A DNA stretch of 64,000 nucleotides. Origin: a virus. The notes beneath the pieces are model-generated. The model saw only the letters and a program-made list of their open reading frames with translations. It made no database searches and was not told the DNA's origin. Shown here in pieces: positions 1 through 64,000 of this stretch (positions are counted from its first letter, which is position 1; every line of letters starts with the position of its first letter). The position numbers and the translations under genes are program-made. The DNA lies in the IMG/VR virus record IMGVR_UViG_3300009149_000019, positions 1 to 64,000 of that record. One strand, given 5' to 3'.

Positions 1-2
1 AA

Positions 3-188
3 TTAGAAAGATTTTTTAGAAACATGTATGAGAACATAGGGAACGATTTTCCTGAACTGTCTATTAGGGATCAGCTTTCCCTGACAGTTGAGGCCTGCAA
101 TGCCATGGGTGGAGCAGACCCACGAGTCAGAATGCTCAGGAGAATATCTGAGCAAAAAGAAAAGAAAAATTCTAAGGAGGCAATATGA
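3..188 (+). CDS. hypothetical protein, 3' part only (runs off the window start)
   Basis: Open frame LERFFRNMYENIG...SKEAI*; its stop overlaps the ATG of the next gene (ATGA). Confidence 0.6.
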   Translation, partial: LERFFRNMYENIGNDFPELSIRDQLSLTVEACNAMGGADPRVRMLRRISEQKEKKNSKEAI

Positions 189-439
189 ACTGTTATGTAC
201 ACGACATTCTCATGTTCTCAGTAATTATCGGTGCTGAGATTGCGATCTATAAGGAAAAAGGATTCGAGGCGGCAAGGCTCGCAGATGCGGTACTTGAGAC
301 TGCTGCAGTGATAAAGGCACGCACACCCATAGGGAAGTTCATTGCTGCAACTTTTCTTGGAATAACCGTAGCCACCTTTCATCCGGACATAGAGCCGGGA
401 GTAAAGAAGGCGCTTGACGAGATAGTGTCAGGTTTTTAA
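185..439 (+). CDS. hypothetical protein
   Basis: AAGGAGG SD; ATGA coupling to the upstream ORF. Confidence 0.7.
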   Translation: MNCYVHDILMFSVIIGAEIAIYKEKGFEAARLADAVLETAAVIKARTPIGKFIAATFLGITVATFHPDIEPGVKKALDEIVSGF

Positions 440-502
440 GAGAGGGTAACAAAGGCTGGAGAGGCTAGAGTTTTATATTATCCAGCTTATAAGGGGGACG
501 GC

Positions 503-901
503 ATGAATATAAAAAAAGAAAAGTTAAACGGAAGGGAAGTTGTGGTCATGGAACATATGGGAGTCATATACATGAACGTGACAGACCATGATTTCTCTTT
601 AATGGACAAGAACGGAGATATAGTAGAGCTTCCACCAAGTACATTACTTGTCCATGTGTCACTATTTCATGAAGTAGTGGCAACAGACGGCGATATTGAG
701 CTTCTGCGTGAGACCCACCAGGGAGAAGAGTCTATTGAAGACATACTGACTCTTGCTCGAGGAAAGGGATGGTACACGATCGGATCGATTATCGCAAAGA
801 GAGCATATCCTGGTCTTATATTTACGGGCAAAATTGCCCCAGGGTATGAAGCAGTTCCGCCAGCTAAGAGGGTTCAGCTGGCATACAGGCTCATCAAATA
901 A
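503..901 (+). CDS. hypothetical protein
   Basis: 132-aa ORF, AAGGGGG SD. Confidence 0.7.
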   Translation: MNIKKEKLNGREVVVMEHMGVIYMNVTDHDFSLMDKNGDIVELPPSTLLVHVSLFHEVVATDGDIELLRETHQGEESIEDILTLARGKGWYTIGSIIAKRAYPGLIFTGKIAPGYEAVPPAKRVQLAYRLIK

Positions 902-929
902 CTGTTTTCAAGGTAAGGAGGATTAACCT

Positions 930-1616
930 ATGAAGATCAAAATTAATTATTCATCAAATGCTAACATGCACGTAAAAAACCTCTCCATTTTTCTGGGGAG
1001 CACAAGAGTGTATACGTCAACCATTGAGAGAGCGAAAAGGCATGCTCTCCCAATGACTAATAGTAAGGCTCTTTTGACGTTGGACCCAGAAGACGTATTG
1101 AGCCTTATCTCCAGGAGACTGGAGATTGTTATCCCACGGCCATATAGGGAAACAACTATTGAACTTCCATTGAAGGAGAAGCACCAGCCAATGATGGCAG
1201 CCTTCTTCGGATATAAGTCTACACGGGAGAAGTTGAATAATTTATTCTTCTCCAATGACAGAAATGTCAGGCGTCCACTCACAAAGAGTGAGATTGCCTC
1301 CATGGAGAAACTCCGAGAGATCGGAGAGAACGAGGACAGGACAACTCAGTGGGTAAAGTCTTCGAAGATCGTTTATGCGATCTTTGGTGGATGCACCATT
1401 CAGTGCCGTGTTCTGGTTGATGACCAGATTGCAGCTCTTGAAGCGGTTGGTGGAGACTATCCCGTATTTATAATAAGCAGCCGTGACCTTCAGGGTGCAC
1501 GGACTGTTGATTTGGATGTGATTCCCAGGAAAAAGTTCAGGCGGAACAATCCTGGTAAGATGGCATTTGTGAAGACAATGGCTAACAAGACTCCTCCTGG
1601 AAACAGGAGGAGCTAA
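930..1616 (+). CDS. hypothetical protein
   Basis: 228-aa ORF, TAAGGAGG SD. Confidence 0.75.
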   Translation: MKIKINYSSNANMHVKNLSIFLGSTRVYTSTIERAKRHALPMTNSKALLTLDPEDVLSLISRRLEIVIPRPYRETTIELPLKEKHQPMMAAFFGYKSTREKLNNLFFSNDRNVRRPLTKSEIASMEKLREIGENEDRTTQWVKSSKIVYAIFGGCTIQCRVLVDDQIAALEAVGGDYPVFIISSRDLQGARTVDLDVIPRKKFRRNNPGKMAFVKTMANKTPPGNRRS

Positions 1617-1631
1617 TGAGGGGTATTCGGA

Positions 1632-1889
1632 ATGGAAGGTATCAGCGACAAAAGGAAGAGCGCTGCTGTACGACACCAGGTAGGCGATGCCTGGATTTTG
1701 GCTACTGTTTGGAGGTCATATGAGGATAGACCCGTGGTTATTACTAATGTAGCCGGTGTGTCAAACTCAGATCTAATTTTAAACGCTGATATACATTTGG
1801 TAAGAGGGCGGATGGCCCTCATCTTATTGCGCTGGAAGGGTTTCCAACGCAAATTTCCTTCTTTAGTTTTACCTATTTTACATAATTAG
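1632..1889 (+). CDS. hypothetical protein
   Basis: 85-aa ORF filling the gap, GAGGGG SD. Confidence 0.5.
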   Translation: MEGISDKRKSAAVRHQVGDAWILATVWRSYEDRPVVITNVAGVSNSDLILNADIHLVRGRMALILLRWKGFQRKFPSLVLPILHN

Positions 1890-1902
1890 GTAGGGAGGGG
1901 TC

Positions 1903-2421
1903 ATGAGAAAAGAATGGATCGATCCGGTAAAACGGCCTGTAATGGACAGGGCATATATAATAAAAATGGTTCAGTGCCAGCAGACAAACTGGCAACTTAT
2001 GCCCGGTCGGGGTGGTACCAGGTACTATCTGGAGAACGATTCAGTTCACTCCATGAAACTATGGAGATTCACCAACATTTGCTGTAAAGCCAATGGTGTG
2101 CAAAGGCGCATTGGTAATAAAGAGCTTGGTTACGAACCAAGAGGGGTTCCTGGATTCCACTTCAGGCAAGTGCTGTTGGGGGATTACGTGATTCAGTTGA
2201 ATTTGATCGAAGATGGTATCTATACTATTGATATTTCTGAGATCATTAATTTTGAGTCAGACACCCAAAGCTGTAACATAAAGCTGAGGGCCAGGAACCT
2301 TAATGGTAAGTGGATACGTGGTGAAGAACGGATAGCACCTTTTAAGAAACTCTTGGAAAAGATAATTTATCCAAGGATTAACATGGTCTATAAGGCTAAG
2401 GAGGCACGAAGCATATGGTAG
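1903..2421 (+). CDS. hypothetical protein
   Basis: 172-aa ORF, GGAGGGG SD. Confidence 0.7.
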   Translation: MRKEWIDPVKRPVMDRAYIIKMVQCQQTNWQLMPGRGGTRYYLENDSVHSMKLWRFTNICCKANGVQRRIGNKELGYEPRGVPGFHFRQVLLGDYVIQLNLIEDGIYTIDISEIINFESDTQSCNIKLRARNLNGKWIRGEERIAPFKKLLEKIIYPRINMVYKAKEARSIW

Positions 2422-3935
2422 ACATCTCTTTTAATGATTTTATCGCGTGTGGGTCACCCATTATATGGATACCCACCCATGAGGACACACGGTGTGTCAG
2501 AGAGCTAGTGGATGCTCTTTCAGCAATACAGTATGATAAGAACACGTACGACATATTTCAGTGGGATTGTGTAAAGGGGGTTTATGACGAGGCAGGTAAG
2601 TCTCTAGGTGTACAGAACGGGGATGACCCCCTTTCCCCCATTACACATCTTGAGAAGATGGCTGTAGGGAAGCCTGCAATCATGTTTGCAAAGGACTTCC
2701 ACCACTACATTGAGAATCCTCAGATAATAAGGGCTCTCAAGAATGCAATATCTTTCTTTGAGACCTCTGATAAGCATTTTGTCATCTTAAGCCCGATGCT
2801 TAAGATACCTCCAGAAATGGAGAAGGACATAGTGGTGTGTGACTTTGATCTTCCAGGAACGGATATCATTGAAAAGATCGCAGTCACAATTGCTACTAAG
2901 AACAAAATGAAGTTAGGAAAGAAGGGGATAACGGAGGAGGACAGACAGGTGTTTCGAGCTGCCAAAGGGATGACTTGCCAAGAGGCTAAATGTGCCATCA
3001 GCCTTTCTTTGGTTAAGCACGGGGCATTTGACAGAGAAACTGTTGAGTCCATTAAACTCCAGCTTGTTAAGAAGACAGGATTAATGGATATTTACCCATC
3101 TGTTAACATTGAGGAGCTTGGGGGTTTACCTCAGTTGAAAAAGTATATTAATGCCAGGAAGGCTGGGTTTTCAAATCCAGACTTACCAATGCCTAGGGGA
3201 ATATTGATGGCAGGGCTACCAGGTGCAGGTAAATCTTTGGCATGTAAGGCCATTGCATCTGAGTTTGCTCTAACTCTCCTAAGACTTGACATTGGAAGTC
3301 TTAAGGCATTCCTGGTTGGGGAGTCTGAGCGGAAGATGAGAGACGCCCTCCGAATCATTGACATCCTTGCTCCGTGTGTGCTATGGTTGGACGAGATAGA
3401 GAAGGCCATAGGAGGAGCAAAGAGCTCCAACCGAACAGATGGTGGAACGACGTCTGCCATGTTTGGTCAGCTCCTGACATGGATGCAGGAGAAAGGGAAG
3501 GGTGTATACATTGTAGCTACATGCAATGACATAGGGGAGCTGCTGACTCTGAGTCAAGGGGCGCTGCTCAGGCGTTTCGATGACATATTCTTTGTAGATC
3601 TCCCAACCCCTAATGAGAGGCTTGAGATTGCAGAAATCATGAACAGACGATATAAGAGTAATATCACTGAAGAGATGGCACTTGCTTTGGAAGGATGGAC
3701 CGGTGCTGAGATTGAGAAACTGGCTAAAGCATCTCACTATGATGGGATGGAAGAGTCCATCAAGAAGATAAAGCCCGTGTTCCTTCAGAACAGGGAGCTG
3801 TTAGAGGCCGTTCGTGAATGGGCTGGAAACAATGCTCGCCGCGCAAATGAGGAGCTGGTCGATACTAACTCTTCGTCTGGTGGGGATCGAAAACTGAGAA
3901 CACTAATAAAGCCCCTGGAGTGTGGGGTTGCGTAG
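2415..3935 (+). CDS. Ycf46-like AAA+ ATPase
   Basis: Degenerate N-terminal AAA domain (FAKDFHHY), Walker A GLPGAGKS, VGESE, Walker B LWLDEIEK, LLRRFDDIFFVDLP. Confidence 0.9.
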   Translation: MVDISFNDFIACGSPIIWIPTHEDTRCVRELVDALSAIQYDKNTYDIFQWDCVKGVYDEAGKSLGVQNGDDPLSPITHLEKMAVGKPAIMFAKDFHHYIENPQIIRALKNAISFFETSDKHFVILSPMLKIPPEMEKDIVVCDFDLPGTDIIEKIAVTIATKNKMKLGKKGITEEDRQVFRAAKGMTCQEAKCAISLSLVKHGAFDRETVESIKLQLVKKTGLMDIYPSVNIEELGGLPQLKKYINARKAGFSNPDLPMPRGILMAGLPGAGKSLACKAIASEFALTLLRLDIGSLKAFLVGESERKMRDALRIIDILAPCVLWLDEIEKAIGGAKSSNRTDGGTTSAMFGQLLTWMQEKGKGVYIVATCNDIGELLTLSQGALLRRFDDIFFVDLPTPNERLEIAEIMNRRYKSNITEEMALALEGWTGAEIEKLAKASHYDGMEESIKKIKPVFLQNRELLEAVREWAGNNARRANEELVDTNSSSGGDRKLRTLIKPLECGVA

Positions 3936-3943
3936 GAGGTTAT

Positions 3944-4321
3944 GTGAGCCACTTAGTAAAAACAAAATCGTGCTTGAAAAGAAAGGACATAGTTATCCAG
4001 GCATGTGAAGAGCTTGGAATTGAAGTCCTTGACGGGAAGAAATTTACATTGGAGCAGTCATACGGAGTCTCTGCCAAAGGTATGGGTATAAGGATAGGCA
4101 AAGACACCTTTGTGTTGGCTGATGACGGAACTGTCCAACACAGTTCGTACGTAAGGTCTAAAAGACATAAAGGTCTTACTTCCTTAAAGATGAAGTATAA
4201 CACCATTGTCATGAAGGAAGAGCTTGCCAGGAGAACCAGGAAGGGCGGACTCAAGTATACAATGAGGGAAAAGAAGAACGAGAAAACCGGAAAAATGTAC
4301 GTCGAAATAGACGTAGAATAG
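3944..4321 (+). CDS. DUF1257 (Ycf35-like) protein
   Basis: GTG start after AGGAGG gives MSHLVKTKSCL...ACEELG, typical of DUF1257 N-termini; sits after a Ycf46-like AAA. Confidence 0.65.
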   Translation: MSHLVKTKSCLKRKDIVIQACEELGIEVLDGKKFTLEQSYGVSAKGMGIRIGKDTFVLADDGTVQHSSYVRSKRHKGLTSLKMKYNTIVMKEELARRTRKGGLKYTMREKKNEKTGKMYVEIDVE

Positions 4322-4332
4322 GAGGATCAGAC

Positions 4333-4530
4333 ATGGCGAAGATTATTATAGAGTTTGATGAGAACGGTGACATGACAGCTGATGCCCAGGGTTTCGAGGG
4401 GTCCTCCTGTGAAGAGGCCTTAGACTTCCTGAATGAGATCGGTGTTGTCTCAGAGAAAACCAAGAAAGCTGAATGGTACAAAAAGAACCTGAATAAGGTG
4501 GGGCAGGTAAAGGCGAAGCTTTGTGGATAG
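4333..4530 (+). CDS. DUF2997 family protein
   Basis: IIIEFDENGDM..AQGFEGSSCEEA..KKAEWY pattern; canonical AAA-DUF1257-DUF2997 order. Confidence 0.75.
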   Translation: MAKIIIEFDENGDMTADAQGFEGSSCEEALDFLNEIGVVSEKTKKAEWYKKNLNKVGQVKAKLCG

Positions 4531-5188
4531 CCTGGTACTTGATGTCAGGTGGGAGATAACCAAGAAAAAGCGTGGTAACCTCTGCCAACAGGTAAAGCTT
4601 TTCTTGGTGAGAAAGGATAGGTTATCAGAACAGATGACGGCAGCCTTGAAGTCATTTAGGTTTGATAGCAGCTATAAGTTACCATTTCCTATCTATACGG
4701 GTGTCACTTCCCTTAAGGATGGTCAGTACCTATCTGACCATTGTATGTGTTTTGATATCCTAAGAGTACGACTTAAAAGCAACTGGGCAGCTGTTAATGG
4801 TCAGCACTTAATACTGACAGGCTTGGACTGTAGCCATGACAACTGTAAACACAGCGGTAGGAGCTTTATACCGAGTAGAGACTGTGTAATGTGCTTACCA
4901 TGGTTCTCTGGTGTAAATCCAAAGGAGAACCTTAAGATGGAAGAAGTCTTTTCTAAAGTGAGAGAAGACATTATTGAGGAGTGGGGAATCTACATAGATA
5001 GTTTGGGATTGACAGAGTACGGTCATCTTGGTAGAATGCTTCGGCTGCCAAAAACAAGTACAGAGTCTAAAATAAGGATGCCTGCTTGTTACGGTGACGT
5101 TGATACTTTAGATGAGAACTGCCTTTCTTTATGCACTTTTTTCTATGCGTGCGCAGAAAGGGTTGAGAAGGCTCATCCTGAGCTTTAG
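4523..5188 (+). CDS. hypothetical Cys-rich protein
   Basis: 221-aa ORF with Cys clusters, including C-terminal PACYG-x8-C-x3-C-x5-C. Confidence 0.65.
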   Translation: MDSLVLDVRWEITKKKRGNLCQQVKLFLVRKDRLSEQMTAALKSFRFDSSYKLPFPIYTGVTSLKDGQYLSDHCMCFDILRVRLKSNWAAVNGQHLILTGLDCSHDNCKHSGRSFIPSRDCVMCLPWFSGVNPKENLKMEEVFSKVREDIIEEWGIYIDSLGLTEYGHLGRMLRLPKTSTESKIRMPACYGDVDTLDENCLSLCTFFYACAERVEKAHPEL

Positions 5189-5199
5189 TTAGTTCGAGA

Positions 5200-5600
5200 C
5201 TCAGTCGGGTGGGTCTATAAAAAAAGCCGATCCCGACTATTGTGTGAGAAGGGAACCCTCTATGACTGTGGTCTGACTCGCGATAAGACTGCAGTAGCAT
5301 GATCATAGGTGGGGAGCACAGCTAAAACTAGTAAACACCTTCCTTTATTTCTTTCCCCGTCATGCTGGATAAGGGAGTATGTCTGCCCCAGCCCTAGCAG
5401 TCCTTTGGGGTGAATACATACCTTCTGAGGAGGAATGTGAGGAAGTAGGGTATGTGATGTGCCTATGCTGCACACGCTGAGACTGTTAACAGAGCTTAAA
5501 CATGGAGGGTCAGTCACGGGTCATGTGCCTTTAGAGATTAGGCACAAGCTGAGCTGGAGTGAGCCAGTTGACGGTGACCACCCTCCGTGTAAGGGCTCAC
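5200..5600 (+). ncRNA. candidate large structured non-coding RNA of unknown class
   Basis: ~420-nt gap between the stop at 5188 and the SD-led ATG at 5615, containing many complementary helices with G-U pairs. Confidence 0.55.
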
Positions 5601-5614
5601 TAAAGGAGGAAATT

Positions 5615-5977
5615 ATGATACAGGATGAGATAGCACGTATATTACAAGGAGAGGAGGACGAAGTGGACTGGATCATGTTAGACGAATCCAGAGGTTTTGT
5701 TGTGGACTCAAGAATGACAAATGATGGAACTGTTTATGCAGTTGCCCATTTTAAGATAGGAAGTGAGCAGCTTCATAACATCAGGCTTAAGTCAGTCCCT
5801 ACTAGCAAAGATTTTGATATTGAGGCTAGAGGAGAAGCTGCTACCCTTCTAATGTTTCACTGGAGGACTGGCCTTGAGATTGATAACGTGAAGGCTGGTA
5901 GAGAGGACGAGGAGATGAGAGCTCTTTACTTACAGAAAGTAAAGGAAGTCCTCATCACGAAAACGTATAAAAATTAA
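5615..5977 (+). CDS. hypothetical protein
   Basis: Start reassigned from 5459 to the in-frame ATG at 5615 after AAGGAGG. Confidence 0.75.
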   Translation: MIQDEIARILQGEEDEVDWIMLDESRGFVVDSRMTNDGTVYAVAHFKIGSEQLHNIRLKSVPTSKDFDIEARGEAATLLMFHWRTGLEIDNVKAGREDEEMRALYLQKVKEVLITKTYKN

Positions 5978-5988
5978 GGAGGTATCTA

Positions 5989-6561
5989 ATGGAAGATGGG
6001 GCAAGAATATTGACGTATAGAGCTTTCCTTGTGTTTTGTATACCCATGAGTTTTATTATGAAAACCGGAGGGGAGCAGGGAAACCCTGACTTAGTGTTGT
6101 GTGCTACTAGCCTGCTGATTACTGCAGCCCTTCTTACATTATATGATATTCGGAATATGTACACATTCCGAGATCATACATTGAATGTACTTAGCACGTA
6201 CATCTCAATTCTCGATAGAAAGATATTTTTCGGAATATCTGGATTCTCTCGGGAAGAGGCAATCAATACAGGGGCTGCCTTAGTCAAGCAAGAAGAAAGG
6301 TTTTGCCAGGATTTACTAATTCCTGGATATGTATCCATACTAGCGGTACACCTATTCTTCTATAACCTCTTTAGGGGTGAGCCTATTGTAGTTATGGGGG
6401 TCTTAGCAATAGCGAGCACTTATTACTCATTCTATTATGTGGGTAACAAAGTTGTTCCATCGAGGCGTGCAACCTTAACGCTAGTAGCCACTATAGCAGA
6501 CTTTATGAAAAAGAAACTGCCTATGTTAGCTGAAGAAGGAGGGGGACAGGACAGTGAGTAA
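5989..6561 (+). CDS. membrane protein, about 4 TM segments
   Basis: Hydrophobic segments; AAGGAGG SD. Confidence 0.7.
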   Translation: MEDGARILTYRAFLVFCIPMSFIMKTGGEQGNPDLVLCATSLLITAALLTLYDIRNMYTFRDHTLNVLSTYISILDRKIFFGISGFSREEAINTGAALVKQEERFCQDLLIPGYVSILAVHLFFYNLFRGEPIVVMGVLAIASTYYSFYYVGNKVVPSRRATLTLVATIADFMKKKLPMLAEEGGGQDSE

Positions 6562-6727
6562 GAAGAAGAAAGGTCCGGTAAAGGTTGATATCCTGAAGGC
6601 TATGAGGAAGAAGGCCAGGGATGAGATCGGATTGGTACCAGAAAAAATGATGGACCCTAAGAAAGGGTATAAAAGAAGAGGGAAGTATAAACAGAGATGG
6701 GAGGACCATAATGAGGATGATGATTAG
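6554..6727 (+). CDS. small basic protein with an ArfA-like motif
   Basis: Not in the ORF track; GTG start, 57 aa MSKKKKGPVKVDILKAMRKK...DPKKGYKRRGKYKQRWEDHNEDDD. Confidence 0.5.
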   Translation: MSKKKKGPVKVDILKAMRKKARDEIGLVPEKMMDPKKGYKRRGKYKQRWEDHNEDDD

Positions 6728-6824
6728 AGTAGTTATGTTCATTGTTTCAGTATCGGCTATTCTCGGACTCATACAGAGTCTTAATAAGAAGAGAAACGAA
6801 AAGAGATATGGAGAGTTGTATTAA
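6711..6824 (+). CDS. small single-TM protein
   Basis: 37 aa MRMMIRVVMFIVSVSAILGLIQSLNKKRNEKRYGELY after GGAGG. Confidence 0.5.
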   Translation: MRMMIRVVMFIVSVSAILGLIQSLNKKRNEKRYGELY

Positions 6825-6835
6825 AGGAGGAGAGT

Positions 6836-7201
6836 ATGACCATCATTGATTATGCTAAAAGTGGTGATTTTAACCAGATTAGAAATGCCTGTAGAAGAGG
6901 CGATGACGTAGAACTTCAGGATGCCCAGGGAAAAACAGCCCTAATGTATGTTTCTGGAAATGGAGACATGCGATCTGTAAAGCTGTTAGTATGCCAGGGT
7001 GCAGACGCGAACGCTGTAGACGAGCAAGGATGGACGGCCTTGTTTTACGCAGCTGCTGGTGGCCATATGGAAGCTGTTAAGTTCCTGATGAACAATGGAG
7101 CAGACACCACGGCCACATCAAAGAAACGAAAGGGATGGACTGCTGCATCCTTCGCTTCTTACCATGGCCACAAAGAGGTGGCGCAGTTTATAAAAAAGTA
7201 G
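6836..7201 (+). CDS. ankyrin repeat protein
   Basis: GKTALMY, GADANAVDEQGWTALFYAAAGGH, GWTAASFASYHGH. Confidence 0.95.
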   Translation: MTIIDYAKSGDFNQIRNACRRGDDVELQDAQGKTALMYVSGNGDMRSVKLLVCQGADANAVDEQGWTALFYAAAGGHMEAVKFLMNNGADTTATSKKRKGWTAASFASYHGHKEVAQFIKK

Positions 7202-7212
7202 GGGTAACGAGT

Positions 7213-7878
7213 ATGGAATTACTTAGAAAAATAAATAAAATTAAGGACCGTCTGGACCTTATATCGCAGCGGATTGAGGGTGGTGAGGTTACTGCTCCTT
7301 CTGCAGTAAGGAAACTGGATGAGGCAGCCTCAGTTTTTGATGAATTTCTGCTTGAGGCACATTCTTTTCTATTTGTACAGGACGCACTTGTGCCTTCAGG
7401 GATAGAAATTGATCCATCGTTTACTGGGGTGTCACTGTTTACTGATTTGTTACAAGATCCCGGATACCCATTTATAGAACTTGTAGAAAGTGAGGAACGA
7501 GTAGCACACTTTCGTGTTGGGATTGTAAAGATGGTCACATCCTCTTCTCATGAGCAGCATATACTGGCAGCAGCTACCATGAAAAAGATAGTTGGGGGTG
7601 GGGTTAGTTTTCGTAAGAGTAGCGACATATTTAATAAACTTTCTCCTGGAAATGAGTGGGTACTTACTCTTTTCAGAGTAGAACACAGTCGAGTTAAAAC
7701 TCTTGTAGCAGAGTTTATCCTTGATAACATCCATAAGGAAGGTGGGTTGCGTACAGACTCTCTTATAAAGAGTATTCATGAGGAGTTGGATGGTCCTAGT
7801 AGGACGGCTATATCAATTATCTTTAATGAGATCGAAGTCTCTTCCTGGATGGAATCTATCATTACTATGTTAAAGTAG
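7213..7878 (+). CDS. hypothetical protein
   Basis: Likely start at ATG 7213 (MELLRK) after AGGGG. Confidence 0.7.
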   Translation: MELLRKINKIKDRLDLISQRIEGGEVTAPSAVRKLDEAASVFDEFLLEAHSFLFVQDALVPSGIEIDPSFTGVSLFTDLLQDPGYPFIELVESEERVAHFRVGIVKMVTSSSHEQHILAAATMKKIVGGGVSFRKSSDIFNKLSPGNEWVLTLFRVEHSRVKTLVAEFILDNIHKEGGLRTDSLIKSIHEELDGPSRTAISIIFNEIEVSSWMESIITMLK

Positions 7879-7911
7879 TTTCTTCATCATCATGTACTTA
7901 GGAGGAATAGT

Positions 7912-8490
7912 ATGAAGTATAAATTTTATCTTTTAGTTGTTATTTTCTCTGTTTCCGTTTCATGTGGTGAGATAGAAAGTCTGATAGCGAGACACCTTAT
8001 GGGTGCTGTTGTACAGGCAGCCACTACAGATACTATAGATACAAAAGAAGAAGACACAGACATAGATACAGTTAAAGAAAAGGCTAGGGGTAAGGGTAAT
8101 AATACCAGACACTCTGGAAGTTCCAATTCAGGATTTAGCTTCTACATCGATAATAATGGAAATTCGTCCTTTTCTTTTGGAACACCAAGTCATAATAATA
8201 ATAATACTCCTCACCATAATCAGACCAGCATGTCCTACATCCAACGAAAATACGGTGTAGACGGGAAAATAGTTCCCCTTGTCTATGGTGGACGCAAGGT
8301 TGGAGAGGCACTGGTAACTGGAACACGTGGCACAGACCTTCCTAAGGTAGAGGCAGTAGTACTTAAGTATGAAGGGGACATCGTGTTGATAATCCCTATA
8401 AGTGAAATGGGATACAGAGTTAAAGATATCACAGTATTTGCTATGGAAAATTATAACAATAGTAACAGTTATAGGAAAGAAGGGTCATGA
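7912..8490 (+). CDS. exported protein or lipoprotein
   Basis: MKYK plus hydrophobic core plus SVSC lipobox-like site; Asn/Ser-rich linker. Confidence 0.6.
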   Translation: MKYKFYLLVVIFSVSVSCGEIESLIARHLMGAVVQAATTDTIDTKEEDTDIDTVKEKARGKGNNTRHSGSSNSGFSFYIDNNGNSSFSFGTPSHNNNNTPHHNQTSMSYIQRKYGVDGKIVPLVYGGRKVGEALVTGTRGTDLPKVEAVVLKYEGDIVLIIPISEMGYRVKDITVFAMENYNNSNSYRKEGS

Positions 8491-9131
8491 AAAAGAAAAA
8501 AAGAAAGAAAATAGAAAAGAAGAGGAGGCATACGGTTACTAATGCAGACTTTGCTAAGGCGTGTGCTAATAATAATGTTGCATTGGTAAAGAAGTATGTC
8601 GAATGTGGCTTTTTTGAAGCACGACGTAATGGTATAAAAGCCGGAGAGCTATTTAATGTGCCGGGGTTTTTTATAATCGTTGCGAATGGACACTATGAGT
8701 TGTTTGATTACCTCATAGAGTATCTTGACGAGTTCTGCTCTACGTATGATCGTAGGCCAATGTATCACCCATCTTGTCTGAAAGAAGCGTTTATACAGGC
8801 TCAGCCGCTAATGTTTAGGAGGATACTTGGTGGGTTGATTACATTTGAGAACAGGCTAAACGTCTTTAGTGGTAAAAGTAGACTTGAGGCGATTAGCCTA
8901 TATATAATGACCACCTTTCCAACGGGTAACAACACCACCACTGTGTACAACAGGGTACTTCGTCAACACCTTTTACTCTTGTTTACAAGAGCGGAGTTGG
9001 TAAGGATGACAATGGATCATGCTAGTACAGAGGCAATGGCTGTCTTGGTAGATTTACTAAAAGATAACCCACAGGAGGAGAATAGTGTCAACAGAAAAGA
9101 AGAAAAGAAAGCTGCTGTTTTCAGTGACTAA
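8487..9131 (+). CDS. degenerate ankyrin-like protein
   Basis: ACANNNVALVKKYVECG and ANGHYELFDYLIE resemble ankyrin helices. Confidence 0.55.
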   Translation: MKKKKRKKIEKKRRHTVTNADFAKACANNNVALVKKYVECGFFEARRNGIKAGELFNVPGFFIIVANGHYELFDYLIEYLDEFCSTYDRRPMYHPSCLKEAFIQAQPLMFRRILGGLITFENRLNVFSGKSRLEAISLYIMTTFPTGNNTTTVYNRVLRQHLLLLFTRAELVRMTMDHASTEAMAVLVDLLKDNPQEENSVNRKEEKKAAVFSD

Positions 9132-9483
9132 GAAGGATTTTATTATTCAGGCCTACAAATCATCAGGGCCTGGTGGGCAGCATAGAAACAAAACTATGTC
9201 TGCGATACGCATGGTTCATCCAGAGTCTGGAGCTATGGCTTGCTCTGGTAATGAACGGTCACAGCACCAGAATAAACGGCTGGCCTTTAAGGCTCTTGTG
9301 GCTCGTCCTGAGTTTCAAAAGTGGATTAGGGTAAAAGCCGCTGCAGCTGGGTGTGATTTGCATGAGCTAGAGAGAGCCATCGAGAAGCAGGTTACTAACA
9401 TGATGGCAGAAGAGAATCTGAAAGTAGAAATTAGAGGGGAGGACGGAAAATGGGAAACCGCAAAGGAGCCTTTACAGGAATAG
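9085..9483 (+). CDS. class I peptide chain release factor GGQ domain protein (ArfB/PrfH-like)
   Basis: SSGPGGQHRNKTMSAIRMVHPESG...ERSQHQNKRLA; no codon-recognition domains. Confidence 0.9.
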   Translation: MSTEKKKRKLLFSVTKKDFIIQAYKSSGPGGQHRNKTMSAIRMVHPESGAMACSGNERSQHQNKRLAFKALVARPEFQKWIRVKAAAAGCDLHELERAIEKQVTNMMAEENLKVEIRGEDGKWETAKEPLQE

Positions 9484-9848
9484 AACAGCTCCACAGAACC
9501 ATGACAAAGCATGGCATAGTGCCGGCGACTACTACAGTTATGACTGATATTGCGACCAATATTACGATTCATCAGATACATGCGTATACAAGAGATAATG
9601 AACAAAAAACGGTTCTGGCAGCTACCAGGGGAAATGACCTACTCCACTTTTCGGTACATGATAGCTGGAATGGGTTTATTCGTTCCAGGGAGAGCCTAAT
9701 GTTCCGATTTCTTGACTACTATGCTGTTGTGTATTTTACGGATGGGTCGTGTTGTACAACACCCATACCCGAGGATACACCAGCGTGGGAACTGGAAGAC
9801 ATGGCTCTCTCTACATTCTTAGGAAAAGGGAGTATATATGCCAAATAA
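9450..9848 (+). CDS. hypothetical protein
   Basis: ORF filling the gap; start could be 9450 or 9501. Confidence 0.6.
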   Translation: MGNRKGAFTGIEQLHRTMTKHGIVPATTTVMTDIATNITIHQIHAYTRDNEQKTVLAATRGNDLLHFSVHDSWNGFIRSRESLMFRFLDYYAVVYFTDGSCCTTPIPEDTPAWELEDMALSTFLGKGSIYAK

Positions 9849-10017
9849 TGGTTGTACCTATAATCTTTATGAGTTTATGGAAGATCCAGAAGAACACATG
9901 GCAACAAAATGGAAAGAGGACCCAGACCTTTTGGTGTACGGACGATACATACGAACACCAAAAGGTGGACAGGTGTCTAGGTATCACACTATCCCAGCGT
10001 TTTGTTTTGCTGCATAG
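9838..10017 (+). CDS. hypothetical protein (59 aa)
   Basis: Not in the ORF track; GGGAG SD, MPNNGCTYNLYEF...AFCFAA*; ends just before the SD of the next gene. Confidence 0.55.
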   Translation: MPNNGCTYNLYEFMEDPEEHMATKWKEDPDLLVYGRYIRTPKGGQVSRYHTIPAFCFAA

Positions 10018-10026
10018 GAGGGTCTT

Positions 10027-11070
10027 ATGTTTGTACCAACGAATGATGTACTGAGCACCACTCAGACTAAGAAGGGTTCGAGGGCTCAGTGCCATATCTG
10101 TCCACGAGAGTGCCTTCTTTCTTCTGGGGAAATAGGAGTGTGTGGGGGAAGAAAAAATGCTCAGGGTAAGTGTGTTCCTGTTGTAAGGGATTACTACCCA
10201 GCGTTAATGATAGATCCCATAGAAAAGAAACCATTCTATCACTTCTATCCTGGTAAGCAGGTTTTGTCTATTGGAGCATTAGGCTGCAGCCTTAAGTGTG
10301 GTTTTTGTTATAATAAAGAGCTGTCTTGTCCGGAATCATATCCGGAAGATCAGGACTCTCGTGCCGTAGATAAGAAGATGGTAGAGCTACTTATGAGTGA
10401 CTCTGACATTATCGGCATTGCTTTCAGTTTTACGGAGCCATCTGTGTGGATTGAAACCTACATGAAGTACATGGCTATGGCCACGGTATTTAGGAAAAAA
10501 GTTCTCCTTAAAACAAATGGATACATAAACCCACAGCTATTTATGGAGATGTTTATACTGAATCCATTACACGCCGTAAACCTGGACATAAAAACCATGA
10601 ACCCAGAGACATTCAGGACGGTCTGTGATGGGGACCTTTCCGTCGTACTTCATAACGCGGAGTTTCTTGGGGAGGATAAAAGGGAGTATCATGATCCCAT
10701 TCATCTTGAAGTATCTCACTTAATGATCCCTGGTGTAACTGATAAGGAGAGCGAGTTTAGAGAGCTTGTTACCTTTATTGAGTCCAAGCTTGGGAATGAT
10801 ACACCACTCCATATAGCCACGTATCATCCAGTACCGTGGTTTCCACAGGCACCTAGTGCTACTCCAGAAGAAACTGTAAAACGTTTTTATAAGATTGCTA
10901 AGGACAGGTTGAAGTATGTTTATCTGGAACACACGTTGTATCCGGAATGTGCTGCTACTGTCTGTCCTAAGTGTGGACAGAAAGCAATCCAGAGAGATGA
11001 TTTTGAAGTTACTATCTCTAAGAGGTGTAAGCACTGCTTGGATATGGTGTGGCCTCCCTACAAATTATAG
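10027..11070 (+). CDS. AmmeMemoRadiSam-type radical SAM enzyme (AmrS-like)
   Basis: CHICPRECLL..G.C..R, DPIEKKPFYHFYPG, GCSLKCGFCYN, TPLH, C-terminal CPKC. Confidence 0.9.
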   Translation: MFVPTNDVLSTTQTKKGSRAQCHICPRECLLSSGEIGVCGGRKNAQGKCVPVVRDYYPALMIDPIEKKPFYHFYPGKQVLSIGALGCSLKCGFCYNKELSCPESYPEDQDSRAVDKKMVELLMSDSDIIGIAFSFTEPSVWIETYMKYMAMATVFRKKVLLKTNGYINPQLFMEMFILNPLHAVNLDIKTMNPETFRTVCDGDLSVVLHNAEFLGEDKREYHDPIHLEVSHLMIPGVTDKESEFRELVTFIESKLGNDTPLHIATYHPVPWFPQAPSATPEETVKRFYKIAKDRLKYVYLEHTLYPECAATVCPKCGQKAIQRDDFEVTISKRCKHCLDMVWPPYKL

Positions 11071-11079
11071 GAGGATTAA

Positions 11080-11544
11080 ATGAGGAAACTCAGAATAAAT
11101 CCGGACTTTACGCAGGACCCTTCAAAGTTAAAGAAGGCATCCAGACTGTCTCCGGAAGCCCAGGATAAAAAAGAAGAAAAATCCTGGCTAACAAAAATTA
11201 ACAACTATAAACATCAGCTGTTTAGTAGAAGGTTATTTGAGAAGAGTGTTACTCTTGTGCTTAGCCTGCCTGCTAGGCAGCATGCACTTTTCTTGAAAAC
11301 CTGGCCCCTTATGAAGGGTGTTCCTATTGCTATTAGGGCACGTGGCGAAAAGGCCACAGAAGAGGATGTTTTGGGATATTTTCAAGACCTGCAAACTAAC
11401 TATGATGGGAGTTCTGTAGTTAGTGCAGTGTTTAGAATAGACGCCTTTGCTGCGGACTATGAGTACATTCTAGTCCCTGACAAGGGATTAACATCCTTTG
11501 TAGCTATTAGGGCTTATAAAAAAATTAGAAGGGAGCAGGTATGA
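11080..11544 (+). CDS. hypothetical protein
   Basis: AGGAGG SD, 154 aa. Confidence 0.7.
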   Translation: MRKLRINPDFTQDPSKLKKASRLSPEAQDKKEEKSWLTKINNYKHQLFSRRLFEKSVTLVLSLPARQHALFLKTWPLMKGVPIAIRARGEKATEEDVLGYFQDLQTNYDGSSVVSAVFRIDAFAADYEYILVPDKGLTSFVAIRAYKKIRREQV

Positions 11545-12563
11545 AAGTAAAAATATCAATGCCCGAAGATATGAAACAGTATAAGGCGACCTTGGAACGG
11601 GTGTTCAAGTTAGTCTTTACAGAGGAGCGCCTTGATTTCGGAGGCAGGCTCGTCTTTGAAGAGCATGAAAGGGTAGAGAAGGGTATGGAGGATCCAAAAG
11701 GATTCTTCTCATCTCCAGGAAAGTACTCTCCATCTTTCTTCGCATTTATGGAAACATTTCCTGAGGAGACACTCAGGAAGAAAATGAAGAAATGGTCGAA
11801 GGGGCTGAGGGCTCTATCTCTAACGAATGACGCCCAGGTACAAAGTCTTATTGACTTTTATGGATCATTTAGGTCAAGGCTCAATAAAGAGATGGACCTT
11901 CCTGAGAAGGAAGGTGCTATCTATAAGAGCTGGATGCGTGTGATCCGGTTCTACCAGGGAAGTAATCCGGAGCACGTAGTTTATAAGAACTTTGGGATTA
12001 TTAAGGACCTGGTAAATAAAGAAGATAGAAGAACGTATATTCGTGACACAATAGAAGGTAGTGGTGGCACGAGGAATGACTTCCGCCAGGCCGTAATGGC
12101 GACTATCCAGGAAAATGTTAAAAACCTGGAAGTTGAGTTTTGGAAGTTCTTTAAATTGGTAAAGGACTACCATGAAGAACATGGTATTACTGAGGAGCCA
12201 CAGGAAGGCATGTCACTTCTGGGTAGGATGCTTAGGCTCCCTAGTCGACCTGCCTCCACGGAAGGTCTTGTTATTTCTTTTAACTGGATAAATGTAGCCT
12301 TGTATGGGCAAGTACCCACAAAAAAAGAAGTTAACAGAGCTATTGCTCTGATTAGGGCAGAGATGGCTGCCAGAGAAAAGAAGATGGAGAAGGAGAACAA
12401 GAAGGTAAATGATGCGATGCAGCAGTTCGAGACTGCTGTTCGTAAGAAGATAGAAGAACAGCGTGAAGCTGGAGATGCGCCGGATGATGATGAGGATAAG
12501 GATCAGCCTTCTCCGTCTGGTGCAATAGATCCGGCTGGCTTTGACGTGGAAGACGATGAATAG
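11541..12563 (+). CDS. hypothetical protein with an acidic C-terminal tail
   Basis: 340 aa, ATGA coupling. Confidence 0.75.
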   Translation: MKVKISMPEDMKQYKATLERVFKLVFTEERLDFGGRLVFEEHERVEKGMEDPKGFFSSPGKYSPSFFAFMETFPEETLRKKMKKWSKGLRALSLTNDAQVQSLIDFYGSFRSRLNKEMDLPEKEGAIYKSWMRVIRFYQGSNPEHVVYKNFGIIKDLVNKEDRRTYIRDTIEGSGGTRNDFRQAVMATIQENVKNLEVEFWKFFKLVKDYHEEHGITEEPQEGMSLLGRMLRLPSRPASTEGLVISFNWINVALYGQVPTKKEVNRAIALIRAEMAAREKKMEKENKKVNDAMQQFETAVRKKIEEQREAGDAPDDDEDKDQPSPSGAIDPAGFDVEDDE

Positions 12564-12600
12564 AACCTAGCTCACTACACAGATAACTAAAGGAGGTAAA

Positions 12601-13239
12601 ATGGCGCTTTCATTTTACATTAGAGGCGCACCGCGTCTAACTACCTATGCTGAAATCCTCCCTATCTTATTTTCTGAAATATCTAAGGATTTCATAGAGC
12701 AGGGTAAGAAGTATTCTGAAAAGAGGATACATCAATTCCTGGGGCTTGCTAAGAAGTGCAACCACAGAAGACTGATAGAAAGATTTGAGGACGATGCGGC
12801 CTTTCTTAAGGACCACATGGACAAGGAGCAATTCTTGTTTAACCAAGGGTGCAGGTTCTTTCTTTATTCTGCTAGGAATTATAAGGTTCTTAAGAAGATG
12901 AAGAAAGAGCATAAGGCTCTTTTTCTTCAGTGGCTTGATCTCTTTAACTTATCTTCCAAGTGCAACTACTATGCAGTTGCAACTAAGGAGATGGGGTACA
13001 TAAAGGACGAGATAGCCATTCCATGGTTTGACAAGAATACATATGTGTATTCAGTAATTCCTGGAAAGATAGCCCCAAAGAGGCTGGAGGTTGAAAAAAG
13101 GCTGAGGGAGATTAAAGAAGAGCTAAAAACGAAAGCTGAGGCTTTTTGTGATCAGCTGGAGATAATAAGAAAGGAGGTGGAAGGCGATGGGAGGCTACTG
13201 AGAATTAAATCTCAGGGAGGAGAAGATAATGGAAAATAA
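12601..13239 (+). CDS. hypothetical protein
   Basis: AAGGAGG SD, 212 aa. Confidence 0.75.
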   Translation: MALSFYIRGAPRLTTYAEILPILFSEISKDFIEQGKKYSEKRIHQFLGLAKKCNHRRLIERFEDDAAFLKDHMDKEQFLFNQGCRFFLYSARNYKVLKKMKKEHKALFLQWLDLFNLSSKCNYYAVATKEMGYIKDEIAIPWFDKNTYVYSVIPGKIAPKRLEVEKRLREIKEELKTKAEAFCDQLEIIRKEVEGDGRLLRIKSQGGEDNGK

Positions 13240-14098
13240 GATTCAAATGGTAACACACAAGTGTGTCGACTTCGACGCATGTCTGTCTGTGTGGCTCTTG
13301 GAGACATTTGTTTTTAAGGACAGAAAAGTGGAATACAAGTTCTTATCAGCAAATGACGAGCTAGACACAGGCATAGATACTGTCTGTGTAGACATGACAC
13401 CGAAAACAGTTACAGGCCCAGTAACTGTGTACGACCATCATACTACAGGACAGGACTCAAACGCAAGACTCCTTTTTCAGGAGTTTGCACAGTTAATACC
13501 CGAGTCTATACGAGTATTAATTGAGTTTGCTGACCTGTCGGATAAGATGGACGTTGGGACCCTGTTTAAGAAGGCGGACAGGAAGTTCACGTCCCTTACA
13601 TTTGGAGCCTTGCCTGGTATACTGCGTCATTCACGTAAGAGTGACTATGAGGTGCTGATGATTATGTACCCCATATTTGAGGGGTTTCTATACTCAAAAG
13701 AGGCACTCAGCAGGGCTTCTGATTTTATCGAGAAGCGGGTTGTATTCCACAGGGGTGGTACAATTGCTTCCTACAAAATATCGTATAAGGAGGATCAGTA
13801 TAAGGTAAACAGTAGTTTATTTAATGGAAGGAATGTACATGTGGTTATTCTGAAACAGGATAACAACACAGTAATACATGTTAATCAAAATTTTACAACA
13901 ATTGATCTGAGACAACTGAAAGATGTTATTGATGAAGATGACCGGTGGTTCTACCACCATAATGGACACTTAGCATGTTGTGGTTCTAGGAAGAACCCTA
14001 CTAAGTGCCCAACTAAGTATACCGTAGACCAACTGGTCTACTTAGTATCCGAAATTATGGATACACCCATACCCATACCAGAGGAGGACGTAGCGTGA
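13229..14098 (+). CDS. DHH/MYG1-like phosphoesterase
   Basis: VTHxxxDFD, VCVD, YDHH and a later D motif. Confidence 0.6.
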   Translation: MENKIQMVTHKCVDFDACLSVWLLETFVFKDRKVEYKFLSANDELDTGIDTVCVDMTPKTVTGPVTVYDHHTTGQDSNARLLFQEFAQLIPESIRVLIEFADLSDKMDVGTLFKKADRKFTSLTFGALPGILRHSRKSDYEVLMIMYPIFEGFLYSKEALSRASDFIEKRVVFHRGGTIASYKISYKEDQYKVNSSLFNGRNVHVVILKQDNNTVIHVNQNFTTIDLRQLKDVIDEDDRWFYHHNGHLACCGSRKNPTKCPTKYTVDQLVYLVSEIMDTPIPIPEEDVA

Positions 14099-14562
14099 AA
14101 ACAACCATTACCATTGAAAACACCAGTGACCTAGGTATATTGGTCGAAACCTACCTTTCCCTTAAAGGAGAGATTGAGGTTATTGAGGCCAAGGCTAAAA
14201 AGTCTATGGCACCTGCCCAGGCTAAAATAGTTGAGATTCAGAAGACCGCAGTAGCAGCACTAGGTGAGAAGAAGAAAAAACAAGATGAAATTCTTGCTGT
14301 AGTGAAGACCTTCATGATGGCCTCGGAAGAGAAGGCCTTTATGTTTCCTGTTGGGTCCATCACATCTAGGACCAAGAAAGTCTACACAGTTCCCGACAAG
14401 GACATCACCCTTGCCGGGTTAGAAGAGCTTGGTCTCCCTGAATACATCAGGACCAAGAAAGAAATCAAAATGACTGAGATAAAAGAACTTAAGGCAGAGG
14501 TTCTCCAGGACATCGGTGTTGACGTGAAAGATGACCTGGACATATGGATAAAAGCGGCTTGA
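14095..14562 (+). CDS. Mu Gam-like host-nuclease inhibitor
   Basis: N-terminal coiled coil, GSITSR, LGLPEYIRTKKEI, IGVDV. Confidence 0.7.
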   Translation: MKTTITIENTSDLGILVETYLSLKGEIEVIEAKAKKSMAPAQAKIVEIQKTAVAALGEKKKKQDEILAVVKTFMMASEEKAFMFPVGSITSRTKKVYTVPDKDITLAGLEELGLPEYIRTKKEIKMTEIKELKAEVLQDIGVDVKDDLDIWIKAA

Positions 14563-14619
14563 CGACCACAGTACCATCGCGGTAAGATAGCAAAATCAAA
14601 AAAATAAGGAGAGGCACAC

Positions 14620-15816
14620 ATGGGAGCAAATTTCGATTATAAGGAACTGATAGGGTTCTTGGAGATGTACGCACACGCGAAGTTTGACTATACGCATATT
14701 TGTCCGTATATCGTAGGAGAGTCGGGCATTGGAAAATCCGAAATCATGGAGCAAGTCTTCGTGAAAGCAGGATACACTATGATACAGTGCCAGATTGGCA
14801 CAAAGACTCTGGAATACTTCATGGGACTCCCAGAGATCACAAAATGGCAGGAGGTTGTCCGCGACAAAAATGGAGTCGCAGTGATGCAACCACGACTGGG
14901 CTTAGACGGAAAGCCTGAAAAGACGAAACAGATTGATGAAAAGGGTAACCCTGTTATTGATGAAAAGGGTAACTCAATAATGATACCGGTATTAGAACCA
15001 AAAATGAAAACGATTGCGGAGACTACTTGGACTCCACCGGAGCTTGTTGTGTTGGCTAATCGTGAAGAGAAGGCAGTCATCTTTATCGACGACTTTCATC
15101 TTGCTCGAGAAGAAGAGAGAAAGGTCATGTTTGAGTTGCTGACAACGCACAGCATCCATGGCTTTCGCCTTAATGATTCAGTTAAGGTAGTTATGGCAGC
15201 TAATCCGCAGGATGCGGAATATGGAGCCACTGTAACTGATCTGCCTAAGCCAATAAGGTCCAGGATTGCAGTGTTCAGGCTCAACCATAACGTTGAGCAG
15301 TGGTGTCATGAGTCTCTGGACCGAGGCATCGACAAGAGAATCGTTGCCTTCCTCAGGTTCAACGAGGCGCAGCTTCTGACTGAAGCAGATGATGCTGGTC
15401 AGTATGCATGCCCTAGAAGTTACTGGGGCCTTAGTGATTATCTCAAAGCTGGATTCCCTCTCTCAATGAAGCTGACAACAGGATTCATTGGGGCTGGTGC
15501 GGCTTCTGATCTCATGGGTTTCCATGACGTGTATCAGAAGTTTGAGGATCCGGCGAATCGTCCAAAGAAATGGACCAATCTCGGGAGCGATCATGCTAAG
15601 AAGGCTGCTTTCACCGCATACCTTATGATCAAGGATGACCTTGCTCTCATTAAGAAGTTTGTGGTAGACATGACACATGACAAAGACTCTAGTGCCTTTG
15701 CCATCCTTCTTCTCAAGTCTATCTCATCTAAAAGAGACATTGACGATCCCAGGTGTCTTGAGGTTTTCGACATGGTTGATAATCAGGACATCATTGAGTG
15801 TCTCGGTTACGTCTAA
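14620..15816 (+). CDS. MoxR/AAA_5-type AAA+ ATPase
   Basis: Walker A GESGIGKS, Walker B IFIDDF, MAANP, LPKPIRSR arginine finger, CPRSY. Confidence 0.88.
   Translation: MGANFDYKELIGFLEMYAHAKFDYTHICPYIVGESGIGKSEIMEQVFVKAGYTMIQCQIGTKTLEYFMGLPEITKWQEVVRDKNGVAVMQPRLGLDGKPEKTKQIDEKGNPVIDEKGNSIMIPVLEPKMKTIAETTWTPPELVVLANREEKAVIFIDDFHLAREEERKVMFELLTTHSIHGFRLNDSVKVVMAANPQDAEYGATVTDLPKPIRSRIAVFRLNHNVEQWCHESLDRGIDKRIVAFLRFNEAQLLTEADDAGQYACPRSYWGLSDYLKAGFPLSMKLTTGFIGAGAASDLMGFHDVYQKFEDPANRPKKWTNLGSDHAKKAAFTAYLMIKDDLALIKKFVVDMTHDKDSSAFAILLLKSISSKRDIDDPRCLEVFDMVDNQDIIECLGYV
14932..14973 (+). repeat. short direct repeat ATTGATGAAAAGGGTAAC x2 (IDEKGN) inside the AAA gene
   Basis: Two identical 18-nt copies 24 nt apart. 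Confidence 0.8.
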
Positions 15817-15826
15817 GGTAGTTAAC

Positions 15827-15862
15827 AAGGGGGCACGAGAATCAGTTCTTGTGCTCCCTTTT
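15827..15862 (+). terminator. Rho-independent terminator-like hairpin
   Basis: AAGGGGGCACGAGAA-TCAG-TTCTTGTGCTCCCTTTT. Confidence 0.75.
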
Positions 15863-15879
15863 CAATTCAGGAGGTCACT

Positions 15880-16968
15880 ATGATAAAAAGGGTAAAAAGC
15901 CCTGGCTATAATTATGTGTTTGACAGTGAGAAGGGGTTATTTATTCGCTGGGGTAAAACAAAAGATGATGATCCTTTATTCTCTCCAGTTGGGCCGGAGA
16001 TCCTGGATCTTGAGATGTCCACGATCTGCCCTAGAGCCTGTGAGCATTGCTACAAGAGCAATACGAACGAAGGTAAGATGATGACGTTTAGTACGTTTAA
16101 GGATATCTTTCAAAAGTTCCCTAAAACGTTGACCCAGATCGCATTCGGTATCGGATCGTTCAGGGAAGCGAAATCGGAGCTGCTCGCAATGATGGAGTAT
16201 TGCAGAGCTAACAGTTACAACAAAGTAGTTCCAAATGTAACTGTTAACGGAGAAGATCTTACTACTGAAGACTATCAGGCTCTCGCAAAACTATGTGGAG
16301 CAGTGTCCGTGTCCTTTTATGACAAGGACAACTGCTACAGGGCAATAAACGCCCTTACGCAAAATGGGCTGTCACAAGCAAACATCCATATCATCCTTTC
16401 GGAAGAAACGTTACCTCTTTGTTATGAGGTAATGGATGATTTCCATAATGATGCTAGGCTTTCCATGCTCAATGCGATCGTCCTTCTGCTTCTTAAGCCG
16501 AAGGGTAAAAGGAATGTTCTTCACCCTGTACAGGACATGGGAAAGATAAAGGACTTGATTGATTATGCTTTTGAGCATGACGTTCCAATTGGGTTTGATT
16601 CCTGTACGGCTCCAATGTTTCTGAAGTCTGTGGAGCATAGAGAGGACTTTAAGGACCTGTCGATGACAGCAGAGCCTTGTGAGTCCTTTGGCCTCTTTTC
16701 TGCATATGTAAACGTGGATGGAGACTACTTTCCATGTTCTTTTGCTGAAGGTGAAGGAGATTGGAAAGAAGGAATGTCCGTGGTGGATTGCAAGGACTTT
16801 CTTAAGGACATCTGGTATTCGGAAAAGCTGGATGGATGGAGAAAGAAGTCTCTTGCATTGTCATCAGAGTGTGACTGTACCCTGTCTTCTCTCTGCAGGC
16901 CGTGTCCTATCTTTGACATAACTCCATGTCAGAGAGAAAACAGAAGACCAAAGGAGATGGAGGCATAA
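15880..16968 (+). CDS. radical SAM/SPASM domain protein
   Basis: CPRACEHCY; C-terminal PCES..YVNVDGDYFPCSF..C..C..C..CP. Confidence 0.9.
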   Translation: MIKRVKSPGYNYVFDSEKGLFIRWGKTKDDDPLFSPVGPEILDLEMSTICPRACEHCYKSNTNEGKMMTFSTFKDIFQKFPKTLTQIAFGIGSFREAKSELLAMMEYCRANSYNKVVPNVTVNGEDLTTEDYQALAKLCGAVSVSFYDKDNCYRAINALTQNGLSQANIHIILSEETLPLCYEVMDDFHNDARLSMLNAIVLLLLKPKGKRNVLHPVQDMGKIKDLIDYAFEHDVPIGFDSCTAPMFLKSVEHREDFKDLSMTAEPCESFGLFSAYVNVDGDYFPCSFAEGEGDWKEGMSVVDCKDFLKDIWYSEKLDGWRKKSLALSSECDCTLSSLCRPCPIFDITPCQRENRRPKEMEA

Positions 16969-17438
16969 TGAAGATTAGGACAGGATTTGTATCTAATTCA
17001 AGTTCCTCCAGCTTCATACTCTTTTTTAAAAAGGGGCATCCTAAGACAATACATGAGCTTAGGACTCTTCTTTTTGGAGAGGGCGAGACTGTTATTGGGT
17101 CTTCTGGAACAGAGTACAAAGCACAGACTATAGCAAAGACTGTGTTTAAGGATATAAAGAAGGCTAAGCCACTTACGAAGGTAAAGCTTTCTGAGCTACT
17201 GCAAGCGCTGTCTACGAGACATTGTGACCCTAATTATCCAACTGGGGGAAAGTCTTACGCAGAGGTGTTCATAGAAAACATTAAGTTTATGGACGGAGTA
17301 TCGCCTGTGCTAGACATGCTTGAGACACATGACTCGTACAAGCTAGAGTACGAGGACAATGCCTCTCCAATAGAGGCTGACCTGGAACATAGTGGGTTTC
17401 TTGATAATGTTCTGGGCTTTACCTTAAATAATCATTAG
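16968..17438 (+). CDS. MKIRxxFVSNSSSSSF-motif protein
   Basis: TAATG coupling to the radical SAM gene; N-terminus MKIRTGFVSNSSSSSF. Confidence 0.8.
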   Translation: MKIRTGFVSNSSSSSFILFFKKGHPKTIHELRTLLFGEGETVIGSSGTEYKAQTIAKTVFKDIKKAKPLTKVKLSELLQALSTRHCDPNYPTGGKSYAEVFIENIKFMDGVSPVLDMLETHDSYKLEYEDNASPIEADLEHSGFLDNVLGFTLNNH

Positions 17439-17449
17439 AAGGAGATATA

Positions 17450-18949
17450 ATGACAAAACCAGCTTCAGCTTCTGTAAAGGAGAAGGGAAAAGAGAAGCCG
17501 ATGCGCACCTATGAGCAACTGCAAAAGCAGTTCAGGCCTACAATTAACAGCTTAACTGCTGGCCTTATCATCATAGAGCATGTGCTTGGATACTTCCTTG
17601 CGAAGTTCCAGATTCACATTGTTCCGGATGAAAAGGCAGGTGATCGTAGGTTTAGGGGCGCTCCTGGAATGACGGATGGAAGAGACATCTATTTAGTTCC
17701 AGGAAATATGGAAACAACCCCATCCCCTGGAGTTATCCAATTTATTATTGTCCACGAGGTGTACCACCTCTTCCTGAATCATCATGATAGAAGAGGGTAC
17801 AGAGACCCAATCTTGTGGAATCTTGCTGCTGACTGTGAAATACATGAACAGTTCATCAGGCCACATTTAAGGAACACCAATGTATCCTGCCTTCCTGCCG
17901 CTAGAAAGTCTACTGATGACATAGAGCATTATATGGATTCTCTGTGTATATCGGCTAAGTACCTGAAGAAGGCGAATGACACCATAGATCCGGGAGACCC
18001 GGCAGAAATAATCTTCGATAAGCTCAAAAAAGAGCAGGACAAGATTAAGATCGAAATTGTCGGGTTTGGTTCCGGTGACGGTTCCGGTGACGGTGACGGT
18101 GATGGTGACGGTGACGGTGATGGTGACGGTGACGGTGCTCCTAACGGAGGAGGGGGTGATGGTAAAAATGGTACTGTTCGTGTAAAAGTTACAATTAATG
18201 GGGAGAGTAGATACACTCAATACTCTTTGGATGAGCTTCCCCAGGAAGTAAAAGACCAGATCCAGAGAAGTGTTTCCGAAGCCCTTCAATCAGCAAAGAT
18301 GAGGGGATCGGAAAGTGCAGCTATCTTTGAGCGTGTACTTAAGCGTTCACGTGTTGCAAAGAAATGCCTCTCTCTTATCAAGAATTTTGCTAAGCATCTG
18401 GATGCTAAGATGGGATACCTGTGGTCAAGGAGAACCTTCACAAGAAGGAACTTGATTATCAAGAACTTCCCAGGAGTAATGAAGAAAAAGAAAATAATCC
18501 GGACTATGGCTGTTGCCATAGATGAATCTGGGTCTATGAGTGATCAGGAGATAAGTGAGATCATTTATGGTCTTTATGATCTGATCACGAGCAGTCTGGT
18601 CCACATCAGGGAGCTGGTAATTATCCGGCATGATGTGGAAATAAATGTCGAGAGGATCCTTGAGACCTCCAAGCTTGGAAAGTATGTACGGAAGTTTGGA
18701 GGAGGGACTTCTCACCAGAATGTGTTTAAATTCCTTAAAAACGAGGAAGAGGACAAGAAGGAGAAAGCACCTTGTCTTGTCGTATTTATAACTGATGCAT
18801 GCAGTGACATAGAGCACATGCCATGGAATCAGTTGAAAATGGAAAAGCTGTGGCTCATCACAGGAGATACAGACTATGAGGGGAACATGGAGAAACTACC
18901 CGGGATAGGTAGGGTCTTGAACGTTAATAAGACAGAAGCCGGACAGTAA
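17450..18949 (+). CDS. DUF2201-type metallopeptidase plus vWA domain protein
   Basis: TDGR, HEVYH (HExxH), WNLAADCEI; MIDAS DESGS, GGGT, VFITD; Gly-Asp linker. Confidence 0.9.
   Translation: MTKPASASVKEKGKEKPMRTYEQLQKQFRPTINSLTAGLIIIEHVLGYFLAKFQIHIVPDEKAGDRRFRGAPGMTDGRDIYLVPGNMETTPSPGVIQFIIVHEVYHLFLNHHDRRGYRDPILWNLAADCEIHEQFIRPHLRNTNVSCLPAARKSTDDIEHYMDSLCISAKYLKKANDTIDPGDPAEIIFDKLKKEQDKIKIEIVGFGSGDGSGDGDGDGDGDGDGDGDGAPNGGGGDGKNGTVRVKVTINGESRYTQYSLDELPQEVKDQIQRSVSEALQSAKMRGSESAAIFERVLKRSRVAKKCLSLIKNFAKHLDAKMGYLWSRRTFTRRNLIIKNFPGVMKKKKIIRTMAVAIDESGSMSDQEISEIIYGLYDLITSSLVHIRELVIIRHDVEINVERILETSKLGKYVRKFGGGTSHQNVFKFLKNEEEDKKEKAPCLVVFITDACSDIEHMPWNQLKMEKLWLITGDTDYEGNMEKLPGIGRVLNVNKTEAGQ
18073..18137 (+). 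repeat. GGTGAC/GGTGAT hexamer tandem repeat (Gly-Asp linker)
   Basis: About 10 GD units visible. Confidence 0.9.
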
Positions 18950-18958
18950 AAGGAATAC

Positions 18959-18992
18959 AAGGGGCATGAGTATAATGTTCATGCCCCTTTTT
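18959..18992 (+). terminator. terminator-like hairpin with a TATAATG loop
   Basis: GGGGCATGAG-TATAATG-TTCATGCCCC-TTTTT. Confidence 0.75.
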
Positions 18993-19134
18993 AACAAATT
19001 TTAGGAGAGAAAGATGAAAAGACGACTAGTGACAACAAATAAGAAACGTTGTCTTATACAAATAACTTATCTTTTTGTCTGCTTTCTACAGACAATAAAA
19101 AGCCCTGGACGAGGGCTTTATCTTAGGAGGGGTA

Positions 19135-21198
19135 ATGGCGGCTCGTATTGCTGATCTACTTGGTCAAAAGGCCAGAACCGAAATTAAATTTAAAAATAAA
19201 AAGAAACAGGCTGCTCCAGTAGAAAAGTCTGTTGAAAAGCCTGCTCCAAAGAAGGTTGCGAAGCCTGTTCCTGCTCCAAAGAAAGTAAAGGAAGTTCAGG
19301 AGAAGACTTCTCCTAGGAAAGGCAGAGGGTATACAGAGGAAAACATTCGTGTATACTCTGACATGGCAGCTGTCCGTAAAAGACCTGCTATGTACATTGG
19401 ATCAGTGAAAGATGCAACTCCTCTGGTTAATGAAGTCTTGGATAATGCCAATGACGAGGCTATGGGAGGCCACGCTAGCCAGGTTGTTGTTCAGAAAATG
19501 GGTGACGAGATAATTGTCACTGACACAGGAAGGGGTATGCCACTTGGAGCCAAGAAGGAGAAGAGCGGGATGGTCCCTGTTCCTGTTCTTCTTTGTACGA
19601 AGCTCCACTCAGGCGGGAAGTTTGACTCCCGGGCCTATGAATATTCCTCCGGTCTTCACGGAGTTGGGCTGGTGGCAGTTAACGCACTCAGCTCGTTCTT
19701 TGAGATAGAGGTGTACAAGAGTGAGAGGAATAAGAAGAAGGCCCCAAAAGGGTCCTATTTTTACTTCAAAGGTACCTTCAGGAATCAGAAGCTCGAATCT
19801 AAAGAGGAGAGTACTGTGTCTGGTAAACGCCCGTTCTCTACCAGGGTTACGTTTACTCCTGATAAGAACGTGTTCTCTTCGATCGGGTTTGACATAGACC
19901 ATATCAGACAACGTATGGAGTTTATGGCTGCCTGGAACAAGAAGAATACAACATACTTTTTAATAAATGGGGAAGTACAGGAAGAGATAAGTGCAACCCC
20001 AGATAGTTTCTTTCAGAAGTATGTAACTAAAGGTAGAGAAACTATGATGGATCCTATATGTATCAGCATAGAAGATAAGAAGAATCACAGGAAATTGGTG
20101 GTTACTCTTGCTATCTGTGATGATGCTAGAAGGGATACATACGGGTTAGTTAACTTCCTGTTAACACCTCAGGGAACACATATAACTGGTGTAACAAATT
20201 CTTTCAGTAATGTTATGCTAGGTCTTATAAGTTCCGGAAAGAAGGCAAAAGAGACTGAAATGTTAGAAAAAGGGGATACAACCATTGGACTTAGAATGAT
20301 GGTTAGCATCTTTCTTCCTGAGAACATCCTATCTCTTGATGGTCAGACCAAGGAAAAGCTGGAAACAGAGAGGAAGCATTTTCAGGGCTTACTTGATCAG
20401 TTTGAAATCCAGCTGGCCTCTGAGCTTAAGTCTCATCCGATGATAGGTGAGATCATAGCACGTATACGTGCTTATCGTGCTAAGCTTGAGCATAGCACTG
20501 TTTTTAAAAATAGGTCTGTGCGTGGGATCACTTCTGAGGAAGATATCCTCATAGACTGTACATCCAACAATGGAGAGCTGTACTTGGTAGAGGGTGAGTC
20601 TGCTCTTGGTGGATTCAAGATGGCTAGAAATCCTGATTGCCATGCGTTGATACCGATGGGCGGGAAGGTCACTAATCCTATAGCTGCCTCTATGACTAAG
20701 CTTCTTAGGAGTAAGGAGTTCTCAAGTCTAGTGCAGGCTCTAGGCATAGGGGCTCGTTTATCCATGGATACAGTGATAGATGTCTCAAAGTTACGGTATC
20801 GTCGTATCATAGTGTCTTGCGATGCTGATGATGACGGAAAGCACATTACTGTACTGGTATTAGCTTTCTTCATGCGATGGTATCCAGAGCTTGTTAAAAG
20901 CGGCTTCATCTTCGTTGTTGAGGCTCCGCTCTTTAAGGTGACATCCAAAAGAAAAAGGATGCCAGCGTGGTCTTTTAAGGAAGCTCAAGCCTTAATGGAT
21001 AAATTTCCTGGATCTACTCTTACACGATTTAAGGGTTTAGGGGAAATGAATCCTGATGAGGTAAAGGAGTATTTACTTACTCCAAGGTCAAGACGGCTTC
21101 TTCAAATTAAGTGGGCTGATGAAAGCTCAATAGAATACGTGACGGCTCTTCTTAACTCTTCAGAGTTAAGGCAGAAGCTAGTCGATGAAAAGGAGTAA
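19135..21198 (+). CDS. gyrB: type IIA topoisomerase subunit B (GyrB/ParE-like)
   Basis: VRKRPAMYIGS, EVLDNANDE, DTGRGMP, GLHGVG, TOPRIM EGESA and DADDDG, RFKGLGEMNP. Confidence 0.93.
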   Translation: MAARIADLLGQKARTEIKFKNKKKQAAPVEKSVEKPAPKKVAKPVPAPKKVKEVQEKTSPRKGRGYTEENIRVYSDMAAVRKRPAMYIGSVKDATPLVNEVLDNANDEAMGGHASQVVVQKMGDEIIVTDTGRGMPLGAKKEKSGMVPVPVLLCTKLHSGGKFDSRAYEYSSGLHGVGLVAVNALSSFFEIEVYKSERNKKKAPKGSYFYFKGTFRNQKLESKEESTVSGKRPFSTRVTFTPDKNVFSSIGFDIDHIRQRMEFMAAWNKKNTTYFLINGEVQEEISATPDSFFQKYVTKGRETMMDPICISIEDKKNHRKLVVTLAICDDARRDTYGLVNFLLTPQGTHITGVTNSFSNVMLGLISSGKKAKETEMLEKGDTTIGLRMMVSIFLPENILSLDGQTKEKLETERKHFQGLLDQFEIQLASELKSHPMIGEIIARIRAYRAKLEHSTVFKNRSVRGITSEEDILIDCTSNNGELYLVEGESALGGFKMARNPDCHALIPMGGKVTNPIAASMTKLLRSKEFSSLVQALGIGARLSMDTVIDVSKLRYRRIIVSCDADDDGKHITVLVLAFFMRWYPELVKSGFIFVVEAPLFKVTSKRKRMPAWSFKEAQALMDKFPGSTLTRFKGLGEMNPDEVKEYLLTPRSRRLLQIKWADESSIEYVTALLNSSELRQKLVDEKE

Positions 21199-21200
21199 TA

Positions 21201-22229
21201 ATGCCAATTAAGGTAACACATATGAAAGGCCTATCACAAGAGGACCTCACCTCTTTTATGAGAAAAGCAATTAAGAAGGAGGGCGAAACTCAGGGATCTG
21301 TTGTAAGAAAGTCGATCAGATCCTTTTACTGGAGAACCCTCTTTCCAGAGTTTACGGCTGACGTCATTGAGACATGGTTCAGGCGTCAGGAACGCTACAA
21401 CGGGACCCGCCAGATGGAGCACGCGGTTTTCATAGCGTATGTTTCTGGGATTTCTGATGGAATACCATGGGCAGTCAACAACTACTGGAGGGGAAACATA
21501 GCACTCCAGCTTAAACACGCTTTGAGCGTGTGCTTACCTATTAGAGCGTCTATGGGTAAGCTTCCATTTACTTTCTTTCCTCGTATGAACTTTAAGTACG
21601 CCCGCTCCTCAGAGCAGGCAACGCATTTGATAGATGCAACCGCAATGGCACTATTCTTGACTAATGCAAGAATAGAGGATAAGGTTAGCTTTATTGTGGA
21701 AAGTCCGCCAATTTCAGGGTGGCACGAGTCTAATAGAGCATCTGTGCTGTCGGTTCTAGCTTCTGCTAAAAGTACCCAAGAGCTGTATGCCATGATAGAG
21801 GTCCTTTCTACATCTGTTAATAAGGATTTCTATGTAATGGCGTATGCGAAGACATTAGCTGGTGACGTAAGTGAACGCGCCTTTCTTGATATTCTGGAGT
21901 CAGGAGGGCCTGTAGTGGATGACATTGATCCCTTACTACTATTCCCGGTACTGTTTGATAGCCTATCAGCATCAACTGCTATCAAAGTACTGCAGGCCCT
22001 TAATAGTAATCAGCGCATAAAGGGACGTTCTTTTCTAACGGATGCTGTTCTTCTTGGGATACTATCCAGGAATAGTGAGAACTCCGTTAGAAATATTGTG
22101 TTAACATCAACCCCCGGTGCGGGGAGAGTTGAGGTTCTTCGTAAGAAGAACGAGAATGATATCATACGCATACGTGCTGCGTATGATAAGGCTATGGCCT
22201 TGGCTGGTGAGAAAGAAATGAGTGCTTAG
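21201..22229 (+). CDS. hypothetical protein between the topoisomerase subunits
   Basis: 342-aa ORF, AAGGAG SD. Confidence 0.75.
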   Translation: MPIKVTHMKGLSQEDLTSFMRKAIKKEGETQGSVVRKSIRSFYWRTLFPEFTADVIETWFRRQERYNGTRQMEHAVFIAYVSGISDGIPWAVNNYWRGNIALQLKHALSVCLPIRASMGKLPFTFFPRMNFKYARSSEQATHLIDATAMALFLTNARIEDKVSFIVESPPISGWHESNRASVLSVLASAKSTQELYAMIEVLSTSVNKDFYVMAYAKTLAGDVSERAFLDILESGGPVVDDIDPLLLFPVLFDSLSASTAIKVLQALNSNQRIKGRSFLTDAVLLGILSRNSENSVRNIVLTSTPGAGRVEVLRKKNENDIIRIRAAYDKAMALAGEKEMSA

Positions 22230-22235
22230 ATGTAT

Positions 22236-22267
22236 GGGGCTGGTATTATAATGGTATCAGCCCTTTT
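22236..22267 (+). terminator. terminator-like hairpin with a TATAATG loop
   Basis: GGGGCTGGTAT-TATAATG-GTATCAGCCC-TTTT. Confidence 0.7.
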
Positions 22268-22284
22268 CCTGGAGGAAACCACGA

Positions 22285-23613
22285 ATGAGAGAGAAAATGA
22301 TAAGTGTAGACATCGCAGAGGCCATACGGAGTAACTATAAGGCCTTTGGGAAAAAGGAGAATGAGGACCGTAAGATCCCTAAAAGACGTGATGGCCTACG
22401 GCCTGTATCTCGTAGGGTCCTTTACTCCTCATACAAGTGTGGGATTGGAACAAAGTCTATGAAGAGTGCAGTCATCTGTGGAGATTGTTCTGGACACTAT
22501 CATCCTCACAGTGACGACATCATATACGGTGCCCTGGTAACTCTAACAAAGTCTGGGCTGTATGAGACTCAAGGAAATTTTGGGTCTATTCATGGGATGT
22601 CTCCTGCTTCCCCCGCTGCCAAACGGTATACGGACTGCAAATTAACAAAAGAAGCCACAGATATGATGTTTGGCTTAATAGACTTTGTGCCGTACACCAA
22701 AAATAATTTGAACTTTGAGGAACCTGACTTCCTCCCGACCAAATACCCTCTATGTTACTTCCAGAGTACTCTTAACTCTGGTATTGGTTTTGGTTATAGG
22801 GGTGATTACCCATCTTATAAGCTTGAAGACCTCAAACAGCGTTTGTTCTGGCTTATAAAGCAGAGGAAAACAGAACCAATCATCGAACCCTATTATGGTG
22901 ACTACTTAGAAGTTAAATCTTCAAAAGATGAACTAAAGAGACTTCTGACTACTGGGGAAGGGTCCATTACCTTTGTACCTAAAGTGGTTATCTCCGGACC
23001 TAAAACCATTTCCATCCTTGCGAACAGCATGGCTGGTAATTTTAAGAAGCAGGTCTTTTCAGTGTTTGATGACAAGATGCTCAAAGCTGGACAGGTTGGT
23101 ATTGTAGACAGGTCAACAACCAAGACAGAGGTTGTTATAACTTTCTACGGAAGAGGAATAAATCCGAAGGATTATGTAAAGTTGCTCTCCGATAGACTGT
23201 CCTTCGCTGTATCATACAACTGCATCTTTGTAAATGATGACCGGTCTATCGAGAAGGTGTCTGTTGATCAGATGCTTGTTGAGATATACCAGCAGTACAA
23301 GGATCTCTTCTTTAAGAAGATTGATTATGATGTTCAGCAGTTACAAAGAAAGATCTCAGACATGGACATAATCGCAAAAATTAGACCATTTCTGAGAAGA
23401 CATCTCGGAAGAGAAGTCACTGCTGAGCTGTCATCTATAATATCAGACCTTTCCAGGAATGCATCAATTCCTGTAGAAGACATCTCCAGGGTCATTGGTG
23501 CTTACAGCATCAAGGTACTCTTAACCTGTAATACAGACAGTACTGCCTTACAGGCAAAAGTTAAGGAGACGACTGCTAAAAAGACTGAAGCAGAAGTCAT
23601 ATCTCATTACTAA
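22285..23613 (+). CDS. gyrA: type IIA topoisomerase subunit A (GyrA/ParC-like, no C-terminal pinwheel)
   Basis: DGLRPVSRRVLY, YHPHSD, QGNFGS, AAKRYT with catalytic Tyr; only 442 aa. Confidence 0.9.
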   Translation: MREKMISVDIAEAIRSNYKAFGKKENEDRKIPKRRDGLRPVSRRVLYSSYKCGIGTKSMKSAVICGDCSGHYHPHSDDIIYGALVTLTKSGLYETQGNFGSIHGMSPASPAAKRYTDCKLTKEATDMMFGLIDFVPYTKNNLNFEEPDFLPTKYPLCYFQSTLNSGIGFGYRGDYPSYKLEDLKQRLFWLIKQRKTEPIIEPYYGDYLEVKSSKDELKRLLTTGEGSITFVPKVVISGPKTISILANSMAGNFKKQVFSVFDDKMLKAGQVGIVDRSTTKTEVVITFYGRGINPKDYVKLLSDRLSFAVSYNCIFVNDDRSIEKVSVDQMLVEIYQQYKDLFFKKIDYDVQQLQRKISDMDIIAKIRPFLRRHLGREVTAELSSIISDLSRNASIPVEDISRVIGAYSIKVLLTCNTDSTALQAKVKETTAKKTEAEVISHY

Positions 23614-23631
23614 TAATTTAAAGGGGGTTTC

Positions 23632-25236
23632 ATGGTAACCGTGAGCTCTTTTACATATTTACAGCATAATAGTATGCTGGAAATTACCCTATCATCGGAC
23701 AATGACACCCCTCTTTCGGATAAGTGGTTAGCGCACCAAGATGGTCTATTTAGGGAGGGTGCCTCTGACTCATTCGAAGTAGTTGGTAGCAGCAGTACTA
23801 CACGGCTAACAGGTTGTTACAAAGCTCAAAAGGAGCTTCAGTTACTAGTACAAGTAAAGGAGAACGGACCTAATGACAGTGTTACTGATGTAACGTTAGA
23901 AATAGACTCGCTGGGTTTTATCCTTAAGGTTATTATCCATAAATATAACTGGAAGAAGGAGTACTACAAGGAACCATGCGACGTCCTTTACAGGGAGACT
24001 CCTGAGAAGGAGGCATTATTTAGAATGGTAGCAGGTAAACGTCTGTCTTCCGTGGCAGATACACTTTTGTTTATGGATAAAAGTGTATATGACTTACCAT
24101 GCTTTGCTAAGGCTATTTATTATAAAAGCCTTGCACAGGGAAACCTGGCGTCATTTCAGTTTACATACAGAAGCGCTGACCTTGCGCATAATGGCACCAA
24201 TAGGAGGTCATACCAGAACATGCTACACTTGCTGCCATTAGCAGAGGCAATGGTACAAAACCCAGAATCGCCTTTACTAAGGCGTGTTGTAAGCTCTGCA
24301 GGAAATGAAGGACACGCGATTCATTTCTTGTATGCACTTACACATGGGAAAGTGACCACTAAGAGGGCAGCTACTTATGGTGTAGGGCTTATAGTGGAGG
24401 CACGCGGTACTGTGTCTCTTGAGTTAGTAGAAGTGATAATGGAGTATATAGGAAAGCAAGGACTGAGCAGCCCCAGGCTACTCAACATGATTGTTAAGTC
24501 AAAACATGTTGGGAAGTTCATAAAGGCAAGCTCTGGAGAAGTGAGAGAAGATCTTATTAGCAAGTTCTCTGCCCTTAATGTAAGTGATATCCATGGAGAT
24601 ACTCTACAAGACCTCATGTTGCATGATTGTTTTGGGATACCAGAAGTGGTAGAAAAGGCAAGAGAGGTCTTGTTCTTTCTAATCACTTCCTGGGAAGACT
24701 TCCCTTATTTTGATGGTGATAGCCCTCCCAGGCCTAAGGTACACTATGAAAGTAAAGAGTCCTTCATTACCTTTGCTACTCGTGGGGAATGGCCACAAGA
24801 GTTTGAGGACATCTATCTTTTCTTCCCAACCACTAAGATAATGTACTATCTCTACAGGATAGAGGCAGGAGAGGCCGGGCTTATCACCTACTTTGAAGAT
24901 ACCTGGGTTCTAAGTCAACTAGTCAGCTCTGTAACTACTTATCCTAGATTATTGATGTGGTTCTTAGGGGTGTTTAGTAGAGTTTTATACTCTGAGGACC
25001 ATCTTGACATCCTGAAAGAGTGTCCTAGTCTAATGGAACTGCGTTCTGGGCTTTTGTATGAACGGGAGTTTCTCATAGGCACACATACGCCAACTATACG
25101 TAAGTTGATACATCTTCTTACTAACGACTTTAGCTGGTGTTGTGGGTACTCGCATCTAGGGCTAGTGTTGTCGATGGATGAGGCAACGGAAAATACGAGA
25201 ACTCTTTCTAATACTGCTTTAAGGCTAGAAAAATAA
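23632..25236 (+). CDS. hypothetical protein
   Basis: 534-aa ORF. Confidence 0.75.
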   Translation: MVTVSSFTYLQHNSMLEITLSSDNDTPLSDKWLAHQDGLFREGASDSFEVVGSSSTTRLTGCYKAQKELQLLVQVKENGPNDSVTDVTLEIDSLGFILKVIIHKYNWKKEYYKEPCDVLYRETPEKEALFRMVAGKRLSSVADTLLFMDKSVYDLPCFAKAIYYKSLAQGNLASFQFTYRSADLAHNGTNRRSYQNMLHLLPLAEAMVQNPESPLLRRVVSSAGNEGHAIHFLYALTHGKVTTKRAATYGVGLIVEARGTVSLELVEVIMEYIGKQGLSSPRLLNMIVKSKHVGKFIKASSGEVREDLISKFSALNVSDIHGDTLQDLMLHDCFGIPEVVEKAREVLFFLITSWEDFPYFDGDSPPRPKVHYESKESFITFATRGEWPQEFEDIYLFFPTTKIMYYLYRIEAGEAGLITYFEDTWVLSQLVSSVTTYPRLLMWFLGVFSRVLYSEDHLDILKECPSLMELRSGLLYEREFLIGTHTPTIRKLIHLLTNDFSWCCGYSHLGLVLSMDEATENTRTLSNTALRLEK

Positions 25237-25247
25237 GAGGAGGGGTT

Positions 25248-26675
25248 ATGACAACCATATGGTGCTTACTTATTCCCCCAAGTGAATGTAAGTATCTTCA
25301 TAAAAAGATAGAAATGACTACAGTACTAATGGAAGAAAATGGGCATAGGCCCATTTTTTCTATCTTTGGGAGTGAGTTTCCAATAATACGAATACAGAAA
25401 AAGTATCCGTATTACCTAATTACTGTAGACAAAGAGGTACCCTTTGGGTGCACGGAGGTTACGTGCAATGTTACATTTACTCTATCCCAGATTGTGTGTG
25501 GGATTCATGTGAGGGTGCCAATAAGGAAGAGAGCGCTGTTCAATAGAAAGCAGGAAATTGACAGCATGAGCAGATCCGATGCGGTCCCTTACCTCATGCA
25601 TAAGTTAGACTATGGGATGAGTGTCTCGTATAAAGAGATGTATAGTGTGGTATCTACCCTGTTCTATAAGATAGATGCGGGGGCGATGACACACTACCTT
25701 TTTATTAAAAAGGTAGTTAGTGCTGGCTATAGCTCAAAGCTATTAGTGTGTTGTATTAATTACTGGGATAAGAACCACAGTCTCGGATCATTCCAAGGAC
25801 TTCCCCTCATAGCCGTGCTGGAAGCCTTATACGCTTTCGGTGCGAATCGAAAGCTTGTGGTAAAGGCAGTGGCTATCATGTTTAAGAAATTCCACATGTC
25901 TCATGTGATGCTAACAGACCATCAGTTTCCAGTGCCTTTCTTTAGGAAGCTTGGGTGTCCGAAGGAGCTTGAGTTTCTAATGATACATACTAGGAACGTG
26001 GAAAGCCTAGTAACGGACCTCTCGACCATAGCAACACCGGACAGCATCTATGGTGTTCTGAAGAATGGATCTTCTTTTTACTTAAGAAGATTAGCCAAGG
26101 AGACGGGTAATCATGATCTTGGGTTATGTAGCCTACAGACGGATAGCGCCCTAGGCTCTATCAGGGCTGCATACGATAGAAAACTAGACCTGAATGAGAT
26201 CATACCAAATGCGTACCATTCCTATGGCAAGGACGCACGGGCAACTATGATGGGTCTAATAACTGATAGTGTTCATCAGTGCTTATCTCGCACGAACATA
26301 TATGGTAGTTCAGAGGTGGCACTACGTTTTCTTCCGGAGAACCTATTTAGTACTGGGTGGCCGACACAAAACTCGCAAAAGTTTGTGGACATTCTAGAAA
26401 AGCTCTTACGTGGGCAAGCACATTTGCTTGACGATGAAGTGCTAAAGTACCTTCTTACTACAAACAATTCCTTTTCTAGTGATCCGTTATACAGGCACTC
26501 TGTATTACGATGTATCACTAATGATACACGGATAGCTCAGGTGTTACTCAGAGTCACCCCGGATAAGGGGGAGATTATAGCAGCATTTAGGAAAAAGAGA
26601 AGAACGTATAAAAATGCCTACGCTACTATGCTAAAGAGGGTTCTTAAAGAAAGAAAAAAGAGAAAGGAGAAATAA
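25248..26675 (+). CDS. hypothetical protein
   Basis: 475-aa ORF, GGAGG SD. Confidence 0.75.
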   Translation: MTTIWCLLIPPSECKYLHKKIEMTTVLMEENGHRPIFSIFGSEFPIIRIQKKYPYYLITVDKEVPFGCTEVTCNVTFTLSQIVCGIHVRVPIRKRALFNRKQEIDSMSRSDAVPYLMHKLDYGMSVSYKEMYSVVSTLFYKIDAGAMTHYLFIKKVVSAGYSSKLLVCCINYWDKNHSLGSFQGLPLIAVLEALYAFGANRKLVVKAVAIMFKKFHMSHVMLTDHQFPVPFFRKLGCPKELEFLMIHTRNVESLVTDLSTIATPDSIYGVLKNGSSFYLRRLAKETGNHDLGLCSLQTDSALGSIRAAYDRKLDLNEIIPNAYHSYGKDARATMMGLITDSVHQCLSRTNIYGSSEVALRFLPENLFSTGWPTQNSQKFVDILEKLLRGQAHLLDDEVLKYLLTTNNSFSSDPLYRHSVLRCITNDTRIAQVLLRVTPDKGEIIAAFRKKRRTYKNAYATMLKRVLKERKKRKEK

Positions 26676-27169
26676 TGGAATTAGAAAAAGAGAAACTAAA
26701 AGAAATGAAAGAATTTCTTACTAATAAGAGGAAGGAGTCTGGGTTTGAGTGGATAGTTAATAAAGACTCGGATAGTGTGGGCCCAAGACTGGCACACTAT
26801 ATCATGAACGACTGGAAGGACCTCGATTGGTATGCAGATGAAGATATAGCCATACTTCTAGACGGGTTTCGATACTCTAGTACCTTTGAAGACACTTCAC
26901 GTCTTTTTCATGCGCTAGTGTACGTGAGCATCTATTATATCCATGATGCATACACTAAAGAGAGGGTCATGGCTGGCGTTCGCAGAGCGCTAGGAAGCAT
27001 GTCCTCATCTAATCTTAAAATGTTATTGTTGTATAAAGAGGCACCAGAACGCCTTCAGGCGAGCATCTCTGAGCTTCTGAAGGAGAGGGGAAACGATGGG
27101 AAAAAAGAAAAAAAGAGTAAAGTTACCAGAAGAAGCGGCAAAGGAGATACTGCAGAGTCTAGAGGATAG
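26675..27169 (+). CDS. hypothetical protein, WxDxDWYxD paralog family
   Basis: DWKDLDWYADED. Confidence 0.7.
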   Translation: MELEKEKLKEMKEFLTNKRKESGFEWIVNKDSDSVGPRLAHYIMNDWKDLDWYADEDIAILLDGFRYSSTFEDTSRLFHALVYVSIYYIHDAYTKERVMAGVRRALGSMSSSNLKMLLLYKEAPERLQASISELLKERGNDGKKEKKSKVTRRSGKGDTAESRG

Positions 27170-27527
27170 AGGGTTCTTCACATTAATGGCTAAGGCTGGT
27201 GTAAACCCTACCTACTCTTCTGAAATAAAAGAAGTTGTCGATGACATGTTTACCTCAGGGTACACACACGGGCGCGAAGAGGGCTTTGATGCCGGATACG
27301 AAGACGGCTACAACGAGGGGAATGCAGACGGAAAAAAAGCAATGGAAGAGGTAGCGTATGAAATGGCCTTTACTGCCCTCAAGAAACAAATTGTAGATGG
27401 TGTTCTATATGCTTTATTAAAAGATTTAAACAAGGGCCATCCATCCATTATGAGGATGATCCTAATGAAGCATGGCAAAAATGATGTACTTAGGGAAGTC
27501 ATCAAAAGGGTCATGGCTGAAAAATAG
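27096..27527 (+). CDS. hypothetical protein with GxxxG repeats
   Basis: GYTHGREEGFDAGYEDGYNEG (FliH/Yae1-like periodicity). Confidence 0.65.
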   Translation: MGKKKKRVKLPEEAAKEILQSLEDRGFFTLMAKAGVNPTYSSEIKEVVDDMFTSGYTHGREEGFDAGYEDGYNEGNADGKKAMEEVAYEMAFTALKKQIVDGVLYALLKDLNKGHPSIMRMILMKHGKNDVLREVIKRVMAEK

Positions 27528-27539
27528 AAAGGAGTAAAA

Positions 27540-28451
27540 ATGACTGAAAAAGAATGTGAATTTCTAAGATTCTCCGAGGAATTTAGCTCTTGGGGGAAAA
27601 ATATATACGTTGGAATAAGAGACGTGTGGGCATACTGCACTATGATAAAGAACCTGATAGATTCCGGAGTGATTACTGTTGATGTAGAAAAACTGAAGAC
27701 ATTCAATCCCTCCAAATGCCAGAAAGCGATTGGTTGTATATACATTATGGCAACCAAGGATCCTATATTTAAGAAGAAGGGGCATATGGCTCTACGCATT
27801 GCGTACCATATGGCTACCGATTTCAAGGACAGCCCTCTGGACGATAAGAGTAGTTCTGTAAAGGAGCTTATCCTTTACCATAAGCCAGAGTTGAAACCAT
27901 GCTTCGTTAGTAAGGATTTTAAGAAGCTATCCCCATCACAGAGGAAGGAGACATATTTCCAGATTGGAAAAGAACATGCCAAAGGTGACGCATCGTACCA
28001 TGTCAGAGCATCCGCTTATTATCGTAAGGGGGGCTGGAGTGATTTTGACTGGTATACAGACAAAGAGTTGTCTTTAGTCAGTATGGGAATCTGGGAAGCT
28101 ACTCTGTTTAGTACTGAAGAAGCGCCAGCTACTTTTGTATTAAAGAAAATGCTTAAGACAAAGAGCGGGGTGAAGAAGATAATAACTGGAACTAGGGCAT
28201 GGAACATATGGTGTACCCAGAATCGACATTCTGAGAATTACCCTATTATGTGGCTCACCTTGAAGGACCAGTACATGAGTAAGGCCTCTACGTTTTTCTC
28301 GTACGCTTCCGGATCTATGCTAACCACGGCTGTCCTTAACTGTGGTAATGAGCAGGCTTCTGATGTTTTACAGAAGGCACTATGTATAAAAGCAGCTAGA
28401 AACGCTGCTAATGCTAAGGAGGGCTTATGCCAAACTGGTGTAGCAACATAG
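27540..28451 (+). CDS. hypothetical protein, WxDxDWYxD paralog family
   Basis: GGWSDFDWYTDKE. Confidence 0.7.
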   Translation: MTEKECEFLRFSEEFSSWGKNIYVGIRDVWAYCTMIKNLIDSGVITVDVEKLKTFNPSKCQKAIGCIYIMATKDPIFKKKGHMALRIAYHMATDFKDSPLDDKSSSVKELILYHKPELKPCFVSKDFKKLSPSQRKETYFQIGKEHAKGDASYHVRASAYYRKGGWSDFDWYTDKELSLVSMGIWEATLFSTEEAPATFVLKKMLKTKSGVKKIITGTRAWNIWCTQNRHSENYPIMWLTLKDQYMSKASTFFSYASGSMLTTAVLNCGNEQASDVLQKALCIKAARNAANAKEGLCQTGVAT

Positions 28452-28981
28452 TAAAGATATATGGTAGCGATGAGCACCTCCAGGAGTTTATGGAGCGTGT
28501 AAGCGGCTACCATGCTATCTATGGTAATGATCATCCTGAGTATTGGATGGAGGTCCTATCAAAAAAGCATCCATTTTGTTTTAATGCAATCCTGCCCTCT
28601 CCACCAGAGGTTAGTTTAGGAACATACAGCAACAATGGGTTTGGTTGGTGTGTGGAAAACTGGGGAACAAAATGGGATATACATTCGGATGACACTTTCT
28701 ATAATGAAGATCCGGATGACTGTGACCTCTCTCTGAGCTTCTCTACAGCCTGGGGCCCTCCCTTAGGTGTGTACAACGAGCTAGCCCAGCTTTTCCCTAA
28801 CCTTGTCTTTGACATGTTCTGGATTGAACTTGGGATGGCTTTTGGTGGACATCTACATATAGAGAAGGGACAGCAGACAATATCTGAGATATCTAGTGAT
28901 GAGCCAGAGTACCGAACCCTTGCAGAAGATATCTTTGATATAGATTCGTCTAGCTTTATTGATGAAGAAGAGGATCTCTAA
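28427..28981 (+). CDS. DUF1281/YubB-like ferredoxin-fold protein
   Basis: MPNWCSN, WCVENWGTKWD, FSTAWGPP. Confidence 0.85.
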   Translation: MPNWCSNIVKIYGSDEHLQEFMERVSGYHAIYGNDHPEYWMEVLSKKHPFCFNAILPSPPEVSLGTYSNNGFGWCVENWGTKWDIHSDDTFYNEDPDDCDLSLSFSTAWGPPLGVYNELAQLFPNLVFDMFWIELGMAFGGHLHIEKGQQTISEISSDEPEYRTLAEDIFDIDSSSFIDEEEDL

Positions 28982-29023
28982 TGGACACACGAGTTCCTAA
29001 AAAGATTATTATAAGGAGGTTCC

Positions 29024-29377
29024 ATGTGGTATAAACCAGAAGGAACTAGTGTTATCTGTAAGGAAAACTTTGCAGATATTCTAGAGGAAGTTGGATTTAA
29101 GCTTCCTGAAAAGGGAAAAAGCGCCCTCCTGTACTGGCTTGACAGGCACTGTATCGCACGGGTTGCGGTATCAAAAAGTGGGTATGTAGTGACAAGCTGG
29201 GAACAGGCGGTTGAAGATGGAGTTCCCCCATCAGTTCAAATGTTGAGGATTGATAATATAACTGGGGAGATACAACTCATATTCATAACAGAAGTAGCCA
29301 ACGGTTGCTGTAAGACTCTGTTGGGAAGAGAAGTATCTCTCCAGGTGTCTCGGTTTGTTATTGAGGCCTTAGGGTAG
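29024..29377 (+). CDS. hypothetical protein
   Basis: AAGGAGG SD. Confidence 0.65.
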   Translation: MWYKPEGTSVICKENFADILEEVGFKLPEKGKSALLYWLDRHCIARVAVSKSGYVVTSWEQAVEDGVPPSVQMLRIDNITGEIQLIFITEVANGCCKTLLGREVSLQVSRFVIEALG

Positions 29378-29381
29378 CACC

Positions 29382-29975
29382 ATGCACAGTAGATTGTATT
29401 ATATGATGGAGCATGCCGTAAAGGACAACATAATCGATTTTGAAGAGTTTTATGAGGATGATGCCTCCATATTTGATGTGGCACAACACAGTCCTATATG
29501 TTCTGGTATTGACTATGTAGCAGAACCAGATAATTTAGAGGAGGATATGTCTTATGTCCATGATAACATTTTTGGATCATTGTCAAAAGTAGAACATGGG
29601 GTTTTACGTATTCCGCCTGTGGCTATGGAGTTCTATGTGGACAAGGTAAAGTGGGTACCGGTGGAAACAGCACGTAAGAGCTTTGAAGAGTTGACCTCAT
29701 TGTATGCACGGTTAGTTAACGGCAACTATGTAAATGGCGGAGCAGGGGGTGTTTTATACCATTTTAAGCAAGAACTCTCTATTATGCGTTATAACGGAGC
29801 CCCTTCTCTGGAATGGGCAGGTTCCTCTTTCGGAGATTTCGTGGTTACTACATTAGCTAGGCCCTACCTAACCATCTATGATTCATTTATGGTTAAGGCC
29901 CTCTTTATTGACCACCTGGCAACTAAACCAGCTACAGTATTTTCAATAATACAGATTTTTGACTATCACTGTTAA
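29382..29975 (+). CDS. hypothetical protein
   Basis: 197-aa ORF. Confidence 0.65.
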   Translation: MHSRLYYMMEHAVKDNIIDFEEFYEDDASIFDVAQHSPICSGIDYVAEPDNLEEDMSYVHDNIFGSLSKVEHGVLRIPPVAMEFYVDKVKWVPVETARKSFEELTSLYARLVNGNYVNGGAGGVLYHFKQELSIMRYNGAPSLEWAGSSFGDFVVTTLARPYLTIYDSFMVKALFIDHLATKPATVFSIIQIFDYHC

Positions 29976-29983
29976 AGGAGTGC

Positions 29984-30604
29984 TTGATGCTGAACCTTAT
30001 GTCACATGGATGTATGAGAAAGGATCAAGAGGAGCCCTTTGACTTTAGCACATTACAGGATCTTGGTATAGCTGCTAAGTTGGGAAGACTGGAGCCTTTT
30101 CTTTCTTTTTCCACAGATGCGCTGGTGTCTAGCTATCAAAAAAGCGCAGCTCATATGCTGTTGTGTGTGGCTGCGACTAATGGAAACACACAGGTGGTCT
30201 CACACTTACTTAATAGTGGAGTAGGCCCAAAGTCTAGGGACTGTTCCCCTTTTGTACACGAAGGTGGCTTGTCACCGTTAGCTCGAGCGCTCATCTTTGA
30301 CCAGGACGCGTGTGCTCTTGTTTTAGCAAGAGCGGGGGCGTGGCTAGATGACTACGATATTTTACTTGGAAGCTGCCCACTGCTTGTGCTAGTGTCTAGG
30401 TTCCCTACTGATGACTGCTATAGGTATGCTGATTACTTATTCGGAAATGTGGATAGTGCTCTAAAGTCGTTGTCTATCTCAGGTCGAGATGACACCGTCA
30501 GGATGGCAGCAATCGCAGTCCTACAGAGAAAAACTGTGGCCAACCACCACGCAAGGAGGTTTAATGGCTCGAAAACTCATCATCCTCTTCCAAAAACCAT
30601 CTGA
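29984..30604 (+). CDS. ankyrin repeat protein
   Basis: LCVAATNGNTQVVSHLLNSG, GLSPLARA...LVLARAGA. Confidence 0.8.
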   Translation: MMLNLMSHGCMRKDQEEPFDFSTLQDLGIAAKLGRLEPFLSFSTDALVSSYQKSAAHMLLCVAATNGNTQVVSHLLNSGVGPKSRDCSPFVHEGGLSPLARALIFDQDACALVLARAGAWLDDYDILLGSCPLLVLVSRFPTDDCYRYADYLFGNVDSALKSLSISGRDDTVRMAAIAVLQRKTVANHHARRFNGSKTHHPLPKTI

Positions 30605-30764
30605 GAAATTATCTGGATGGTCAGTCGTGTTAGGGTTCTGGAAAAAAGGTAAGCGCCCTGAGTTCATAACATGGGAGAGGAAGGATATTGATGACACTCT
30701 GTATTCTGGTCATTACTACGCAGAGCTTCCAGCGGCTTACGCTGATTTTAAGAAAAGGAGGTGA
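30564..30764 (+). CDS. hypothetical protein
   Basis: ATG 30564 after AAGGAGG; ends YSGHYY...AYADFKKRR. Confidence 0.65.
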   Translation: MARKLIILFQKPSEKLSGWSVVLGFWKKGKRPEFITWERKDIDDTLYSGHYYAELPAAYADFKKRR

Positions 30765-30851
30765 TTGTTGGCACAGTGAAGATATATAACCAACCACTAA
30801 CTATGAGGTACTAGTGCGTCTGTTCGTTCAGTTACAAAGATGAGGAAACCA

Positions 30852-31475
30852 ATGAAATTAAAGGGGTTCAAACGAAAGCTAAAACAAAACAGATTAACAG
30901 CCGGCAATGTAAAGCTGTCGAAGAAAATTCTGATCTTTAATCTTCCTTCTGGTAAGCAAGGTACTTGTCCAATTACCTGTAATAGCTGCTATTCTCTAAG
31001 AACTGAGAAGAGGTGGCCTAATGTTAAGGTATGGAGGAATGAGAATCTGCAGCTTGCCAAACATAATCTACCCGTGTTAGAAGAGTGTGTACACGGGCAG
31101 TTGTACAGGTCAAGGAAGAGTATTGTCAGAATTCATGAGGGTGGGGACTTCTTCTCTCAGCCATATCTGGACATGTGGTCTGGAATAGCAACTTCTTTTC
31201 CTGATAACCGTTTCTATGCCTACACAAAAACCTTAGAGTTGTTTAACTTCTCTAGGTTCTCAATCCTTCCAAACGTTAACATAATTAATAGCCATATTGA
31301 GGGTAACATTAATTATGGAAGTCTGAACTATTGTAATAGCCTTGTGGAAGAGTATGGAGCGTTTCTCTGTCCAGCAACCTTAGATAAGCACCTGGGCAGA
31401 AAGAGGAAAACTGTATGTGGAGAAGATTGTACCTACTGTATAACAGAGGCAGCTCCAGTGTTCTTGAAACATTAA
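30852..31475 (+). CDS. phage Gp88-like protein
   Basis: GNVKL, FNLP, CPITCNSCY, VRIHEGGDFFS, FYAYTK, C-terminal CGEDCTYC. Confidence 0.8.
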   Translation: MKLKGFKRKLKQNRLTAGNVKLSKKILIFNLPSGKQGTCPITCNSCYSLRTEKRWPNVKVWRNENLQLAKHNLPVLEECVHGQLYRSRKSIVRIHEGGDFFSQPYLDMWSGIATSFPDNRFYAYTKTLELFNFSRFSILPNVNIINSHIEGNINYGSLNYCNSLVEEYGAFLCPATLDKHLGRKRKTVCGEDCTYCITEAAPVFLKH

Positions 31476-31527
31476 TAATTTAGCAGGGGGGTGGTTATGT
31501 ATGACACTCCCCTCCTTTGGAGGATTC

Positions 31528-31698
31528 ATGTGTAAAAAGGATGATATCGTTTCCATAGTGAGTGAGATACAGATAGAAGAGAAGGAATGGGTTGATAAGA
31601 AAGTGGACTGTGCCCTAAGAGAAATGGCGAAGAGAAGGACCCCATTGTGGAAAAGGGCTCTATATTTTATGGGGAAGCTGGTGAGAAAAAAAGAGTAG
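31528..31698 (+). CDS. small hypothetical protein
   Basis: ATG after GGAGG. Confidence 0.5.
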   Translation: MCKKDDIVSIVSEIQIEEKEWVDKKVDCALREMAKRRTPLWKRALYFMGKLVRKKE

Positions 31699-31753
31699 CT
31701 TTTTCCTGTTGTATGGAGTATCCTAAGTGGCACATTACTTTGGAGGATCTTCT

Positions 31754-32737
31754 ATGACATTATGGCACTTGGCTGACATCCACTTCGGAAAGGTGAAACA
31801 GGAAACGATTGAGGACTTCTATAAAGTTACTGATGGGTTAGATAACCCAGATAAAATTATAATAGCCGGAGATCTGTTTCACTCATCTTACTATTTTGAG
31901 GATGAGACTACCAGGAATGTTCTTTTCTTTGTGGATTACCTTCTATCCAAGTGTCCTGACGTATCTTTTACTAAAGGAACACACTCCCACGACAGGAGTA
32001 ACCTTCTTACATTAAAAGATATATTCAAGGACAGGATTGAGGTGTATCAGTCACCAACAGATGAGGGAGGCTTTTGCTTTGTACCAGAGCCAACAATTAA
32101 TACAATTGAGGAGACCATAAAGATGATCTCCAGTACAGATGCTCCTCATCTTGTTTATCACGGCGACATTGAATCTGCTAAATACCCTTCAGGTGTTAAC
32201 GCAGAGGATAAAAGCAGCTGCTTCTTACGTAAGTCCTTGTTTAAGAAGTTTGCACTAGTGATGGCTGGGCACATACACAGCAACCAGCGTCTAAAAGGAA
32301 CCAGTATTTATTACACAGGATCCCTGGGAAGGTTTCAGTTTGGTGAAGAGGAGGACAAAGGTTTTTACGTTCATTCTCTTGTAAAGGAGAAATGGGCAAG
32401 TGTGTTTATTCCTGTGAAGTCTCCAGCGTATAAAACATACGGGGTAGAAAATGATACCGAACTTGAGGCGCTCATAGCATCTCTTGATAATGAAGAACCG
32501 GTTCGTGTTTTAATGTCAAAGTCCAGACAGAAGACACTAACTATTCCAAAGTTTGTAAGTATAGAGGCGAACATCGATAGGACACCGGTCACGTCAAGTA
32601 AAATACAGGAACTTGCCGCATCGGATAAGCCGATGTACGATAAGGTGATTACTTACATAGAAGAGAAGATGCAGCTAGAGACCAATGAGATTTTAAAAAA
32701 AGAACTCTCTACCGTGCTTAAGCATGTTGGTGTCTAG
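31754..32737 (+). CDS. sbcD: SbcD/Mre11-like nuclease
   Basis: ADIHFG, AGDLF, GTHSHD, GHIH, YTGS..R..FGE; an SbcC partner lies downstream. Confidence 0.85.
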   Translation: MTLWHLADIHFGKVKQETIEDFYKVTDGLDNPDKIIIAGDLFHSSYYFEDETTRNVLFFVDYLLSKCPDVSFTKGTHSHDRSNLLTLKDIFKDRIEVYQSPTDEGGFCFVPEPTINTIEETIKMISSTDAPHLVYHGDIESAKYPSGVNAEDKSSCFLRKSLFKKFALVMAGHIHSNQRLKGTSIYYTGSLGRFQFGEEEDKGFYVHSLVKEKWASVFIPVKSPAYKTYGVENDTELEALIASLDNEEPVRVLMSKSRQKTLTIPKFVSIEANIDRTPVTSSKIQELAASDKPMYDKVITYIEEKMQLETNEILKKELSTVLKHVGV

Positions 32738-32758
32738 AAGAATTAAGGAGGCCACCTT

Positions 32759-35167
32759 ATGAGATTATCCAGCCTTGTGGAAAAGTCTTCCTGTACAGAT
32801 AAAAAGCAATCATCTTGTCAGAAATGTCCTTTAAGCACACGACAGTTTATCCCACCTATACTGCATGATAACAGTAATATCCTTATGGTGGGAGATATAC
32901 CTGTAAAAGATGAGTCTGACGCTGGTAGGCCTATTGCTGGTAAGGCTGGAAAGATTCTTAAAGAATACCTGGACATCCATGGCATCGACAGGGATACCGT
33001 ATCCGTTTCGAATGTGGTCAAATGTAGACCAGATGAAAAGGATACCTTCAAGGTAAACCACATAACTGAATGTGGTGACCGATTTTTGGCGAATGAGGTC
33101 TCCTCCCTGAAGAGTCTTAAGCTAATAGTGTTGCTGGGTAAAACAGCGTTCAGCTACTTTTTTAATAAGGGAAATTATGCAAAGAGCTGCGGACATTTCA
33201 TGGCTGGGCACGGCGCTACCTTCTTCTGTATGTTACCACCCTCTCAGGCTTATAAAAGAGAAGAGGAGTTCTCCAATGACATTAAGAAGATAAAGCTGTT
33301 TCTAGATGGGGCTTTATTTACTGATAGGAATTACATCGTTGTTGACTCCATGGACAAACTGAAGGCTGCGGAACAGACCCTTTCACAGTATGACACCCTG
33401 TCTATTGATATCGAAACAAATATTATTCCAAAGAGACGAGAGATAAAACCTCTAACCTTAAAGACATTTGCGATATCTCCAGAAAAGAATGTGTCATACG
33501 GATTCTATATGGAGTGTGATAAGACGATATCCCCCAGGTATCATCAAGAAGCGTGGAGGATGCTGTCTTCTTTTCTTGTGAACCCGAAGATAAAAAAGGT
33601 GTTCCATAATGCAGCCTTCGAGTGTAAGCAGTTCAGGCTGAGAGGATGCAACCCAGTAAACTATGATGACACCATGATAGAAGCATTCCTCTTAGATGAA
33701 AATAGACCAATCAACTTGAAGGAGCTTGCACACACCTATACTGAGGGGTATAAGAATCTTATCTCAGGATTCAATCAGACCACAGAAAAATTACTGGGTT
33801 ACAATATGGAAGATGCAGACCTAACACTGCAGCTCCACACTCAGTTTAAGCCGGCCCTTATAAAAAATAAGGGGTTGTTGTGGATATATGATAACCTGAT
33901 GATACCTGAGACTTACCTCTTTCCAACTATTGAGATGAACGGTGTGCTGTTTGACACCGATTACGCTCTTGAGCTCAACAGAGCTCTTTCTGTTGATGTA
34001 GGGCAGCTAGAGGCTTCTATATTCGGAAAGTATCCTATGCTGAGGAACACGAATCTTGACTCCCCTAAGCAACTGGCCGCATTTATGTTCGGTGTACTTG
34101 GGCTTAAGCCTAAATCTGAGACGCCCACAGGGAGACCTTCTTTAGCCAAGAACGACCTCACCCTTTTTAAAGAGGATGGTGTTGTACTAGCTGAGTGGAT
34201 ATTGGAAAGGAGAGTAGTGAAAAAGCTGATCTCTACTTATGTGAAGGCTCTTCCTAATTTGTTAGGAGATGACAGTAAGTTAAGCTCTTCGTACTCCACA
34301 ACAACAGCTAAGACTGGAAGGGCTGCGTCGTCAAAGCCAAATCTTCAGAACATCCCTCGTGACAAAAGAGTTAAGAACACGTTTACTCCTGATCCCGGTA
34401 ATGTGTTTCTCCAAGGTGACTTCTCCCAGGCGGAATTACGGATAGCAGCTTCGATAGCAGATGAAAAGAGAATGATTGACATCTATAGAAATGATGGAGA
34501 CATTCATCGGCTAACTGCATCGATTGTTGCCGGAATCCCCCTCGCAGAGGTAACCAAGATACACAGACAGTCAGCTAAGGCTGTTAACTTCGGCTTTATA
34601 TATGGTATGGAGGCTCTCGGGTTTAAATCCTATGCTAAACAGGACTATAACGCGGAGTTTACAGAGAAAGAAGCTATACGGGCACGGGAGCTATATTTTG
34701 AGAACTACTCGGCATTAGCACCATGGCACGCTCGTGTAAAAAGGTTTGCTGAAAAGCATGGATACGTGGTATCTCCTCTTGGAAGAGTACGACGTTTACC
34801 TGATGCACAGAACCATACAGACTTCAAAAAGAAAAGTTCTGCGTTAAGACAGGCCCTTAATGCACCAGTACAGGCGACCGCTGCTGATCTTACAGCATAC
34901 ACAATGATCAGAGCTCAGCGGTTCTTAGAAAAAATGGACATGAAGAGTAAGTTAGTTCTAACTGTACACGACTCTATCGTGTTCTCAGCAGTGCCTGAAG
35001 AAGTTGAGGCTCTGGCAATGTTCCTTACAGATACGGTAACCTCTCTAGAAAGAAAATTTTCATGGTTAACTGTTCCGATGAAGATGGATTTTGAGATTGG
35101 TGACCGGTGGGGAGCACTAAGAGAATGTTCAAATATTGAACAGCTGCTTCAATATCTGCAACTCTGA
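32759..35167 (+). CDS. polA: family A DNA polymerase with an N-terminal family-4 UDG-like domain and a 3'-5' exonuclease
   Basis: CQKCPL, NVVKCRP (UDG4); DIET, HNAAFE, YNMED (exo); DFSQAELR, RQSAKAVNFG..YG, VHDS (pol). Confidence 0.95.
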   Translation: MRLSSLVEKSSCTDKKQSSCQKCPLSTRQFIPPILHDNSNILMVGDIPVKDESDAGRPIAGKAGKILKEYLDIHGIDRDTVSVSNVVKCRPDEKDTFKVNHITECGDRFLANEVSSLKSLKLIVLLGKTAFSYFFNKGNYAKSCGHFMAGHGATFFCMLPPSQAYKREEEFSNDIKKIKLFLDGALFTDRNYIVVDSMDKLKAAEQTLSQYDTLSIDIETNIIPKRREIKPLTLKTFAISPEKNVSYGFYMECDKTISPRYHQEAWRMLSSFLVNPKIKKVFHNAAFECKQFRLRGCNPVNYDDTMIEAFLLDENRPINLKELAHTYTEGYKNLISGFNQTTEKLLGYNMEDADLTLQLHTQFKPALIKNKGLLWIYDNLMIPETYLFPTIEMNGVLFDTDYALELNRALSVDVGQLEASIFGKYPMLRNTNLDSPKQLAAFMFGVLGLKPKSETPTGRPSLAKNDLTLFKEDGVVLAEWILERRVVKKLISTYVKALPNLLGDDSKLSSSYSTTTAKTGRAASSKPNLQNIPRDKRVKNTFTPDPGNVFLQGDFSQAELRIAASIADEKRMIDIYRNDGDIHRLTASIVAGIPLAEVTKIHRQSAKAVNFGFIYGMEALGFKSYAKQDYNAEFTEKEAIRARELYFENYSALAPWHARVKRFAEKHGYVVSPLGRVRRLPDAQNHTDFKKKSSALRQALNAPVQATAADLTAYTMIRAQRFLEKMDMKSKLVLTVHDSIVFSAVPEEVEALAMFLTDTVTSLERKFSWLTVPMKMDFEIGDRWGALRECSNIEQLLQYLQL

Positions 35168-35255
35168 TATTTCACTAAAAAATATTTCCCTTCTAATAAA
35201 GAACCTGTTATTATAGATTTGCTGTAAAAAGCAAAAAACATAGTAGGAGGTTCTT

Positions 35256-35753
35256 ATGCTGTTAGAAGGCATGCAGGACATCAAGTCCACCTTCTATCTC
35301 CAAGTCGACGGTGAGTTAACTGAGGTAGAAATTAGTCTGGAGAAGGTCTTCGTCGTCAATGAGCACGACATCAAAGGTGAGTTGCTGAGGCACGCTTCCA
35401 TTGTTGCCTGGTTTGGTATGATCCACAATTCATATCAGCAGAATCTTTCTGCCCTTAGAGGTGAGCAGAAAATAATGGATGCAGAGCTCTATGGTGAAAA
35501 GAAAACCATTCTTGAGAGTGCCGGAGCCAGAGCTACCGTTGATGGTATCAAGGCGGAAGTAATCATTGACGCTCGTATGCAGGCAATGAATAAGCGCATA
35601 CGGGACACAGAGTCGGATGTAGGCGCATTGTTCGCAATTAAGAACGCACTCGACCACAAAAAGGATATGCTTATCCAGCTTGGTGGTTTACACAAAAGGG
35701 AAATGGATCTCCAATCCCTCCTGGATTTGCAATCAGTCCATGGAGGTGCATAG
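35256..35753 (+). CDS. possible UvsY-like recombination mediator (helical)
   Basis: Coiled-coil ORF with RATVDGIKAEV, directly before the SSB and RecA genes. Confidence 0.45.
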   Translation: MLLEGMQDIKSTFYLQVDGELTEVEISLEKVFVVNEHDIKGELLRHASIVAWFGMIHNSYQQNLSALRGEQKIMDAELYGEKKTILESAGARATVDGIKAEVIIDARMQAMNKRIRDTESDVGALFAIKNALDHKKDMLIQLGGLHKREMDLQSLLDLQSVHGGA

Positions 35754-35847
35754 GTAAACACACAAAATTTCTTGTATTACCGGTAACCGTGTGGTAACCT
35801 AGCACTAGCGCACAACAATGCGCAAAAAACAAACGGAGGTACATCTC

Positions 35848-36786
35848 ATGGCTGGTCTCAACATCGAGGCGTTCAAGCAACAAATGGCAGGAAAGAAAAA
35901 AACGCAGTACTGGTCCTTTAAGGACGGGTCTAATTACATTCGTGTATTGCCAAGGTCTATTCAGTACTACTCTCCTGAAGGGGATTGTGAGTTCTCCTTC
36001 CATTATTTTAGGCACTACCGTGTGTCTGAGACAGAATCGATCGTATGTCCAAAATCCCCACATATAGGGCGGCCTTGTCCTATTTGTGAGAAGATTAAAC
36101 TTCTTTGGGATTCCACGGATCCAGAGGATCATCACCTAGCTCGTCAGATTAAGAAGACGAAAAGGGTTCTCTGTAATGTCATAGACATGGACAGCGTCGA
36201 AGCAGGTATCCAGGTTCTGGAAACAGGGCCTCAGGTTTATTCTGAGGTTGCAAAGTGGGTAGTTAACCCTAAATGGGGCGATTTGTTTGACATAACACAA
36301 GGAAGATCCATTACTGTTGACAAAAACCCACCAAAAAACAAGAATGACTGGACAAAGTACGTGGTGACTCCTGATCCAGAACCTACTTCTGTTAAAGAAG
36401 TACTTCCACCATCATGGCAGGATGACATTAACCTGCTTGAGTCAAAACTCCCTCTTGCTAAGTCTTATGAGGAAATTATGCGTGTCATGCATCCTGATGG
36501 AGACTTTCCTGCAGCTAATCATGGAGTGTCTCAGGGCAGCTTCGTTCCTGAGGGGATAACAACCAGAACAGTGGCTAATCCTCCTGCGAAGGCTGAGGAA
36601 CTTGTTGTTGAGGAAGAGCTTGCGGTTGAGTACGGCGAGGAAGAGGAGCAGGCACCGCCAACACCAAGAAAAACCAAAGCCCCAGAATGTTTTGGTAAAT
36701 CTTATTCTCCCAAGTCGAAGACTTGTATTCCGTGCCCAAGTGAAGTGAAGGACAAATGCTGTGACGCGTTCCTTCATAGCGACTAA
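35848..36786 (+). CDS. T4 gp32-like single-stranded DNA-binding protein
   Basis: IRVLP, FRHY, CPK..CPICE, CNVID, DITQGR, Y; acidic region; lies upstream of recA. Confidence 0.8.
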   Translation: MAGLNIEAFKQQMAGKKKTQYWSFKDGSNYIRVLPRSIQYYSPEGDCEFSFHYFRHYRVSETESIVCPKSPHIGRPCPICEKIKLLWDSTDPEDHHLARQIKKTKRVLCNVIDMDSVEAGIQVLETGPQVYSEVAKWVVNPKWGDLFDITQGRSITVDKNPPKNKNDWTKYVVTPDPEPTSVKEVLPPSWQDDINLLESKLPLAKSYEEIMRVMHPDGDFPAANHGVSQGSFVPEGITTRTVANPPAKAEELVVEEELAVEYGEEEEQAPPTPRKTKAPECFGKSYSPKSKTCIPCPSEVKDKCCDAFLHSD

Positions 36787-36798
36787 GGGGGACAATCC

Positions 36799-37938
36799 AT
36801 GGCAAAGATGTCCATCGCTCAGGCCGTAAGAAAAACAGTTCGACAGATTCAGGCATCATCAGATATCGCTGTTCCTTTTTATGTGGATAGTGGTAACTAT
36901 GCGCTTAATTACATCGTATCGGGGTCCTTTTTTAAAGGATACCCCGCTGGGAGGATTACCGAACTGTTCGGAACACAGTCGACTGGCAAGTCTCTGCTAA
37001 TAACGCAGGCTATCGCTAGTGTTCAAAAGATGGGTGGAATCGCTATACTAGACGATTCTGAAAGAACGTTTGATCCATTTTTTGCTGAGAAGGTTGGAGT
37101 AAACGTAGAAGATCTACTCATCCTAAATTCTCAGACCTTGGAGGATTTCAAAGATCCGGAAAATCCTAAGGAGATGATTCCCGGTCATTATACATCAATA
37201 ATGACTACAGTAAAGGCAATCAGAGAGCAGGATCCAAACATTCCTATACTGATTGCTCTTGACTCCATAGCCATCCTTACGACTGCTCATGAAAAGGAAG
37301 TAGGGCTGTCAAAAGTTGACATGTCCAAGGCTAAAATGGTTCGTCAGTTCATGCGACTACTTACTCCAGAAGCAGATAAATATAAGCTTTGCTATCTGGT
37401 AAGTAATCATGTTACTGCAAGTATGGCCTTGTACGGTAAATCTACAACCACGACTGGTGGTTCAGGAGTTAAGTACCAGTCTTCTGTCAGACTTGAACTG
37501 AAGACTAAGGGAAAGATTCTAGGTACTACTGGAAAGGTTAAAGGTGTCAATACCCATGTAGCATGTGAGAAATCTAAAATAACAGCACCACACAAGCAAT
37601 GTCAGGTAGAGGTGCTGTTTGATATTGGCATGTCAACACTCTCAGGTGTTACAGACATGTTAATAGTAGAGGAAGTTATCGTTCAAGAAGGACCGGGATG
37701 GTTTGTAATCCCTGGTATTCTTGATAAAAAGACTCGTCGAAAGGACATTGAAGACATGATGACCAACGACATAGACTTTCTCAAACGAGTAGCAGACAAG
37801 GCTAAGCATGCTACTCAGAGTGCCAACATTTCGGAAAAAGATTTTGCTGTACCGGAAGGCACTCCTGCCCAGGACCCTTCTGTTGAACAAGCAGAAGATG
37901 CACCCTCTCCCACAAAAAAGGGAGGAAAAAGCAAGTAA
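36799..37938 (+). CDS. recA: RecA/UvsX recombinase
   Basis: GYPAGRITELFGTQSTGKS, LDSIA, TTGG..VKYQSSVRLEL. Confidence 0.95.
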   Translation: MAKMSIAQAVRKTVRQIQASSDIAVPFYVDSGNYALNYIVSGSFFKGYPAGRITELFGTQSTGKSLLITQAIASVQKMGGIAILDDSERTFDPFFAEKVGVNVEDLLILNSQTLEDFKDPENPKEMIPGHYTSIMTTVKAIREQDPNIPILIALDSIAILTTAHEKEVGLSKVDMSKAKMVRQFMRLLTPEADKYKLCYLVSNHVTASMALYGKSTTTTGGSGVKYQSSVRLELKTKGKILGTTGKVKGVNTHVACEKSKITAPHKQCQVEVLFDIGMSTLSGVTDMLIVEEVIVQEGPGWFVIPGILDKKTRRKDIEDMMTNDIDFLKRVADKAKHATQSANISEKDFAVPEGTPAQDPSVEQAEDAPSPTKKGGKSK

Positions 37939-38456
37939 TGAATTCAAAGGCTAAGGGCAACAAGTACGAGCGGGATGTTGCCCGTTTTTTGACAAGATGG
38001 ATAACTGGTAAGGATAACCCCTTACTATTCTGGAGATCAACATCATCAGGGGCGTTCTGGACAACATCACGTTGTGCAGAAGGCCAGGCTGGTGACATCT
38101 CTGCTGTACACGTAGACGGACAGTGGTTTATTGACCAGTACACTATTGAGTGTAAGTCTGTCGCCCCCATTAAATTTGATCTCGGTCACACAGGCGACCT
38201 GGAGAAGTTTTGGGGTCAGGCGATTAATCAGGCACGAGGGATTGATAGAGAACCTCTTTTGTTTCTTAAACGGAACAATCGTAAGGAACTCTTTGGTTGC
38301 TCCGCCAGAATCGGTAGATTCTTTACAGATCGCCTGTCTGCGAGTATAGTTATCTGTTTTGCAGAGTTCAAACCTGAGCCCTTAGCCTTGTTCCTCACGT
38401 CAGATGTTCAGGGAGTACCATTCTCTGAGTTTAAGAAGTTCACCGAAACAAATTAA
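37938..38456 (+). CDS. Holliday junction resolvase (PD-(D/E)xK)
   Basis: SKAKGNKYERDVA, GDI, IECK, WGQA. Confidence 0.85.
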   Translation: MNSKAKGNKYERDVARFLTRWITGKDNPLLFWRSTSSGAFWTTSRCAEGQAGDISAVHVDGQWFIDQYTIECKSVAPIKFDLGHTGDLEKFWGQAINQARGIDREPLLFLKRNNRKELFGCSARIGRFFTDRLSASIVICFAEFKPEPLALFLTSDVQGVPFSEFKKFTETN

Positions 38457-38474
38457 AGTAAGTAGGAGGATCTT

Positions 38475-38672
38475 ATGCCTATATTAAAGGAGATCTCTGT
38501 TTCCTATGGAAGGAAATGTACGAGAAACTATCAGACAATGGATCTGCTCATAGCAGAATCTTACACTATGGAGGAGGGTGAGGACATTGAGGTAGTTAAG
38601 GAGGAGTTGATGAATCAACTTATGAGGACAGTTGATCGTCGAATCCTGGCTCATGCAAAAGATGAGCTGTGA
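38475..38672 (+). CDS. hypothetical protein
   Basis: AGGAGG SD, 65 aa. Confidence 0.7.
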   Translation: MPILKEISVSYGRKCTRNYQTMDLLIAESYTMEEGEDIEVVKEELMNQLMRTVDRRILAHAKDEL

Positions 38673-38760
38673 GGTGTGGCTGGCCTAGAGACCAGTCACC
38701 ACAAGATGAAAAAGTGCTTTAAGAAAGATCAGAGTTCGTTTCTGATTAGGAGGAAAATCA

Positions 38761-39183
38761 GTGGTTACCAAAATCCTATCTTATGCTCCGAGGATTGCTT
38801 CCCTTCTTAGAATGGGAAGTCAGGTTTGGCAGGCTATTGTTCAGGCGATTCAGAAGAAAAGATCGTGGCTCATAAAGTCTGCTGAGGTAATTGAGTGTAT
38901 TAGCGTTGCTCTGGAAGTAGGCTCCGCTTTTCTCTCAGCTGGAAAAGGGTTCGTAAGGGATGTGGTCACTGTGAGAGCATTGTCCACACTGAACCAAGTA
39001 GCTGAAAAAGCGCAGGCTTTTGCAGACTACTGTAAGACATCAGCCTCTGAATGGGTAACTGAGACAGGAGAGAGCTGTCTCGAATTCCTTGACAAAGTGA
39101 CTGAAACCATGGATACTGTTAGAACTGAGCTTGACAACATTAGGGTTGCGTGCCTAAGAGGCTCATTTCAGGTAGTATCCTAG
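38761..39183 (+). CDS. hypothetical helical protein
   Basis: GTG after AGGAGG. Confidence 0.7.
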   Translation: MVTKILSYAPRIASLLRMGSQVWQAIVQAIQKKRSWLIKSAEVIECISVALEVGSAFLSAGKGFVRDVVTVRALSTLNQVAEKAQAFADYCKTSASEWVTETGESCLEFLDKVTETMDTVRTELDNIRVACLRGSFQVVS

Positions 39184-39201
39184 TCTACAGAGGAGCTGTG
39201 T

Positions 39202-41127
39202 ATGATAAAATACTTCAAACTAACTGGGCTGAAAACATTGGATAAAGAGTTTGAGTTTAACTTCGGACCGGGAAGCTACCTGTTCTGTGGTCCTAACGGA
39301 GCAGGTAAGACAACGGTTCTTGACTCACTCCATCCATTTGACACATCTATCTCTAGAGGAGTAAGTATTAGAGATATGCTTAACCCGGGTGGTATGAAGG
39401 AAATAGTCATAACCAGGCACGAAGATGAGTTCCTTATCCGCATTACTAAGATGAAGGGATCAAGTGATACCTTCTTCATCCAGAAGAACGGGAAGAAGCA
39501 TCTGCTAACACAGAAGGTAAGTGCATTCAGAGACGAGGTCAACCGTCTCTTTCTACCCAACGTGTTCCAGTTTCTTCAGATACACGCAGATTCCCCAGAT
39601 TTAAGTCGGGTAAAGAACGTTGAGTTCAAGCAACAACTACTGGAGCTTGCAGGAGGAGACCAGTTTGAGGTTATCCGAGGGGAGATCAAAAAACGGCTGA
39701 GTTCCTCTAAGTTCCATATAACAGCAAAAGAGGGAGAGTTAGCAGGAATTCGGATTGGGCAGGATGAGCTGCATATTACTGGGAGTCCTGATGAGGTTAA
39801 AGACAGTCTAGTTAAGGCTAAGGCAAAGAAAAAGAAACTAGAAACCCTTGTCAGTGAAATGGAAGTAGTTCGCCAGGAATATACAAACCTGACATCCAGA
39901 AGAAACTTGCTTATACACCAACTCCAAGTTGCTGAGACTGAGGTTAACAGGATAGAAGATATCCTTCCTAAGCTTGATATGTATAGGAGAGACCTTATGC
40001 CTCTTGATGAAAAGAGAGAACGTCTTTCCAGTATATTAGAAGAGCTGTCTGAGATTCAGACCATAGAATTTAATGAACTATCCGCATTGCAAAGAGATAC
40101 TAATACTCTTGAAGAGCAAATGCGTGAACTCAGCAGAAAGCTTTCTGTATCTGAGAAGTTCAAGGACATTCCTTGTGGTAAGGATCTTCAGAGTACGTGT
40201 CCTCTTGTACCTGAGATAGAAAACGTCAGGGATCTCAAAGATCAAATGGTTTTAGTTAAGATAGAAAAGGGAGAGAAGATGACCCTTACTGAAGCTACGA
40301 AGGCTAAAAACATTGATAGAAAGAAGATATTAGTGCTAGAGAAGACAACTTTAGTAAAAGAGGTTGCTCATCTAACATCTCTTCATGATGAGGTTATTCG
40401 ATATGAGGATTGTGAAAATAGACTGGAAGGTCTATTATCTCAGATAGAGGTACTAACAAAACAGATAAAGGAGATTGATGAAAACTTAACAACGTGTCTA
40501 TACGATGCAGGAAAAATGGCTGAGTTTCGAGAAATGGTCCACGGGATCATTAGGAAAATAAGCGACTGTGAGAACCAGCTCATGTTGCTTGAGCGTATGG
40601 GAAGCACAACAGAGAGAAAAGAAACACTTGAAACAGAATTAACCACTCTTCACAGCACATATGATGCCCAGGTTATTCTTAACAAGGCGTTCTCTGTCAA
40701 TGAGTTTCCCGTCCTTACCCTGAATAGCGTTGTTGGAAGAATGAACGTGGGCGCCAACAGCTTATTCCAGGTGTTCGTACCTGAGCTTTCGCTCAACGCG
40801 TACGTAAAGGACGACGCTAGGCAAACTATCGAGCCGGATGTCTATAAAAACGGTCAATCCGTACTCATGTTTCTTTTATCCACTGGTGAGAAGGTCTGGT
40901 GTAACAGAATTACGAAAATTGCGTTGGCCCTGATTGCAAACCAGCAACATCCATTCATGGATGTACTCACGTGTGATGAAGGAGACGGAGCTCTTCATGT
41001 GAGCGTTAGAGAAGATTTTCTTAAAGCACACAGAACAATTTTGGAGTCTTCTGGTCTTAGCCAGCTGTTTCTGGTTAGCCATGATCCACGTGCTGAGAAA
41101 GTTTTCGATAACGTTATACGGTTCTAA
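39202..41127 (+). CDS. sbcC: SbcC/Rad50-like ATPase
   Basis: Walker A GPNGAGKT, long coiled coil with a Cys pair, signature LSTGE, CDEGD, VSH. Confidence 0.9.
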   Translation: MIKYFKLTGLKTLDKEFEFNFGPGSYLFCGPNGAGKTTVLDSLHPFDTSISRGVSIRDMLNPGGMKEIVITRHEDEFLIRITKMKGSSDTFFIQKNGKKHLLTQKVSAFRDEVNRLFLPNVFQFLQIHADSPDLSRVKNVEFKQQLLELAGGDQFEVIRGEIKKRLSSSKFHITAKEGELAGIRIGQDELHITGSPDEVKDSLVKAKAKKKKLETLVSEMEVVRQEYTNLTSRRNLLIHQLQVAETEVNRIEDILPKLDMYRRDLMPLDEKRERLSSILEELSEIQTIEFNELSALQRDTNTLEEQMRELSRKLSVSEKFKDIPCGKDLQSTCPLVPEIENVRDLKDQMVLVKIEKGEKMTLTEATKAKNIDRKKILVLEKTTLVKEVAHLTSLHDEVIRYEDCENRLEGLLSQIEVLTKQIKEIDENLTTCLYDAGKMAEFREMVHGIIRKISDCENQLMLLERMGSTTERKETLETELTTLHSTYDAQVILNKAFSVNEFPVLTLNSVVGRMNVGANSLFQVFVPELSLNAYVKDDARQTIEPDVYKNGQSVLMFLLSTGEKVWCNRITKIALALIANQQHPFMDVLTCDEGDGALHVSVREDFLKAHRTILESSGLSQLFLVSHDPRAEKVFDNVIRF

Positions 41128-41175
41128 GTCCAAACACAATAATCGATACTACTATAATAATAAAGGAGTTGTGTT

Positions 41176-41742
41176 GTGGATTTAAAATTTTACCTAGAAT
41201 CACTATATCCCGGCCTGGATGAGGCTGGTGTATGGCATGTAGCAAAGGTCGTGCTTAACTACGACCATTTTCGGCAAGAGCCTCTTGTTACGAAAGCAAT
41301 GGGAATAAGCTCCAGGAACTGTGAGTATTGCAAGAGAGAGCAAGAGGAATCTAACCACAGACACGTATTCTGCCGACGCCATTTAATGCTTTATGAGCTA
41401 AAGAGGTATTACGTGACAGAAGCCAGCCCGGTATTTGTATACCGTGATCTATACATCTTTCCACAAAAGTATGCGGTCAAGTGGTTTGAGAATGTGGTAG
41501 TGTCCTCATTTTCATCCAGGTACGTATCAAAAAAAGATGTGTATTACCTACTGAAGTTCTCCTTCCTGAAGAGAGATCTTAGAGAAGTGACTTTCTCAAA
41601 TCTCATAAACATAGATGAGATTGATACACAGGAATCACTAAGTGTGTCCCTTGCTACTGCCAACCTTATTATGTCTAAAGACAATAGGGATGGATTTGTA
41701 GTAAGTACGTTTGACGATTTAGGGATACCAGAAGAGGAATGA
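41176..41742 (+). CDS. hypothetical protein with a Zn-finger-like motif
   Basis: CEYC...FCRRH. Confidence 0.7.
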   Translation: MDLKFYLESLYPGLDEAGVWHVAKVVLNYDHFRQEPLVTKAMGISSRNCEYCKREQEESNHRHVFCRRHLMLYELKRYYVTEASPVFVYRDLYIFPQKYAVKWFENVVVSSFSSRYVSKKDVYYLLKFSFLKRDLREVTFSNLINIDEIDTQESLSVSLATANLIMSKDNRDGFVVSTFDDLGIPEEE

Positions 41743-41785
41743 TCTTTTTTGAGTTTGGTACTTTGGGCATTTTAGAAAAATACCA

Positions 41786-41815
41786 TTGTACTTCCAATAT
41801 ACTCTCTGCTATACT
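41786..41815 (+). promoter_or_regulatory. sigma70-type promoter upstream of the RNA polymerase genes
   Basis: TTGTAC-18 nt-TATACT with an extended -10 TG. Confidence 0.55.
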
Positions 41816-41961
41816 GAGTGCGACCGACTACAAGCAGTAGTTGTATAACAATGCACTACTGCATAAATTTATGGCGGAGCGCTCGCCGGTAGCTGAGAGA
41901 CTTAAAAAAACAACAATGGTCTAACCACTCTTAGCTTCTATAGTGCACAGGAGGGTTTTCC

Positions 41962-44886
41962 ATGTTTGTAACAATGCTTCCCCAAAAGGAGCTAATTTCT
42001 CTTCCGGAGGTGTCCTCCACCAAACCTTATAACAAAAACAAATTGTTTAGTGCTGATGGGCTATACTCCGAACAGATCTTTGGTCCTGTTAACGACTATC
42101 AGTGTCAGGATAAGATGTTTATAGGAAAAATCCATGAAGGAAAGATTTGTCCGAAGTGTGGCGTAAAGGTTACCAGCAGTTTGGAAAGATTCAAGAATTT
42201 CGGGAAGATAACCCTTCCTCTCAGAATCATTCATCCGTATGCGTTCCCGTTTCTAACGAGAGAGTTTGGTCAGTCAGTGGTCAAGGCTATATCGAATGGG
42301 GAGAAGTTCTATAAGGTAGTAAATAAAAAACTAGAGCTTGTAGAAGAAGAAGATGTCGACGGTGGAACAGGTGGAGAGTTTCTATTCCACGTTATAAGCA
42401 AGCTTGGGTTTAAGGATAAGAAAACAAAAGATTTTATCATGTTATATAAGAATGAGGTGTTCCCTCAGTACCTTCCAGTTATTCCAGTAGGTGCCAGGAA
42501 CATGCTTAAGGTTGATAACGTGGTAGTTGTTGATGACATCAACAACGTGTATGTCCGGATTCTTAAAAAGAACCAGGCAATGGCACGTGTAGTAGTCATG
42601 GACAAAAGTCTTTTATCAGAATACTATGAAATCCAGAGCTTCGTTGAGGAGCTTTTTCAGAAATTGGAAGAGAAGATTGGAAAGAAGAAAGGCCTAATCA
42701 GACAGAATCTTCTCGGAAAACGTGCAGACTTCTCATCCAGGGCAGTCATTGTTCCAAGCCCACACCTTCCTTTGGACAAAGTGGAGCTTCCCCTTGCTAT
42801 GTGCAAGGAGCTGTACAAGTTCCATATCCTATCCCATCTTATAAACAAGGTAAAGGTAAGTGCTCTTAGTGCATTAGAGCGCCTAGATACTATGACGGAT
42901 GATGAGTACCTGGACATCTTGAACGAGATAACAGCAACCAGCTGTGTTATCTTAAACAGACAGCCTACCCTTCATAGGATGGGTATGATTGCATTTTATC
43001 CTATCGTCAAAAAAGATACGAACGCTATTGCGATTCCTGTGCTAGCGTGCCCACCGTTTAACGCTGATTTTGATGGTGATCAGATTGCTGTTTACCTTCC
43101 TTTATCAGAAGCAGCGCTTGATGAGGCGCGTGGATCACTTCTGGCAACCAACCAAATCATTTCCCCATCTAATAGGGATATCACCTTTTTACCAAGCCAC
43201 GACATCGTTCTGGGGTTATACAAACTTACAAAGTTTGGACCGAAGCCTCGGTCTAGGGCGGTTTCTATCAGTGACACTATATCTAAAGAAGAACTCCTCT
43301 CAATTAAAATGGAGTCAACTGTTACATATAAAGGCCGTAGAACGACAGCGGGGCGTGTCCTTTTTAATAAGGTGATCCGTGAGCTGGTAGACTTTGTTGA
43401 CATACCAGTCACGAAGAACGTACTGTACTCAATAATGAAAGACGAAAGACTTCGACCACACCTGTCTGTACTGATAGACGAGATCAAGAACATGGGGTTC
43501 TACCTTACTACAAGGATAGGATCATCCTTCGCAGTCTCTGACTTTATTCTTAAGGGGACTGCACAGAAGAAGAGTGCCATAAAAGACGTACGCGATATGA
43601 AAGAGATTGAGAACCTGGAAGCTCTAATGATTGAAGAGCTAAAGGATAATGATGTGTTTGACATGATTAAATCAGGAGCTCGTGGAAGCTTTGAACAGGT
43701 CAGACAGATCTCCTTATTTAAGGGCTTAGTGACTGATGTTGTTGGCCAGATTCAGTCTGAGCCTATTAAGCACGGATTGCTTGAGGGGCTCACACCTAAA
43801 GAGTTTTTCAGATCCAGTTACGGTTCTAGGAAAGGAGTCGTAGACTCTTCATTAAACACTGGCCAGTCAGGACACCTAACAAGGAAGCTGGTATTCGCAC
43901 TTTCTCCTTGTATTGTTGATTATAGCAACAGTGACTGTAAATCAACAAGATACTTTGATATTGAGGTTACTACACCCATACTTCCATTTCTTAAGGATAG
44001 GTACATCCTTGTTGGAAACAAAGAGGTAAAGATCTCTAACTCAGCGCCCTATCTTGGAAAAACGATTAAGTTAAGAAGCCCTATTCACTGTAAGGGTGAG
44101 CATGGTTTCTGTAGCAAGTGTGTAGGACACTTTCCATGGGGGAAAGAGATAGGCATAATGGCAGCCCAGGCAATGGGAGAAAGAGCAACCCAGATGACAC
44201 TGCGTACATTTCATACTGGTGGAATTGCTAAGTCAGCCTTAGGTGGAATCCTGGACAAGCTAAACCACCCAGCCCTAGACCTTGAGGGTGCTACGATCGT
44301 AGCACGTAAAGATGGATTTCTTACTCTTCTTTCTGATGAAGATGATGATGAGGGAGGGGAGAGTGTGGATGGTATGTACCAAATTAAGATCGGTAACGAC
44401 ACCATCCTGATTGAGAGTGTTCCAGAGATAGATATCTTTCACGTAGGTAAATTTATTTCAGGAACAGCACTCCTCCAGGTTAATTTCAGAAATGATGATA
44501 TAGTATCTGACCTAAGACAGCTCAGGTTGGTACTTGACAATAAGAATGTATGTAAGCAGTTCATCGGACCAAACTTAGGTGCATTGCTTACAGAACTCAT
44601 AGAGGTGTTTACAAACTATGGCATGATTGACATCGTGTTTTTGGAGACACTCTTAAGCCAGCTAGCCAGAGCAGACGGAGTACACCTTCGTTTTTCAGAT
44701 AAACAGTTTCCGGATGATATGAAGACCCTGTCCTCACTACCACTATCTTCCTCGATCATACAAGGCATGTCCTTTGAAAGATTTAGGAGTGCAGTTACTA
44801 AAAGCTTGGACATGGTTAAGGATGGCACCATAAGCCCAAACAAGACTGTATCTGTTTTAGAGAGATTGCTTCTCTTAAAGTTCTGA
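41962..44886 (+). CDS. rpoC: multisubunit RNA polymerase beta' subunit
   Basis: GLYSEQIFGP, Zn-ribbon, LLGKRADFSSRAVI, LNRQPTLHR, catalytic NADFDGD, GHLTRKL, TQMTLRTFHTGG. Confidence 0.97.
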   Translation: MFVTMLPQKELISLPEVSSTKPYNKNKLFSADGLYSEQIFGPVNDYQCQDKMFIGKIHEGKICPKCGVKVTSSLERFKNFGKITLPLRIIHPYAFPFLTREFGQSVVKAISNGEKFYKVVNKKLELVEEEDVDGGTGGEFLFHVISKLGFKDKKTKDFIMLYKNEVFPQYLPVIPVGARNMLKVDNVVVVDDINNVYVRILKKNQAMARVVVMDKSLLSEYYEIQSFVEELFQKLEEKIGKKKGLIRQNLLGKRADFSSRAVIVPSPHLPLDKVELPLAMCKELYKFHILSHLINKVKVSALSALERLDTMTDDEYLDILNEITATSCVILNRQPTLHRMGMIAFYPIVKKDTNAIAIPVLACPPFNADFDGDQIAVYLPLSEAALDEARGSLLATNQIISPSNRDITFLPSHDIVLGLYKLTKFGPKPRSRAVSISDTISKEELLSIKMESTVTYKGRRTTAGRVLFNKVIRELVDFVDIPVTKNVLYSIMKDERLRPHLSVLIDEIKNMGFYLTTRIGSSFAVSDFILKGTAQKKSAIKDVRDMKEIENLEALMIEELKDNDVFDMIKSGARGSFEQVRQISLFKGLVTDVVGQIQSEPIKHGLLEGLTPKEFFRSSYGSRKGVVDSSLNTGQSGHLTRKLVFALSPCIVDYSNSDCKSTRYFDIEVTTPILPFLKDRYILVGNKEVKISNSAPYLGKTIKLRSPIHCKGEHGFCSKCVGHFPWGKEIGIMAAQAMGERATQMTLRTFHTGGIAKSALGGILDKLNHPALDLEGATIVARKDGFLTLLSDEDDDEGGESVDGMYQIKIGNDTILIESVPEIDIFHVGKFISGTALLQVNFRNDDIVSDLRQLRLVLDNKNVCKQFIGPNLGALLTELIEVFTNYGMIDIVFLETLLSQLARADGVHLRFSDKQFPDDMKTLSSLPLSSSIIQGMSFERFRSAVTKSLDMVKDGTISPNKTVSVLERLLLLKF

Positions 44887-44905
44887 GCACAGGAGGCTAT
44901 ACTAT

Positions 44906-47900
44906 ATGAACGGCATGAACATCTATCCTTTTGAGAGAACGTCACCCCTGCTGGACTACTATGCGTTTGACATTGACATCCTGCAGAAAAAGATCTTTAC
45001 ACTATTTAAGCACCTGGAGCATACAGGGCACGTGAAGGTCTTGAGCATCTCTCATAATCTGAAACCAAAGCAGACACGATACTGCTACCTGTATCCTACA
45101 GATACTTTTTCGATCAGAGTTAAGTGTACAATTGATGAGATTGACAAGACCTTCCTGCTGCACATCCCCAGGATGATAAATAGAAAGTTTACCATCAATG
45201 GGTATGAGAACATTCCCATTTTCCAGATGGTGGATCCTGCTGTTGTAGCCAGACCAGGTCATATCTTTGTAAGGTCAGCCTTTAACGATTTGTCAGTAGT
45301 ATATAATGAAAAACACTGCCAGGTCTACGCATTCAGGAAAAAGATGACACTGTCTACCATACTGTTTGCAGTGCGTGGATTCCGGAAGGCATGTAAATAT
45401 TTTGGGGTGAAAGTTAGTAAGGTCAAAAGCTTCACTAAAGGAGACTCCAGAGCAAACAAGATGATCTTAAAGGACCAGTGTATAGAGATCCTAAACATGG
45501 ACGCACTTGATCCAATAGGGCAGTTGGTATTTAGGACAGCATGTTATGAAAAGTACAAGGACGTCCTTGAGACATTCGGAACGGACGAGTTCTTTATTGG
45601 AATGCTAGGTAACCATTTTTTTGATAAGCGGAACTTCATGAAGAAAGGTGAAGAGATCCTTGAGAGTTTTAAGACTGCTTTCTTTGATCCGATCACAAAA
45701 GAACAGCTTAACTATAACGGGGATTTCTTCAAATTCATGGTTGATCTTCTCACACAGTACCTGAACACTCAGGCTTATGACTTCTTAGATCTTGAGCGTA
45801 GAGTGATCAGGCTGGAAGATTATATCCTTGTTCCATTATTTCAAAAGATATTCTCAATAGTCAGGGTAAGTATGAAATATCCTCAAAGGGTACATCATAT
45901 AAAAATAAAGCCTGATGAGATGACAGGCTCTTTGTCTAAGCCAGAGTTACAGCCTTTAATTCAATATGACTCTTCTCTTAATCCGATAGGAGAGGTTTCA
46001 ACTTTCTTTAAGTGTTCCATCTTTGGGATCAGTGGCCTGCAGAAGAGTCAAGTGTCAATTGCGATGAGAAATATTCATCCATCTTACTACGGGTCTATTT
46101 GTCCAATTGATACCCCAGATGGTCCCAGTTGTGGTGTGGTTATGAACCTGGTTCCGACTGCACAGCTTAACATTGAAGACGGTAAGTTGGAGATAGATAG
46201 AGATCACGAGACCAGAGACATAGTTTCCCTACCAGTAGCCACCATCCCATTTTTGGAAAGAAATGATGGTGTCCGTCTCCAGATGGGAGCTAACCAGAGT
46301 GAGCAGTCAAAGATACTTGATGTCACCGAGCTTCCGACTATTCAGACAGGAGCAGAGCATCTGGTAGCAAAAATGTCTACTTTTGTTAGAAGAAGCCCAG
46401 TAGACGGTATTATTTCCTTCATTAACAAGAACTTCATTGTTGTAAAAGACGAGGCTGGTAAGCATCACCTGGTTGATGCTCGTGACGAGTTCACGAGAAG
46501 GAAAATGTTCAAGTCGTTTGACCACCAGGTAACCATAGGCCAGAAGGTCAGAAAAGGGATGATCTTATCTGCTGACAGTCGGTGTATCAAGGATGATAAG
46601 GTTACTCTTGGTAGAAACTTAAAAACCTGCTTTTTCTGTTATGAGGGCAACACTTACGAAGACGCGATTGTTGTATCAGAAGAAGCAGCAGAAAAGATGT
46701 CACATTGGGAATACAACGTGACAGAGCTAACGATTGGAAGGAATGAGACTTTGCGTGAATATAATGGAAAGTTCTTTCCTGCGGTAGGAGAAGTTACCAA
46801 AGACGGGGTGCTCACTGAAAAGCAAACGATAGACCCGGAAATACGGTTCCTGTTTGACTACGACAGGGAGACAGAAAAAATAGCAGTGCCTCCCGGTTCT
46901 GAGGTTGTTGATATTCGTGTGTATGTTAATAATGAGCACGAGCTACAGCCTGAGCTTAAGGAGTACATAGATGCCCTGGTTTGTCAGCAAATGACAGATG
47001 AGCGTTCTCAGTTCAACACCATAAAAAGGTTTGTTGAGGATCCGGACCTGCTGGCATACCATAAGAATAATACATTAAAAAGTCACCGTATAGGAAGATT
47101 TTACGGGGTTGACCATTTTGAGGGTGTCCTATTCAGAATCTTTACAAAAAGACGGTGTACTCTGATGAAGGGTGACAAACTTGCTAACAGGGCAGGAAAC
47201 AAGGGCGTTGTGTCTGCCATTCTTCCAGTTGATCAGATGCCAAGAGGAGAGGATGGGGTACCCTTCGAGATCTGCTTGAATCCAATGGGTATTATTACCA
47301 GGATGAACACCGGCCAGTTATTTGAAATGACACTGGGAACTGCATGTAAAGAGATCACAAAGCGTATGCAAACCCTTCCTGAGGACAGGGCTCTGGACTT
47401 TATGCTAGAGATGATTGAGCTAGTTGATAATACAGAGGAGCACTGGTATTCTATCCAGGCTAAGGATCATGTTAGTTCACTAGAACCACATGCAAAAACT
47501 GCGCTGTATAACAAAGTGTGTACTGATGGGCTTCAGCTATATCAGCCACCATTTGCGTCCATCACCCTGGATAACTACATGAAATTGGTGGAGATACTTG
47601 GAATTTCTGAGAAGGAACATCTATTTATTCCTGAGCTTAACACAACAACGTCTGACCCTGTTGGCTGTGGATACACTTACGTACTAAAGCTTCTGCATAC
47701 ATCAGAAAGTAAAATTCATAGCAGAAGTATAGGTCCATATTCTCAGATTACTGGACAACCTTTACAAGGTAAGCGTAACCAAGGCGCTCAGCGCTTAGGT
47801 GAGATGGAAATTTGGGCTCTTGCTGCACACGATGCCGACGCCACCGTTAAGGAGATTTTAACCATTAAGAGTGATGATATTGCTGGACGAAAAGCAATGA

Positions 47901-48028
47901 TCAGGAACTTCTTAGACGCAACTCCTATTTCGATGTCCTCCTCAGAAGAGTCTCTATCTAAGACTATTTTTATGGCATACATGAAAGGCCTTATGATAAA
48001 ATTAGAATCTTCGGAGGTAGGTCTATGA
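44906..48028 (+). CDS. rpoB: multisubunit RNA polymerase beta subunit
   Basis: RNIHPSYYGSICPIDTPDG, MGANQ, YEDAI, GDKLANRAGNKG, RMNTGQ, KLLH, GAQRLGEMEIWAL. Confidence 0.97.
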   Translation: MNGMNIYPFERTSPLLDYYAFDIDILQKKIFTLFKHLEHTGHVKVLSISHNLKPKQTRYCYLYPTDTFSIRVKCTIDEIDKTFLLHIPRMINRKFTINGYENIPIFQMVDPAVVARPGHIFVRSAFNDLSVVYNEKHCQVYAFRKKMTLSTILFAVRGFRKACKYFGVKVSKVKSFTKGDSRANKMILKDQCIEILNMDALDPIGQLVFRTACYEKYKDVLETFGTDEFFIGMLGNHFFDKRNFMKKGEEILESFKTAFFDPITKEQLNYNGDFFKFMVDLLTQYLNTQAYDFLDLERRVIRLEDYILVPLFQKIFSIVRVSMKYPQRVHHIKIKPDEMTGSLSKPELQPLIQYDSSLNPIGEVSTFFKCSIFGISGLQKSQVSIAMRNIHPSYYGSICPIDTPDGPSCGVVMNLVPTAQLNIEDGKLEIDRDHETRDIVSLPVATIPFLERNDGVRLQMGANQSEQSKILDVTELPTIQTGAEHLVAKMSTFVRRSPVDGIISFINKNFIVVKDEAGKHHLVDARDEFTRRKMFKSFDHQVTIGQKVRKGMILSADSRCIKDDKVTLGRNLKTCFFCYEGNTYEDAIVVSEEAAEKMSHWEYNVTELTIGRNETLREYNGKFFPAVGEVTKDGVLTEKQTIDPEIRFLFDYDRETEKIAVPPGSEVVDIRVYVNNEHELQPELKEYIDALVCQQMTDERSQFNTIKRFVEDPDLLAYHKNNTLKSHRIGRFYGVDHFEGVLFRIFTKRRCTLMKGDKLANRAGNKGVVSAILPVDQMPRGEDGVPFEICLNPMGIITRMNTGQLFEMTLGTACKEITKRMQTLPEDRALDFMLEMIELVDNTEEHWYSIQAKDHVSSLEPHAKTALYNKVCTDGLQLYQPPFASITLDNYMKLVEILGISEKEHLFIPELNTTTSDPVGCGYTYVLKLLHTSESKIHSRSIGPYSQITGQPLQGKRNQGAQRLGEMEIWALAAHDADATVKEILTIKSDDIAGRKAMIRNFLDATPISMSSSEESLSKTIFMAYMKGLMIKLESSEVGL

Positions 48029-48483
48029 CAAAAAAGAAACTGCATCTTATTCTTAACAACCATGAAGGCACCATTATTATTGCTGGGCATGTGCCACTAT
48101 CTTCGCAAGCCCACAGTGGAATCAGGCTATCATCCTCCAAAAAAGGAGAAGCCCTGGTAAGTACAGCTCTTGACTCGATATCTTTCCTTTCGAGAGCTTC
48201 AGTGCTTAAGGAACTTAACCTTAGTAAACATATGACCAAGGGGTGTGTTTCTGCTTTGGTAAATGTTCCATGTACCTACCAAATTACGGTAAAGAAGACA
48301 CTTCTGGTTTCTGGAGAAATAGTATCGTTGCACAGCATTAACATTATCTCTCCTGGGGTGAATACCGTAAACGTCTTGTATGTTAACAGGGTAGACATCT
48401 CAGATAAACTTACTGAATTTTTTGCTACTCTGGAAGATGTGGAAGAACTGGAACAGGGAGGCATTAATGGCAATGTCCTCTAA
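48025..48483 (+). CDS. hypothetical protein coupled to rpoB
   Basis: ATGA overlap with the rpoB stop. Confidence 0.7.
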   Translation: MTKKKLHLILNNHEGTIIIAGHVPLSSQAHSGIRLSSSKKGEALVSTALDSISFLSRASVLKELNLSKHMTKGCVSALVNVPCTYQITVKKTLLVSGEIVSLHSINIISPGVNTVNVLYVNRVDISDKLTEFFATLEDVEELEQGGINGNVL

Positions 48484-48796
48484 TCTTAGCTCTTTAGGTA
48501 AAGCATGCGGCTTGGGTAGTGGTGCTCAGACATCTGGAACGGTGGCTACGTGCAGTAGTAGTAATATTGGTACGTATTATGCAGGAAGTACATACACAAC
48601 AGTTTCTTATCCTTCGGTAGAAGAGGTTACCGAACTCAAAGAGACAGTAGACTTTCTGTCACACATGATTGTGTTACTTGCCCCTACAGCTCAACTTAAG
48701 ATAATGCTTCTTTTGCCTAAGACACCTGAGATAGTAAAAACAGCAATAAGGGAAAGACTTAAGATTCCTATGGATAGCCAGGAGGGAGGACTATAA
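48467..48796 (+). CDS. hypothetical protein carrying the shared C-terminal motif
   Basis: ATG 48467 after GGGAGG. Confidence 0.65.
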   Translation: MAMSSNLSSLGKACGLGSGAQTSGTVATCSSSNIGTYYAGSTYTTVSYPSVEEVTELKETVDFLSHMIVLLAPTAQLKIMLLLPKTPEIVKTAIRERLKIPMDSQEGGL

Positions 48797-49275
48797 TGAC
48801 TAGTGATAAATCCTTAAAAACTCATAAGAAATGGGAGCAGCGGCTTCGTTACTACAGAGAGTGTAACTTTTCTGATAATGATGCAAAGAAGGATAAGCAC
48901 GCAAGCATTAGGAGTCGTTTCTACGCAGCAGGTGGATGGACAGATCCTGATGCAAAAAAGGATAAAGATCATTTGATTAGGGTAGCCTACTACTCTGTGA
49001 AAGATTGGACAGACTTCGACTGGTATGTAGATTCAGATCTTGAAATAGTTAAAATGGGTATTGCTTCCTGTAGCAGGTTTAAGGACAGCACCAATCTGTA
49101 TAAGGCGCTAGGTCGAGTGTTTGAGGAAAAATCGTATAACTATGCTATAAAGCAATTAAAATTAGCTCTTACAGTTGTTCCTAAGGCAGTGCTACTTCGG
49201 TTATCCATGAAGGTCCTCGCAACTGATCCCAGAGTAAACGTGGTACTTCAAGAGATACTAACCTCGAAGACATGA
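48796..49275 (+). CDS. hypothetical protein, WxDxDWYxD paralog family
   Basis: GGWTDPDAKKDKD...DWTDFDWYVDSD. Confidence 0.7.
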   Translation: MTSDKSLKTHKKWEQRLRYYRECNFSDNDAKKDKHASIRSRFYAAGGWTDPDAKKDKDHLIRVAYYSVKDWTDFDWYVDSDLEIVKMGIASCSRFKDSTNLYKALGRVFEEKSYNYAIKQLKLALTVVPKAVLLRLSMKVLATDPRVNVVLQEILTSKT

Positions 49276-49973
49276 GGCTGATAACGGATAGTTTATCAAC
49301 GATAGAGATATCGAGAATGGTGGTCATTTCTGATATGGCTGCTTATTTTAGTTCGGGTAACGTGGTTACAAGTCAGTATCTGCGTGGCACGAACCAAGGT
49401 GAGCGGAATGTATATATGTATCTCGCAGCTTTACTAGGACACGGCTCTGGTAGCCTGTGTCGTTTGAAGAAGAAAGATAAGGATTTTCTTTCTTTTATGT
49501 ACCTTAGTGGGCCTACTGCTATAACCGAGGCTTGGGCTTCCTCTATCATGGACACCATGTTGGAAGAAAGAATCCATGAACTAAAAGCAGGACACCTCGG
49601 TGTACTTTCCCATGTGATGCCTCATATTCCGGAGTGGCTATCTATTTTCAGGAAACTTGGAGTAGCACATACAAGCGATTTGCTATCAACAAGCATCCCA
49701 GTTATGACCCTTTCTTATAAAATAAATGACCTCTTATTTGATTTTCGGATACTTGGAGCTAAATTGTACTGTCTGCTAAAAAAAGATAGGCCTGGTATAC
49801 TAAGCCGCCTGATGATGACACAGCAGTACTCAGAAGTGTTTATGGACATTCAGGATCTTGGGTGGGTTGACCAGGAAGAATTAGAGCTTCCTGAGTTTAG
49901 GATCCAGATTAATGTGGACAACTATTTTTCGTTAAGACACTTTATGAAAGAACAAAAGGAAGAGATGCCATGA
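49272..49973 (+). CDS. hypothetical protein
   Basis: ATGA coupling at both ends. Confidence 0.7.
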   Translation: MRLITDSLSTIEISRMVVISDMAAYFSSGNVVTSQYLRGTNQGERNVYMYLAALLGHGSGSLCRLKKKDKDFLSFMYLSGPTAITEAWASSIMDTMLEERIHELKAGHLGVLSHVMPHIPEWLSIFRKLGVAHTSDLLSTSIPVMTLSYKINDLLFDFRILGAKLYCLLKKDRPGILSRLMMTQQYSEVFMDIQDLGWVDQEELELPEFRIQINVDNYFSLRHFMKEQKEEMP

Positions 49974-50620
49974 AGATATGTATATGTGGTGATGTCCACG
50001 GCAAGTGGAAGTACTTGAATGACCTTATCCGGAATGAAAAGCCAGACATACTCCTAAGTTGTGGAGACTTTGGGTACTGGCCCCGGTTTAGAAATCTTAG
50101 TATAGACCAAGTTATCGCTGGAGATACAAAGATATACTTTTGTGATGGTAACCATGAGGACCACTGGGCTCTTATCGATCTAACAGATAATGAGGTAGCT
50201 CCTAATGTATTTTACATGAAAAGAGGATCTACTCTTACTTTACCTGATGGACGTGTGGTTATGTTTTTTGGAGGTGCAGACTCTATTGACAAGGGTATCA
50301 GGTTGATAGGGGTTGACTGGTTTCCGGAAGAAGTTATTTCATACAAAGACATGACTGATCTTCCAAACACAAAAATTGATATCATGATAACGCATACGTG
50401 CCCAGATTGGATGGGTGACTTAACGGATCTATTGGGGAATGCTCCGTTTACTGATCCTTCGCGCCAGGCTCTTTCACAAATATTTGATATGTATAAGCCA
50501 GCGCTTTGGTTCTTTGGTCATTGGCATGGGGCTAGGTCGGGGGAAATCGACGGATGTCGTTGGGAAATGTTGAACATGGCAGGATGTTATAACTGGTACA
50601 CTGTACTGGAGGAAGTATGA
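49970..50620 (+). CDS. calcineurin-like metallophosphoesterase
   Basis: GDVHG, GDFG, DGNHE, ITHTCP, FGHWH. Confidence 0.92.
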   Translation: MKICICGDVHGKWKYLNDLIRNEKPDILLSCGDFGYWPRFRNLSIDQVIAGDTKIYFCDGNHEDHWALIDLTDNEVAPNVFYMKRGSTLTLPDGRVVMFFGGADSIDKGIRLIGVDWFPEEVISYKDMTDLPNTKIDIMITHTCPDWMGDLTDLLGNAPFTDPSRQALSQIFDMYKPALWFFGHWHGARSGEIDGCRWEMLNMAGCYNWYTVLEEV

Positions 50621-50640
50621 CATTTTGTGAAGGAGTCACA

Positions 50641-50910
50641 ATGAAGGTTCGTTTTTTACGAGCACAGCTCCAAACGATACTAGGCGAATTCCTAAAAGGC
50701 CCAAACAGCACTGAAAACGCAGAGGGCCACGCTAAGATTGATGGTCCTATGGTGTATTTTTACTTGAACGGTTCGTACGTGTCAATGTACGGAACTATAC
50801 TGGAACCAGGAGAATGTAATGTAAACATTGACTATGTCTTAAAAAGACTGTCTCAAAGTGAAGGCACATACGTTACACTTTCTACCCAAGAGGATCTTGT
50901 TTTTGAATAA
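50641..50910 (+). CDS. small protein resembling a single beta-clamp (DnaN) domain
   Basis: MKVRFLRAQL...EPGECNVNIDYVLKRLSQSEGTYVTL. Confidence 0.45.
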   Translation: MKVRFLRAQLQTILGEFLKGPNSTENAEGHAKIDGPMVYFYLNGSYVSMYGTILEPGECNVNIDYVLKRLSQSEGTYVTLSTQEDLVFE

Positions 50911-50921
50911 CGGAGGTAACC

Positions 50922-51647
50922 ATGGATAATCCATATAAAGAATTCTTAGAGATAACGTTTCCGTTGCTTGAGAAATTCAGGGAGATTACTCCCTCTTCTT
51001 TCAAGCACTGTTCAGCGGTTGAAGGAATATGTGCTGCAGTGGGATCAGAGATCGATGATCTAACCTCTGAAGCACTACGATGTGCTGCAAGATTTCACGA
51101 TGTGGGTAAGATGTTTAACCCGCATTACTTTATAGAAAATCAAGATGGTACAAACAATCCGCATGATGAGTTGGATCCTTTAATGTCATACCAGATAATT
51201 ACCAGGCATGTATCAGACTCTGTTCTGGTACTTGTACAGTACGACTTTCCTAAGGATGTTATTGACATTGTGTCACAACACCATGGAAACACAATTGTTC
51301 AGTTTTTCTTTCAGAAGTCGGGCTTAGCTAATGAAGAGGCCTATAGATATAAGTGCCGACCACCTGCTACCACAGAGGCCGCTATCCTTATGATTGTGGA
51401 TGCAGTAGAAGCAACTGCTAGGTCAGTTTACCAGAAAGGATTAATGGATACTCCTGAGTCCAGGAAGCAAGTAGTGACTGATACGATAGAACGCTTGAGT
51501 GAGGACAGCCAGCTTGATCATCTGAAGCTTGGTGTTCTCAAGATTATAAAGCGAGTCATCACAAGAGAGCTTGATGCCCTCTTTCATAAACGTATTCCCT
51601 ATCCAGAGGATGAATCCTCTGAGTCCAAAGCAAAAAAGAAGAAGTAA
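50922..51647 (+). CDS. standalone HDIG/HD phosphohydrolase of the 7TM-HD (PgpH) type
   Basis: FHDVGK, YFIENQ, NPHD, HVSD, QHHG, YRY, EAAILMIVDAVEA; no TM segments. Confidence 0.88.
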   Translation: MDNPYKEFLEITFPLLEKFREITPSSFKHCSAVEGICAAVGSEIDDLTSEALRCAARFHDVGKMFNPHYFIENQDGTNNPHDELDPLMSYQIITRHVSDSVLVLVQYDFPKDVIDIVSQHHGNTIVQFFFQKSGLANEEAYRYKCRPPATTEAAILMIVDAVEATARSVYQKGLMDTPESRKQVVTDTIERLSEDSQLDHLKLGVLKIIKRVITRELDALFHKRIPYPEDESSESKAKKKK

Positions 51648-51675
51648 GTTTAGTAAGTTACTAAGGTAACCAAAA

Positions 51676-51711
51676 CGCGCTATCCCACTCACCAGGGTAG
51701 TGCGCATTTTT
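51676..51711 (+). terminator. terminator-like hairpin
   Basis: CGCGCTATCCC...GGGTAGTGCG-CATTTTT. Confidence 0.6.
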
Positions 51712-51728
51712 AATAAAGGAGTGCGTGT

Positions 51729-52322
51729 ATGACAGAGAGCTTGATTGACTTAAATGAGCGTTTGTGGCAGGCAGTTATGGTAGACGCCGTGGAGGAGGCA
51801 AAATTTCTTATACAGTGCGGAGCTGATATTGGTTACATGATGGCTGATCGCTCCCTCTTAGATGTAGCGGTTTCAAAGGGGTGCGTTAACGCTGTAAAGC
51901 TTCTCCTCAAAGCAGGGGCTGATGTTAACAGCATGTTTTATTGTACTACTACAAGCATCGTCTTAGCTTGTGAGCTGGGCAACAAGGAGATAGTGGAGAC
52001 GTTACTTGAGGCAGGTGCTGATGTTAACGATGTTGGGGTGAGTGGATTATCTCCTCTTATAGCAGCATCTGCTTTTAACAAAATGGATCTAGTGTCTTTA
52101 TTGTTGGAAAGAGGAGCATATCCTGACATAAAAGATCATGATGGAAGGACTGCACTGTTTTATGCGTGCCGACACGGCAGTAAAATGGTAGAGGTACTCC
52201 TCAAGTATGGAGCAGACCCTTCAATAGAGGATAAATCAGGAAACACCTGTCATGATCGTATCTTATGTAAAAATAATGACATCTATAAGCTACTGAGGGA
52301 AGCACTACCGAAAGAACTGTAG
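51729..52322 (+). CDS. ankyrin repeat protein
   Basis: About 5 repeats, including LLKAGADVN, GLSPLIAA and GRTALFYAC. Confidence 0.95.
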   Translation: MTESLIDLNERLWQAVMVDAVEEAKFLIQCGADIGYMMADRSLLDVAVSKGCVNAVKLLLKAGADVNSMFYCTTTSIVLACELGNKEIVETLLEAGADVNDVGVSGLSPLIAASAFNKMDLVSLLLERGAYPDIKDHDGRTALFYACRHGSKMVEVLLKYGADPSIEDKSGNTCHDRILCKNNDIYKLLREALPKEL

Positions 52323-52336
52323 AATATCTAGGGTAT

Positions 52337-52366
52337 TTGACAACACAAGGCATTACGTGGTAATTT
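52337..52366 (+). promoter_or_regulatory. sigma70-type promoter
   Basis: TTGACA-18 nt-TAATTT with an extended -10 TG, in an intergenic gap. Confidence 0.5.
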
Positions 52367-52399
52367 ATTATAGCGTCATGCCTTACGGAGGATTTTCAT

Positions 52400-52633
52400 T
52401 TGATAGAACTATTAAAAGCAAGATGCCAAGAAGACGAGGCGGTGTTTATTCCTATTCAGAACATTGGTAACATTTCTGTTATAAAGGAAGAAGGCACTGG
52501 AGTAGAACCACAGTTCTCTATTTTGTATTTTGACAAAAGAGGGCAGGTGATTACGAAAAAAGAAGGATTCGCATCATTCTCTCAGGCAGTTACTGCCGTT
52601 GAGAGGGCAGGACTAGTTATCACTATTGAATAA
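52400..52633 (+). CDS. hypothetical protein
   Basis: TTG after GGAGG. Confidence 0.6.
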   Translation: MIELLKARCQEDEAVFIPIQNIGNISVIKEEGTGVEPQFSILYFDKRGQVITKKEGFASFSQAVTAVERAGLVITIE

Positions 52634-52641
52634 AGTAGGGG

Positions 52642-53283
52642 GTGGGTATGTCTAGCTACGAGCGATGTTGCTATGCTGCCCACATAGAGTATGTTCGTAT
52701 TCGATCAAAGAGATCTCCGAAAGGACTAGACAAGTATAGGATGTGGGATAGCAAAAGACACACGTTTTTCGGAGACAAGTGTTGGAAAAACAGAACTAGG
52801 CGTATTAGACAATGGGATATAGATTCAAGTAGAGATAAGCCCCTATGGTTTCTGTATAGACATATAGGAGACTGGTGGTCCCCTGCTCCTATGAGACGGT
52901 GGTCGGAGTTTCTTGAGAAGAATCGTAAGCAAAGTATTCGAAATAAGTTTTGGCCTGAAATTAGAGAGCTAAATCGCTCTTGGAAAAAGATAGAGACAAT
53001 GATGGTGGGGCTGGCTACTACGCTACCAGAGGCTGCTATATTGTTGGAGGAGTTTCTAGACATAGAAGATTCGTTGTTAGTTTTTAATAAAAAGGCGGTA
53101 GACCCTGAGGATGACACAGAGGTATTCAAGGAAGCGTTTAGAAAAATAATTAGGATTTTGATTAAGCTTCCTCCAGCTTACTTTACTAGAGCTGTGTTGT
53201 TTAACGACCTTGGTATACCTGGTTACTTGGTTGGCGAGGTTAACCAAAAGTTGACAGATCAAAGACAACTTGATACTGTTTAA
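52642..53283 (+). CDS. hypothetical protein carrying the shared C-terminal motif
   Basis: 213-aa ORF with a Trp/Arg-rich N-terminal half. Confidence 0.7.
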   Translation: MGMSSYERCCYAAHIEYVRIRSKRSPKGLDKYRMWDSKRHTFFGDKCWKNRTRRIRQWDIDSSRDKPLWFLYRHIGDWWSPAPMRRWSEFLEKNRKQSIRNKFWPEIRELNRSWKKIETMMVGLATTLPEAAILLEEFLDIEDSLLVFNKKAVDPEDDTEVFKEAFRKIIRILIKLPPAYFTRAVLFNDLGIPGYLVGEVNQKLTDQRQLDTV

Positions 53284-53353
53284 TGTAACTACAAATAATT
53301 TACAAGTGAGGCACAGAAAAAGGTCTGTGCCTATTCATAAGGAGGTTTACTTA

Positions 53354-54451
53354 ATGTCAGATTCTTTCATTTCTTATTCTTTTGTCAAAAACAACTATGG
53401 TCCATTTGGAATGGAGCCTTTGGAAGAAAGGACCATTGAGCTGCTTAGGAAACAGCTAGGTAAGGGGTCTTTTCAGTTTGTGAAAAGCGGACTTGTAATT
53501 GTACAGGTTATAGACACGGATCAACTCCTGAGTGTTTTCAGTTCCCTAGGTGACCCCATTATGCTGAGCGGTACAACGTTTCTTATTGTTAAGAAAAATA
53601 AGAGTTGTATTTATTTTAATATTAATCGCTACAGCGATCATGCCAGACTTGAATGGGTGACACACGTCAACAAGCAGGAAGACATGGAAGACGTGTGCAC
53701 AGCGGTATCCAATGTATTAAAAGACCTGGAGATAACACATCATGTCATTGCGGGAGTGAAGTGGTACCACAATACGGTAAAGGGAATAAAGAAAGCCGAG
53801 ATTACAGAGTTTCTTGGTGATACTTTCCATAAAGAGGCCTACCCTTTTCTAGGGGATGTTGATCAGGTCATCTCTGACTACTTAGAGTCATCTGAAAAGG
53901 TGATTGTACTGAAAGGCCCTCCAGGAACGGGTAAGACACGGTTCATCAGACATCTTATGAGAACTATAGGCCTTGCACGTAGGAACTATGTACATGCTTC
54001 ATTTACGAGTGACACTGCGGTTCTTCACAGTGATGAGATGTTTGTTGAGTTCATGGAGTCAGGGGATCAGGTTCTTATCTTGGAAGACATTGATTTTAAT
54101 CTTGCTCCAAGAAAGGATGGTAATACATCCATGTATCACCTCTTGACAATATCAGACAGTATCTTAAGTAATGCACGGTTTAAGGTTGTAGTATCAACAA
54201 ACCTTAGCTGTGTGAAAGATATAGACCCTGCCTTGTTGCGTCCTGGGCGATGCTTTCAGGTCCTTGAATTTCGTGAGCTAACAATTGCAGAAAGCAAGAA
54301 GCTGTTGGCAGCAATGGGAAAGAAGTTACCAAAAGAGGTTCTTAGCAGAAAAAGCCTCTCTTTGGCTGAGATATATAGGATAGCGTCAGGACGTGCTACT
54401 ACTGCCCCTGAGCAGAAAACATTTGGCCTAATGGCCCAACTACCATCTTAG
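53354..54451 (+). CDS. AAA+ ATPase
   Basis: GPPGTGKT, ILEDID, STN, IDPALLRPGRC; ATG 53354 after AAGGAGG. Confidence 0.9.
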   Translation: MSDSFISYSFVKNNYGPFGMEPLEERTIELLRKQLGKGSFQFVKSGLVIVQVIDTDQLLSVFSSLGDPIMLSGTTFLIVKKNKSCIYFNINRYSDHARLEWVTHVNKQEDMEDVCTAVSNVLKDLEITHHVIAGVKWYHNTVKGIKKAEITEFLGDTFHKEAYPFLGDVDQVISDYLESSEKVIVLKGPPGTGKTRFIRHLMRTIGLARRNYVHASFTSDTAVLHSDEMFVEFMESGDQVLILEDIDFNLAPRKDGNTSMYHLLTISDSILSNARFKVVVSTNLSCVKDIDPALLRPGRCFQVLEFRELTIAESKKLLAAMGKKLPKEVLSRKSLSLAEIYRIASGRATTAPEQKTFGLMAQLPS

Positions 54452-54463
54452 GAGGTTTAATCG

Positions 54464-56209
54464 ATGGAGACAAAACGAATGCTGTTTAACCAGCTACTGG
54501 CGAAAGTTCGAGAACTTATATCGGAGGGAGAGGTTGTATCTATGGTGTTTAGGGGTGATACCTTTAGAATCCTGTCTGTTGATAGGAAGTTAGGTAGAAT
54601 AAAGTTCTATGATACCGGGAAAACTCTTCCCCTGAATAAAGATGGAATTTTTATCTGGAAAACTGACAGGTTTCTTGTTCCCATCTCTGGCTCCTTACTT
54701 GGGGATGTCAGGGAATTTGATGTGTGGCCAATCTTTAATGGTTCTCCTGAGTTTGCATGTACTTTGTTTAGGTCTTCTACGGGAACCCATATAGCAGACA
54801 GCATCAAAGTACTAGTAGCATACCTAGTGGAAAGTCTAAAGAGCGCAAATCCGCATCCATCCAGGGTAGTTACGATTGATAAAAAGCTGTATGACGACAA
54901 CTTTGTGTCAATTAAGAGTGCTGCCAAGACGCTCTCTGTTAACGAGGACATTGTTCTGAACGGGGCAGCCGATTGGAAGAAGAAGAAGGAACTGGGTCTT
55001 CCTTTCATTGAAAGGACACAGGGAAATGTACTTCTTTACGATGTGATTGATTATGTTAATACCGTAAAGGTTACTACTGAAGAAGCTAAAGCACTTCCTG
55101 AAAAGGAAGTCGCTACAAGAGTAGATGCGTCCAAAACGTCAATTGGTGCATTCGCATTAGAACAAAAGGAGTCAATAGCAATGAAGAGGATATCAGAAGT
55201 TGTGAAAGAAGTAGGATGCCCGTACCACAAGGTACACGGCATGGTCGCGTCAGGGAAAGTTAAGTGTGCAAGCAAGAAAGTTGTTAAGGGCAGAAATATA
55301 TATTACCTTGACGCTGATGCTGTTGACGCGGTAAAGGCTGAACTTGCTAAGGGGAACAGAAAAGGTGGCCTTAGGCCTGACCCTGAGCTAACGACCTTAA
55401 ATCAGCTGGCCAAAGAGATTAAAATCGACTACTATCATGTCAGGAAAGCAGCCGTCACCTTGGGTGTATGTCCTACAAGGGAAGATACTCAGGGTAAGAG
55501 GACTGTTGCATACTATAATAAGGACACAATAGACATGATTAAAAGTGCCGTTCTCCTCACTACATGGAAACCGAAGACATCTCAGAGTGATGACCCTAGC
55601 CCGCGTCCTACTATGGTCCCCACGATGAAGTATGTGAAACTCCCTTGGCATGGACATAGAAGCCCATCCCCTATCGTAAAAAGCGCACGTAAGTTGGTTG
55701 TTGATATGGGTGAGACCTTTTCGAGCTTTAGCAAAAAGTGTAAACTTTCGGATGTTTGTGTGAGAAGCATTCTTCTCGGAATGAACGCCCCTCAAGAGAA
55801 GACCATAAGAAAAATTGGAATCGGGGTCGCTATTCTCAAAAAGGAAAGAGAATGTTTAGAAAATATGGCGGATACTACTACTCCGCTAAATATGAAGAAG
55901 CCTATCATACAACCCCAGACACCAGATACTCCGGCATATGGTGACACGGTTACAGATCTCCCGAAGCCAATCAGATCCAGAAGTAAGGATCCTATTGCAT
56001 CACAAGAGTATGAGCCAATAGACCTTCAAATTGTGATGTATGGTGTCGTTGGCGGAGTCAGTGCGTGTTCTGCTATCATCGATGAAAAAATCGCAGTGCT
56101 GACAAATACACTGAAGGCATCACCAAACAAAGAGAACCTTTCAAAAGCAATTGAGTCTTTTAGGAGGGATATTCGTAAGATAGTGGAGAATCTTAATAAG
56201 TTAGTTTAA
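54464..56209 (+). CDS. multi-domain protein with several HTH-like segments
   Basis: SIKSAAKTLSV, RISEVVKEVGCPY, TLNQLAKEIKIDY, FSSFSKKCKLSDVCVRSILLG. Confidence 0.6.
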   Translation: METKRMLFNQLLAKVRELISEGEVVSMVFRGDTFRILSVDRKLGRIKFYDTGKTLPLNKDGIFIWKTDRFLVPISGSLLGDVREFDVWPIFNGSPEFACTLFRSSTGTHIADSIKVLVAYLVESLKSANPHPSRVVTIDKKLYDDNFVSIKSAAKTLSVNEDIVLNGAADWKKKKELGLPFIERTQGNVLLYDVIDYVNTVKVTTEEAKALPEKEVATRVDASKTSIGAFALEQKESIAMKRISEVVKEVGCPYHKVHGMVASGKVKCASKKVVKGRNIYYLDADAVDAVKAELAKGNRKGGLRPDPELTTLNQLAKEIKIDYYHVRKAAVTLGVCPTREDTQGKRTVAYYNKDTIDMIKSAVLLTTWKPKTSQSDDPSPRPTMVPTMKYVKLPWHGHRSPSPIVKSARKLVVDMGETFSSFSKKCKLSDVCVRSILLGMNAPQEKTIRKIGIGVAILKKERECLENMADTTTPLNMKKPIIQPQTPDTPAYGDTVTDLPKPIRSRSKDPIASQEYEPIDLQIVMYGVVGGVSACSAIIDEKIAVLTNTLKASPNKENLSKAIESFRRDIRKIVENLNKLV

Positions 56210-56215
56210 TGGAAT

Positions 56216-56250
56216 AGGGCTCCTTGGTATATAACTGAGGAGCCCTTTTT
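56216..56250 (+). terminator. terminator-like hairpin with a TATATAA loop
   Basis: AGGGCTCCTTGG-TATATAA-CTGAGGAGCCCT-TTTT. Confidence 0.75.
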
Positions 56251-56260
56251 AGGAGAAAAC

Positions 56261-56986
56261 ATGAAAGCGATTTATTTTACTCGTGGGAGGGCAAAAGAAT
56301 ACTGTGAGTGCGCCATTAACATCTATACTGGTTGTGATCATGGCTGCACGTATTGCTATGGTGCGTCCGTCCTTCATATGACACGAGAAAAGTTTGCTAA
56401 CCCTGTTACCAGGAATAATCTTATAAACAGTATAAAAAAAGAAGCTCCTGCATTTAAGGGCAAGGAGGTTCAGTTATGCTTTGTCACGGATCCCTATCAG
56501 GTATTTGATCAGGAGGTTAGACTGACAAGGGAAGTTATTGAGGTTCTCCATGAAAGTGGAGTTAAGGTATCTATTTTGACAAAAGGTGGGAACAGAAGTC
56601 TGGTTGACTTCGATCTCTTTGAGAAGAATCCATCTTTATCTAAATATGGAACTACCCTGACCTTTCTGGATGAAGCTAAATCATTGGAATGGGAACCAGG
56701 GGCAGCACCTCCTGAGGAACGCATAAACGCCCTTCAGAAGGCAAAAGAGATCGGAGTGGAGACTTGGGTCAGTCTGGAGCCAGTTCTCGATCCACAGGCT
56801 GTATACTCAATAATAGAGAGAACACACACCTTCGTGGATATGTTCAAGGTAGGAACCTGGAATTATCATGAGGACGCCAAGAAGATTGACTGGAAACTTT
56901 TTGGTACAACTGCTAAAGAACTAATGGATCATTTGGGATGTAACTACTATCTCAAAAATGATCTGGTAGAGAAGATGAACGGTTAA
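56261..56986 (+). CDS. radical SAM protein (SPL/Rv2578c-like)
   Basis: NIYTGCDHGCTYCY, TDPYQ, ILTK, WEPGA..PEERI, SLEP. Confidence 0.88.
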   Translation: MKAIYFTRGRAKEYCECAINIYTGCDHGCTYCYGASVLHMTREKFANPVTRNNLINSIKKEAPAFKGKEVQLCFVTDPYQVFDQEVRLTREVIEVLHESGVKVSILTKGGNRSLVDFDLFEKNPSLSKYGTTLTFLDEAKSLEWEPGAAPPEERINALQKAKEIGVETWVSLEPVLDPQAVYSIIERTHTFVDMFKVGTWNYHEDAKKIDWKLFGTTAKELMDHLGCNYYLKNDLVEKMNG

Positions 56987-57006
56987 ATAAGTGAAGTTAC
57001 TTTATA

Positions 57007-57039
57007 GGAATGGGCTGGAAACGTAGCCCATTTCTTTTT
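57007..57039 (+). terminator. terminator-like hairpin
   Basis: GAATGGGCTG-GAAACG-TAGCCCATTT-CTTTTT. Confidence 0.7.
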
Positions 57040-57050
57040 GGAGGAAAATT

Positions 57051-57446
57051 ATGTCAAGCTTGAAAAAATATTTAGACTGTTTTATTGTATCTGTGCCTAC
57101 TTTCCATGTTTATATTCCAGCTGAGCACATCATGCAGATAGGTGGGATAATTAGTGAGAAAAGTTCCAATGGAGAAACTATTTATATTATTAAACTTCAT
57201 CTTAAAGACATTGACAGTCCTACGAAACTCCAAGTGGCAGACGTAGATGACGCTAGAAAGGTTATAACTCTTCTCTATAAACAGCTAAGTCGTTATCATT
57301 TATTTAAGAATGTGATTTCCATGATGGGATCAGTTCCCCCATCAGTTTTAAAAAACATGCTGTTAAGCTTAGATGGGGAAGATCCATTAAAAGATATGAT
57401 TGTTGCAACACTGTCAACTCAGGAACGAGAGGAAAATAACAAATAA
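57051..57446 (+). CDS. hypothetical protein carrying the shared C-terminal motif
   Basis: GGAGG SD; N-terminal half resembles 52400-52633. Confidence 0.7.
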   Translation: MSSLKKYLDCFIVSVPTFHVYIPAEHIMQIGGIISEKSSNGETIYIIKLHLKDIDSPTKLQVADVDDARKVITLLYKQLSRYHLFKNVISMMGSVPPSVLKNMLLSLDGEDPLKDMIVATLSTQEREENNK

Positions 57447-57466
57447 TTTAAGGAGGAGGATCCTTT

Positions 57467-58600
57467 ATGGTTAATGTTGACGAAATGTTTGAGACAGTTG
57501 ATGACGTTCTTAAATGTGATACGTTACTAATAGCTTTACAGCACTTGTTGATACAGGCCACCAAAGAGTCTGACTTAGATTTACTTTATAGGCTTGATTG
57601 GTTAGGGGTATATCCACGCGTTTACAACAGTAGGGTAATGCAGAATGAGCGTAACATCCCATCTACACTAGTTGTGGGATCTTCTTATATACAATTGTTT
57701 CAGGGAGCAGGACATTCCATAGCTTTTCAGAGATTATGTTTATCCGTACACCCATCTTTAGACGCAGTTAAGCATTTCTTTTTAGTATTGAACATCTCGG
57801 GCGTAGCATGTGAAACAAGAAAGGAGTGGGAAAGAAGAACAGCATCCTTTTATATGTGTAATCGAGGGTTCGATTTAGACATACTGCGTTATCTTATTGA
57901 TAATCATGGGGCAGATGTTAATGAGCCATGTAAACACTTATTAGACAATGAAACAGAGTTTACTGCGTTACAGGCGCTATGTTTCTATGGACCTAAGGAC
58001 TTGTCACTCCAGGAGCTAGCAAACAGACTGTCTTTCCTATTAGAGCATGGAGCTGATATCAACAAGGCTGGTAGAGAGGATAGTGACCTGGCTTCTCCTC
58101 TTCGGCTTGCTATTCATGCCATGGCTCCCTTTGCCTTTGTGAGGAAACTTATCGAGGCGGGTGCTGATGTTAACATGATACAACAAACAAGTACTAGGTA
58201 TAACAGTCCCATTACCTATTCTATTATGGTATCGTCATACAGTGATCGTGGGAAGATAGACCTATTTCTTTTGTTTGCGGATCATGGAGTAAAGGCTGAG
58301 CATTTTTTATACGAACATCCAGACAGACACGATCTACCTAATAAGACTCCTGTAGAGTTCGTGGTTCGCTACTACGACGGCATTTCTATCTCCCTACTGG
58401 AAAAGCGTCTGCAGAAGATGTTGGGCATTGATAATGTATCATCCTTCTTTTGTAGATGGGCAATGTTGACAAATGGTGAAGACAAGAGGAAAAGATTGAT
58501 TGGAGAAAATTTCTTAAAAAGAAAAGCTGCCCAGATCAAAAGGAAGTTAAAGGAAGCCGCACGCGTAGACTTATTGGAGGTTATTGCTGGTCATGATTAA
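57467..58600 (+). CDS. ankyrin repeat protein
   Basis: YLIDNHGADVN, LLEHGADIN, SPLRLAI...LIEAGADVN. Confidence 0.88.
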   Translation: MVNVDEMFETVDDVLKCDTLLIALQHLLIQATKESDLDLLYRLDWLGVYPRVYNSRVMQNERNIPSTLVVGSSYIQLFQGAGHSIAFQRLCLSVHPSLDAVKHFFLVLNISGVACETRKEWERRTASFYMCNRGFDLDILRYLIDNHGADVNEPCKHLLDNETEFTALQALCFYGPKDLSLQELANRLSFLLEHGADINKAGREDSDLASPLRLAIHAMAPFAFVRKLIEAGADVNMIQQTSTRYNSPITYSIMVSSYSDRGKIDLFLLFADHGVKAEHFLYEHPDRHDLPNKTPVEFVVRYYDGISISLLEKRLQKMLGIDNVSSFFCRWAMLTNGEDKRKRLIGENFLKRKAAQIKRKLKEAARVDLLEVIAGHD

Positions 58601-59540
58601 AAAAGAAATAAAGAAAAATTTGCTCCATGAGTTTGTAGAAAAGGCACAGAAAACCACAAACGGTTATGAGGTTATGGAATATCTGGTTACCCTTTGCGTG
58701 ACGAGTAGCCCAAATGATGTAAAAATGTGTAAGTGGTTATTAGATCAGGGCTTTAATTTTCCTGAATACCTTCTTAAAAATAGAGAAAACTTTCTGTACA
58801 GGATTGTCGGCCGGATTAGTGATGACAACGTTGATTATATCCGTGCGTCACTGCCGATGGGGGTTATTGGTAAGTATGAGACTGTGGAAATGAAAAAGAA
58901 CTCCTACAATGGCGCTTTTATCTCTAACCATCTTTCATATAATAAAACGCCAAGTATAAAAGTTGTACAATTTTTTATTGATAATGGTTGTGCCATAAAT
59001 GTACCAGTTAGAGGGACACATGATCCACCATTGTTAGTAGCTGTTTGTGAGGTTAAGCACAATTCCCTTCCTTTCGTACAACTTTTACTCAAAGCTGGTG
59101 CAGACCCAAACAACAGCTATGGGCGGCCTGATGGGGTCAGCACACTTACCCCCTTAATGGCAGCTTGTAAGATGAGGAAGGTTGACGTGGTTACTGCCTT
59201 GCTTGAGGCTGGAGCACGCATCCCTAAGGTAAAAAAAGGAGAAGACTGCCCTTTGATGCATTCTATGTTTTCTGGATGGCGGGATAACACCCAACATGGT
59301 AAGTCTGAAAGGATATTTAATATCCTTATGAAGCATGGGTATGACTCTTCTCTTCTCTACCGACCTGTTATGGAAGGACGTACTCCAATACATAATATAA
59401 TAAGGTTTCGTTCTATTAAGTCACAGGCATCGACACTGAAAAAGTTATATGGCAAAAAGAGAGCATCTTCTATTGTGATGTCTTGGAGTATAGATAATCA
59501 GGAAGATAGGTATTCTGAATTACTCTCTGCTCTCTCTTGA
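58584..59540 (+). CDS. ankyrin repeat protein
   Basis: PPLLVAV..LLLKAGADPN, TPLMAAC..LLEAGA. Confidence 0.88.
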   Translation: MLVMIKKEIKKNLLHEFVEKAQKTTNGYEVMEYLVTLCVTSSPNDVKMCKWLLDQGFNFPEYLLKNRENFLYRIVGRISDDNVDYIRASLPMGVIGKYETVEMKKNSYNGAFISNHLSYNKTPSIKVVQFFIDNGCAINVPVRGTHDPPLLVAVCEVKHNSLPFVQLLLKAGADPNNSYGRPDGVSTLTPLMAACKMRKVDVVTALLEAGARIPKVKKGEDCPLMHSMFSGWRDNTQHGKSERIFNILMKHGYDSSLLYRPVMEGRTPIHNIIRFRSIKSQASTLKKLYGKKRASSIVMSWSIDNQEDRYSELLSALS

Positions 59541-59566
59541 CATCCAGTAAAGAATCCTGATATGAT
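59537..59566 (+). promoter_or_regulatory. sigma70-type promoter for the protease gene
   Basis: TTGACA-18 nt-TATGAT with an extended -10 TG. Confidence 0.65.
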
Positions 59567-59593
59567 AGAGGCTACTATCAATAGGAGGATTCT

Positions 59594-60454
59594 ATGGAAA
59601 CATTTGCAACTGGATGGCTACCTGATTTTCCTGATATCAGAGATTACACAATGGACACTGAAGAGGTTAAACCAATTTTTGCGGCTGTCTGTAAGAATGG
59701 AACTACCCCACAGTCTACTGTTGACTTGAGGGAATGGTTCTCTCCGGTAGAAAATCAAGGAAGTATTGGTTCGTGTACTGCACATGCAGCAATCGGTCTT
59801 CTTGAGTACTGTGAGAGACGGGCTTTTGGAAAACATGTTGATGCCTCACGGCTGTTCACCTATAAAGTGACCAGAAAACTGATGGGAGTTACAGGAGACA
59901 CAGGTGCATTCTTGAGAACTGTTATGGGCGCTTTAACTATGTTTGGTGCTCCTCCAGAAAAGTTTTATCCCTATGTTGAGGCTAAGTATGATGATGAGCC
60001 TGATCAATTTGTGTATGCGTTAGCCCGTAATTACCAGGCTACCAAGTATGTCAGATTGGATCCTCCAGGCTCAACAAGAGCACAACTAATGGAAGGGATT
60101 AAAGCTAATCTCTGTAATGGCCTTCCTTCAATGTTCGGTTTCTCCGTGTACAGATCCTTGTACAATCCAGATGTCTCTAAGAGTGGCAAGATCCCATATC
60201 CTGCAAAGGGAGAAAAGGGGGATGGTGGCCATGCTATCGTATGCTGCGGGTATATTGATGACATGGAGATCATCAATCCTTACGATATGCATAAAACTAA
60301 GGGCGCCTTCATCATAAGGAATTCTTGGGGAACTGGCTGGGGTAATCAAGGATACGGATTCCTTCCCTATGAGTATGTTGAGAAAGGTATTGCTATTGAC
60401 TGGTGGACGCTTATTAATGCAGAATGGGTGGATACTAACCAGTTCGGCGTTTAG
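59594..60454 (+). CDS. papain-like C1A cysteine protease (xylellain-like)
   Basis: GWLPD.PD.RD, VDLR, NQGSIGSC (catalytic Cys), GGHA, IRNSWG. Confidence 0.95.
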   Translation: METFATGWLPDFPDIRDYTMDTEEVKPIFAAVCKNGTTPQSTVDLREWFSPVENQGSIGSCTAHAAIGLLEYCERRAFGKHVDASRLFTYKVTRKLMGVTGDTGAFLRTVMGALTMFGAPPEKFYPYVEAKYDDEPDQFVYALARNYQATKYVRLDPPGSTRAQLMEGIKANLCNGLPSMFGFSVYRSLYNPDVSKSGKIPYPAKGEKGDGGHAIVCCGYIDDMEIINPYDMHKTKGAFIIRNSWGTGWGNQGYGFLPYEYVEKGIAIDWWTLINAEWVDTNQFGV

Positions 60455-60476
60455 GCCAGGACACTATTAAATAATC

Positions 60477-60511
60477 AAAGGACCGGACAACTGCCCGGTC
60501 CTTTTTCTTTT
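60477..60511 (+). terminator. Rho-independent terminator
   Basis: AAAGGACCGG-ACAACTGC-CCGGTCCTTT-TTCTTT. Confidence 0.8.
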
Positions 60512-60521
60512 AGGAGGAACT

Positions 60522-60869
60522 ATGGAACTATTTTGTCCTTATTGTGGAGAGAAGACACAGTTCATTGCAGGTGTCCATGTCTCCGAGAGTTGGCTTGTAT
60601 CAAATGATGGAGAGTTTACTGAACCCGTAGATAATGGAAACAATAATGTGATTAGGGGCCCGTTCGGCTTTGAGTGTGCTAACTGCCAAATGCCTGCAGT
60701 TGATCTTGACAAGAGCTACAAAGTTGCGATAGCTGCTTATAGGAAGTATTATAAGAAATGTAATCCTCTCCCAGACTGTGCTATTAAGGAAAAATTGCTG
60801 TCGCAAGATATTTGTGAGGTAGAAAGGGAAGCATTAGCTTCTCTGTTAAAACGTAAAAGGAGAAGGTAA
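60522..60869 (+). CDS. Zn-ribbon protein carrying the shared C-terminal motif
   Basis: CPYC...CANC. Confidence 0.7.
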   Translation: MELFCPYCGEKTQFIAGVHVSESWLVSNDGEFTEPVDNGNNNVIRGPFGFECANCQMPAVDLDKSYKVAIAAYRKYYKKCNPLPDCAIKEKLLSQDICEVEREALASLLKRKRRR

Positions 60870-61855
60870 TGGCGTCATCAAAGAAAAGTAGAAGGCACCG
60901 GGTACAGGCTTCATATGCGAGTGCACTCTTTGGGTATATACATAAAGCATCAGACGCAGTAAGAAACATGCCACAGAAAGAGAGTGACCAGCTATCTAAA
61001 TGTTTTGACATTATTACGGATTGTGCTTTAGCCCTACCTGCCGATGTTAGGAAGGATATAGCACGCAAATGGCTCCAGTGGGCGCCTATTGACATGTGTC
61101 AGCCAAAAGGGCTGCTACCTCTTATTAGAGACGGATTAATACTGGGATCTGACTTACAGCATACGGGGTCTCCGTCAATCCTTTATAAAATTATAAAGTG
61201 CTTACCTAAAAAAATAGAGGCGGGTACCTTATCGGTGATCAGAGAGCTTCTATCAACTGGGGCATGTCCAAATGAGGTGTGTGACTACGTCTCTCTACTA
61301 GAGATTGCTACCACTCGCAATGTAATAGAGGTGGTAAGGCTCTTACTTGATGCTGGTGCAAATCCAGAGTGTGATACTAGGTCCGCACCGTCTCAAGAAA
61401 GGGAAGGAGGTCCAATTGATATTGCGTTATACCATGGGTTTATTGAGTGCGCCACTTTACTGTATGAGGCTGGAGCTCCTTTAGCAGTAAATGTTACTGA
61501 AGGATCACATACTCCTGTAGTAGTTGGCACTAGTTTATGTGGTCCACCTAGAACCATAAAGACAGCTATGTGTATGGCTTACTGGATTAAGCAGGAGAAG
61601 GACCGGGGTGCTGCGGGGCATGGTATTGACAATCTAGAGTTAAACATCGTTGCACGCTTACTAGTTCAACATGTTTTAGTAAAATATCCACCAGCCCCCA
61701 CGTTAAAAATTCTAAGTATTCTGTTCCCACAGAATGGTTCTTCGGTTATTAAAGCATTTACTTTAGATAAAGATCCGGCTATTAGGGAGGCTGCTGTAGC
61801 GCTTCTTATGTACAGTGATACCTATCCTAAAAATAAGTTGCAAAAGGAAAAATAG
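60869..61855 (+). CDS. ankyrin repeat protein
   Basis: ELLSTGACPN, VVRLLLDAGANP, PIDIALYHG. Confidence 0.85.
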   Translation: MASSKKSRRHRVQASYASALFGYIHKASDAVRNMPQKESDQLSKCFDIITDCALALPADVRKDIARKWLQWAPIDMCQPKGLLPLIRDGLILGSDLQHTGSPSILYKIIKCLPKKIEAGTLSVIRELLSTGACPNEVCDYVSLLEIATTRNVIEVVRLLLDAGANPECDTRSAPSQEREGGPIDIALYHGFIECATLLYEAGAPLAVNVTEGSHTPVVVGTSLCGPPRTIKTAMCMAYWIKQEKDRGAAGHGIDNLELNIVARLLVQHVLVKYPPAPTLKILSILFPQNGSSVIKAFTLDKDPAIREAAVALLMYSDTYPKNKLQKEK

Positions 61856-61896
61856 TTATGCTACTATTAAATAATAAGTTGGGGGAAGGGGAATAT

Positions 61897-62079
61897 ATGA
61901 ACAACGTACATACTGCTACAGTACAGAAAAATTTGTCGGGGATGACATCAAAAAAGCTTGTGTGTCTTTTGTGTACTACTGTGTTACCACGGGAGACGGT
62001 TATTGAGATAGAGCGTATTCTTTCTCAGAGAAAGTCTTCTGGAAAGTTTACATTCTTTTCAGCAAAAACAAGGAGATAA
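61897..62079 (+). CDS. small protein consisting largely of the shared motif
   Basis: ATG 61897 after AAGGGG. Confidence 0.55.
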   Translation: MNNVHTATVQKNLSGMTSKKLVCLLCTTVLPRETVIEIERILSQRKSSGKFTFFSAKTRR

Positions 62080-62082
62080 ATA

Positions 62083-62274
62083 ATGCACGAAAAAATACCA
62101 TTTGCTCTCCTTAACGAGGAGATCAGTGATCTTTCTGCTATGGAAGAAGCCCTTAGGGCCCTTCAGGATGATCACCCGGATGACCTTGACTTAGAGCTTA
62201 CTTTGGAACAAACCATTTCCAGAAAGATATACTTGGAAAATGTGCTTGTACGACTAGTGAAGGAGGCCTCATGA
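62083..62274 (+). CDS. small helical hypothetical protein
   Basis: AAGGAG SD; coupled to the next gene. Confidence 0.65.
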   Translation: MHEKIPFALLNEEISDLSAMEEALRALQDDHPDDLDLELTLEQTISRKIYLENVLVRLVKEAS

Positions 62275-62855
62275 AGGGAAGGATTTCTCGCTGGGCCTAC
62301 ATTATTTTAGTACTTGTTGGTACGGCCGTTAGTGTTGGGATGAGCATCTATCTCTGTAAATGCATGCAGGTCCTTTCCATGCCCTGGCCGTGCTTCCTGT
62401 TCTTTAGTTGGGCTGTTGGTACATCAATCCCGTTTTGGATAGGTGTTACTATGAGGCGTGCTCTTTATGATCCGGATGAATCCACATATGGAAAGATTTG
62501 GGGAGATACTATGTCTGTGGGAGAGGTGTCTCTTCTCGTTAGAAGCTTACCAGACCGTTACCTCAAAGCTATAAGTTTGAGCTCAACCATTCCCCCTCTT
62601 CTGAGGGATGTAGTGGCGTTTGAGCTAGTGCTTAGAACAAAGAAGGGTACTAATGAGTATTCGGGCTTTGTTCATACTATGGTATTGGTACGTAATATAT
62701 CTAAAATAGTCGAGGGGTGGGGTGTTATATTTGTAATAGGCGGATTACCTCTAATGGCCCTGGGTCTAAGTTGGCCTTTATTTGTTGGTATATCCCTCGT
62801 CTCCCTAGGTATTGGCTTTACTGTCATGTCTCCCTTCTCTTCTTTCACAATTTAA
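62271..62855 (+). CDS. membrane protein, 4 TM segments
   Basis: Two TM pairs flank a soluble loop that carries the shared motif. Confidence 0.7.
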   Translation: MKGRISRWAYIILVLVGTAVSVGMSIYLCKCMQVLSMPWPCFLFFSWAVGTSIPFWIGVTMRRALYDPDESTYGKIWGDTMSVGEVSLLVRSLPDRYLKAISLSSTIPPLLRDVVAFELVLRTKKGTNEYSGFVHTMVLVRNISKIVEGWGVIFVIGGLPLMALGLSWPLFVGISLVSLGIGFTVMSPFSSFTI

Positions 62856-62876
62856 GATCATCCATTAGGAGGAACT

Positions 62877-63353
62877 ATGGAATCATCGTTGCATGATGTC
62901 ATGCACAGTTTTCACTATGGCCTATTTCTTGAAAAGGCCTTGATGCTTGCTACTTACTATCATAAAGGACAAGTAGACATTTCAGGGCAGCCGTACATTA
63001 TGCATTTACTTAGTGTAGCTTCACGTGTAGAGACAGTAAGACAGAAAACTATTGCTGTTCTCCATGATATTCTGGAGGACACTGATATCCCTGAGCATAT
63101 TCTTAGTGTCTACTTTCGATCAGACATTGTGGATGGGGTAGTGGCCTTAACAAGACGAGGGGGGGTATACTATGATGACTACATTGACGGAATTATGAAT
63201 CATTACGATCCCGATGTTGTCCTCATTAAAATTGCTGATTTGAGACATAACTGTGATCCTATCAGACTAGGAATACTGAAGGATCACGATGTAACACGTA
63301 TGAATAAGTACATGAAGGCTCTTGGGAAACTTGAACAGACCCTAAGAGACTAA
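62877..63353 (+). CDS. RelA/SpoT-type HD hydrolase (small alarmone hydrolase/Mesh1-like)
   Basis: HKGQVD..GQPYIMH, AVLHDILEDT, VVALT, IKIADLRHN. Confidence 0.88.
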   Translation: MESSLHDVMHSFHYGLFLEKALMLATYYHKGQVDISGQPYIMHLLSVASRVETVRQKTIAVLHDILEDTDIPEHILSVYFRSDIVDGVVALTRRGGVYYDDYIDGIMNHYDPDVVLIKIADLRHNCDPIRLGILKDHDVTRMNKYMKALGKLEQTLRD

Positions 63354-63377
63354 TTACCATAAGGTTAGGAGGAACCA

Positions 63378-64000
63378 ATGAGAACCATTTTGTTTCTGTT
63401 GTTGACTGTAATGATCTTATTACAGCCTATTTCCATTTTTGCGAAACCATCAGTCGACATCTACATGTATGACGGTGATGACGAGACTATCTATGTCGAT
63501 GTGGATATGCCAGACGACGTAGACTGGGTAATCAAGGTACGGTTAAACGGCTATACCGCAGACACTTTTGTTGCTTCCGGTGACCGTAATAAGCATTATA
63601 ACATTGATGATGAGCTTGATGGAAATCCTAGTAACATCGAGATCCTTGTGCAAGGTGACGGTGATGGCTACGGATGGGAAGATTTAGCTAGTGAAGACTT
63701 TAAGCGTGAGACTTCTGCACCAACCTATGATTTAGATGTAGAGGTAAGCCCACGGGGGTCAGGGACTGTTACGGTAACACCTGATAATGACGACTACTCC
63801 TTTGATCAGGGTGTTGTATTGGAGGCCCATGCTAATGAGGGGTACACGTTTGATAGGTACGAATCTGACGAGTGGGGTACATCCTATGATGGTTCTTGCT
63901 ATGGAGAGCATATTAGGGAAGACGTAGACGTAATTGCATATTTCAATGCTGCTACCCCTCCTGACGGCTCTGGTGGTGACAATGACGATCAGGATCCTAT
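63378..64000 (+). CDS. secreted acidic protein with an InlB B-repeat-like domain, truncated by the window end
   Basis: Not in the ORF track; AGGAGG SD; signal peptide MRTILFLLLTVMILLQPISIFA; YDLDVEVSPRGSGTVTV...LEAHANEGYTFDRY. Confidence 0.75.
   Translation, partial: MRTILFLLLTVMILLQPISIFAKPSVDIYMYDGDDETIYVDVDMPDDVDWVIKVRLNGYTADTFVASGDRNKHYNIDDELDGNPSNIEILVQGDGDGYGWEDLASEDFKRETSAPTYDLDVEVSPRGSGTVTVTPDNDDYSFDQGVVLEAHANEGYTFDRYESDEWGTSYDGSCYGEHIREDVDVIAYFNAATPPDGSGGDNDDQDP

Follow-up and report, generated by a model that had tools for sequence, protein, structure and literature searches.

The 426-nt intergenic gap at positions 5189..5614 (+ strand) of the phage record IMGVR_UViG_3300009149_000019 ends in a 107-nt domain (5492..5598) that is predicted to form a three-way junction and that, as judged from single-sequence folding, is the exceptional structure of this gap. 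Tentatively, and with somewhat less than even confidence, we interpret the gap as a non-coding leader read from the + strand and assign to its 3' junction a role in cis, as a boundary or a processing site, which might be of the RNase III type. The element lies outside ROOL, GOLLD and every Rfam family and, on the sequence comparisons made here, appears to be a singleton at present.

Genomic setting and folding of the gap

The window, i.e., the whole stretch of DNA analysed, comprises the first 64 kb of the 84,002-bp record, for which CheckV estimates a completeness of 33%. The same phage is present in four assemblies, with contigs of 84,634, 84,002, 84,329 and 2,971 bp. Despite the CheckV value, the three longest contigs, which stem from independent assemblies, are nearly equal in length; this could mean that about 84 kb is the full genome length or that a common set of repeats interrupts every assembly. 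The overall GC content is 42.7%, and ORFs of at least 70 aa on the + strand occupy 94% of the window, almost all genes, including all those adjoining the gap, being encoded on that strand.

The gap extends from the stop codon of an ORF of 221 aa (4523-5188) to the ATG at 5615 of a gene for a 120-aa protein (hereafter gene 5615). As the preceding sequence-only reading had it, this is the largest gap, namely the longest stretch devoid of a plausible + strand ORF both in the window and in the complete 84,002-bp record. With a GC content of 0.50 in 5201-5600 versus 0.42 for the record, it ranks at the 97th percentile of the record. Neither a second copy in the record nor internal repeats, iterons or a change in GC skew were found. 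A dispersed repeat or mobile element was rejected because the gap is a single copy in the record, and a replication origin or other DNA-level site because iterons, repeats and a GC-skew change are missing and the gap is GC-richer, not AT-rich.

Folded as a whole on the + strand, the gap reaches -151.4 kcal/mol versus -132.9 ± 5.9 kcal/mol for dinucleotide shuffles (z -3.1), while the - strand gives z -1.6; the + strand signal is due to the 3' domain alone. This domain has a minimum free energy (MFE) of -56.6 kcal/mol with 40 pairs and is closed by an interrupted helix of about 22 bp, made up of 5492-97/5593-98, 5500-10/5580-90 and 5513-17/5574-78 (6+11+5 pairs), within which two abutting hairpins, 5524-46 and 5547-69, are located. 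Against dinucleotide shuffles, it attains z -6.0 to -7.0 on the + strand (5486-5600/5614) and is, after correction for GC, the most stable + strand window among ~5,600 windows of 120 nt across the whole record. The complement, at -47.3 kcal/mol (z -5.6), folds less well by 9.3 kcal/mol. Four of the 40 pairs are G-U pairs, and all four turn into A-C mismatches on the opposite strand, which fits an RNA read from the + strand. The sequence-only reading had likewise favoured a + strand RNA structure, which this strand bias and the G-U pairs bear out.

The helices proposed there for the 3' domain are present as written, with pair probabilities in the 426-nt ensemble of 0.98 (5492-97/5593-98), 0.99 (5500-10/5580-90), 1.0 (5513-17/5574-78) and 0.97 (5524-30/5540-46). 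An exception is the proposed AGCTGG/CCAGTT helix, with a probability of 0.05, in place of which a shifted pairing, 5547-51/5565-69 plus 5553-55/5562-64, is predicted. Two further pairings were rejected. An alternative of 10 bp between 5255-64 and 5501-10 has an ensemble probability of 0, and a long-range duplex of 5172-5192 with 5596-5629, at -25.3 kcal/mol and z -2.9, is yet equalled by 5% of control pairs from the genome.

At the opposite end of the gap, 15 nt past the upstream stop codon, a hairpin AGUCGGG/CCCGACU with a run of seven A in its loop (5203..5238, + strand) is predicted. Its helix, 5203-09/5232-38, was also part of the sequence-only reading and has a pair probability of 0.94 in the 426-nt ensemble. 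The hairpin is modestly stable (z -2.5 on the + strand, -2.8 on the - strand), and no U-tract follows it on the + strand, unlike the stem-plus-U-run of the phage's other terminators.

Between the two lies a central part (5239..5491) with no structure beyond chance (z +0.5 to -0.6), the individual pieces scoring z -0.6 (5189-5490), +0.5 (5234-5505) and +0.6 (5310-5490). It features a 10-bp hairpin 5265-74/5286-95, a pyrimidine tract at 5338-58 and a Shine-Dalgarno-like purine tract at 5427-50, and neither strand shows a convincing ORF. The claim that some 400 nt are densely paired, for which a comparison of folding energy with shuffles had been named as a check, thus holds for the 107-nt junction (z -6 to -7) and the small hairpin (z -2.5), but not for the ~250 nt between them, which behave like shuffled sequence. 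This is mirrored by the individual helices drawn there: 5265-74/5286-95 reaches a probability of 0.95; the enclosing helix 5260-65/5303-08 exists as written, but with a probability of just 0.43; 5416-23/5448-55 and 5241-46/5471-76 can be drawn, but attain 0.01 each; and the pairing 5295-5303/5359-67, proposed as a competitor and ranked here as unsupported, has 0.19. The known copies of the phage are near-identical, with flanking proteins 99-100% identical and three differences in the gap, namely the substitutions 5350 T>C and 5452 A>G and the change of a single base in the run of A at 5219. Both substitutions disrupt MFE pairs of the middle part, and hence the fold of this part gains no support from natural variation.

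Start of gene 5615 and transcription of the gap

Four nucleotides past the junction follows the Shine-Dalgarno sequence AAAGGAGG, which together with the ATG of gene 5615 occupies 5602..5617 (+ strand); the arrangement AAAGGAGG-N6-ATG is the standard site of this phage. The statement that the element ends right at the Shine-Dalgarno sequence of the downstream gene is therefore accurate. This sequence is predicted to be single-stranded, with an unpaired probability of 0.94 locally and of about 0.7 in long contexts, and masking of the site was rejected on these grounds. A free Shine-Dalgarno sequence makes the junction unlike a translational off-switch, and the notion of a switching leader, voiced in the sequence-only reading, finds no backing in these values. 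The sole match resembling an anti-Shine-Dalgarno sequence, CCUUUAG at 5528-34 with CUAAAGG at 5600-06, would require the hairpin 5524-46 to melt.

Among all GGAGG-(4..8)-ATG sites in the record that precede an ORF of at least 50 codons, 54 out of 54 are located near the head of the frame and none deep in a long gene; 5615 is, for this reason, very likely the true start. The gene (5615..5977, + strand) encodes an orphan protein of 120 aa, which in some assemblies is called with an N-terminal extension of 50-55 aa spanning the junction (the long form in three assemblies, 5615 in one). The 120-aa protein falls into none of the Pfam or PHROG families; it matches large repeat proteins weakly and in several stretches, one of these proteins carrying 12 SBBP beta-propeller repeats.

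Other coding solutions for the gap were rejected. Six stops (TAG, TGA) in the common frame and the perfect ribosome-binding site of the downstream gene itself speak against linking the two flanking ORFs through an intron or through recoded stop codons. The + strand ORFs of 33 and 34 aa have poor scores, lack a properly spaced Shine-Dalgarno sequence and have no homologue. In the former (5379-5480), the codon score is 0.06 and the Shine-Dalgarno spacing 1 nt; it ends in a Cys-rich sequence (MCLCCTR), the common variant 5452 A>G brings the number of Cys to five, and radical SAM genes are found 5-10 kb away (10027-11070 and near 14.6-19 kb). That this ORF is a RiPP precursor was rejected because of the 1-nt spacing, the low codon score and the common variant being non-synonymous.

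The best promoter match in the first 20 kb is a sigma-70-like sequence with an extended -10 element, TTGACA-17-TG-TAGAAT (5009..5037, + strand), which agrees with the consensus at 11 of 12 positions and is situated within the 3' end of ORF 4523-5188. As a consensus match, it is a candidate start of a leader of ~570 nt running through the gap to gene 5615. No promoter match was found inside the gap. A + strand intrinsic terminator is likewise missing from 5189-5614, the junction being followed by ACUAAAGGAGG, not by a U-tract, and read-through from upstream is consequently expected. Elsewhere on the + strand, terminators composed of a stem plus a U-run are present at 15827-15866, 18960-18992, 19099-19125, about 57000 and about 60480, each of these canonical sites being followed 10-30 nt downstream by an AGGAGG ribosome-binding site; thus, the phage or host polymerase appears to use standard terminators.

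Nine public runs contain sequence from 5000-5800. Gap sequence is present in contigs of RNA libraries: two aquatic RNA-seq runs from two studies yielded contigs of 272 nt (5234..5505) and 151 nt (5355-5505), and a third run of the same campaign one of 234 nt (5237-5470). Contigs of this kind reveal nothing about the strand, the ends or the level of an RNA, and DNA may be present in RNA libraries as well. Position 5505, at which both the 272-nt and the 151-nt contig stop without loose ends, falls five bases inside the junction's 11-bp stem, while one DNA contig from soil (5358-5520) extends past it; a DNA run from soil spans both borders of the gap together with its flanks. The pattern weakly suggests that an RNA ends within the long stem at 5505. 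A caution is that 272 equals 2 x 151 - 30 and that the 151-nt contig coincides exactly with the position of one mate; the two RNA runs may contain copies of one fragment, which could be either a molecule with defined ends or technical carry-over in one campaign. In the two RNA runs and the third run, no contig covers 4500-5233 or 5506-6200; as these are contigs of low depth from runs that were chosen by this very stretch, these holes in coverage are no evidence of weak expression of the flanks.

Relatives and known RNA families

Searches of Rfam 15 retrieved no family at gathering score anywhere in the 64-kb window, and a permissive search of the gap and its parts returned only eukaryotic snoRNA and miRNA models with E-values of 1.6-9, far below the gathering scores. 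No match was obtained to Rfam models of known cis-regulatory RNAs and self-cleaving ribozymes, including riboswitches, leaders, hammerhead, twister and HDV-like ribozymes. ARAGORN predicted no tRNA or tmRNA gene in the 64-kb window, in line with the failure of the sequence-only reading to match the element to tRNA or tmRNA; the cmscan-type check that it had recommended produced no known family at gathering score either.

ROOL and GOLLD RNAs often neighbour tRNA genes, according to the family descriptions. The suggestion of a large RNA in their spirit found no support. On 5100-5700 and its sub-stretches, the ROOL and GOLLD models gave no match at E<=10, only 5492-5598 and 5203-5238 exceed shuffles, the structured part measures 107 nt with the rest shuffle-like, and tRNA genes are not found nearby. 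The element shares with ROOL and GOLLD, which are large ornate RNAs of phages and bacteria (PMC5737381; bioRxiv 10.1101/2024.12.08.627333), that it is phage-borne, non-coding and intergenic and that its structure is unexplained. In contrast to these large, ornate, multi-domain families with many members, it is structured over 107 nt only, has no tRNA gene next to it and yielded no relatives.

At the protein level, collections of 5.8 billion clusters and of 1.84 billion representatives were queried with the 221-aa, 120-aa and 85-aa products (the last from an ORF on the - strand of the gap). The two flanking proteins proved to be orphans in a space of about 15 billion proteins, the only hits being 99-100% identical copies from the same phage. 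A comparison with GenBank phages by blastn returned nothing, whether the gap or 12 kb served as query. Back-translated scans were empty too, both those of IMG/VR with the two flanking proteins and that of JGI metagenomes with the 120-aa protein. Exact 18-23-mers in IMG/VR, JGI metagenomes and GTDB genomes revealed no diverged relative. In IMG/VR, 51 loci contain a nearby AAA ATPase at about 30% identity; these loci show no synteny, no nhmmer or blastn match, and no match to the covariance model of the junction (R1).

The nearest phage, G001, has an RNA polymerase beta' with 62% identity, and the common core of the two genomes is confined to 31.7-48.5 kb, where it is syntenic at 40-62% amino acid identity. 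This phage contains no AAA ATPase, no 120-aa protein, no match to R1 and nothing matching the first 15 kb of the record. Since the left 15 kb, including the gap, are absent from G001, the gap belongs to a variable accessory arm.

A second long structured leader was found in a 219-nt gap (41743-41961) in front of the RNA polymerase beta' gene, with -66.2 kcal/mol and z -4.5, its core being a long irregular hairpin of about 100 nt. It is absent from G001, where two extra genes and a gap of 38 nt are present instead. Structured leaders, hence, recur in this phage.

Interpretation and competing explanations

In the reading we tentatively prefer, the gap would be a long + strand leader or spacer, transcribed ahead of gene 5615, with only its last quarter, the junction 5492-5598, representing evolved structure. 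The junction might serve as a double-stranded processing site of the RNase III type, as an end-protecting structure, or as both, and would thereby uncouple the mRNA of gene 5615 from upstream read-through RNA—a role that is proposed because the upstream gene is devoid of a canonical terminator—while leaving the ribosome-binding site single-stranded and unmasked. The hairpin 5203-5238, shortly past the upstream stop codon, would add a minor second structure, and the 250 nt that separate the two show no folding beyond chance. Substrates of RNase III are helices of about two turns (~20 bp or more), in which internal loops are allowed and whose stem the enzyme cuts in a staggered manner; the predicted closing helix of the junction, with its 6+11+5 pairs at probabilities of 0.98-1.0, is of this size, and the shared contig end at 5505 would be a weak hint of such a cut. 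Against the leader or processing reading stands that there is no homologue, hence no pair with covariation behind it, and that the nearest relative has no counterpart of the region. Moreover, 58 codons ahead of gene 5615 are free of stops in its frame and have a coding-like score, the RNA contigs come without strand, ends and level and may share their ends through carry-over, and the promoter is a consensus match only.

It is unlikely, in our estimation, that a separate phage ncRNA of about 270-400 nt that acts in trans arises from the gap; it would span either 5234-5505 alone or ~5203-5598, each end being formed by a stable structure in the latter case, and would accumulate far above the flanking mRNAs. 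The RNA-library contigs, including that of the third run, do fall wholly within 5234-5505, two of them ending at 5505, in a stretch at the 97th percentile of GC and without coding potential on either strand, and the stable 3' junction could act as a protective 3' end. However, the part seen in RNA libraries is precisely the shuffle-like one (z +0.5) in which natural variants break the predicted pairs, no terminator precedes gene 5615, the gap holds no promoter match, the searches found neither an Rfam family nor a second copy or relative, and the contigs are silent on level, ends and strand. That such a discrete ncRNA, including or bounded by the 107-nt junction and accumulating in natural communities, founds a new class of regulatory or structural RNAs of phages is viewed as unlikely. 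Improbable as well is a functionless relic, in which decayed or imported sequence in the variable left arm would persist and the junction would be a leftover, e.g., of a lost element or gene, or an imperfect palindrome at the DNA level. Such a relic would be in keeping with the absence of the first 15 kb from a relative that is only moderately close, with the orphan status of both flanking genes, with the featureless middle of the gap and with the high stability of the junction also on the - strand (z -5.6), but a nested three-way junction at z -7 is not expected from decay. The confinement of G-U pairs to one strand and the placement of the junction end 4 nt ahead of the ribosome-binding site also speak against it; no repeats, iterons or change in GC skew suggest a DNA-level site, and, read in the frame of gene 5615, the junction yields identical amino acids in three assemblies, a comparison that does not cover synonymous differences.

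A protein-coding role of the junction receives a small probability from us: gene 5615 would start at GTG 5459 or ATG 5465 (GTG 5450 in the variant with G at 5452) and encode 170-175 aa, the 120-aa form perhaps being made as well, from the internal start. The 58 open codons upstream of 5615 score 0.119 per codon, which corresponds to the 23rd percentile of true coding windows and is reached by 4.4% of composition-matched stop-free shuffles; 5489-5608 scores 0.18, the in-frame extension 5459-5614 has a coding-like score, and gene callers of three assemblies picked the long form. Yet no GGAGG-type site precedes 5459 or 5465, as opposed to the perfect site at 5615, which the caller of one assembly selected and which, by the count of 54/54, belongs near the head of a frame and not deep in a long gene. 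Moreover, 58 open codons are within chance for 54 genes, the extension is rich in His and Pro and has no homologue, and z -7 is extreme for coding sequence. Very unlikely indeed is a unit on the - strand, be it a small RNA or the gene of 85 aa (5517..5260), ending at a weak hairpin followed by U7 (5238-5218). Apart from this terminator-like site and the open frame of 85 codons, it could draw on the variants at 5350 and 5452, which are both third-position and synonymous in that frame, and on the shared contig end at 5505, which could be a 5' end. Its codon score of -0.05, however, is the same as that of spurious antisense ORFs (median -0.03); the ORF has no homologue, falls short also in its ribosome-binding site and is not itself on record as a called protein, and its start, at 5517, falls beyond the RNA contigs. 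No - strand promoter match occurs upstream of 5505, the terminator stem comprises 5 bp only, one G-U pair included, the - strand folds worse, and two variants sharing a codon phase amount to a one-in-three chance.

Several known systems invite comparison with the leader or processing reading. In the early region of phage T7, RNase III processing hairpins are located between genes. Hairpins of this type are also known from the leaders of E. coli rnc, pnp and metY-nusA-infB, which are cited in the review PMC3997798. Like these sites, the junction has a long, irregular stem of about two turns, is placed in a leader or spacer shortly before a ribosome-binding site, lies in a phage transcription unit without a terminator at that place, and has a possible RNA end in its stem. 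It differs from the simple hairpin of RNase III sites in that the apex is a junction with two hairpins, that the processing role is a proposed one, and that there is no sequence similarity to known sites.

5' stabilisers are stable 5'-proximal stem-loops which protect the message and are found at the very 5' end of the transcript. Such elements of bacterial and phage mRNAs are mentioned in PMC3997798. The junction resembles them as a very stable structure directly 5' of an accessible Shine-Dalgarno sequence; in contrast to them, it may sit hundreds of nucleotides into the RNA unless this is processed. With riboswitches, RNA thermometers and Shine-Dalgarno-masking leaders, it has in common a structured 5' leader just upstream of the start, but, different from masking leaders, the site is predicted to be free (0.94), no Rfam cis-regulatory model matches, and no stable masking fold was found.

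With its 107 nt, the junction is well defined and would be inexpensive to cleave or probe in vitro, and the covariance model R1 is ready for future relatives. If the gap were to encode a stable ncRNA, it would stand for a new family, already with a first sign of being expressed in nature. If, as we tentatively prefer, the junction is a processing or boundary element, this uncultured soil and groundwater phage would separate its messages by double-stranded RNA, not by terminators. Separation of messages by double-stranded RNA structures is known from T7-like phages, and the leader 41743-41961 before the polymerase gene would fit the same pattern.

Follow-up and report, generated by a model that had tools for sequence, protein, structure and literature searches.

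A lineage-specific protein module of about 45 residues recurs across a phage proteome

A window of DNA from a large, uncultured phage (64,000 nucleotides, positions 1 to 64,000 of IMG/VR record IMGVR_UViG_3300009149_000019) encodes proteins for which a sequence-only reading listed 14 peptides as copies of one C-terminal tag. All 14 are present in the named open reading frames at the given places. Are they copies of one real unit, and what might such a unit do? We find a shared module of ~45 residues, conserved at the protein level, on about one-seventh of the phage's proteins (11 to 16% of genes); a close relative likewise carries it on about one protein in seven, the other parts of the proteins being different. 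The module is absent from Pfam, PHROGs, and the PDB. Its Leu and Lys residues are encoded by freely varying codons, and its conservation is therefore not that of a DNA repeat. It is a genuine, lineage-specific, and previously undescribed protein domain.

Statistical support for the module

We ran an unbiased greedy PSSM search from 8,106 seeds over the 116-protein, 84-kb proteome, using one member per paralog family. The top single cross-family cluster was this motif, at 106.2 bits, or 103.5 bits once one member had been correctly merged into the W ("WxDxDWY") family. Both values exceeded the controls: unrelated clusters of the same proteome reached at most 95.4 bits, phiKZ 93.0 bits, and a shuffled proteome 98.6 bits. 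For the hold-out HMM scores, the reference was a null of natural proteins (235k aa), whose maximum was 7 to 8.5 bits. Singletons and members of a third (N) family, with no homologs in the training set, scored 11.4 to 15.2 bits. Sites in the window are as follows.

26960..27094, + strand: module (helices H0-H1-H2, described below) of the W-family protein 26675-27169, with a 26-aa basic tail behind it; hold-out 12.2 bits (null maximum, 8.5); de novo cluster member; in register in the W alignment
27396..27524, + strand: module at the extreme C terminus of the singleton 27186-27527 (quoted as ORF 27096), whose N-terminal region is neither W nor ankyrin and has matches to phrog_4785 and to a Yae1_N-like motif; hold-out 11.4 bits (null maximum, 7.9)
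28290..28397, + strand: degenerate module of the W-family protein 27540-28451; hold-out -0.1 to 1.5 bits, nonsignificant alone; in register with 14 W paralogs
30431..30544, + strand: probable module of the ankyrin protein 29984-30604; recruited at 11.7 bits by a PSSM grown from ankyrin copies of the relative; HMM hold-out negative
48641..48775, + strand: module located 10 aa before the C terminus of 48467-48796, a singleton; hold-out 15.2 bits, the highest of all (null maximum, 7.9)
49138..49272, + strand: module of the W-family protein 48796-49275; hold-out 7.6 bits; kept in the relative's ortholog r78636
52221..52319, + strand: possible module forming the extreme end of the ankyrin protein 51729-52322, absent from the earlier list; in the de novo cluster; weak HMM hold-out (2.6 and -2.5 bits)
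57294..57428, + strand: module of 57051-57446, a singleton that matches nothing in Pfam or PHROGs; hold-out 13.2 bits (null maximum, 7.0); de novo cluster member
60729..60863, + strand: candidate module at the end of 60522-60869, a Zn-ribbon protein; de novo cluster member at 15.9 to 16.4 bits but not recovered in HMM hold-out (0.4 to 1.2 bits)
61694..61828, + strand: module of the ankyrin protein 60869-61855 (Pfam Ank, E 2.5e-5); hold-out 6.4 bits with one null match under the shorter profile and 3.1 bits under the extended profile; recruited at 14.9 bits by a PSSM grown from ankyrin copies of the relative
62508..62642, + strand: internal module in a loop between hydrophobic segments of the membrane protein 62271-62855, with 72 to 74 residues after it; hold-out 12.4 bits (null maximum, 7.8); de novo cluster member
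61927..62046, + strand: unsupported quoted copy in 61858-62079; hold-out scores of -3.6 and -2.6 bits and no recruitment at any stage
53152..53217, + strand: unsupported weak quoted copy in 52642-53283; hold-out -1.5 and 2.5 bits, equaled by at least 12 null matches
8967..9074, + strand: unsupported weak quoted copy in 8487-9131; hold-out -0.4 and -2.3 bits
25129..25233, + strand: unsupported weak quoted copy in 23632-25236; the HMM aligns nothing at the site

Six of the 14 quoted copies (26675, 48467, 57051, 62271, 27096/27186, and 60522) were thus recovered by hold-out or unbiased motif discovery. Four more (48796, 27540, 60869, and 29984) held up less firmly, through a family alignment or by being recruited or scored in one test only, and those in 61858, 52642, 8487, and 23632 are without support and look like chance. 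The sequence-only reading had not seen the motif on the core replication enzymes, and none of the core enzymes rose above noise in this genome under extended-profile HMM hold-out.

Could the whole resemblance be chance among composition-matched amphipathic helices chosen by eye? Window-by-window pairwise comparisons stay at noise level, 4 to 5 of the 14 quoted copies fail all tests, and the de novo margin over the highest null, the best shuffled run, is only ~5 bits and modest by itself. Against this stand at least six independent proteins that score far above the natural null in hold-out, replication in an independent relative, retention of the module in distant W homologs, and confident AF2 prediction when an alignment is supplied. 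Chance is already disfavored, and we consider it scarcely credible.

Anatomy, carriers, and relatives

The tag had been described as a two-helix element of ~30 aa, but the actual unit spans ~45 aa and has three helices in AF2 models. An amphipathic helix, H0, leads to a junction that is usually Pro, Ser, or Asp; H1 ends in three hydrophobics (L-L-L/F) and is followed by a short polar turn; and in H2 one position is almost always Arg/Lys and another is invariably Leu. Apart from this Arg/Lys, the conserved columns are mostly positions of the hydrophobic core. Pro occupies the junction in just 34% of copies, and a conserved Trp is absent. A disordered charged tail of 0 to 50 residues comes after the module. 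The isolated 45-aa unit of 48467, modeled with 28 homologous segments, was predicted as three helices with a pLDDT of 88 and a pTM of 0.65. The proposed C-terminal placement applies to six of eight de novo members, which have the module in the last quarter of the protein (binomial p ~0.004), but not to one family, where it is near the N terminus, or to the membrane protein, where it is internal.

About half of the carriers are paralogs belonging to two repeat families, ankyrin and W. The remainder are unrelated singletons, the loop of a membrane protein, and the N family, in which the module directly follows a serine-rich leader. Among the ankyrin proteins of the phage, only some have it. The N-terminal parts of the carriers had been called unrelated; this is true of the singletons, which show no mutual similarity, but 26675, 48796, and 27540 are paralogs, and 29984 and 60869 both belong to the ankyrin family (phmmer). 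The ankyrin paralog network joins 51729, 68451, 6836, 58584, 60869, and 29984. Pfam identifies ankyrin repeats in 60869, whereas the Ank_2 match of 29984 (E 0.001) is under the curated cutoff and for 8487 there is nothing beyond a weak match to Ank_3 (0.021). BLASTP gave no alignment at an E value of ≤100 between 57051 and 52400, which had been taken for paralogs. Since the module is spread over W proteins, ankyrin proteins, singletons, a membrane loop, and a third family, it behaves as a shuffled unit. A modular, mostly C-terminal element on otherwise unrelated proteins is therefore supported, except in the W family, where it forms an integral end of the predicted fold.

The sole known close relative, G001 (IMG/VR UViG 3300009149_000020), has an RNAP beta subunit 60% identical to that of the phage. 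At least 17 of its proteins, including at least 6 ankyrin and at least 10 W proteins, have the module at the C-terminal end. Alignment of the phage's own segments with those of G001 by hhalign gave a probability of 92% and an E value of 6.5e-7 with 35 columns in register, values that are somewhat optimistic because the G001 segments were chosen with the pattern as a guide. The HMM trained on the window scored 15.9 and 11.9 bits on G001 proteins, against ≤7.8 bits for decoys, and an HMM trained on G001 alone had 48467 as its top match (10.7 bits). W homologs from elsewhere (P0063, P0035, P0025, P0021, and P0024) retain the module; a search of 207k aa from the neighborhoods of RNAP genes in more distant relatives did not find it. 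Between the orthologs 48796 and r78636, the module is, by eye, no better conserved than the remaining protein.

The W family and HEAT-like solenoids

An appended tag does not describe the module in W proteins, where it is predicted to be the ancestral end of the fold. In the AF2 model of 48796 (pLDDT, 92.2; pTM, 0.84), the module helices (residues 118 to 126, 130 to 140, and 145 to 158) extend the solenoid. Compared with solved folds, the W protein with its module matched alphaRep (8aw4_A, Z 8.1), 1LRV (Z 7.7), and YibA (Z 7.5), Z values that are common for any helical repeat, and these HEAT/LRV alignments extended to residue 156 to 159. Foldseek E values were ≥0.09, and ESM Atlas neighbors were HEAT clusters over residues 1 to 159 (TM, 0.5 to 0.59). 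The linker between W cap and module varies from 0 to ~60 residues, and the upstream W repeats are 23-aa units with a pattern unlike that of the module. On these models, the W family is a probable HEAT/LRV-like helical solenoid, of which the module would be the ancestral C-terminal end.

Beyond this superposition on HEAT-like proteins (PBS-lyase HEAT-like, YibA, and alphaRep) and 1LRV, the module resembles HEAT-like units in having a hydrophobic helix, a polar Asp/Asn turn, and a helix B with a conserved Arg/Lys. HEAT repeats, however, form tandem arrays of helix A, turn, and helix B, whereas the module is single copy in each protein. HEAT HMMs (PF02985, PF13646, PF03130, and PF13513) matched 1 of 28 units, at an E value of 0.19, and no whole carrier. 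The Pro-to-Asp and Asp-to-Arg spacings of the module are also unlike those of the canonical HEAT consensus.

Possible roles of the module

Because one constant unit is combined with variable binding parts (ankyrin, solenoid, and Zn ribbon) in so large a share of the genes, the most likely job of this lineage-specific domain is that of a common protein-protein handle, to which we assign a probability of about 0.5. The module may anchor the variable proteins to a single phage or host partner common to them all, for which the sequence-only reading had proposed a capsid-loading or compartment-import factor, a AAA+ ATPase, or a protease; alternatively, the carriers may pair with one another through helix-bundle formation by the module. 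Such a docking or assembly role is plausible. Conservation of a hydrophobic core and a single Arg/Lys is the pattern that a purely structural element would show and counts against a handle, as does the packing of the module as a continuation of the solenoid in the W-family model.

The comparison made earlier with the ankyrin proteins of poxviruses is apt for architecture, because many carriers are ankyrin or other helical-repeat proteins with a constant C-terminal box. PRANC architecture combines ankyrin repeats with a constant C-terminal helical box (PMC3185573), and PRANC is found in phage WO (PMC5062602). PRANC/truncated F-box proteins of poxviruses, phage WO, and Orientia are likewise diversified ankyrin families ending in one short helical box (30 to 50 aa), and they share the logic of a variable binder with a constant handle (PMC3185573, PMC5062602). 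The likeness does not extend to sequence: the module is without a conserved LP or Trp, and it also occurs on nonankyrin families and internally. F-box, F-box-like, and PRANC models (PF00646, PF12937, and PF09372) gave no match among 15 whole carriers at an E value of ≤1 or among 12 and 28 isolated units at an E value of ≤10. Ankyrin-SOCS (ASB) proteins also have a C-terminal three-helix box after ankyrin repeats. A SOCS box comprises a BC box ([STPA]-L-x3-C-x3-[AILV]) and a Cul box and matches the Pfam SOCS_box model; in the module family, L-x3-C, which resembles the BC box, occurs in four G001 ankyrin copies only, the Cys column being Leu, Met, or Cys overall, and neither a Cul box nor a Pfam match was seen.

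Were the module an F-box/PRANC- or SOCS-box-like adaptor bringing targets to a eukaryotic cullin ligase, the phage would be that of an intracellular symbiont. The PRANC-like architecture and the L-x-x-x-C copies agree with this, as do a hydrophobic spacing past the junction Pro that, in our reading, is like F-box helix 1 and a Skp1-F-box chain (5ibk_E; Z 4.1, rmsd 2.0, 39 aa) in the fold comparison (VIA). That chain is tied with ~50 unrelated ones (best overall Z, 5.2), the Pfam searches were empty, the junction Pro is infrequent and the conserved Trp absent, and no secretion signal was noticed. A Shine-Dalgarno (SD)-like motif lies upstream of 72% of starts, compared with 17% for random positions, and the genes show translational coupling, which argues for prokaryotic expression. 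These signals indicate a probably prokaryotic host, in which Skp1 would not be an expected partner, and a cullin adaptor is very improbable. We also think it unlikely that the module is a virion-loading or compartment-targeting signal, one that would send its carriers to a compartment built by the phage or into the capsid, to be ejected from there. Large phages package many internal proteins, and terminal position, diverse cargo, and a disordered tail all suit such a signal; encapsulin cargo-loading peptides, microcompartment encapsulation peptides, and the T4 capsid-targeting sequence are likewise terminal, transferable elements on otherwise unrelated cargo. These known peptides, however, are short (10 to 20 residues) and unstructured, a single helix, or extended, and the encapsulin and T4 elements are often cleaved and tied to a shell or capsid gene, whereas the module is a predicted 45-aa three-helix fold, is sometimes internal, lies near the N terminus in the N family, and in one carrier belongs to an integral membrane protein. 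No capsid, portal, prohead protease, or compartment-shell gene was recognized in the 84 kb or in G001, so nothing links such genes to the module.

A further possibility, to which we give appreciable but clearly lesser weight than to a common handle, is that the module has a structural role alone, as a helical end-piece capping and stabilizing W and ankyrin solenoids and small domains, inherited within families and sometimes copied, with no common partner. This would accord with the 48796 model, in which the module supplies the last helices of a single compact solenoid, with the HEAT-like alignments and ESM Atlas clusters that run through it, with the chiefly hydrophobic conserved positions, and with its presence on all W-family members, distant ones included. 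Yet the nonrepeat proteins 57051, 48467, and 27186 and the Zn-ribbon protein 60522 end in the module with no solenoid there to cap, and it is also found in a membrane protein loop. The preceding linker varies in length, the isolated module is predicted to fold alone, and the sequence pattern itself, beyond shape, recurs between families.

The three-helix unit and its carriers

The window covers the first 64 kb of an IMG/VR record of 84,002 bp that is estimated to be about one-third complete, with every gene on the + strand. A Shine-Dalgarno-like motif stands before 72% of starts versus 17% of random positions, an excess that indicates prokaryotic gene expression. The virus is a large phage. 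The window encodes the following proteins.

Family A DNA polymerase fused to a UDG domain
RNAP beta' and beta, unsplit
Type IIA topoisomerase subunits
SMC-like ATPase
AAA+ proteins, three
RtcB

RNAP beta (44906-48028, +) has 56 metagenome relatives, two of them at 58-60% identity; those at 27-35% form a broad set on contigs of up to 321 kb. These relatives suggest that large phages with unsplit beta/beta' form a wide clade.

A sequence-only reading had described a two-helix motif at the C termini of about 14 unrelated accessory proteins. All 14 peptides that it quoted are present at the positions it gave, and its eight strong copies align almost without gaps. When the alignment was extended upstream, almost every copy proved to have one more amphipathic helix ahead of the first two, and AF2 modeled the 45-residue piece of 48467 (proteins are named by ORF start), together with 28 homologous segments, as three helices (pLDDT 88, pTM 0.65); the element is thus a three-helix unit, H0-H1-H2. 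Constraint is strongest at three columns: the hydrophobic position that closes H1 (Leu/Phe, 100% hydrophobic), an early H2 column (Arg/Lys, 82%), and a late H2 column (Leu, 97%). The junction Pro is found in only about one-third of copies.

In an all-against-all search, the supposed unrelatedness of the carriers held for the singletons and failed for two paralog groups. Proteins 26675, 48796, and 27540 are members of a five-member family of WxDxDWY proteins (W family), and an ankyrin family contains 29984 and 60869. Protein 8487 matches Ank_3 only weakly and has no phmmer link to that family. W-family members include the following.

48796-49275, + strand, window
26675-27169, + strand, window
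27540-28451, + strand, window
71815-72876, same record, beyond the window

A third carrier family, defined by a serine-rich N-terminal leader, sits in the 20 kb past the window. The pair 57051-57446 and 52400-52633, taken earlier for apparent paralogs, gave no BLASTP alignment at an E value of ≤100. In total, 11 to 16% of the ORFs of this genome are carriers, 13 of them solid and some 6 weaker. The N-terminal half of one window protein (27186-27527) matches phrog_4785 (E = 3e-6), and its match to a Yae1_N GxxxG-type motif is weak; in a longer ORF starting at 27096, the upstream part overlaps 26675-27169.

Statistical support and recurrence in a relative

To avoid the selection inherent in the sequence-only reading, we used a greedy PSSM search with BLOSUM pseudocounts that admitted a single member of each paralog family and took every third position as a seed, with summed prospective addition scores as the statistic. 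Across the 116-protein proteome (8106 seeds), the best cluster was exactly the motif already described, at 106.2 bits, corrected to 103.5 bits once member 80354 was recognized as the tail of a W gene. Unrelated clusters in the same proteome reached at most 95.4 bits, and the controls scored 93.0 (phiKZ, 90 kb) and 98.6 (shuffled proteome). Taken alone, this margin is modest. Protein 60522 was recovered through this cluster only. Pairwise phmmer of 36-aa windows left motif pairs at noise level. A home-made ZOOPS EM with small pseudocounts overfitted and was replaced by the BLOSUM-regularized greedy growth; it returned the NSSSS leader, the ankyrin and W repeats, and then chance motifs, and never recovered the unit.

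Hold-out profiles, trained without the target or any of its paralogs from this genome, provided stronger evidence for the unit than the de novo margin. The natural null, 235k aa from flanks of distant relatives and phiKZ, reached a maximum of 7 to 8.5 bits.

Hold-out scores of individual copies (ORF start, bits)
48467, 15.2
57051, 13.2
74920, 12.6
62271, 12.4
26675, 12.2
75354, 12.1
27186, 11.4
48796, 7.6

These tests are clean for the singletons and the leader family, since the training set contained none of their homologs. In the same run, a further carrier (69397-70614) matched the full profile at 10.5 bits as a nontraining sequence. Copies proposed earlier in 61858, 52642, 8487, and 23632 did not score in any hold-out test. 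A DNA-level repeat was ruled out: the conserved Leu and Lys draw on all their codons and information is lowest at third positions, which places the constraint at the protein level.

We then analyzed, over its whole length, an 82.8-kb IMG/VR contig (3300009149_000020, here G001) holding one of the two RNAP beta relatives at 58-60%. Its core block is syntenic with the window (the replication/transcription block with 31727-48028), whereas its accessory genes are mostly different. A profile of the window copies detected four sites in G001 (per-genome E = 5e-4 to 7e-3), and a window-only HMM detected two proteins at 15.9 and 11.9 bits, with decoys at ≤7.8. Inspection of C termini in the expanded families showed that at least 6 ankyrin and at least 10 W proteins bear the unit, each time followed by a charged tail. 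Carriers make up about 14% of G001 ORFs. Profile-profile alignment of 16 G001 segments with 12 from the original genome gave a probability of 92% with 35 columns in register and an E value of 6.5e-7, the last somewhat optimistic because the G001 segments were picked with the pattern already known. The weak ankyrin copies in 60869 and 29984 resemble a G001 ankyrin subtype and were recruited from it. Iterated HMMER seeded with 10 window copies did not recruit the G001 variants with F for the last L, and restricting the de novo search to a single member of each family gave no significant cluster in G001 (98.4 versus ~96 bits); nearly all G001 carriers are W or ankyrin paralogs.

Beyond G001, the unit gave no match above reversed decoys in 207k aa from 55 metagenome loci around the RNAP genes of more distant relatives (27-35% identity), and an alignment query against IMG/VR returned no extra close relatives. 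The expanded families of G001 (loci L008 to L012), the only close relative, comprise 11 ankyrin and 13 to 14 W proteins, or about one-fifth of its genes. The window-trained profile also matched the interior of the G001 SMC-like ATPase r67275_69197 (aa 132-164, 67668-67766) at 16.9 bits; the window ortholog (39202-41127, +) has no match. The ATPase match may reflect either a genuine insertion or a false positive from coiled-coil sequence.

W-family architecture and possible roles of the unit

A full HMMER scan of the W alignment against 1.84 billion representatives found only 86 proteins. Several newly found homologs retain the unit after the W cap, which indicates that the unit is ancestral to the family; the linker ahead of it differs in length by up to ~60 residues among W proteins. 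AF2 modeled 48796 with 15 paralogs (pLDDT 92, pTM 0.84) as four 23-residue short-helix/long-helix repeats and two more helices, with the unit as the closing helices. Among solved structures, the model is closest to HEAT-like alphaRep, 1LRV, and YibA, aligning up to residues 156 to 159 with Z scores of 7.5 to 8.1; such scores are usual for any helical repeat. ESM Atlas neighbors of the model are HEAT clusters, with no feature hits.

Searches of Pfam with whole carriers and 40 isolated units found no recurrent family, F-box, PRANC, SOCS box, and HEAT included. PHROGs yielded nothing for the unit, and PDB profile searches yielded nothing convincing, the best match being designed ankyrins through four summed weak repeat matches. 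Fold searches with the unit by itself (Foldseek, VIA) returned ties only, among them an F-box at Z = 4.1.

Together, these results fit a shuffled small domain. We infer that the unit may serve as a common docking or pairing handle, since variable binders appear to be set on a constant box that also occurs on nonrepeat proteins and is predicted to fold autonomously. The main rival is that the unit is purely a structural end-piece, as its hydrophobic conserved columns and the packed W-family model would suggest; its presence on nonrepeat proteins and its predicted autonomy are what lead us toward a handle. Were it one, about 11 to 16% of the genes of these phages would form a single binder-on-constant-box system, and finding one partner would make many targets testable, opening up numerous orphan accessory genes to functional study at once.

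Eukaryotic viruses hijack ubiquitin ligases through variable binders on a constant box. To our knowledge, no such binder-plus-box system has been described for phages of prokaryotes. By likeness to F-box, SOCS-box, and PRANC systems, the lineage could possess its own substrate adaptors, in which one constant three-helix box, carried by dozens of diversified ankyrin and HEAT/LRV-like binders as well as by some small proteins, would bring different host targets to one common machine, such as a phage AAA+ ATPase or a host protease. We consider this unlikely, at roughly one chance in seven; if true, it would be a prokaryotic-virus counterpart of those systems. Even a purely structural unit would mark out a new small domain as well as a rare repeat family (86 representatives in 1.84 billion proteins), the latter now open to modeling and searching.

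Further observations on W and leader genes

W-family repeats span 23 residues (acidic loop, I/V-R, Y-Y) and are predicted by AF2 to form a helical solenoid nearest to HEAT-like/LRV folds. Among the 86 representatives, P0019 and P0023 have at least 10 tandem repeats; P0047 is a G001 gene, and P0021 was not found in IMG/VR. In the original record, 79943-80308 and 80354-80569 (5943-6569 of locus L003) constitute one W-family frame split by a single in-frame TAG. The TAG (80306-80308; L003, 6306-6308) lies directly after the DWY cap, with paralog homology continuing past it, and may reflect a nonsense mutation, read-through, or a mistake in the assembly. In the distant phage locus L004, where the leader family adjoins a radical SAM gene, the unit is absent. 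In the original record (74529-75689; L003, 529-1686), H1-H2 directly follows the MKxRxGFVxNSSSS leader in three of six leader proteins, which puts the unit near the N terminus in those three.

Follow-up and report, generated by a model that had tools for sequence, protein, structure and literature searches.

A 15-residue peptide of a MoxR-like AAA+ ATPase was found almost unchanged inside an otherwise unrelated protein of the same phage genome. The observation, made in the window (the whole 64,000-nt stretch of viral DNA analysed here), is solid and unusual. The copy lies at 55937-55981 on the plus strand and is translated as YGDTVTDLPKPIRSR, residues 492-506 of the 581-aa ORF 54464-56209. The original lies at 15220-15264, also on the plus strand, and is translated as YGATVTDLPKPIRSR, residues 201-215 of the 398-aa AAA ORF 14620-15816. 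The two peptides are identical at 14 of 15 residues, the sole change being A to D. At the DNA level 10 of the 45 bases differ, of which nine are synonymous and one is non-synonymous. An earlier note on this DNA had given the same positions, identity and codon count; both stretches translate as it claimed, and a recount of the 45 nt agrees. We tentatively favour the explanation that the copy is a selected linear motif imitating a loop of the ATPase, and the insertion of a functionless gene fragment is its serious rival.

The shared peptide and its statistical support

Pairwise BLASTP between ORF 54464 and AAA 14620 returned the match with an E value of 8e-7. When all 105 ORFs of the 84-kb genome were compared against each other, the peptide pair was recovered at E = 4e-5. 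ORF 54464 and the AAA protein have an exact 12-mer in common, and shuffled proteomes gave a mean of 0.045 shared 8-mers. Chance is excluded as the source of the match. The third codon positions of the two stretches are identical at 6 of 15 sites, which is near saturation. No third copy of the peptide was found in the 84,002-nt genome, so the number of copies is two.

The copy was also present in an independent assembly. In run X2, which belongs to a different study, a contig of 1011 nt covers 55012-56022, copy included, with 0 differences. Because this contig spans the copy unchanged, an assembly chimera or artefact is ruled out. The reads and contigs of four other runs showed 0 differences in ORF 54464; among these, X2 spans the copy, X4 part of that bin, and X3 and X5 lie elsewhere in the ORF. 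The source sample is a subsurface metagenome, and over 53200-57000 the same phage was observed in soil and aquatic metagenomes of four other studies with 0-2 differences per contig.

The genome contig is 84,002 nt long, and all but three of its 105 called ORFs (102) share one strand. Genes for a two-subunit RNA polymerase, a topoisomerase II and a DNA polymerase are present. This gene content indicates a large phage or part of one. Some other short modules were noticed in this genome. The N-terminal leader M-K-I-R-x-G-F-V-S-N-S-S-S-S-S-F is found in ORF 16926 (16926-17438; residues 15-34) and in five tandem ORFs, 74529, 74920, 75354, 75698 and 76384, which span 74529-76713, beyond the window. 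The leader proteins share up to 94% identity over 18 residues and are otherwise different, so this is a second module common to unrelated proteins. ORFs 4523-5188 and 11541-12563 contain the exact 8-mer LGRMLRLP within a 98-residue alignment of 34% identity and are probably distant paralogues, judged by this alignment. A papain-family (C1) cysteine protease gene is located at 59594-60454 among ankyrin-repeat genes.

The MoxR-like ATPase and its expected vWA partner

The protein that bears the original segment, encoded at 14620-15816 on the plus strand, was assigned by motifs, PHROG match and fold to the MoxR-like AAA+ ATPases (AAA_5 / clade 7). Its Walker A (GESGIGKS, residues 33-40) and Walker B (IFIDDF, residues 153-158) are invariant in the family alignment, as are sensor-1 N195 and the prolines P209 and P211. 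Alignment of R215 with the R of N-R-F, both in distant homologues and in midasin, points to the arginine finger. The Pfam AAA_5 match scores 20.9 bits, under the cut-off of 22, and ends at residue 215; PHROG 1297, annotated as 'ATPase', is matched at 4e-36. The AF2 model has a pLDDT of 85.8, and its top Foldseek matches are NorQ (9qh4, E = 1.3e-8) and CbbQ2 (6l1q). The MoxR type proposed earlier is thus borne out by Walker A and B, N195, R215 and the closest solved folds, with the AAA_5 score remaining subthreshold. The AAA protein P0029, encoded on a 2.6-kb contig, is 97% identical.

In the AF2 model, the shared segment begins in a surface loop that follows beta-4 and is modelled with the lowest confidence (residues 199-202, pLDDT below 50), and it continues into a four-residue helix, 210-213. 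The segment at 15220-15264 accordingly takes in the flexible loop after sensor-1 N195 and the short helix, and ends with the arginine finger R215. It had been described before as the arginine-finger segment, a description that holds for its end and is incomplete for the rest, which comprises the post-sensor-1 loop as well. Alignment and model together identify the copied stretch as a surface element of the MoxR-like ATPase that is flexible and made up of the post-sensor-1 loop and the short arginine-finger helix.

A DUF2201 metallopeptidase and vWA-like protein is encoded at 17450-18949 on the plus strand (DUF2201_N, 4e-12; DUF2201 vWA-like, 23.5 bits, below the cut-off of 26.4). ORF 17450 is the expected partner of the MoxR-like ATPase and a candidate target of the copied peptide. 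On the related contig L001, its homologue directly adjoins the AAA gene.

Several features of this gene neighborhood were recorded in passing. Relative to all homologues, the ATPase has an insertion of about 55 residues at residues ~75-135 (14830-15020), predicted to form beta-hairpins and located where MoxR proteins carry the helix-2 insert; in NorQ, the helix-2 insert grips the vWA 'finger'. In ORF 17450, the metallopeptidase half is linked to the vWA half by a Gly-Asp / Gly-Ser-Gly-Asp dipeptide repeat at residues ~205-230 (18050-18130). Cultured relatives of the ATPase are found in N4-like phages, and a gene for a Mu Gam-like protein (14095-14562) is located directly upstream of the ATPase gene.

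The orphan protein that carries the copy

ORF 54464 (54464-56209, plus strand) is an orphan of 581 aa. It consists of three MerR/HTH_17-like repeat segments, a linker, a hydrophobic stretch and long C-terminal helices. An AGGAGG ribosome-binding site lies 7 nt upstream of its ATG, which indicates that ORF 54464 is a real gene. The MerR_1 match (E = 0.0075) scores 16.8 bits, below the cut-off of 21.6, and the HTH_17 match has an E value of 0.13. The three repeat-like segments align mutually, and the Atlas leads have scores of 0.78-0.83, all below 0.85. The profile of the three HTH-like repeats gave no HTH match in the PDB. Calling the protein HTH-rich, as had been done before, finds weak backing in the subthreshold MerR_1 match, the three repeat-like segments and the Atlas leads, and none in the PDB comparison. 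ORF 54464 is presumed, from these sequence features, to be a DNA-binding protein.

The copy is held in a Pro/Thr/Asp-rich linker, residues 468-520 (55865-56023, plus strand), with 9 Pro in 53 residues. The linker is presumed from its composition to be disordered. In the AF2 model of ORF 54464 alone it appears as coil, in a low-confidence model whose pLDDT of 35 makes it unreliable.

Homologues of the carrier were searched for at different scales. In a word-index search of 5.8 billion proteins, only ORF 54464 itself and a one-residue variant were found, and the variant comes from a second assembly of the same phage. An exhaustive HMMER search of 1.84 billion representative proteins gave no homologue, the one match, to repeat protein P0027, being spurious. 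Region 476-520 had three word-sharing candidates, among which only ORF 54464 itself passed. Neither tblastn against phage GenBank nor the IMG/VR search gave a match. No AAA domain was detected in ORF 54464, with 0 AAA matches in Pfam, PHROG or NCBIfam. No Walker A or Walker B was present at the expected distance from the shared segment, and hhalign of the AAA family profile against residues 373-581 aligned 19 columns only.

The gene directly before ORF 54464 encodes another AAA ATPase, of the classic clade (PF00004; 53270-54451, plus strand), which is unrelated to the copied segment. It ends 13 nt before ORF 54464. No terminator-like site was found in the 13-nt gap, and the two genes are probably co-transcribed. 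The closest cultured relatives of this ATPase are in phiKZ-like jumbo phages (Phabio; Klebsiella and Serratia jumbo phages). No positional analogue of ORF 54464 was found beside the Phabio homologue.

Origin and age of the copy

The peptide segment is identical in P0003, an AAA protein with 48% identity overall that is encoded on a 60.5-kb contig, and nearly identical in three further homologues. On this residue-level agreement, the AAA family is established as the source of the ORF 54464 peptide, by common descent.

The resident gene was then compared with the copy at the DNA level. When 10 random base changes were simulated, at most one residue change resulted in 2-6e-5 of runs. Neutral drift from a copy of the resident AAA gene is excluded (p ~2-6e-5). 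This agrees with the earlier view that no recent DNA duplication of the resident gene gave rise to the copy, given 10 of 45 bases changed and nine of the changes synonymous. Over the 45 nt, the copy differs from the resident AAA gene at 10 positions and from the L001 AAA gene at 11, and the resident and L001 genes differ from each other at 11. The three sequences are equidistant in DNA, which indicates that the copy is about as old as the split between AAA proteins that are 48% identical. Judged by codons and residues together, the divergence of the copy is old, and it took place under constraint at the peptide level.

A closer donor was sought with a degenerate DNA pattern for T-[DE]-L-P-K-P-I-R-S-R in IMG/VR, metagenome contigs and GTDB genomes. 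IMG/VR gave 0 matches. The metagenome contigs gave the L001 AAA gene only, plus out-of-frame or chance matches, and the GTDB genomes gave chance matches only, in high-GC DNA. The single other phage found to have the peptide differs from the copy at 11 of 45 bases, as distant as the resident gene. A closer donor gene was thus not found in IMG/VR, the metagenome contigs, the GTDB genomes or the protein database. The earlier note had held that an AAA gene of another phage matching the 45 nt almost exactly, together with homologues of ORF 54464 lacking the peptide, would speak for a neutral recent insertion; such an AAA gene was absent from the collections searched. The phage clade is barely sampled, with two AAA lineages with the exact motif known.

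A probably decayed upstream flank and probable selection on the core

The 17 codons directly upstream of the copy (55886-55936, plus strand) have same-register similarity to the beta-4/sensor-1 stretch of the AAA protein. The BLASTP alignment of ORF 54464 and the AAA protein continues ungapped through these 17 residues, 3 of which are identical. The BLOSUM62 score of this 17-mer is +12, whereas the background, calculated from every 17-mer pair between the two proteins, is -15.8 +/- 8.6 (p = 0.0024). Tested in the same register against the other four AAA homologues, the flank gave p = 0.008-0.012. The p values for the five close AAA homologues in the test therefore range over 0.002-0.012, meaning that 0.2-1.2% of background pairs score as well. 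The downstream flank scores at background against the AAA protein. In DNA, the upstream flank is identical at 17 of 51 positions (p = 0.19), which is not above background, and the DNA flanks of the copy and the AAA gene have background identity on both sides.

Within the AAA genes, the upstream stretch is conserved like the core, with 12 of 17 residues identical between the window and L001. Between ORF 54464 and the AAA protein, 14 of 17 residues are changed upstream vs 1 of 15 in the core (Fisher p = 2e-5). Judged by this protein-level similarity, the 17 upstream codons probably belonged to a longer captured fragment and have since decayed. If the flank homology is real, the unconstrained half of the fragment has had the time to decay within ORF 54464. 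Such an old residence with a decayed flank would mean that the core was held by selection within ORF 54464. The flank similarity is modest and is seen in a single gene. Were it due to chance, all of the data would be explained without selection by a short patch recently acquired from an unsampled relative. On balance, selection acting in ORF 54464 itself appears rather probable from these sequence comparisons. The earlier note had left two options, a selected mimic or a captured fragment; the probably decayed flank tilts the choice somewhat towards selection on the core.

Proposed explanation

In the proposed explanation, a fragment of at least about 32 codons of a MoxR-like AAA gene would have entered the ancestor of ORF 54464 long ago. 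The beta-4/sensor-1 half, being useless outside the ATPase fold, would have drifted into Pro/Thr-rich linker. The loop/arginine-finger half would have been kept almost unchanged by purifying selection. Since 14 of 15 residues were kept in a peptide freed of its fold, the simplest reading is that the same ligand as the original is recognized. The kept core would then be a short linear motif that imitates a surface element of the phage's own ATPase.

The most likely target would be the docking site for the ATPase's own post-sensor-1 loop on the vWA-metallopeptidase ORF 17450. An alternative target would be the interface at the nucleotide site of an ATPase subunit, the place of action of the neighboring subunit's arginine finger. 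The peptide may serve as a tether between a DNA-bound protein and either the vWA-peptidase or the ATPase, or may compete with ring assembly or partner docking. The outcome would be the coupling of a presumed DNA-binding protein to the MoxR-vWA machine. Both the binding by the copied peptide and the choice of its target are inferred, the vWA domain being put first by analogy with NorQD. Co-folding of the ATPase, ATP and Mg with ORF 54464 residues 470-530 gave a score of 0.00, which is uninformative about binding.

We favour, mechanism included, a selected linear motif in imitation of the ATPase loop, with the confidence of a leading candidate and no higher. A more specific form of it, in which the copy is a selected decoy that plugs into the vWA-metallopeptidase or the ATPase ring as a peptide-level switch or tether, and thus represents self-mimicry in one viral genome, is possible and is put forward with more caution.

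Alternative explanations

The serious rival is a neutral mosaic relic, which we consider somewhat unlikely. Some 45-50 nt of AAA gene sequence, derived from an unsampled and diverged relative, would have been inserted recently and in-frame, and would be functionless in ORF 54464. The synonymous differences would date from before the insertion, when the stretch belonged to the ATPase gene of the donor, and the recipient would be a fast-evolving orphan gene with a tolerant linker. No part of the AAA family is more conserved than this segment, which is identical even in P0003, so one would expect a donor that encodes the same peptide by different codons. The background identity of the DNA flanks on both sides and the 19 columns aligned by hhalign fit a short patch. 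ORF 54464 is an orphan in a poorly sampled clade, and only in-frame patches of conserved motifs would get noticed. However, no donor was found in any collection searched, and two breakpoints about 45 nt apart are required. A recent short patch does not predict that the upstream 17 residues keep register with the five AAA homologues, and a recent longer patch would have retained the conserved K-V-x-x-A-A-N-P stretch.

In a further alternative, which is improbable, the peptide is a recognition site that the same third factor reads in both proteins, with no MoxR-vWA docking. Candidates for this factor are a phage or host protease, a modifying enzyme, e.g. a radical SAM protein, or a host protein. 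Constraint at the peptide level is in line with it, as are the other short peptide modules common to unrelated proteins in this genome. A radical SAM gene also lies directly 3' of both peptide-bearing genes, namely 15880-16968 with a SPASM domain after the ATPase gene and the PA0069/Rv2578c/SPL-like 56261-56986 after ORF 54464. However, the two radical SAM proteins are unrelated, having no match in the all-against-all comparison, and 56261-56986 resembles DNA-repair-type enzymes. L001 encodes the identical peptide although its AAA gene directly adjoins the vWA gene, without an intervening radical SAM gene. Conservation of the segment in the ATPase is already accounted for by what it does throughout the family, from sensor 1 to the arginine finger. 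The two radical SAM genes are probably a coincidence. It is very improbable that the C-terminal part of ORF 54464 is a degenerate ATPase in which only the best-conserved motif is recognizable: the weak similarity in the 17 upstream residues would suit such a remnant, but the AAA profile aligns with residues 373-581 over 19 columns only, there is no Walker A or B at the distance where it should lie, the downstream flank scores no higher than background, and the region is Pro-rich and not predicted to fold.

Relation to known systems

Subunit D of Mg-chelatase (ChlD/BchD) consists of a degenerate AAA-like module, a Pro-rich acidic linker and a vWA domain. In it, as would be the case for the favoured selected motif, the partner of a MoxR-related ring uses ATPase-derived sequence with a Pro-rich linker to join the ring. 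The difference is that subunit D has a whole AAA-like domain in the vWA protein, whereas here 15 residues are found in an unrelated third protein.

The closest structural precedent is the contact of the NorQ post-sensor-1 loop with NorD. In NorQD cryo-EM structures, the post-sensor-1 loop lines the pore exit and binds the NorD C-terminus and a hydrophobic pocket (PMC13036017; PDB 9qh4, 9qh6, 9qhd). NorQ is the best structural match of the ATPase in the window, and in both cases a gene for a vWA-type partner is nearby. NorQ has a defined contact for its vWA partner in the loop that leads from sensor 1 to the arginine finger, and the copy in the window is that stretch. However, the NorQ loop acts within a folded hexamer, while the copy is free-standing in another protein; the partner in the window is a DUF2201 metallopeptidase-vWA protein and not NorD, and the identity to NorQ is 12-13%.

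The closest functional analogy to the proposed mechanism is that of the ParB and ParG peptides. Flexible arginine-bearing N-terminal peptides of ParB and ParG activate ParA-type ATPases, as summarized in PMC12462528 (refs 65-66 therein). The same 2025 study argued that the arginine of the ParB peptide is not a true arginine finger (PMC12462528). Similarly to what is proposed here, a short flexible arginine-bearing peptide of a DNA-binding protein acts on a P-loop ATPase. The ATPases concerned are of the ParA/MinD type and not AAA+, and the ParB peptide is no copy of an ATPase segment.

Phage mosaicism also places gene fragments in-frame inside unrelated lineage-specific genes, via illegitimate recombination. 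The piece in the window differs from such fragments in being very short, in being saturated at synonymous sites yet identical at 14 of 15 residues, and in having a flank that looks decayed. A literature search on short-linear-motif mimicry together with phages and AAA+ proteins found no precedent.

Significance

If the copy is a neutral relic, it would be a clean example of how orphan phage genes gain in-frame scraps of other genes. It would also show that a high-identity peptide with saturated synonymous sites is by itself no proof of function. MoxR-vWA pairs occur widely, both in bacteria and in phages such as the N4-like ones. If the copy is selected, it would provide a natural peptide probe for the MoxR-vWA interface. 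It would also be a rare case in which a virus mimics its own protein instead of a host protein.
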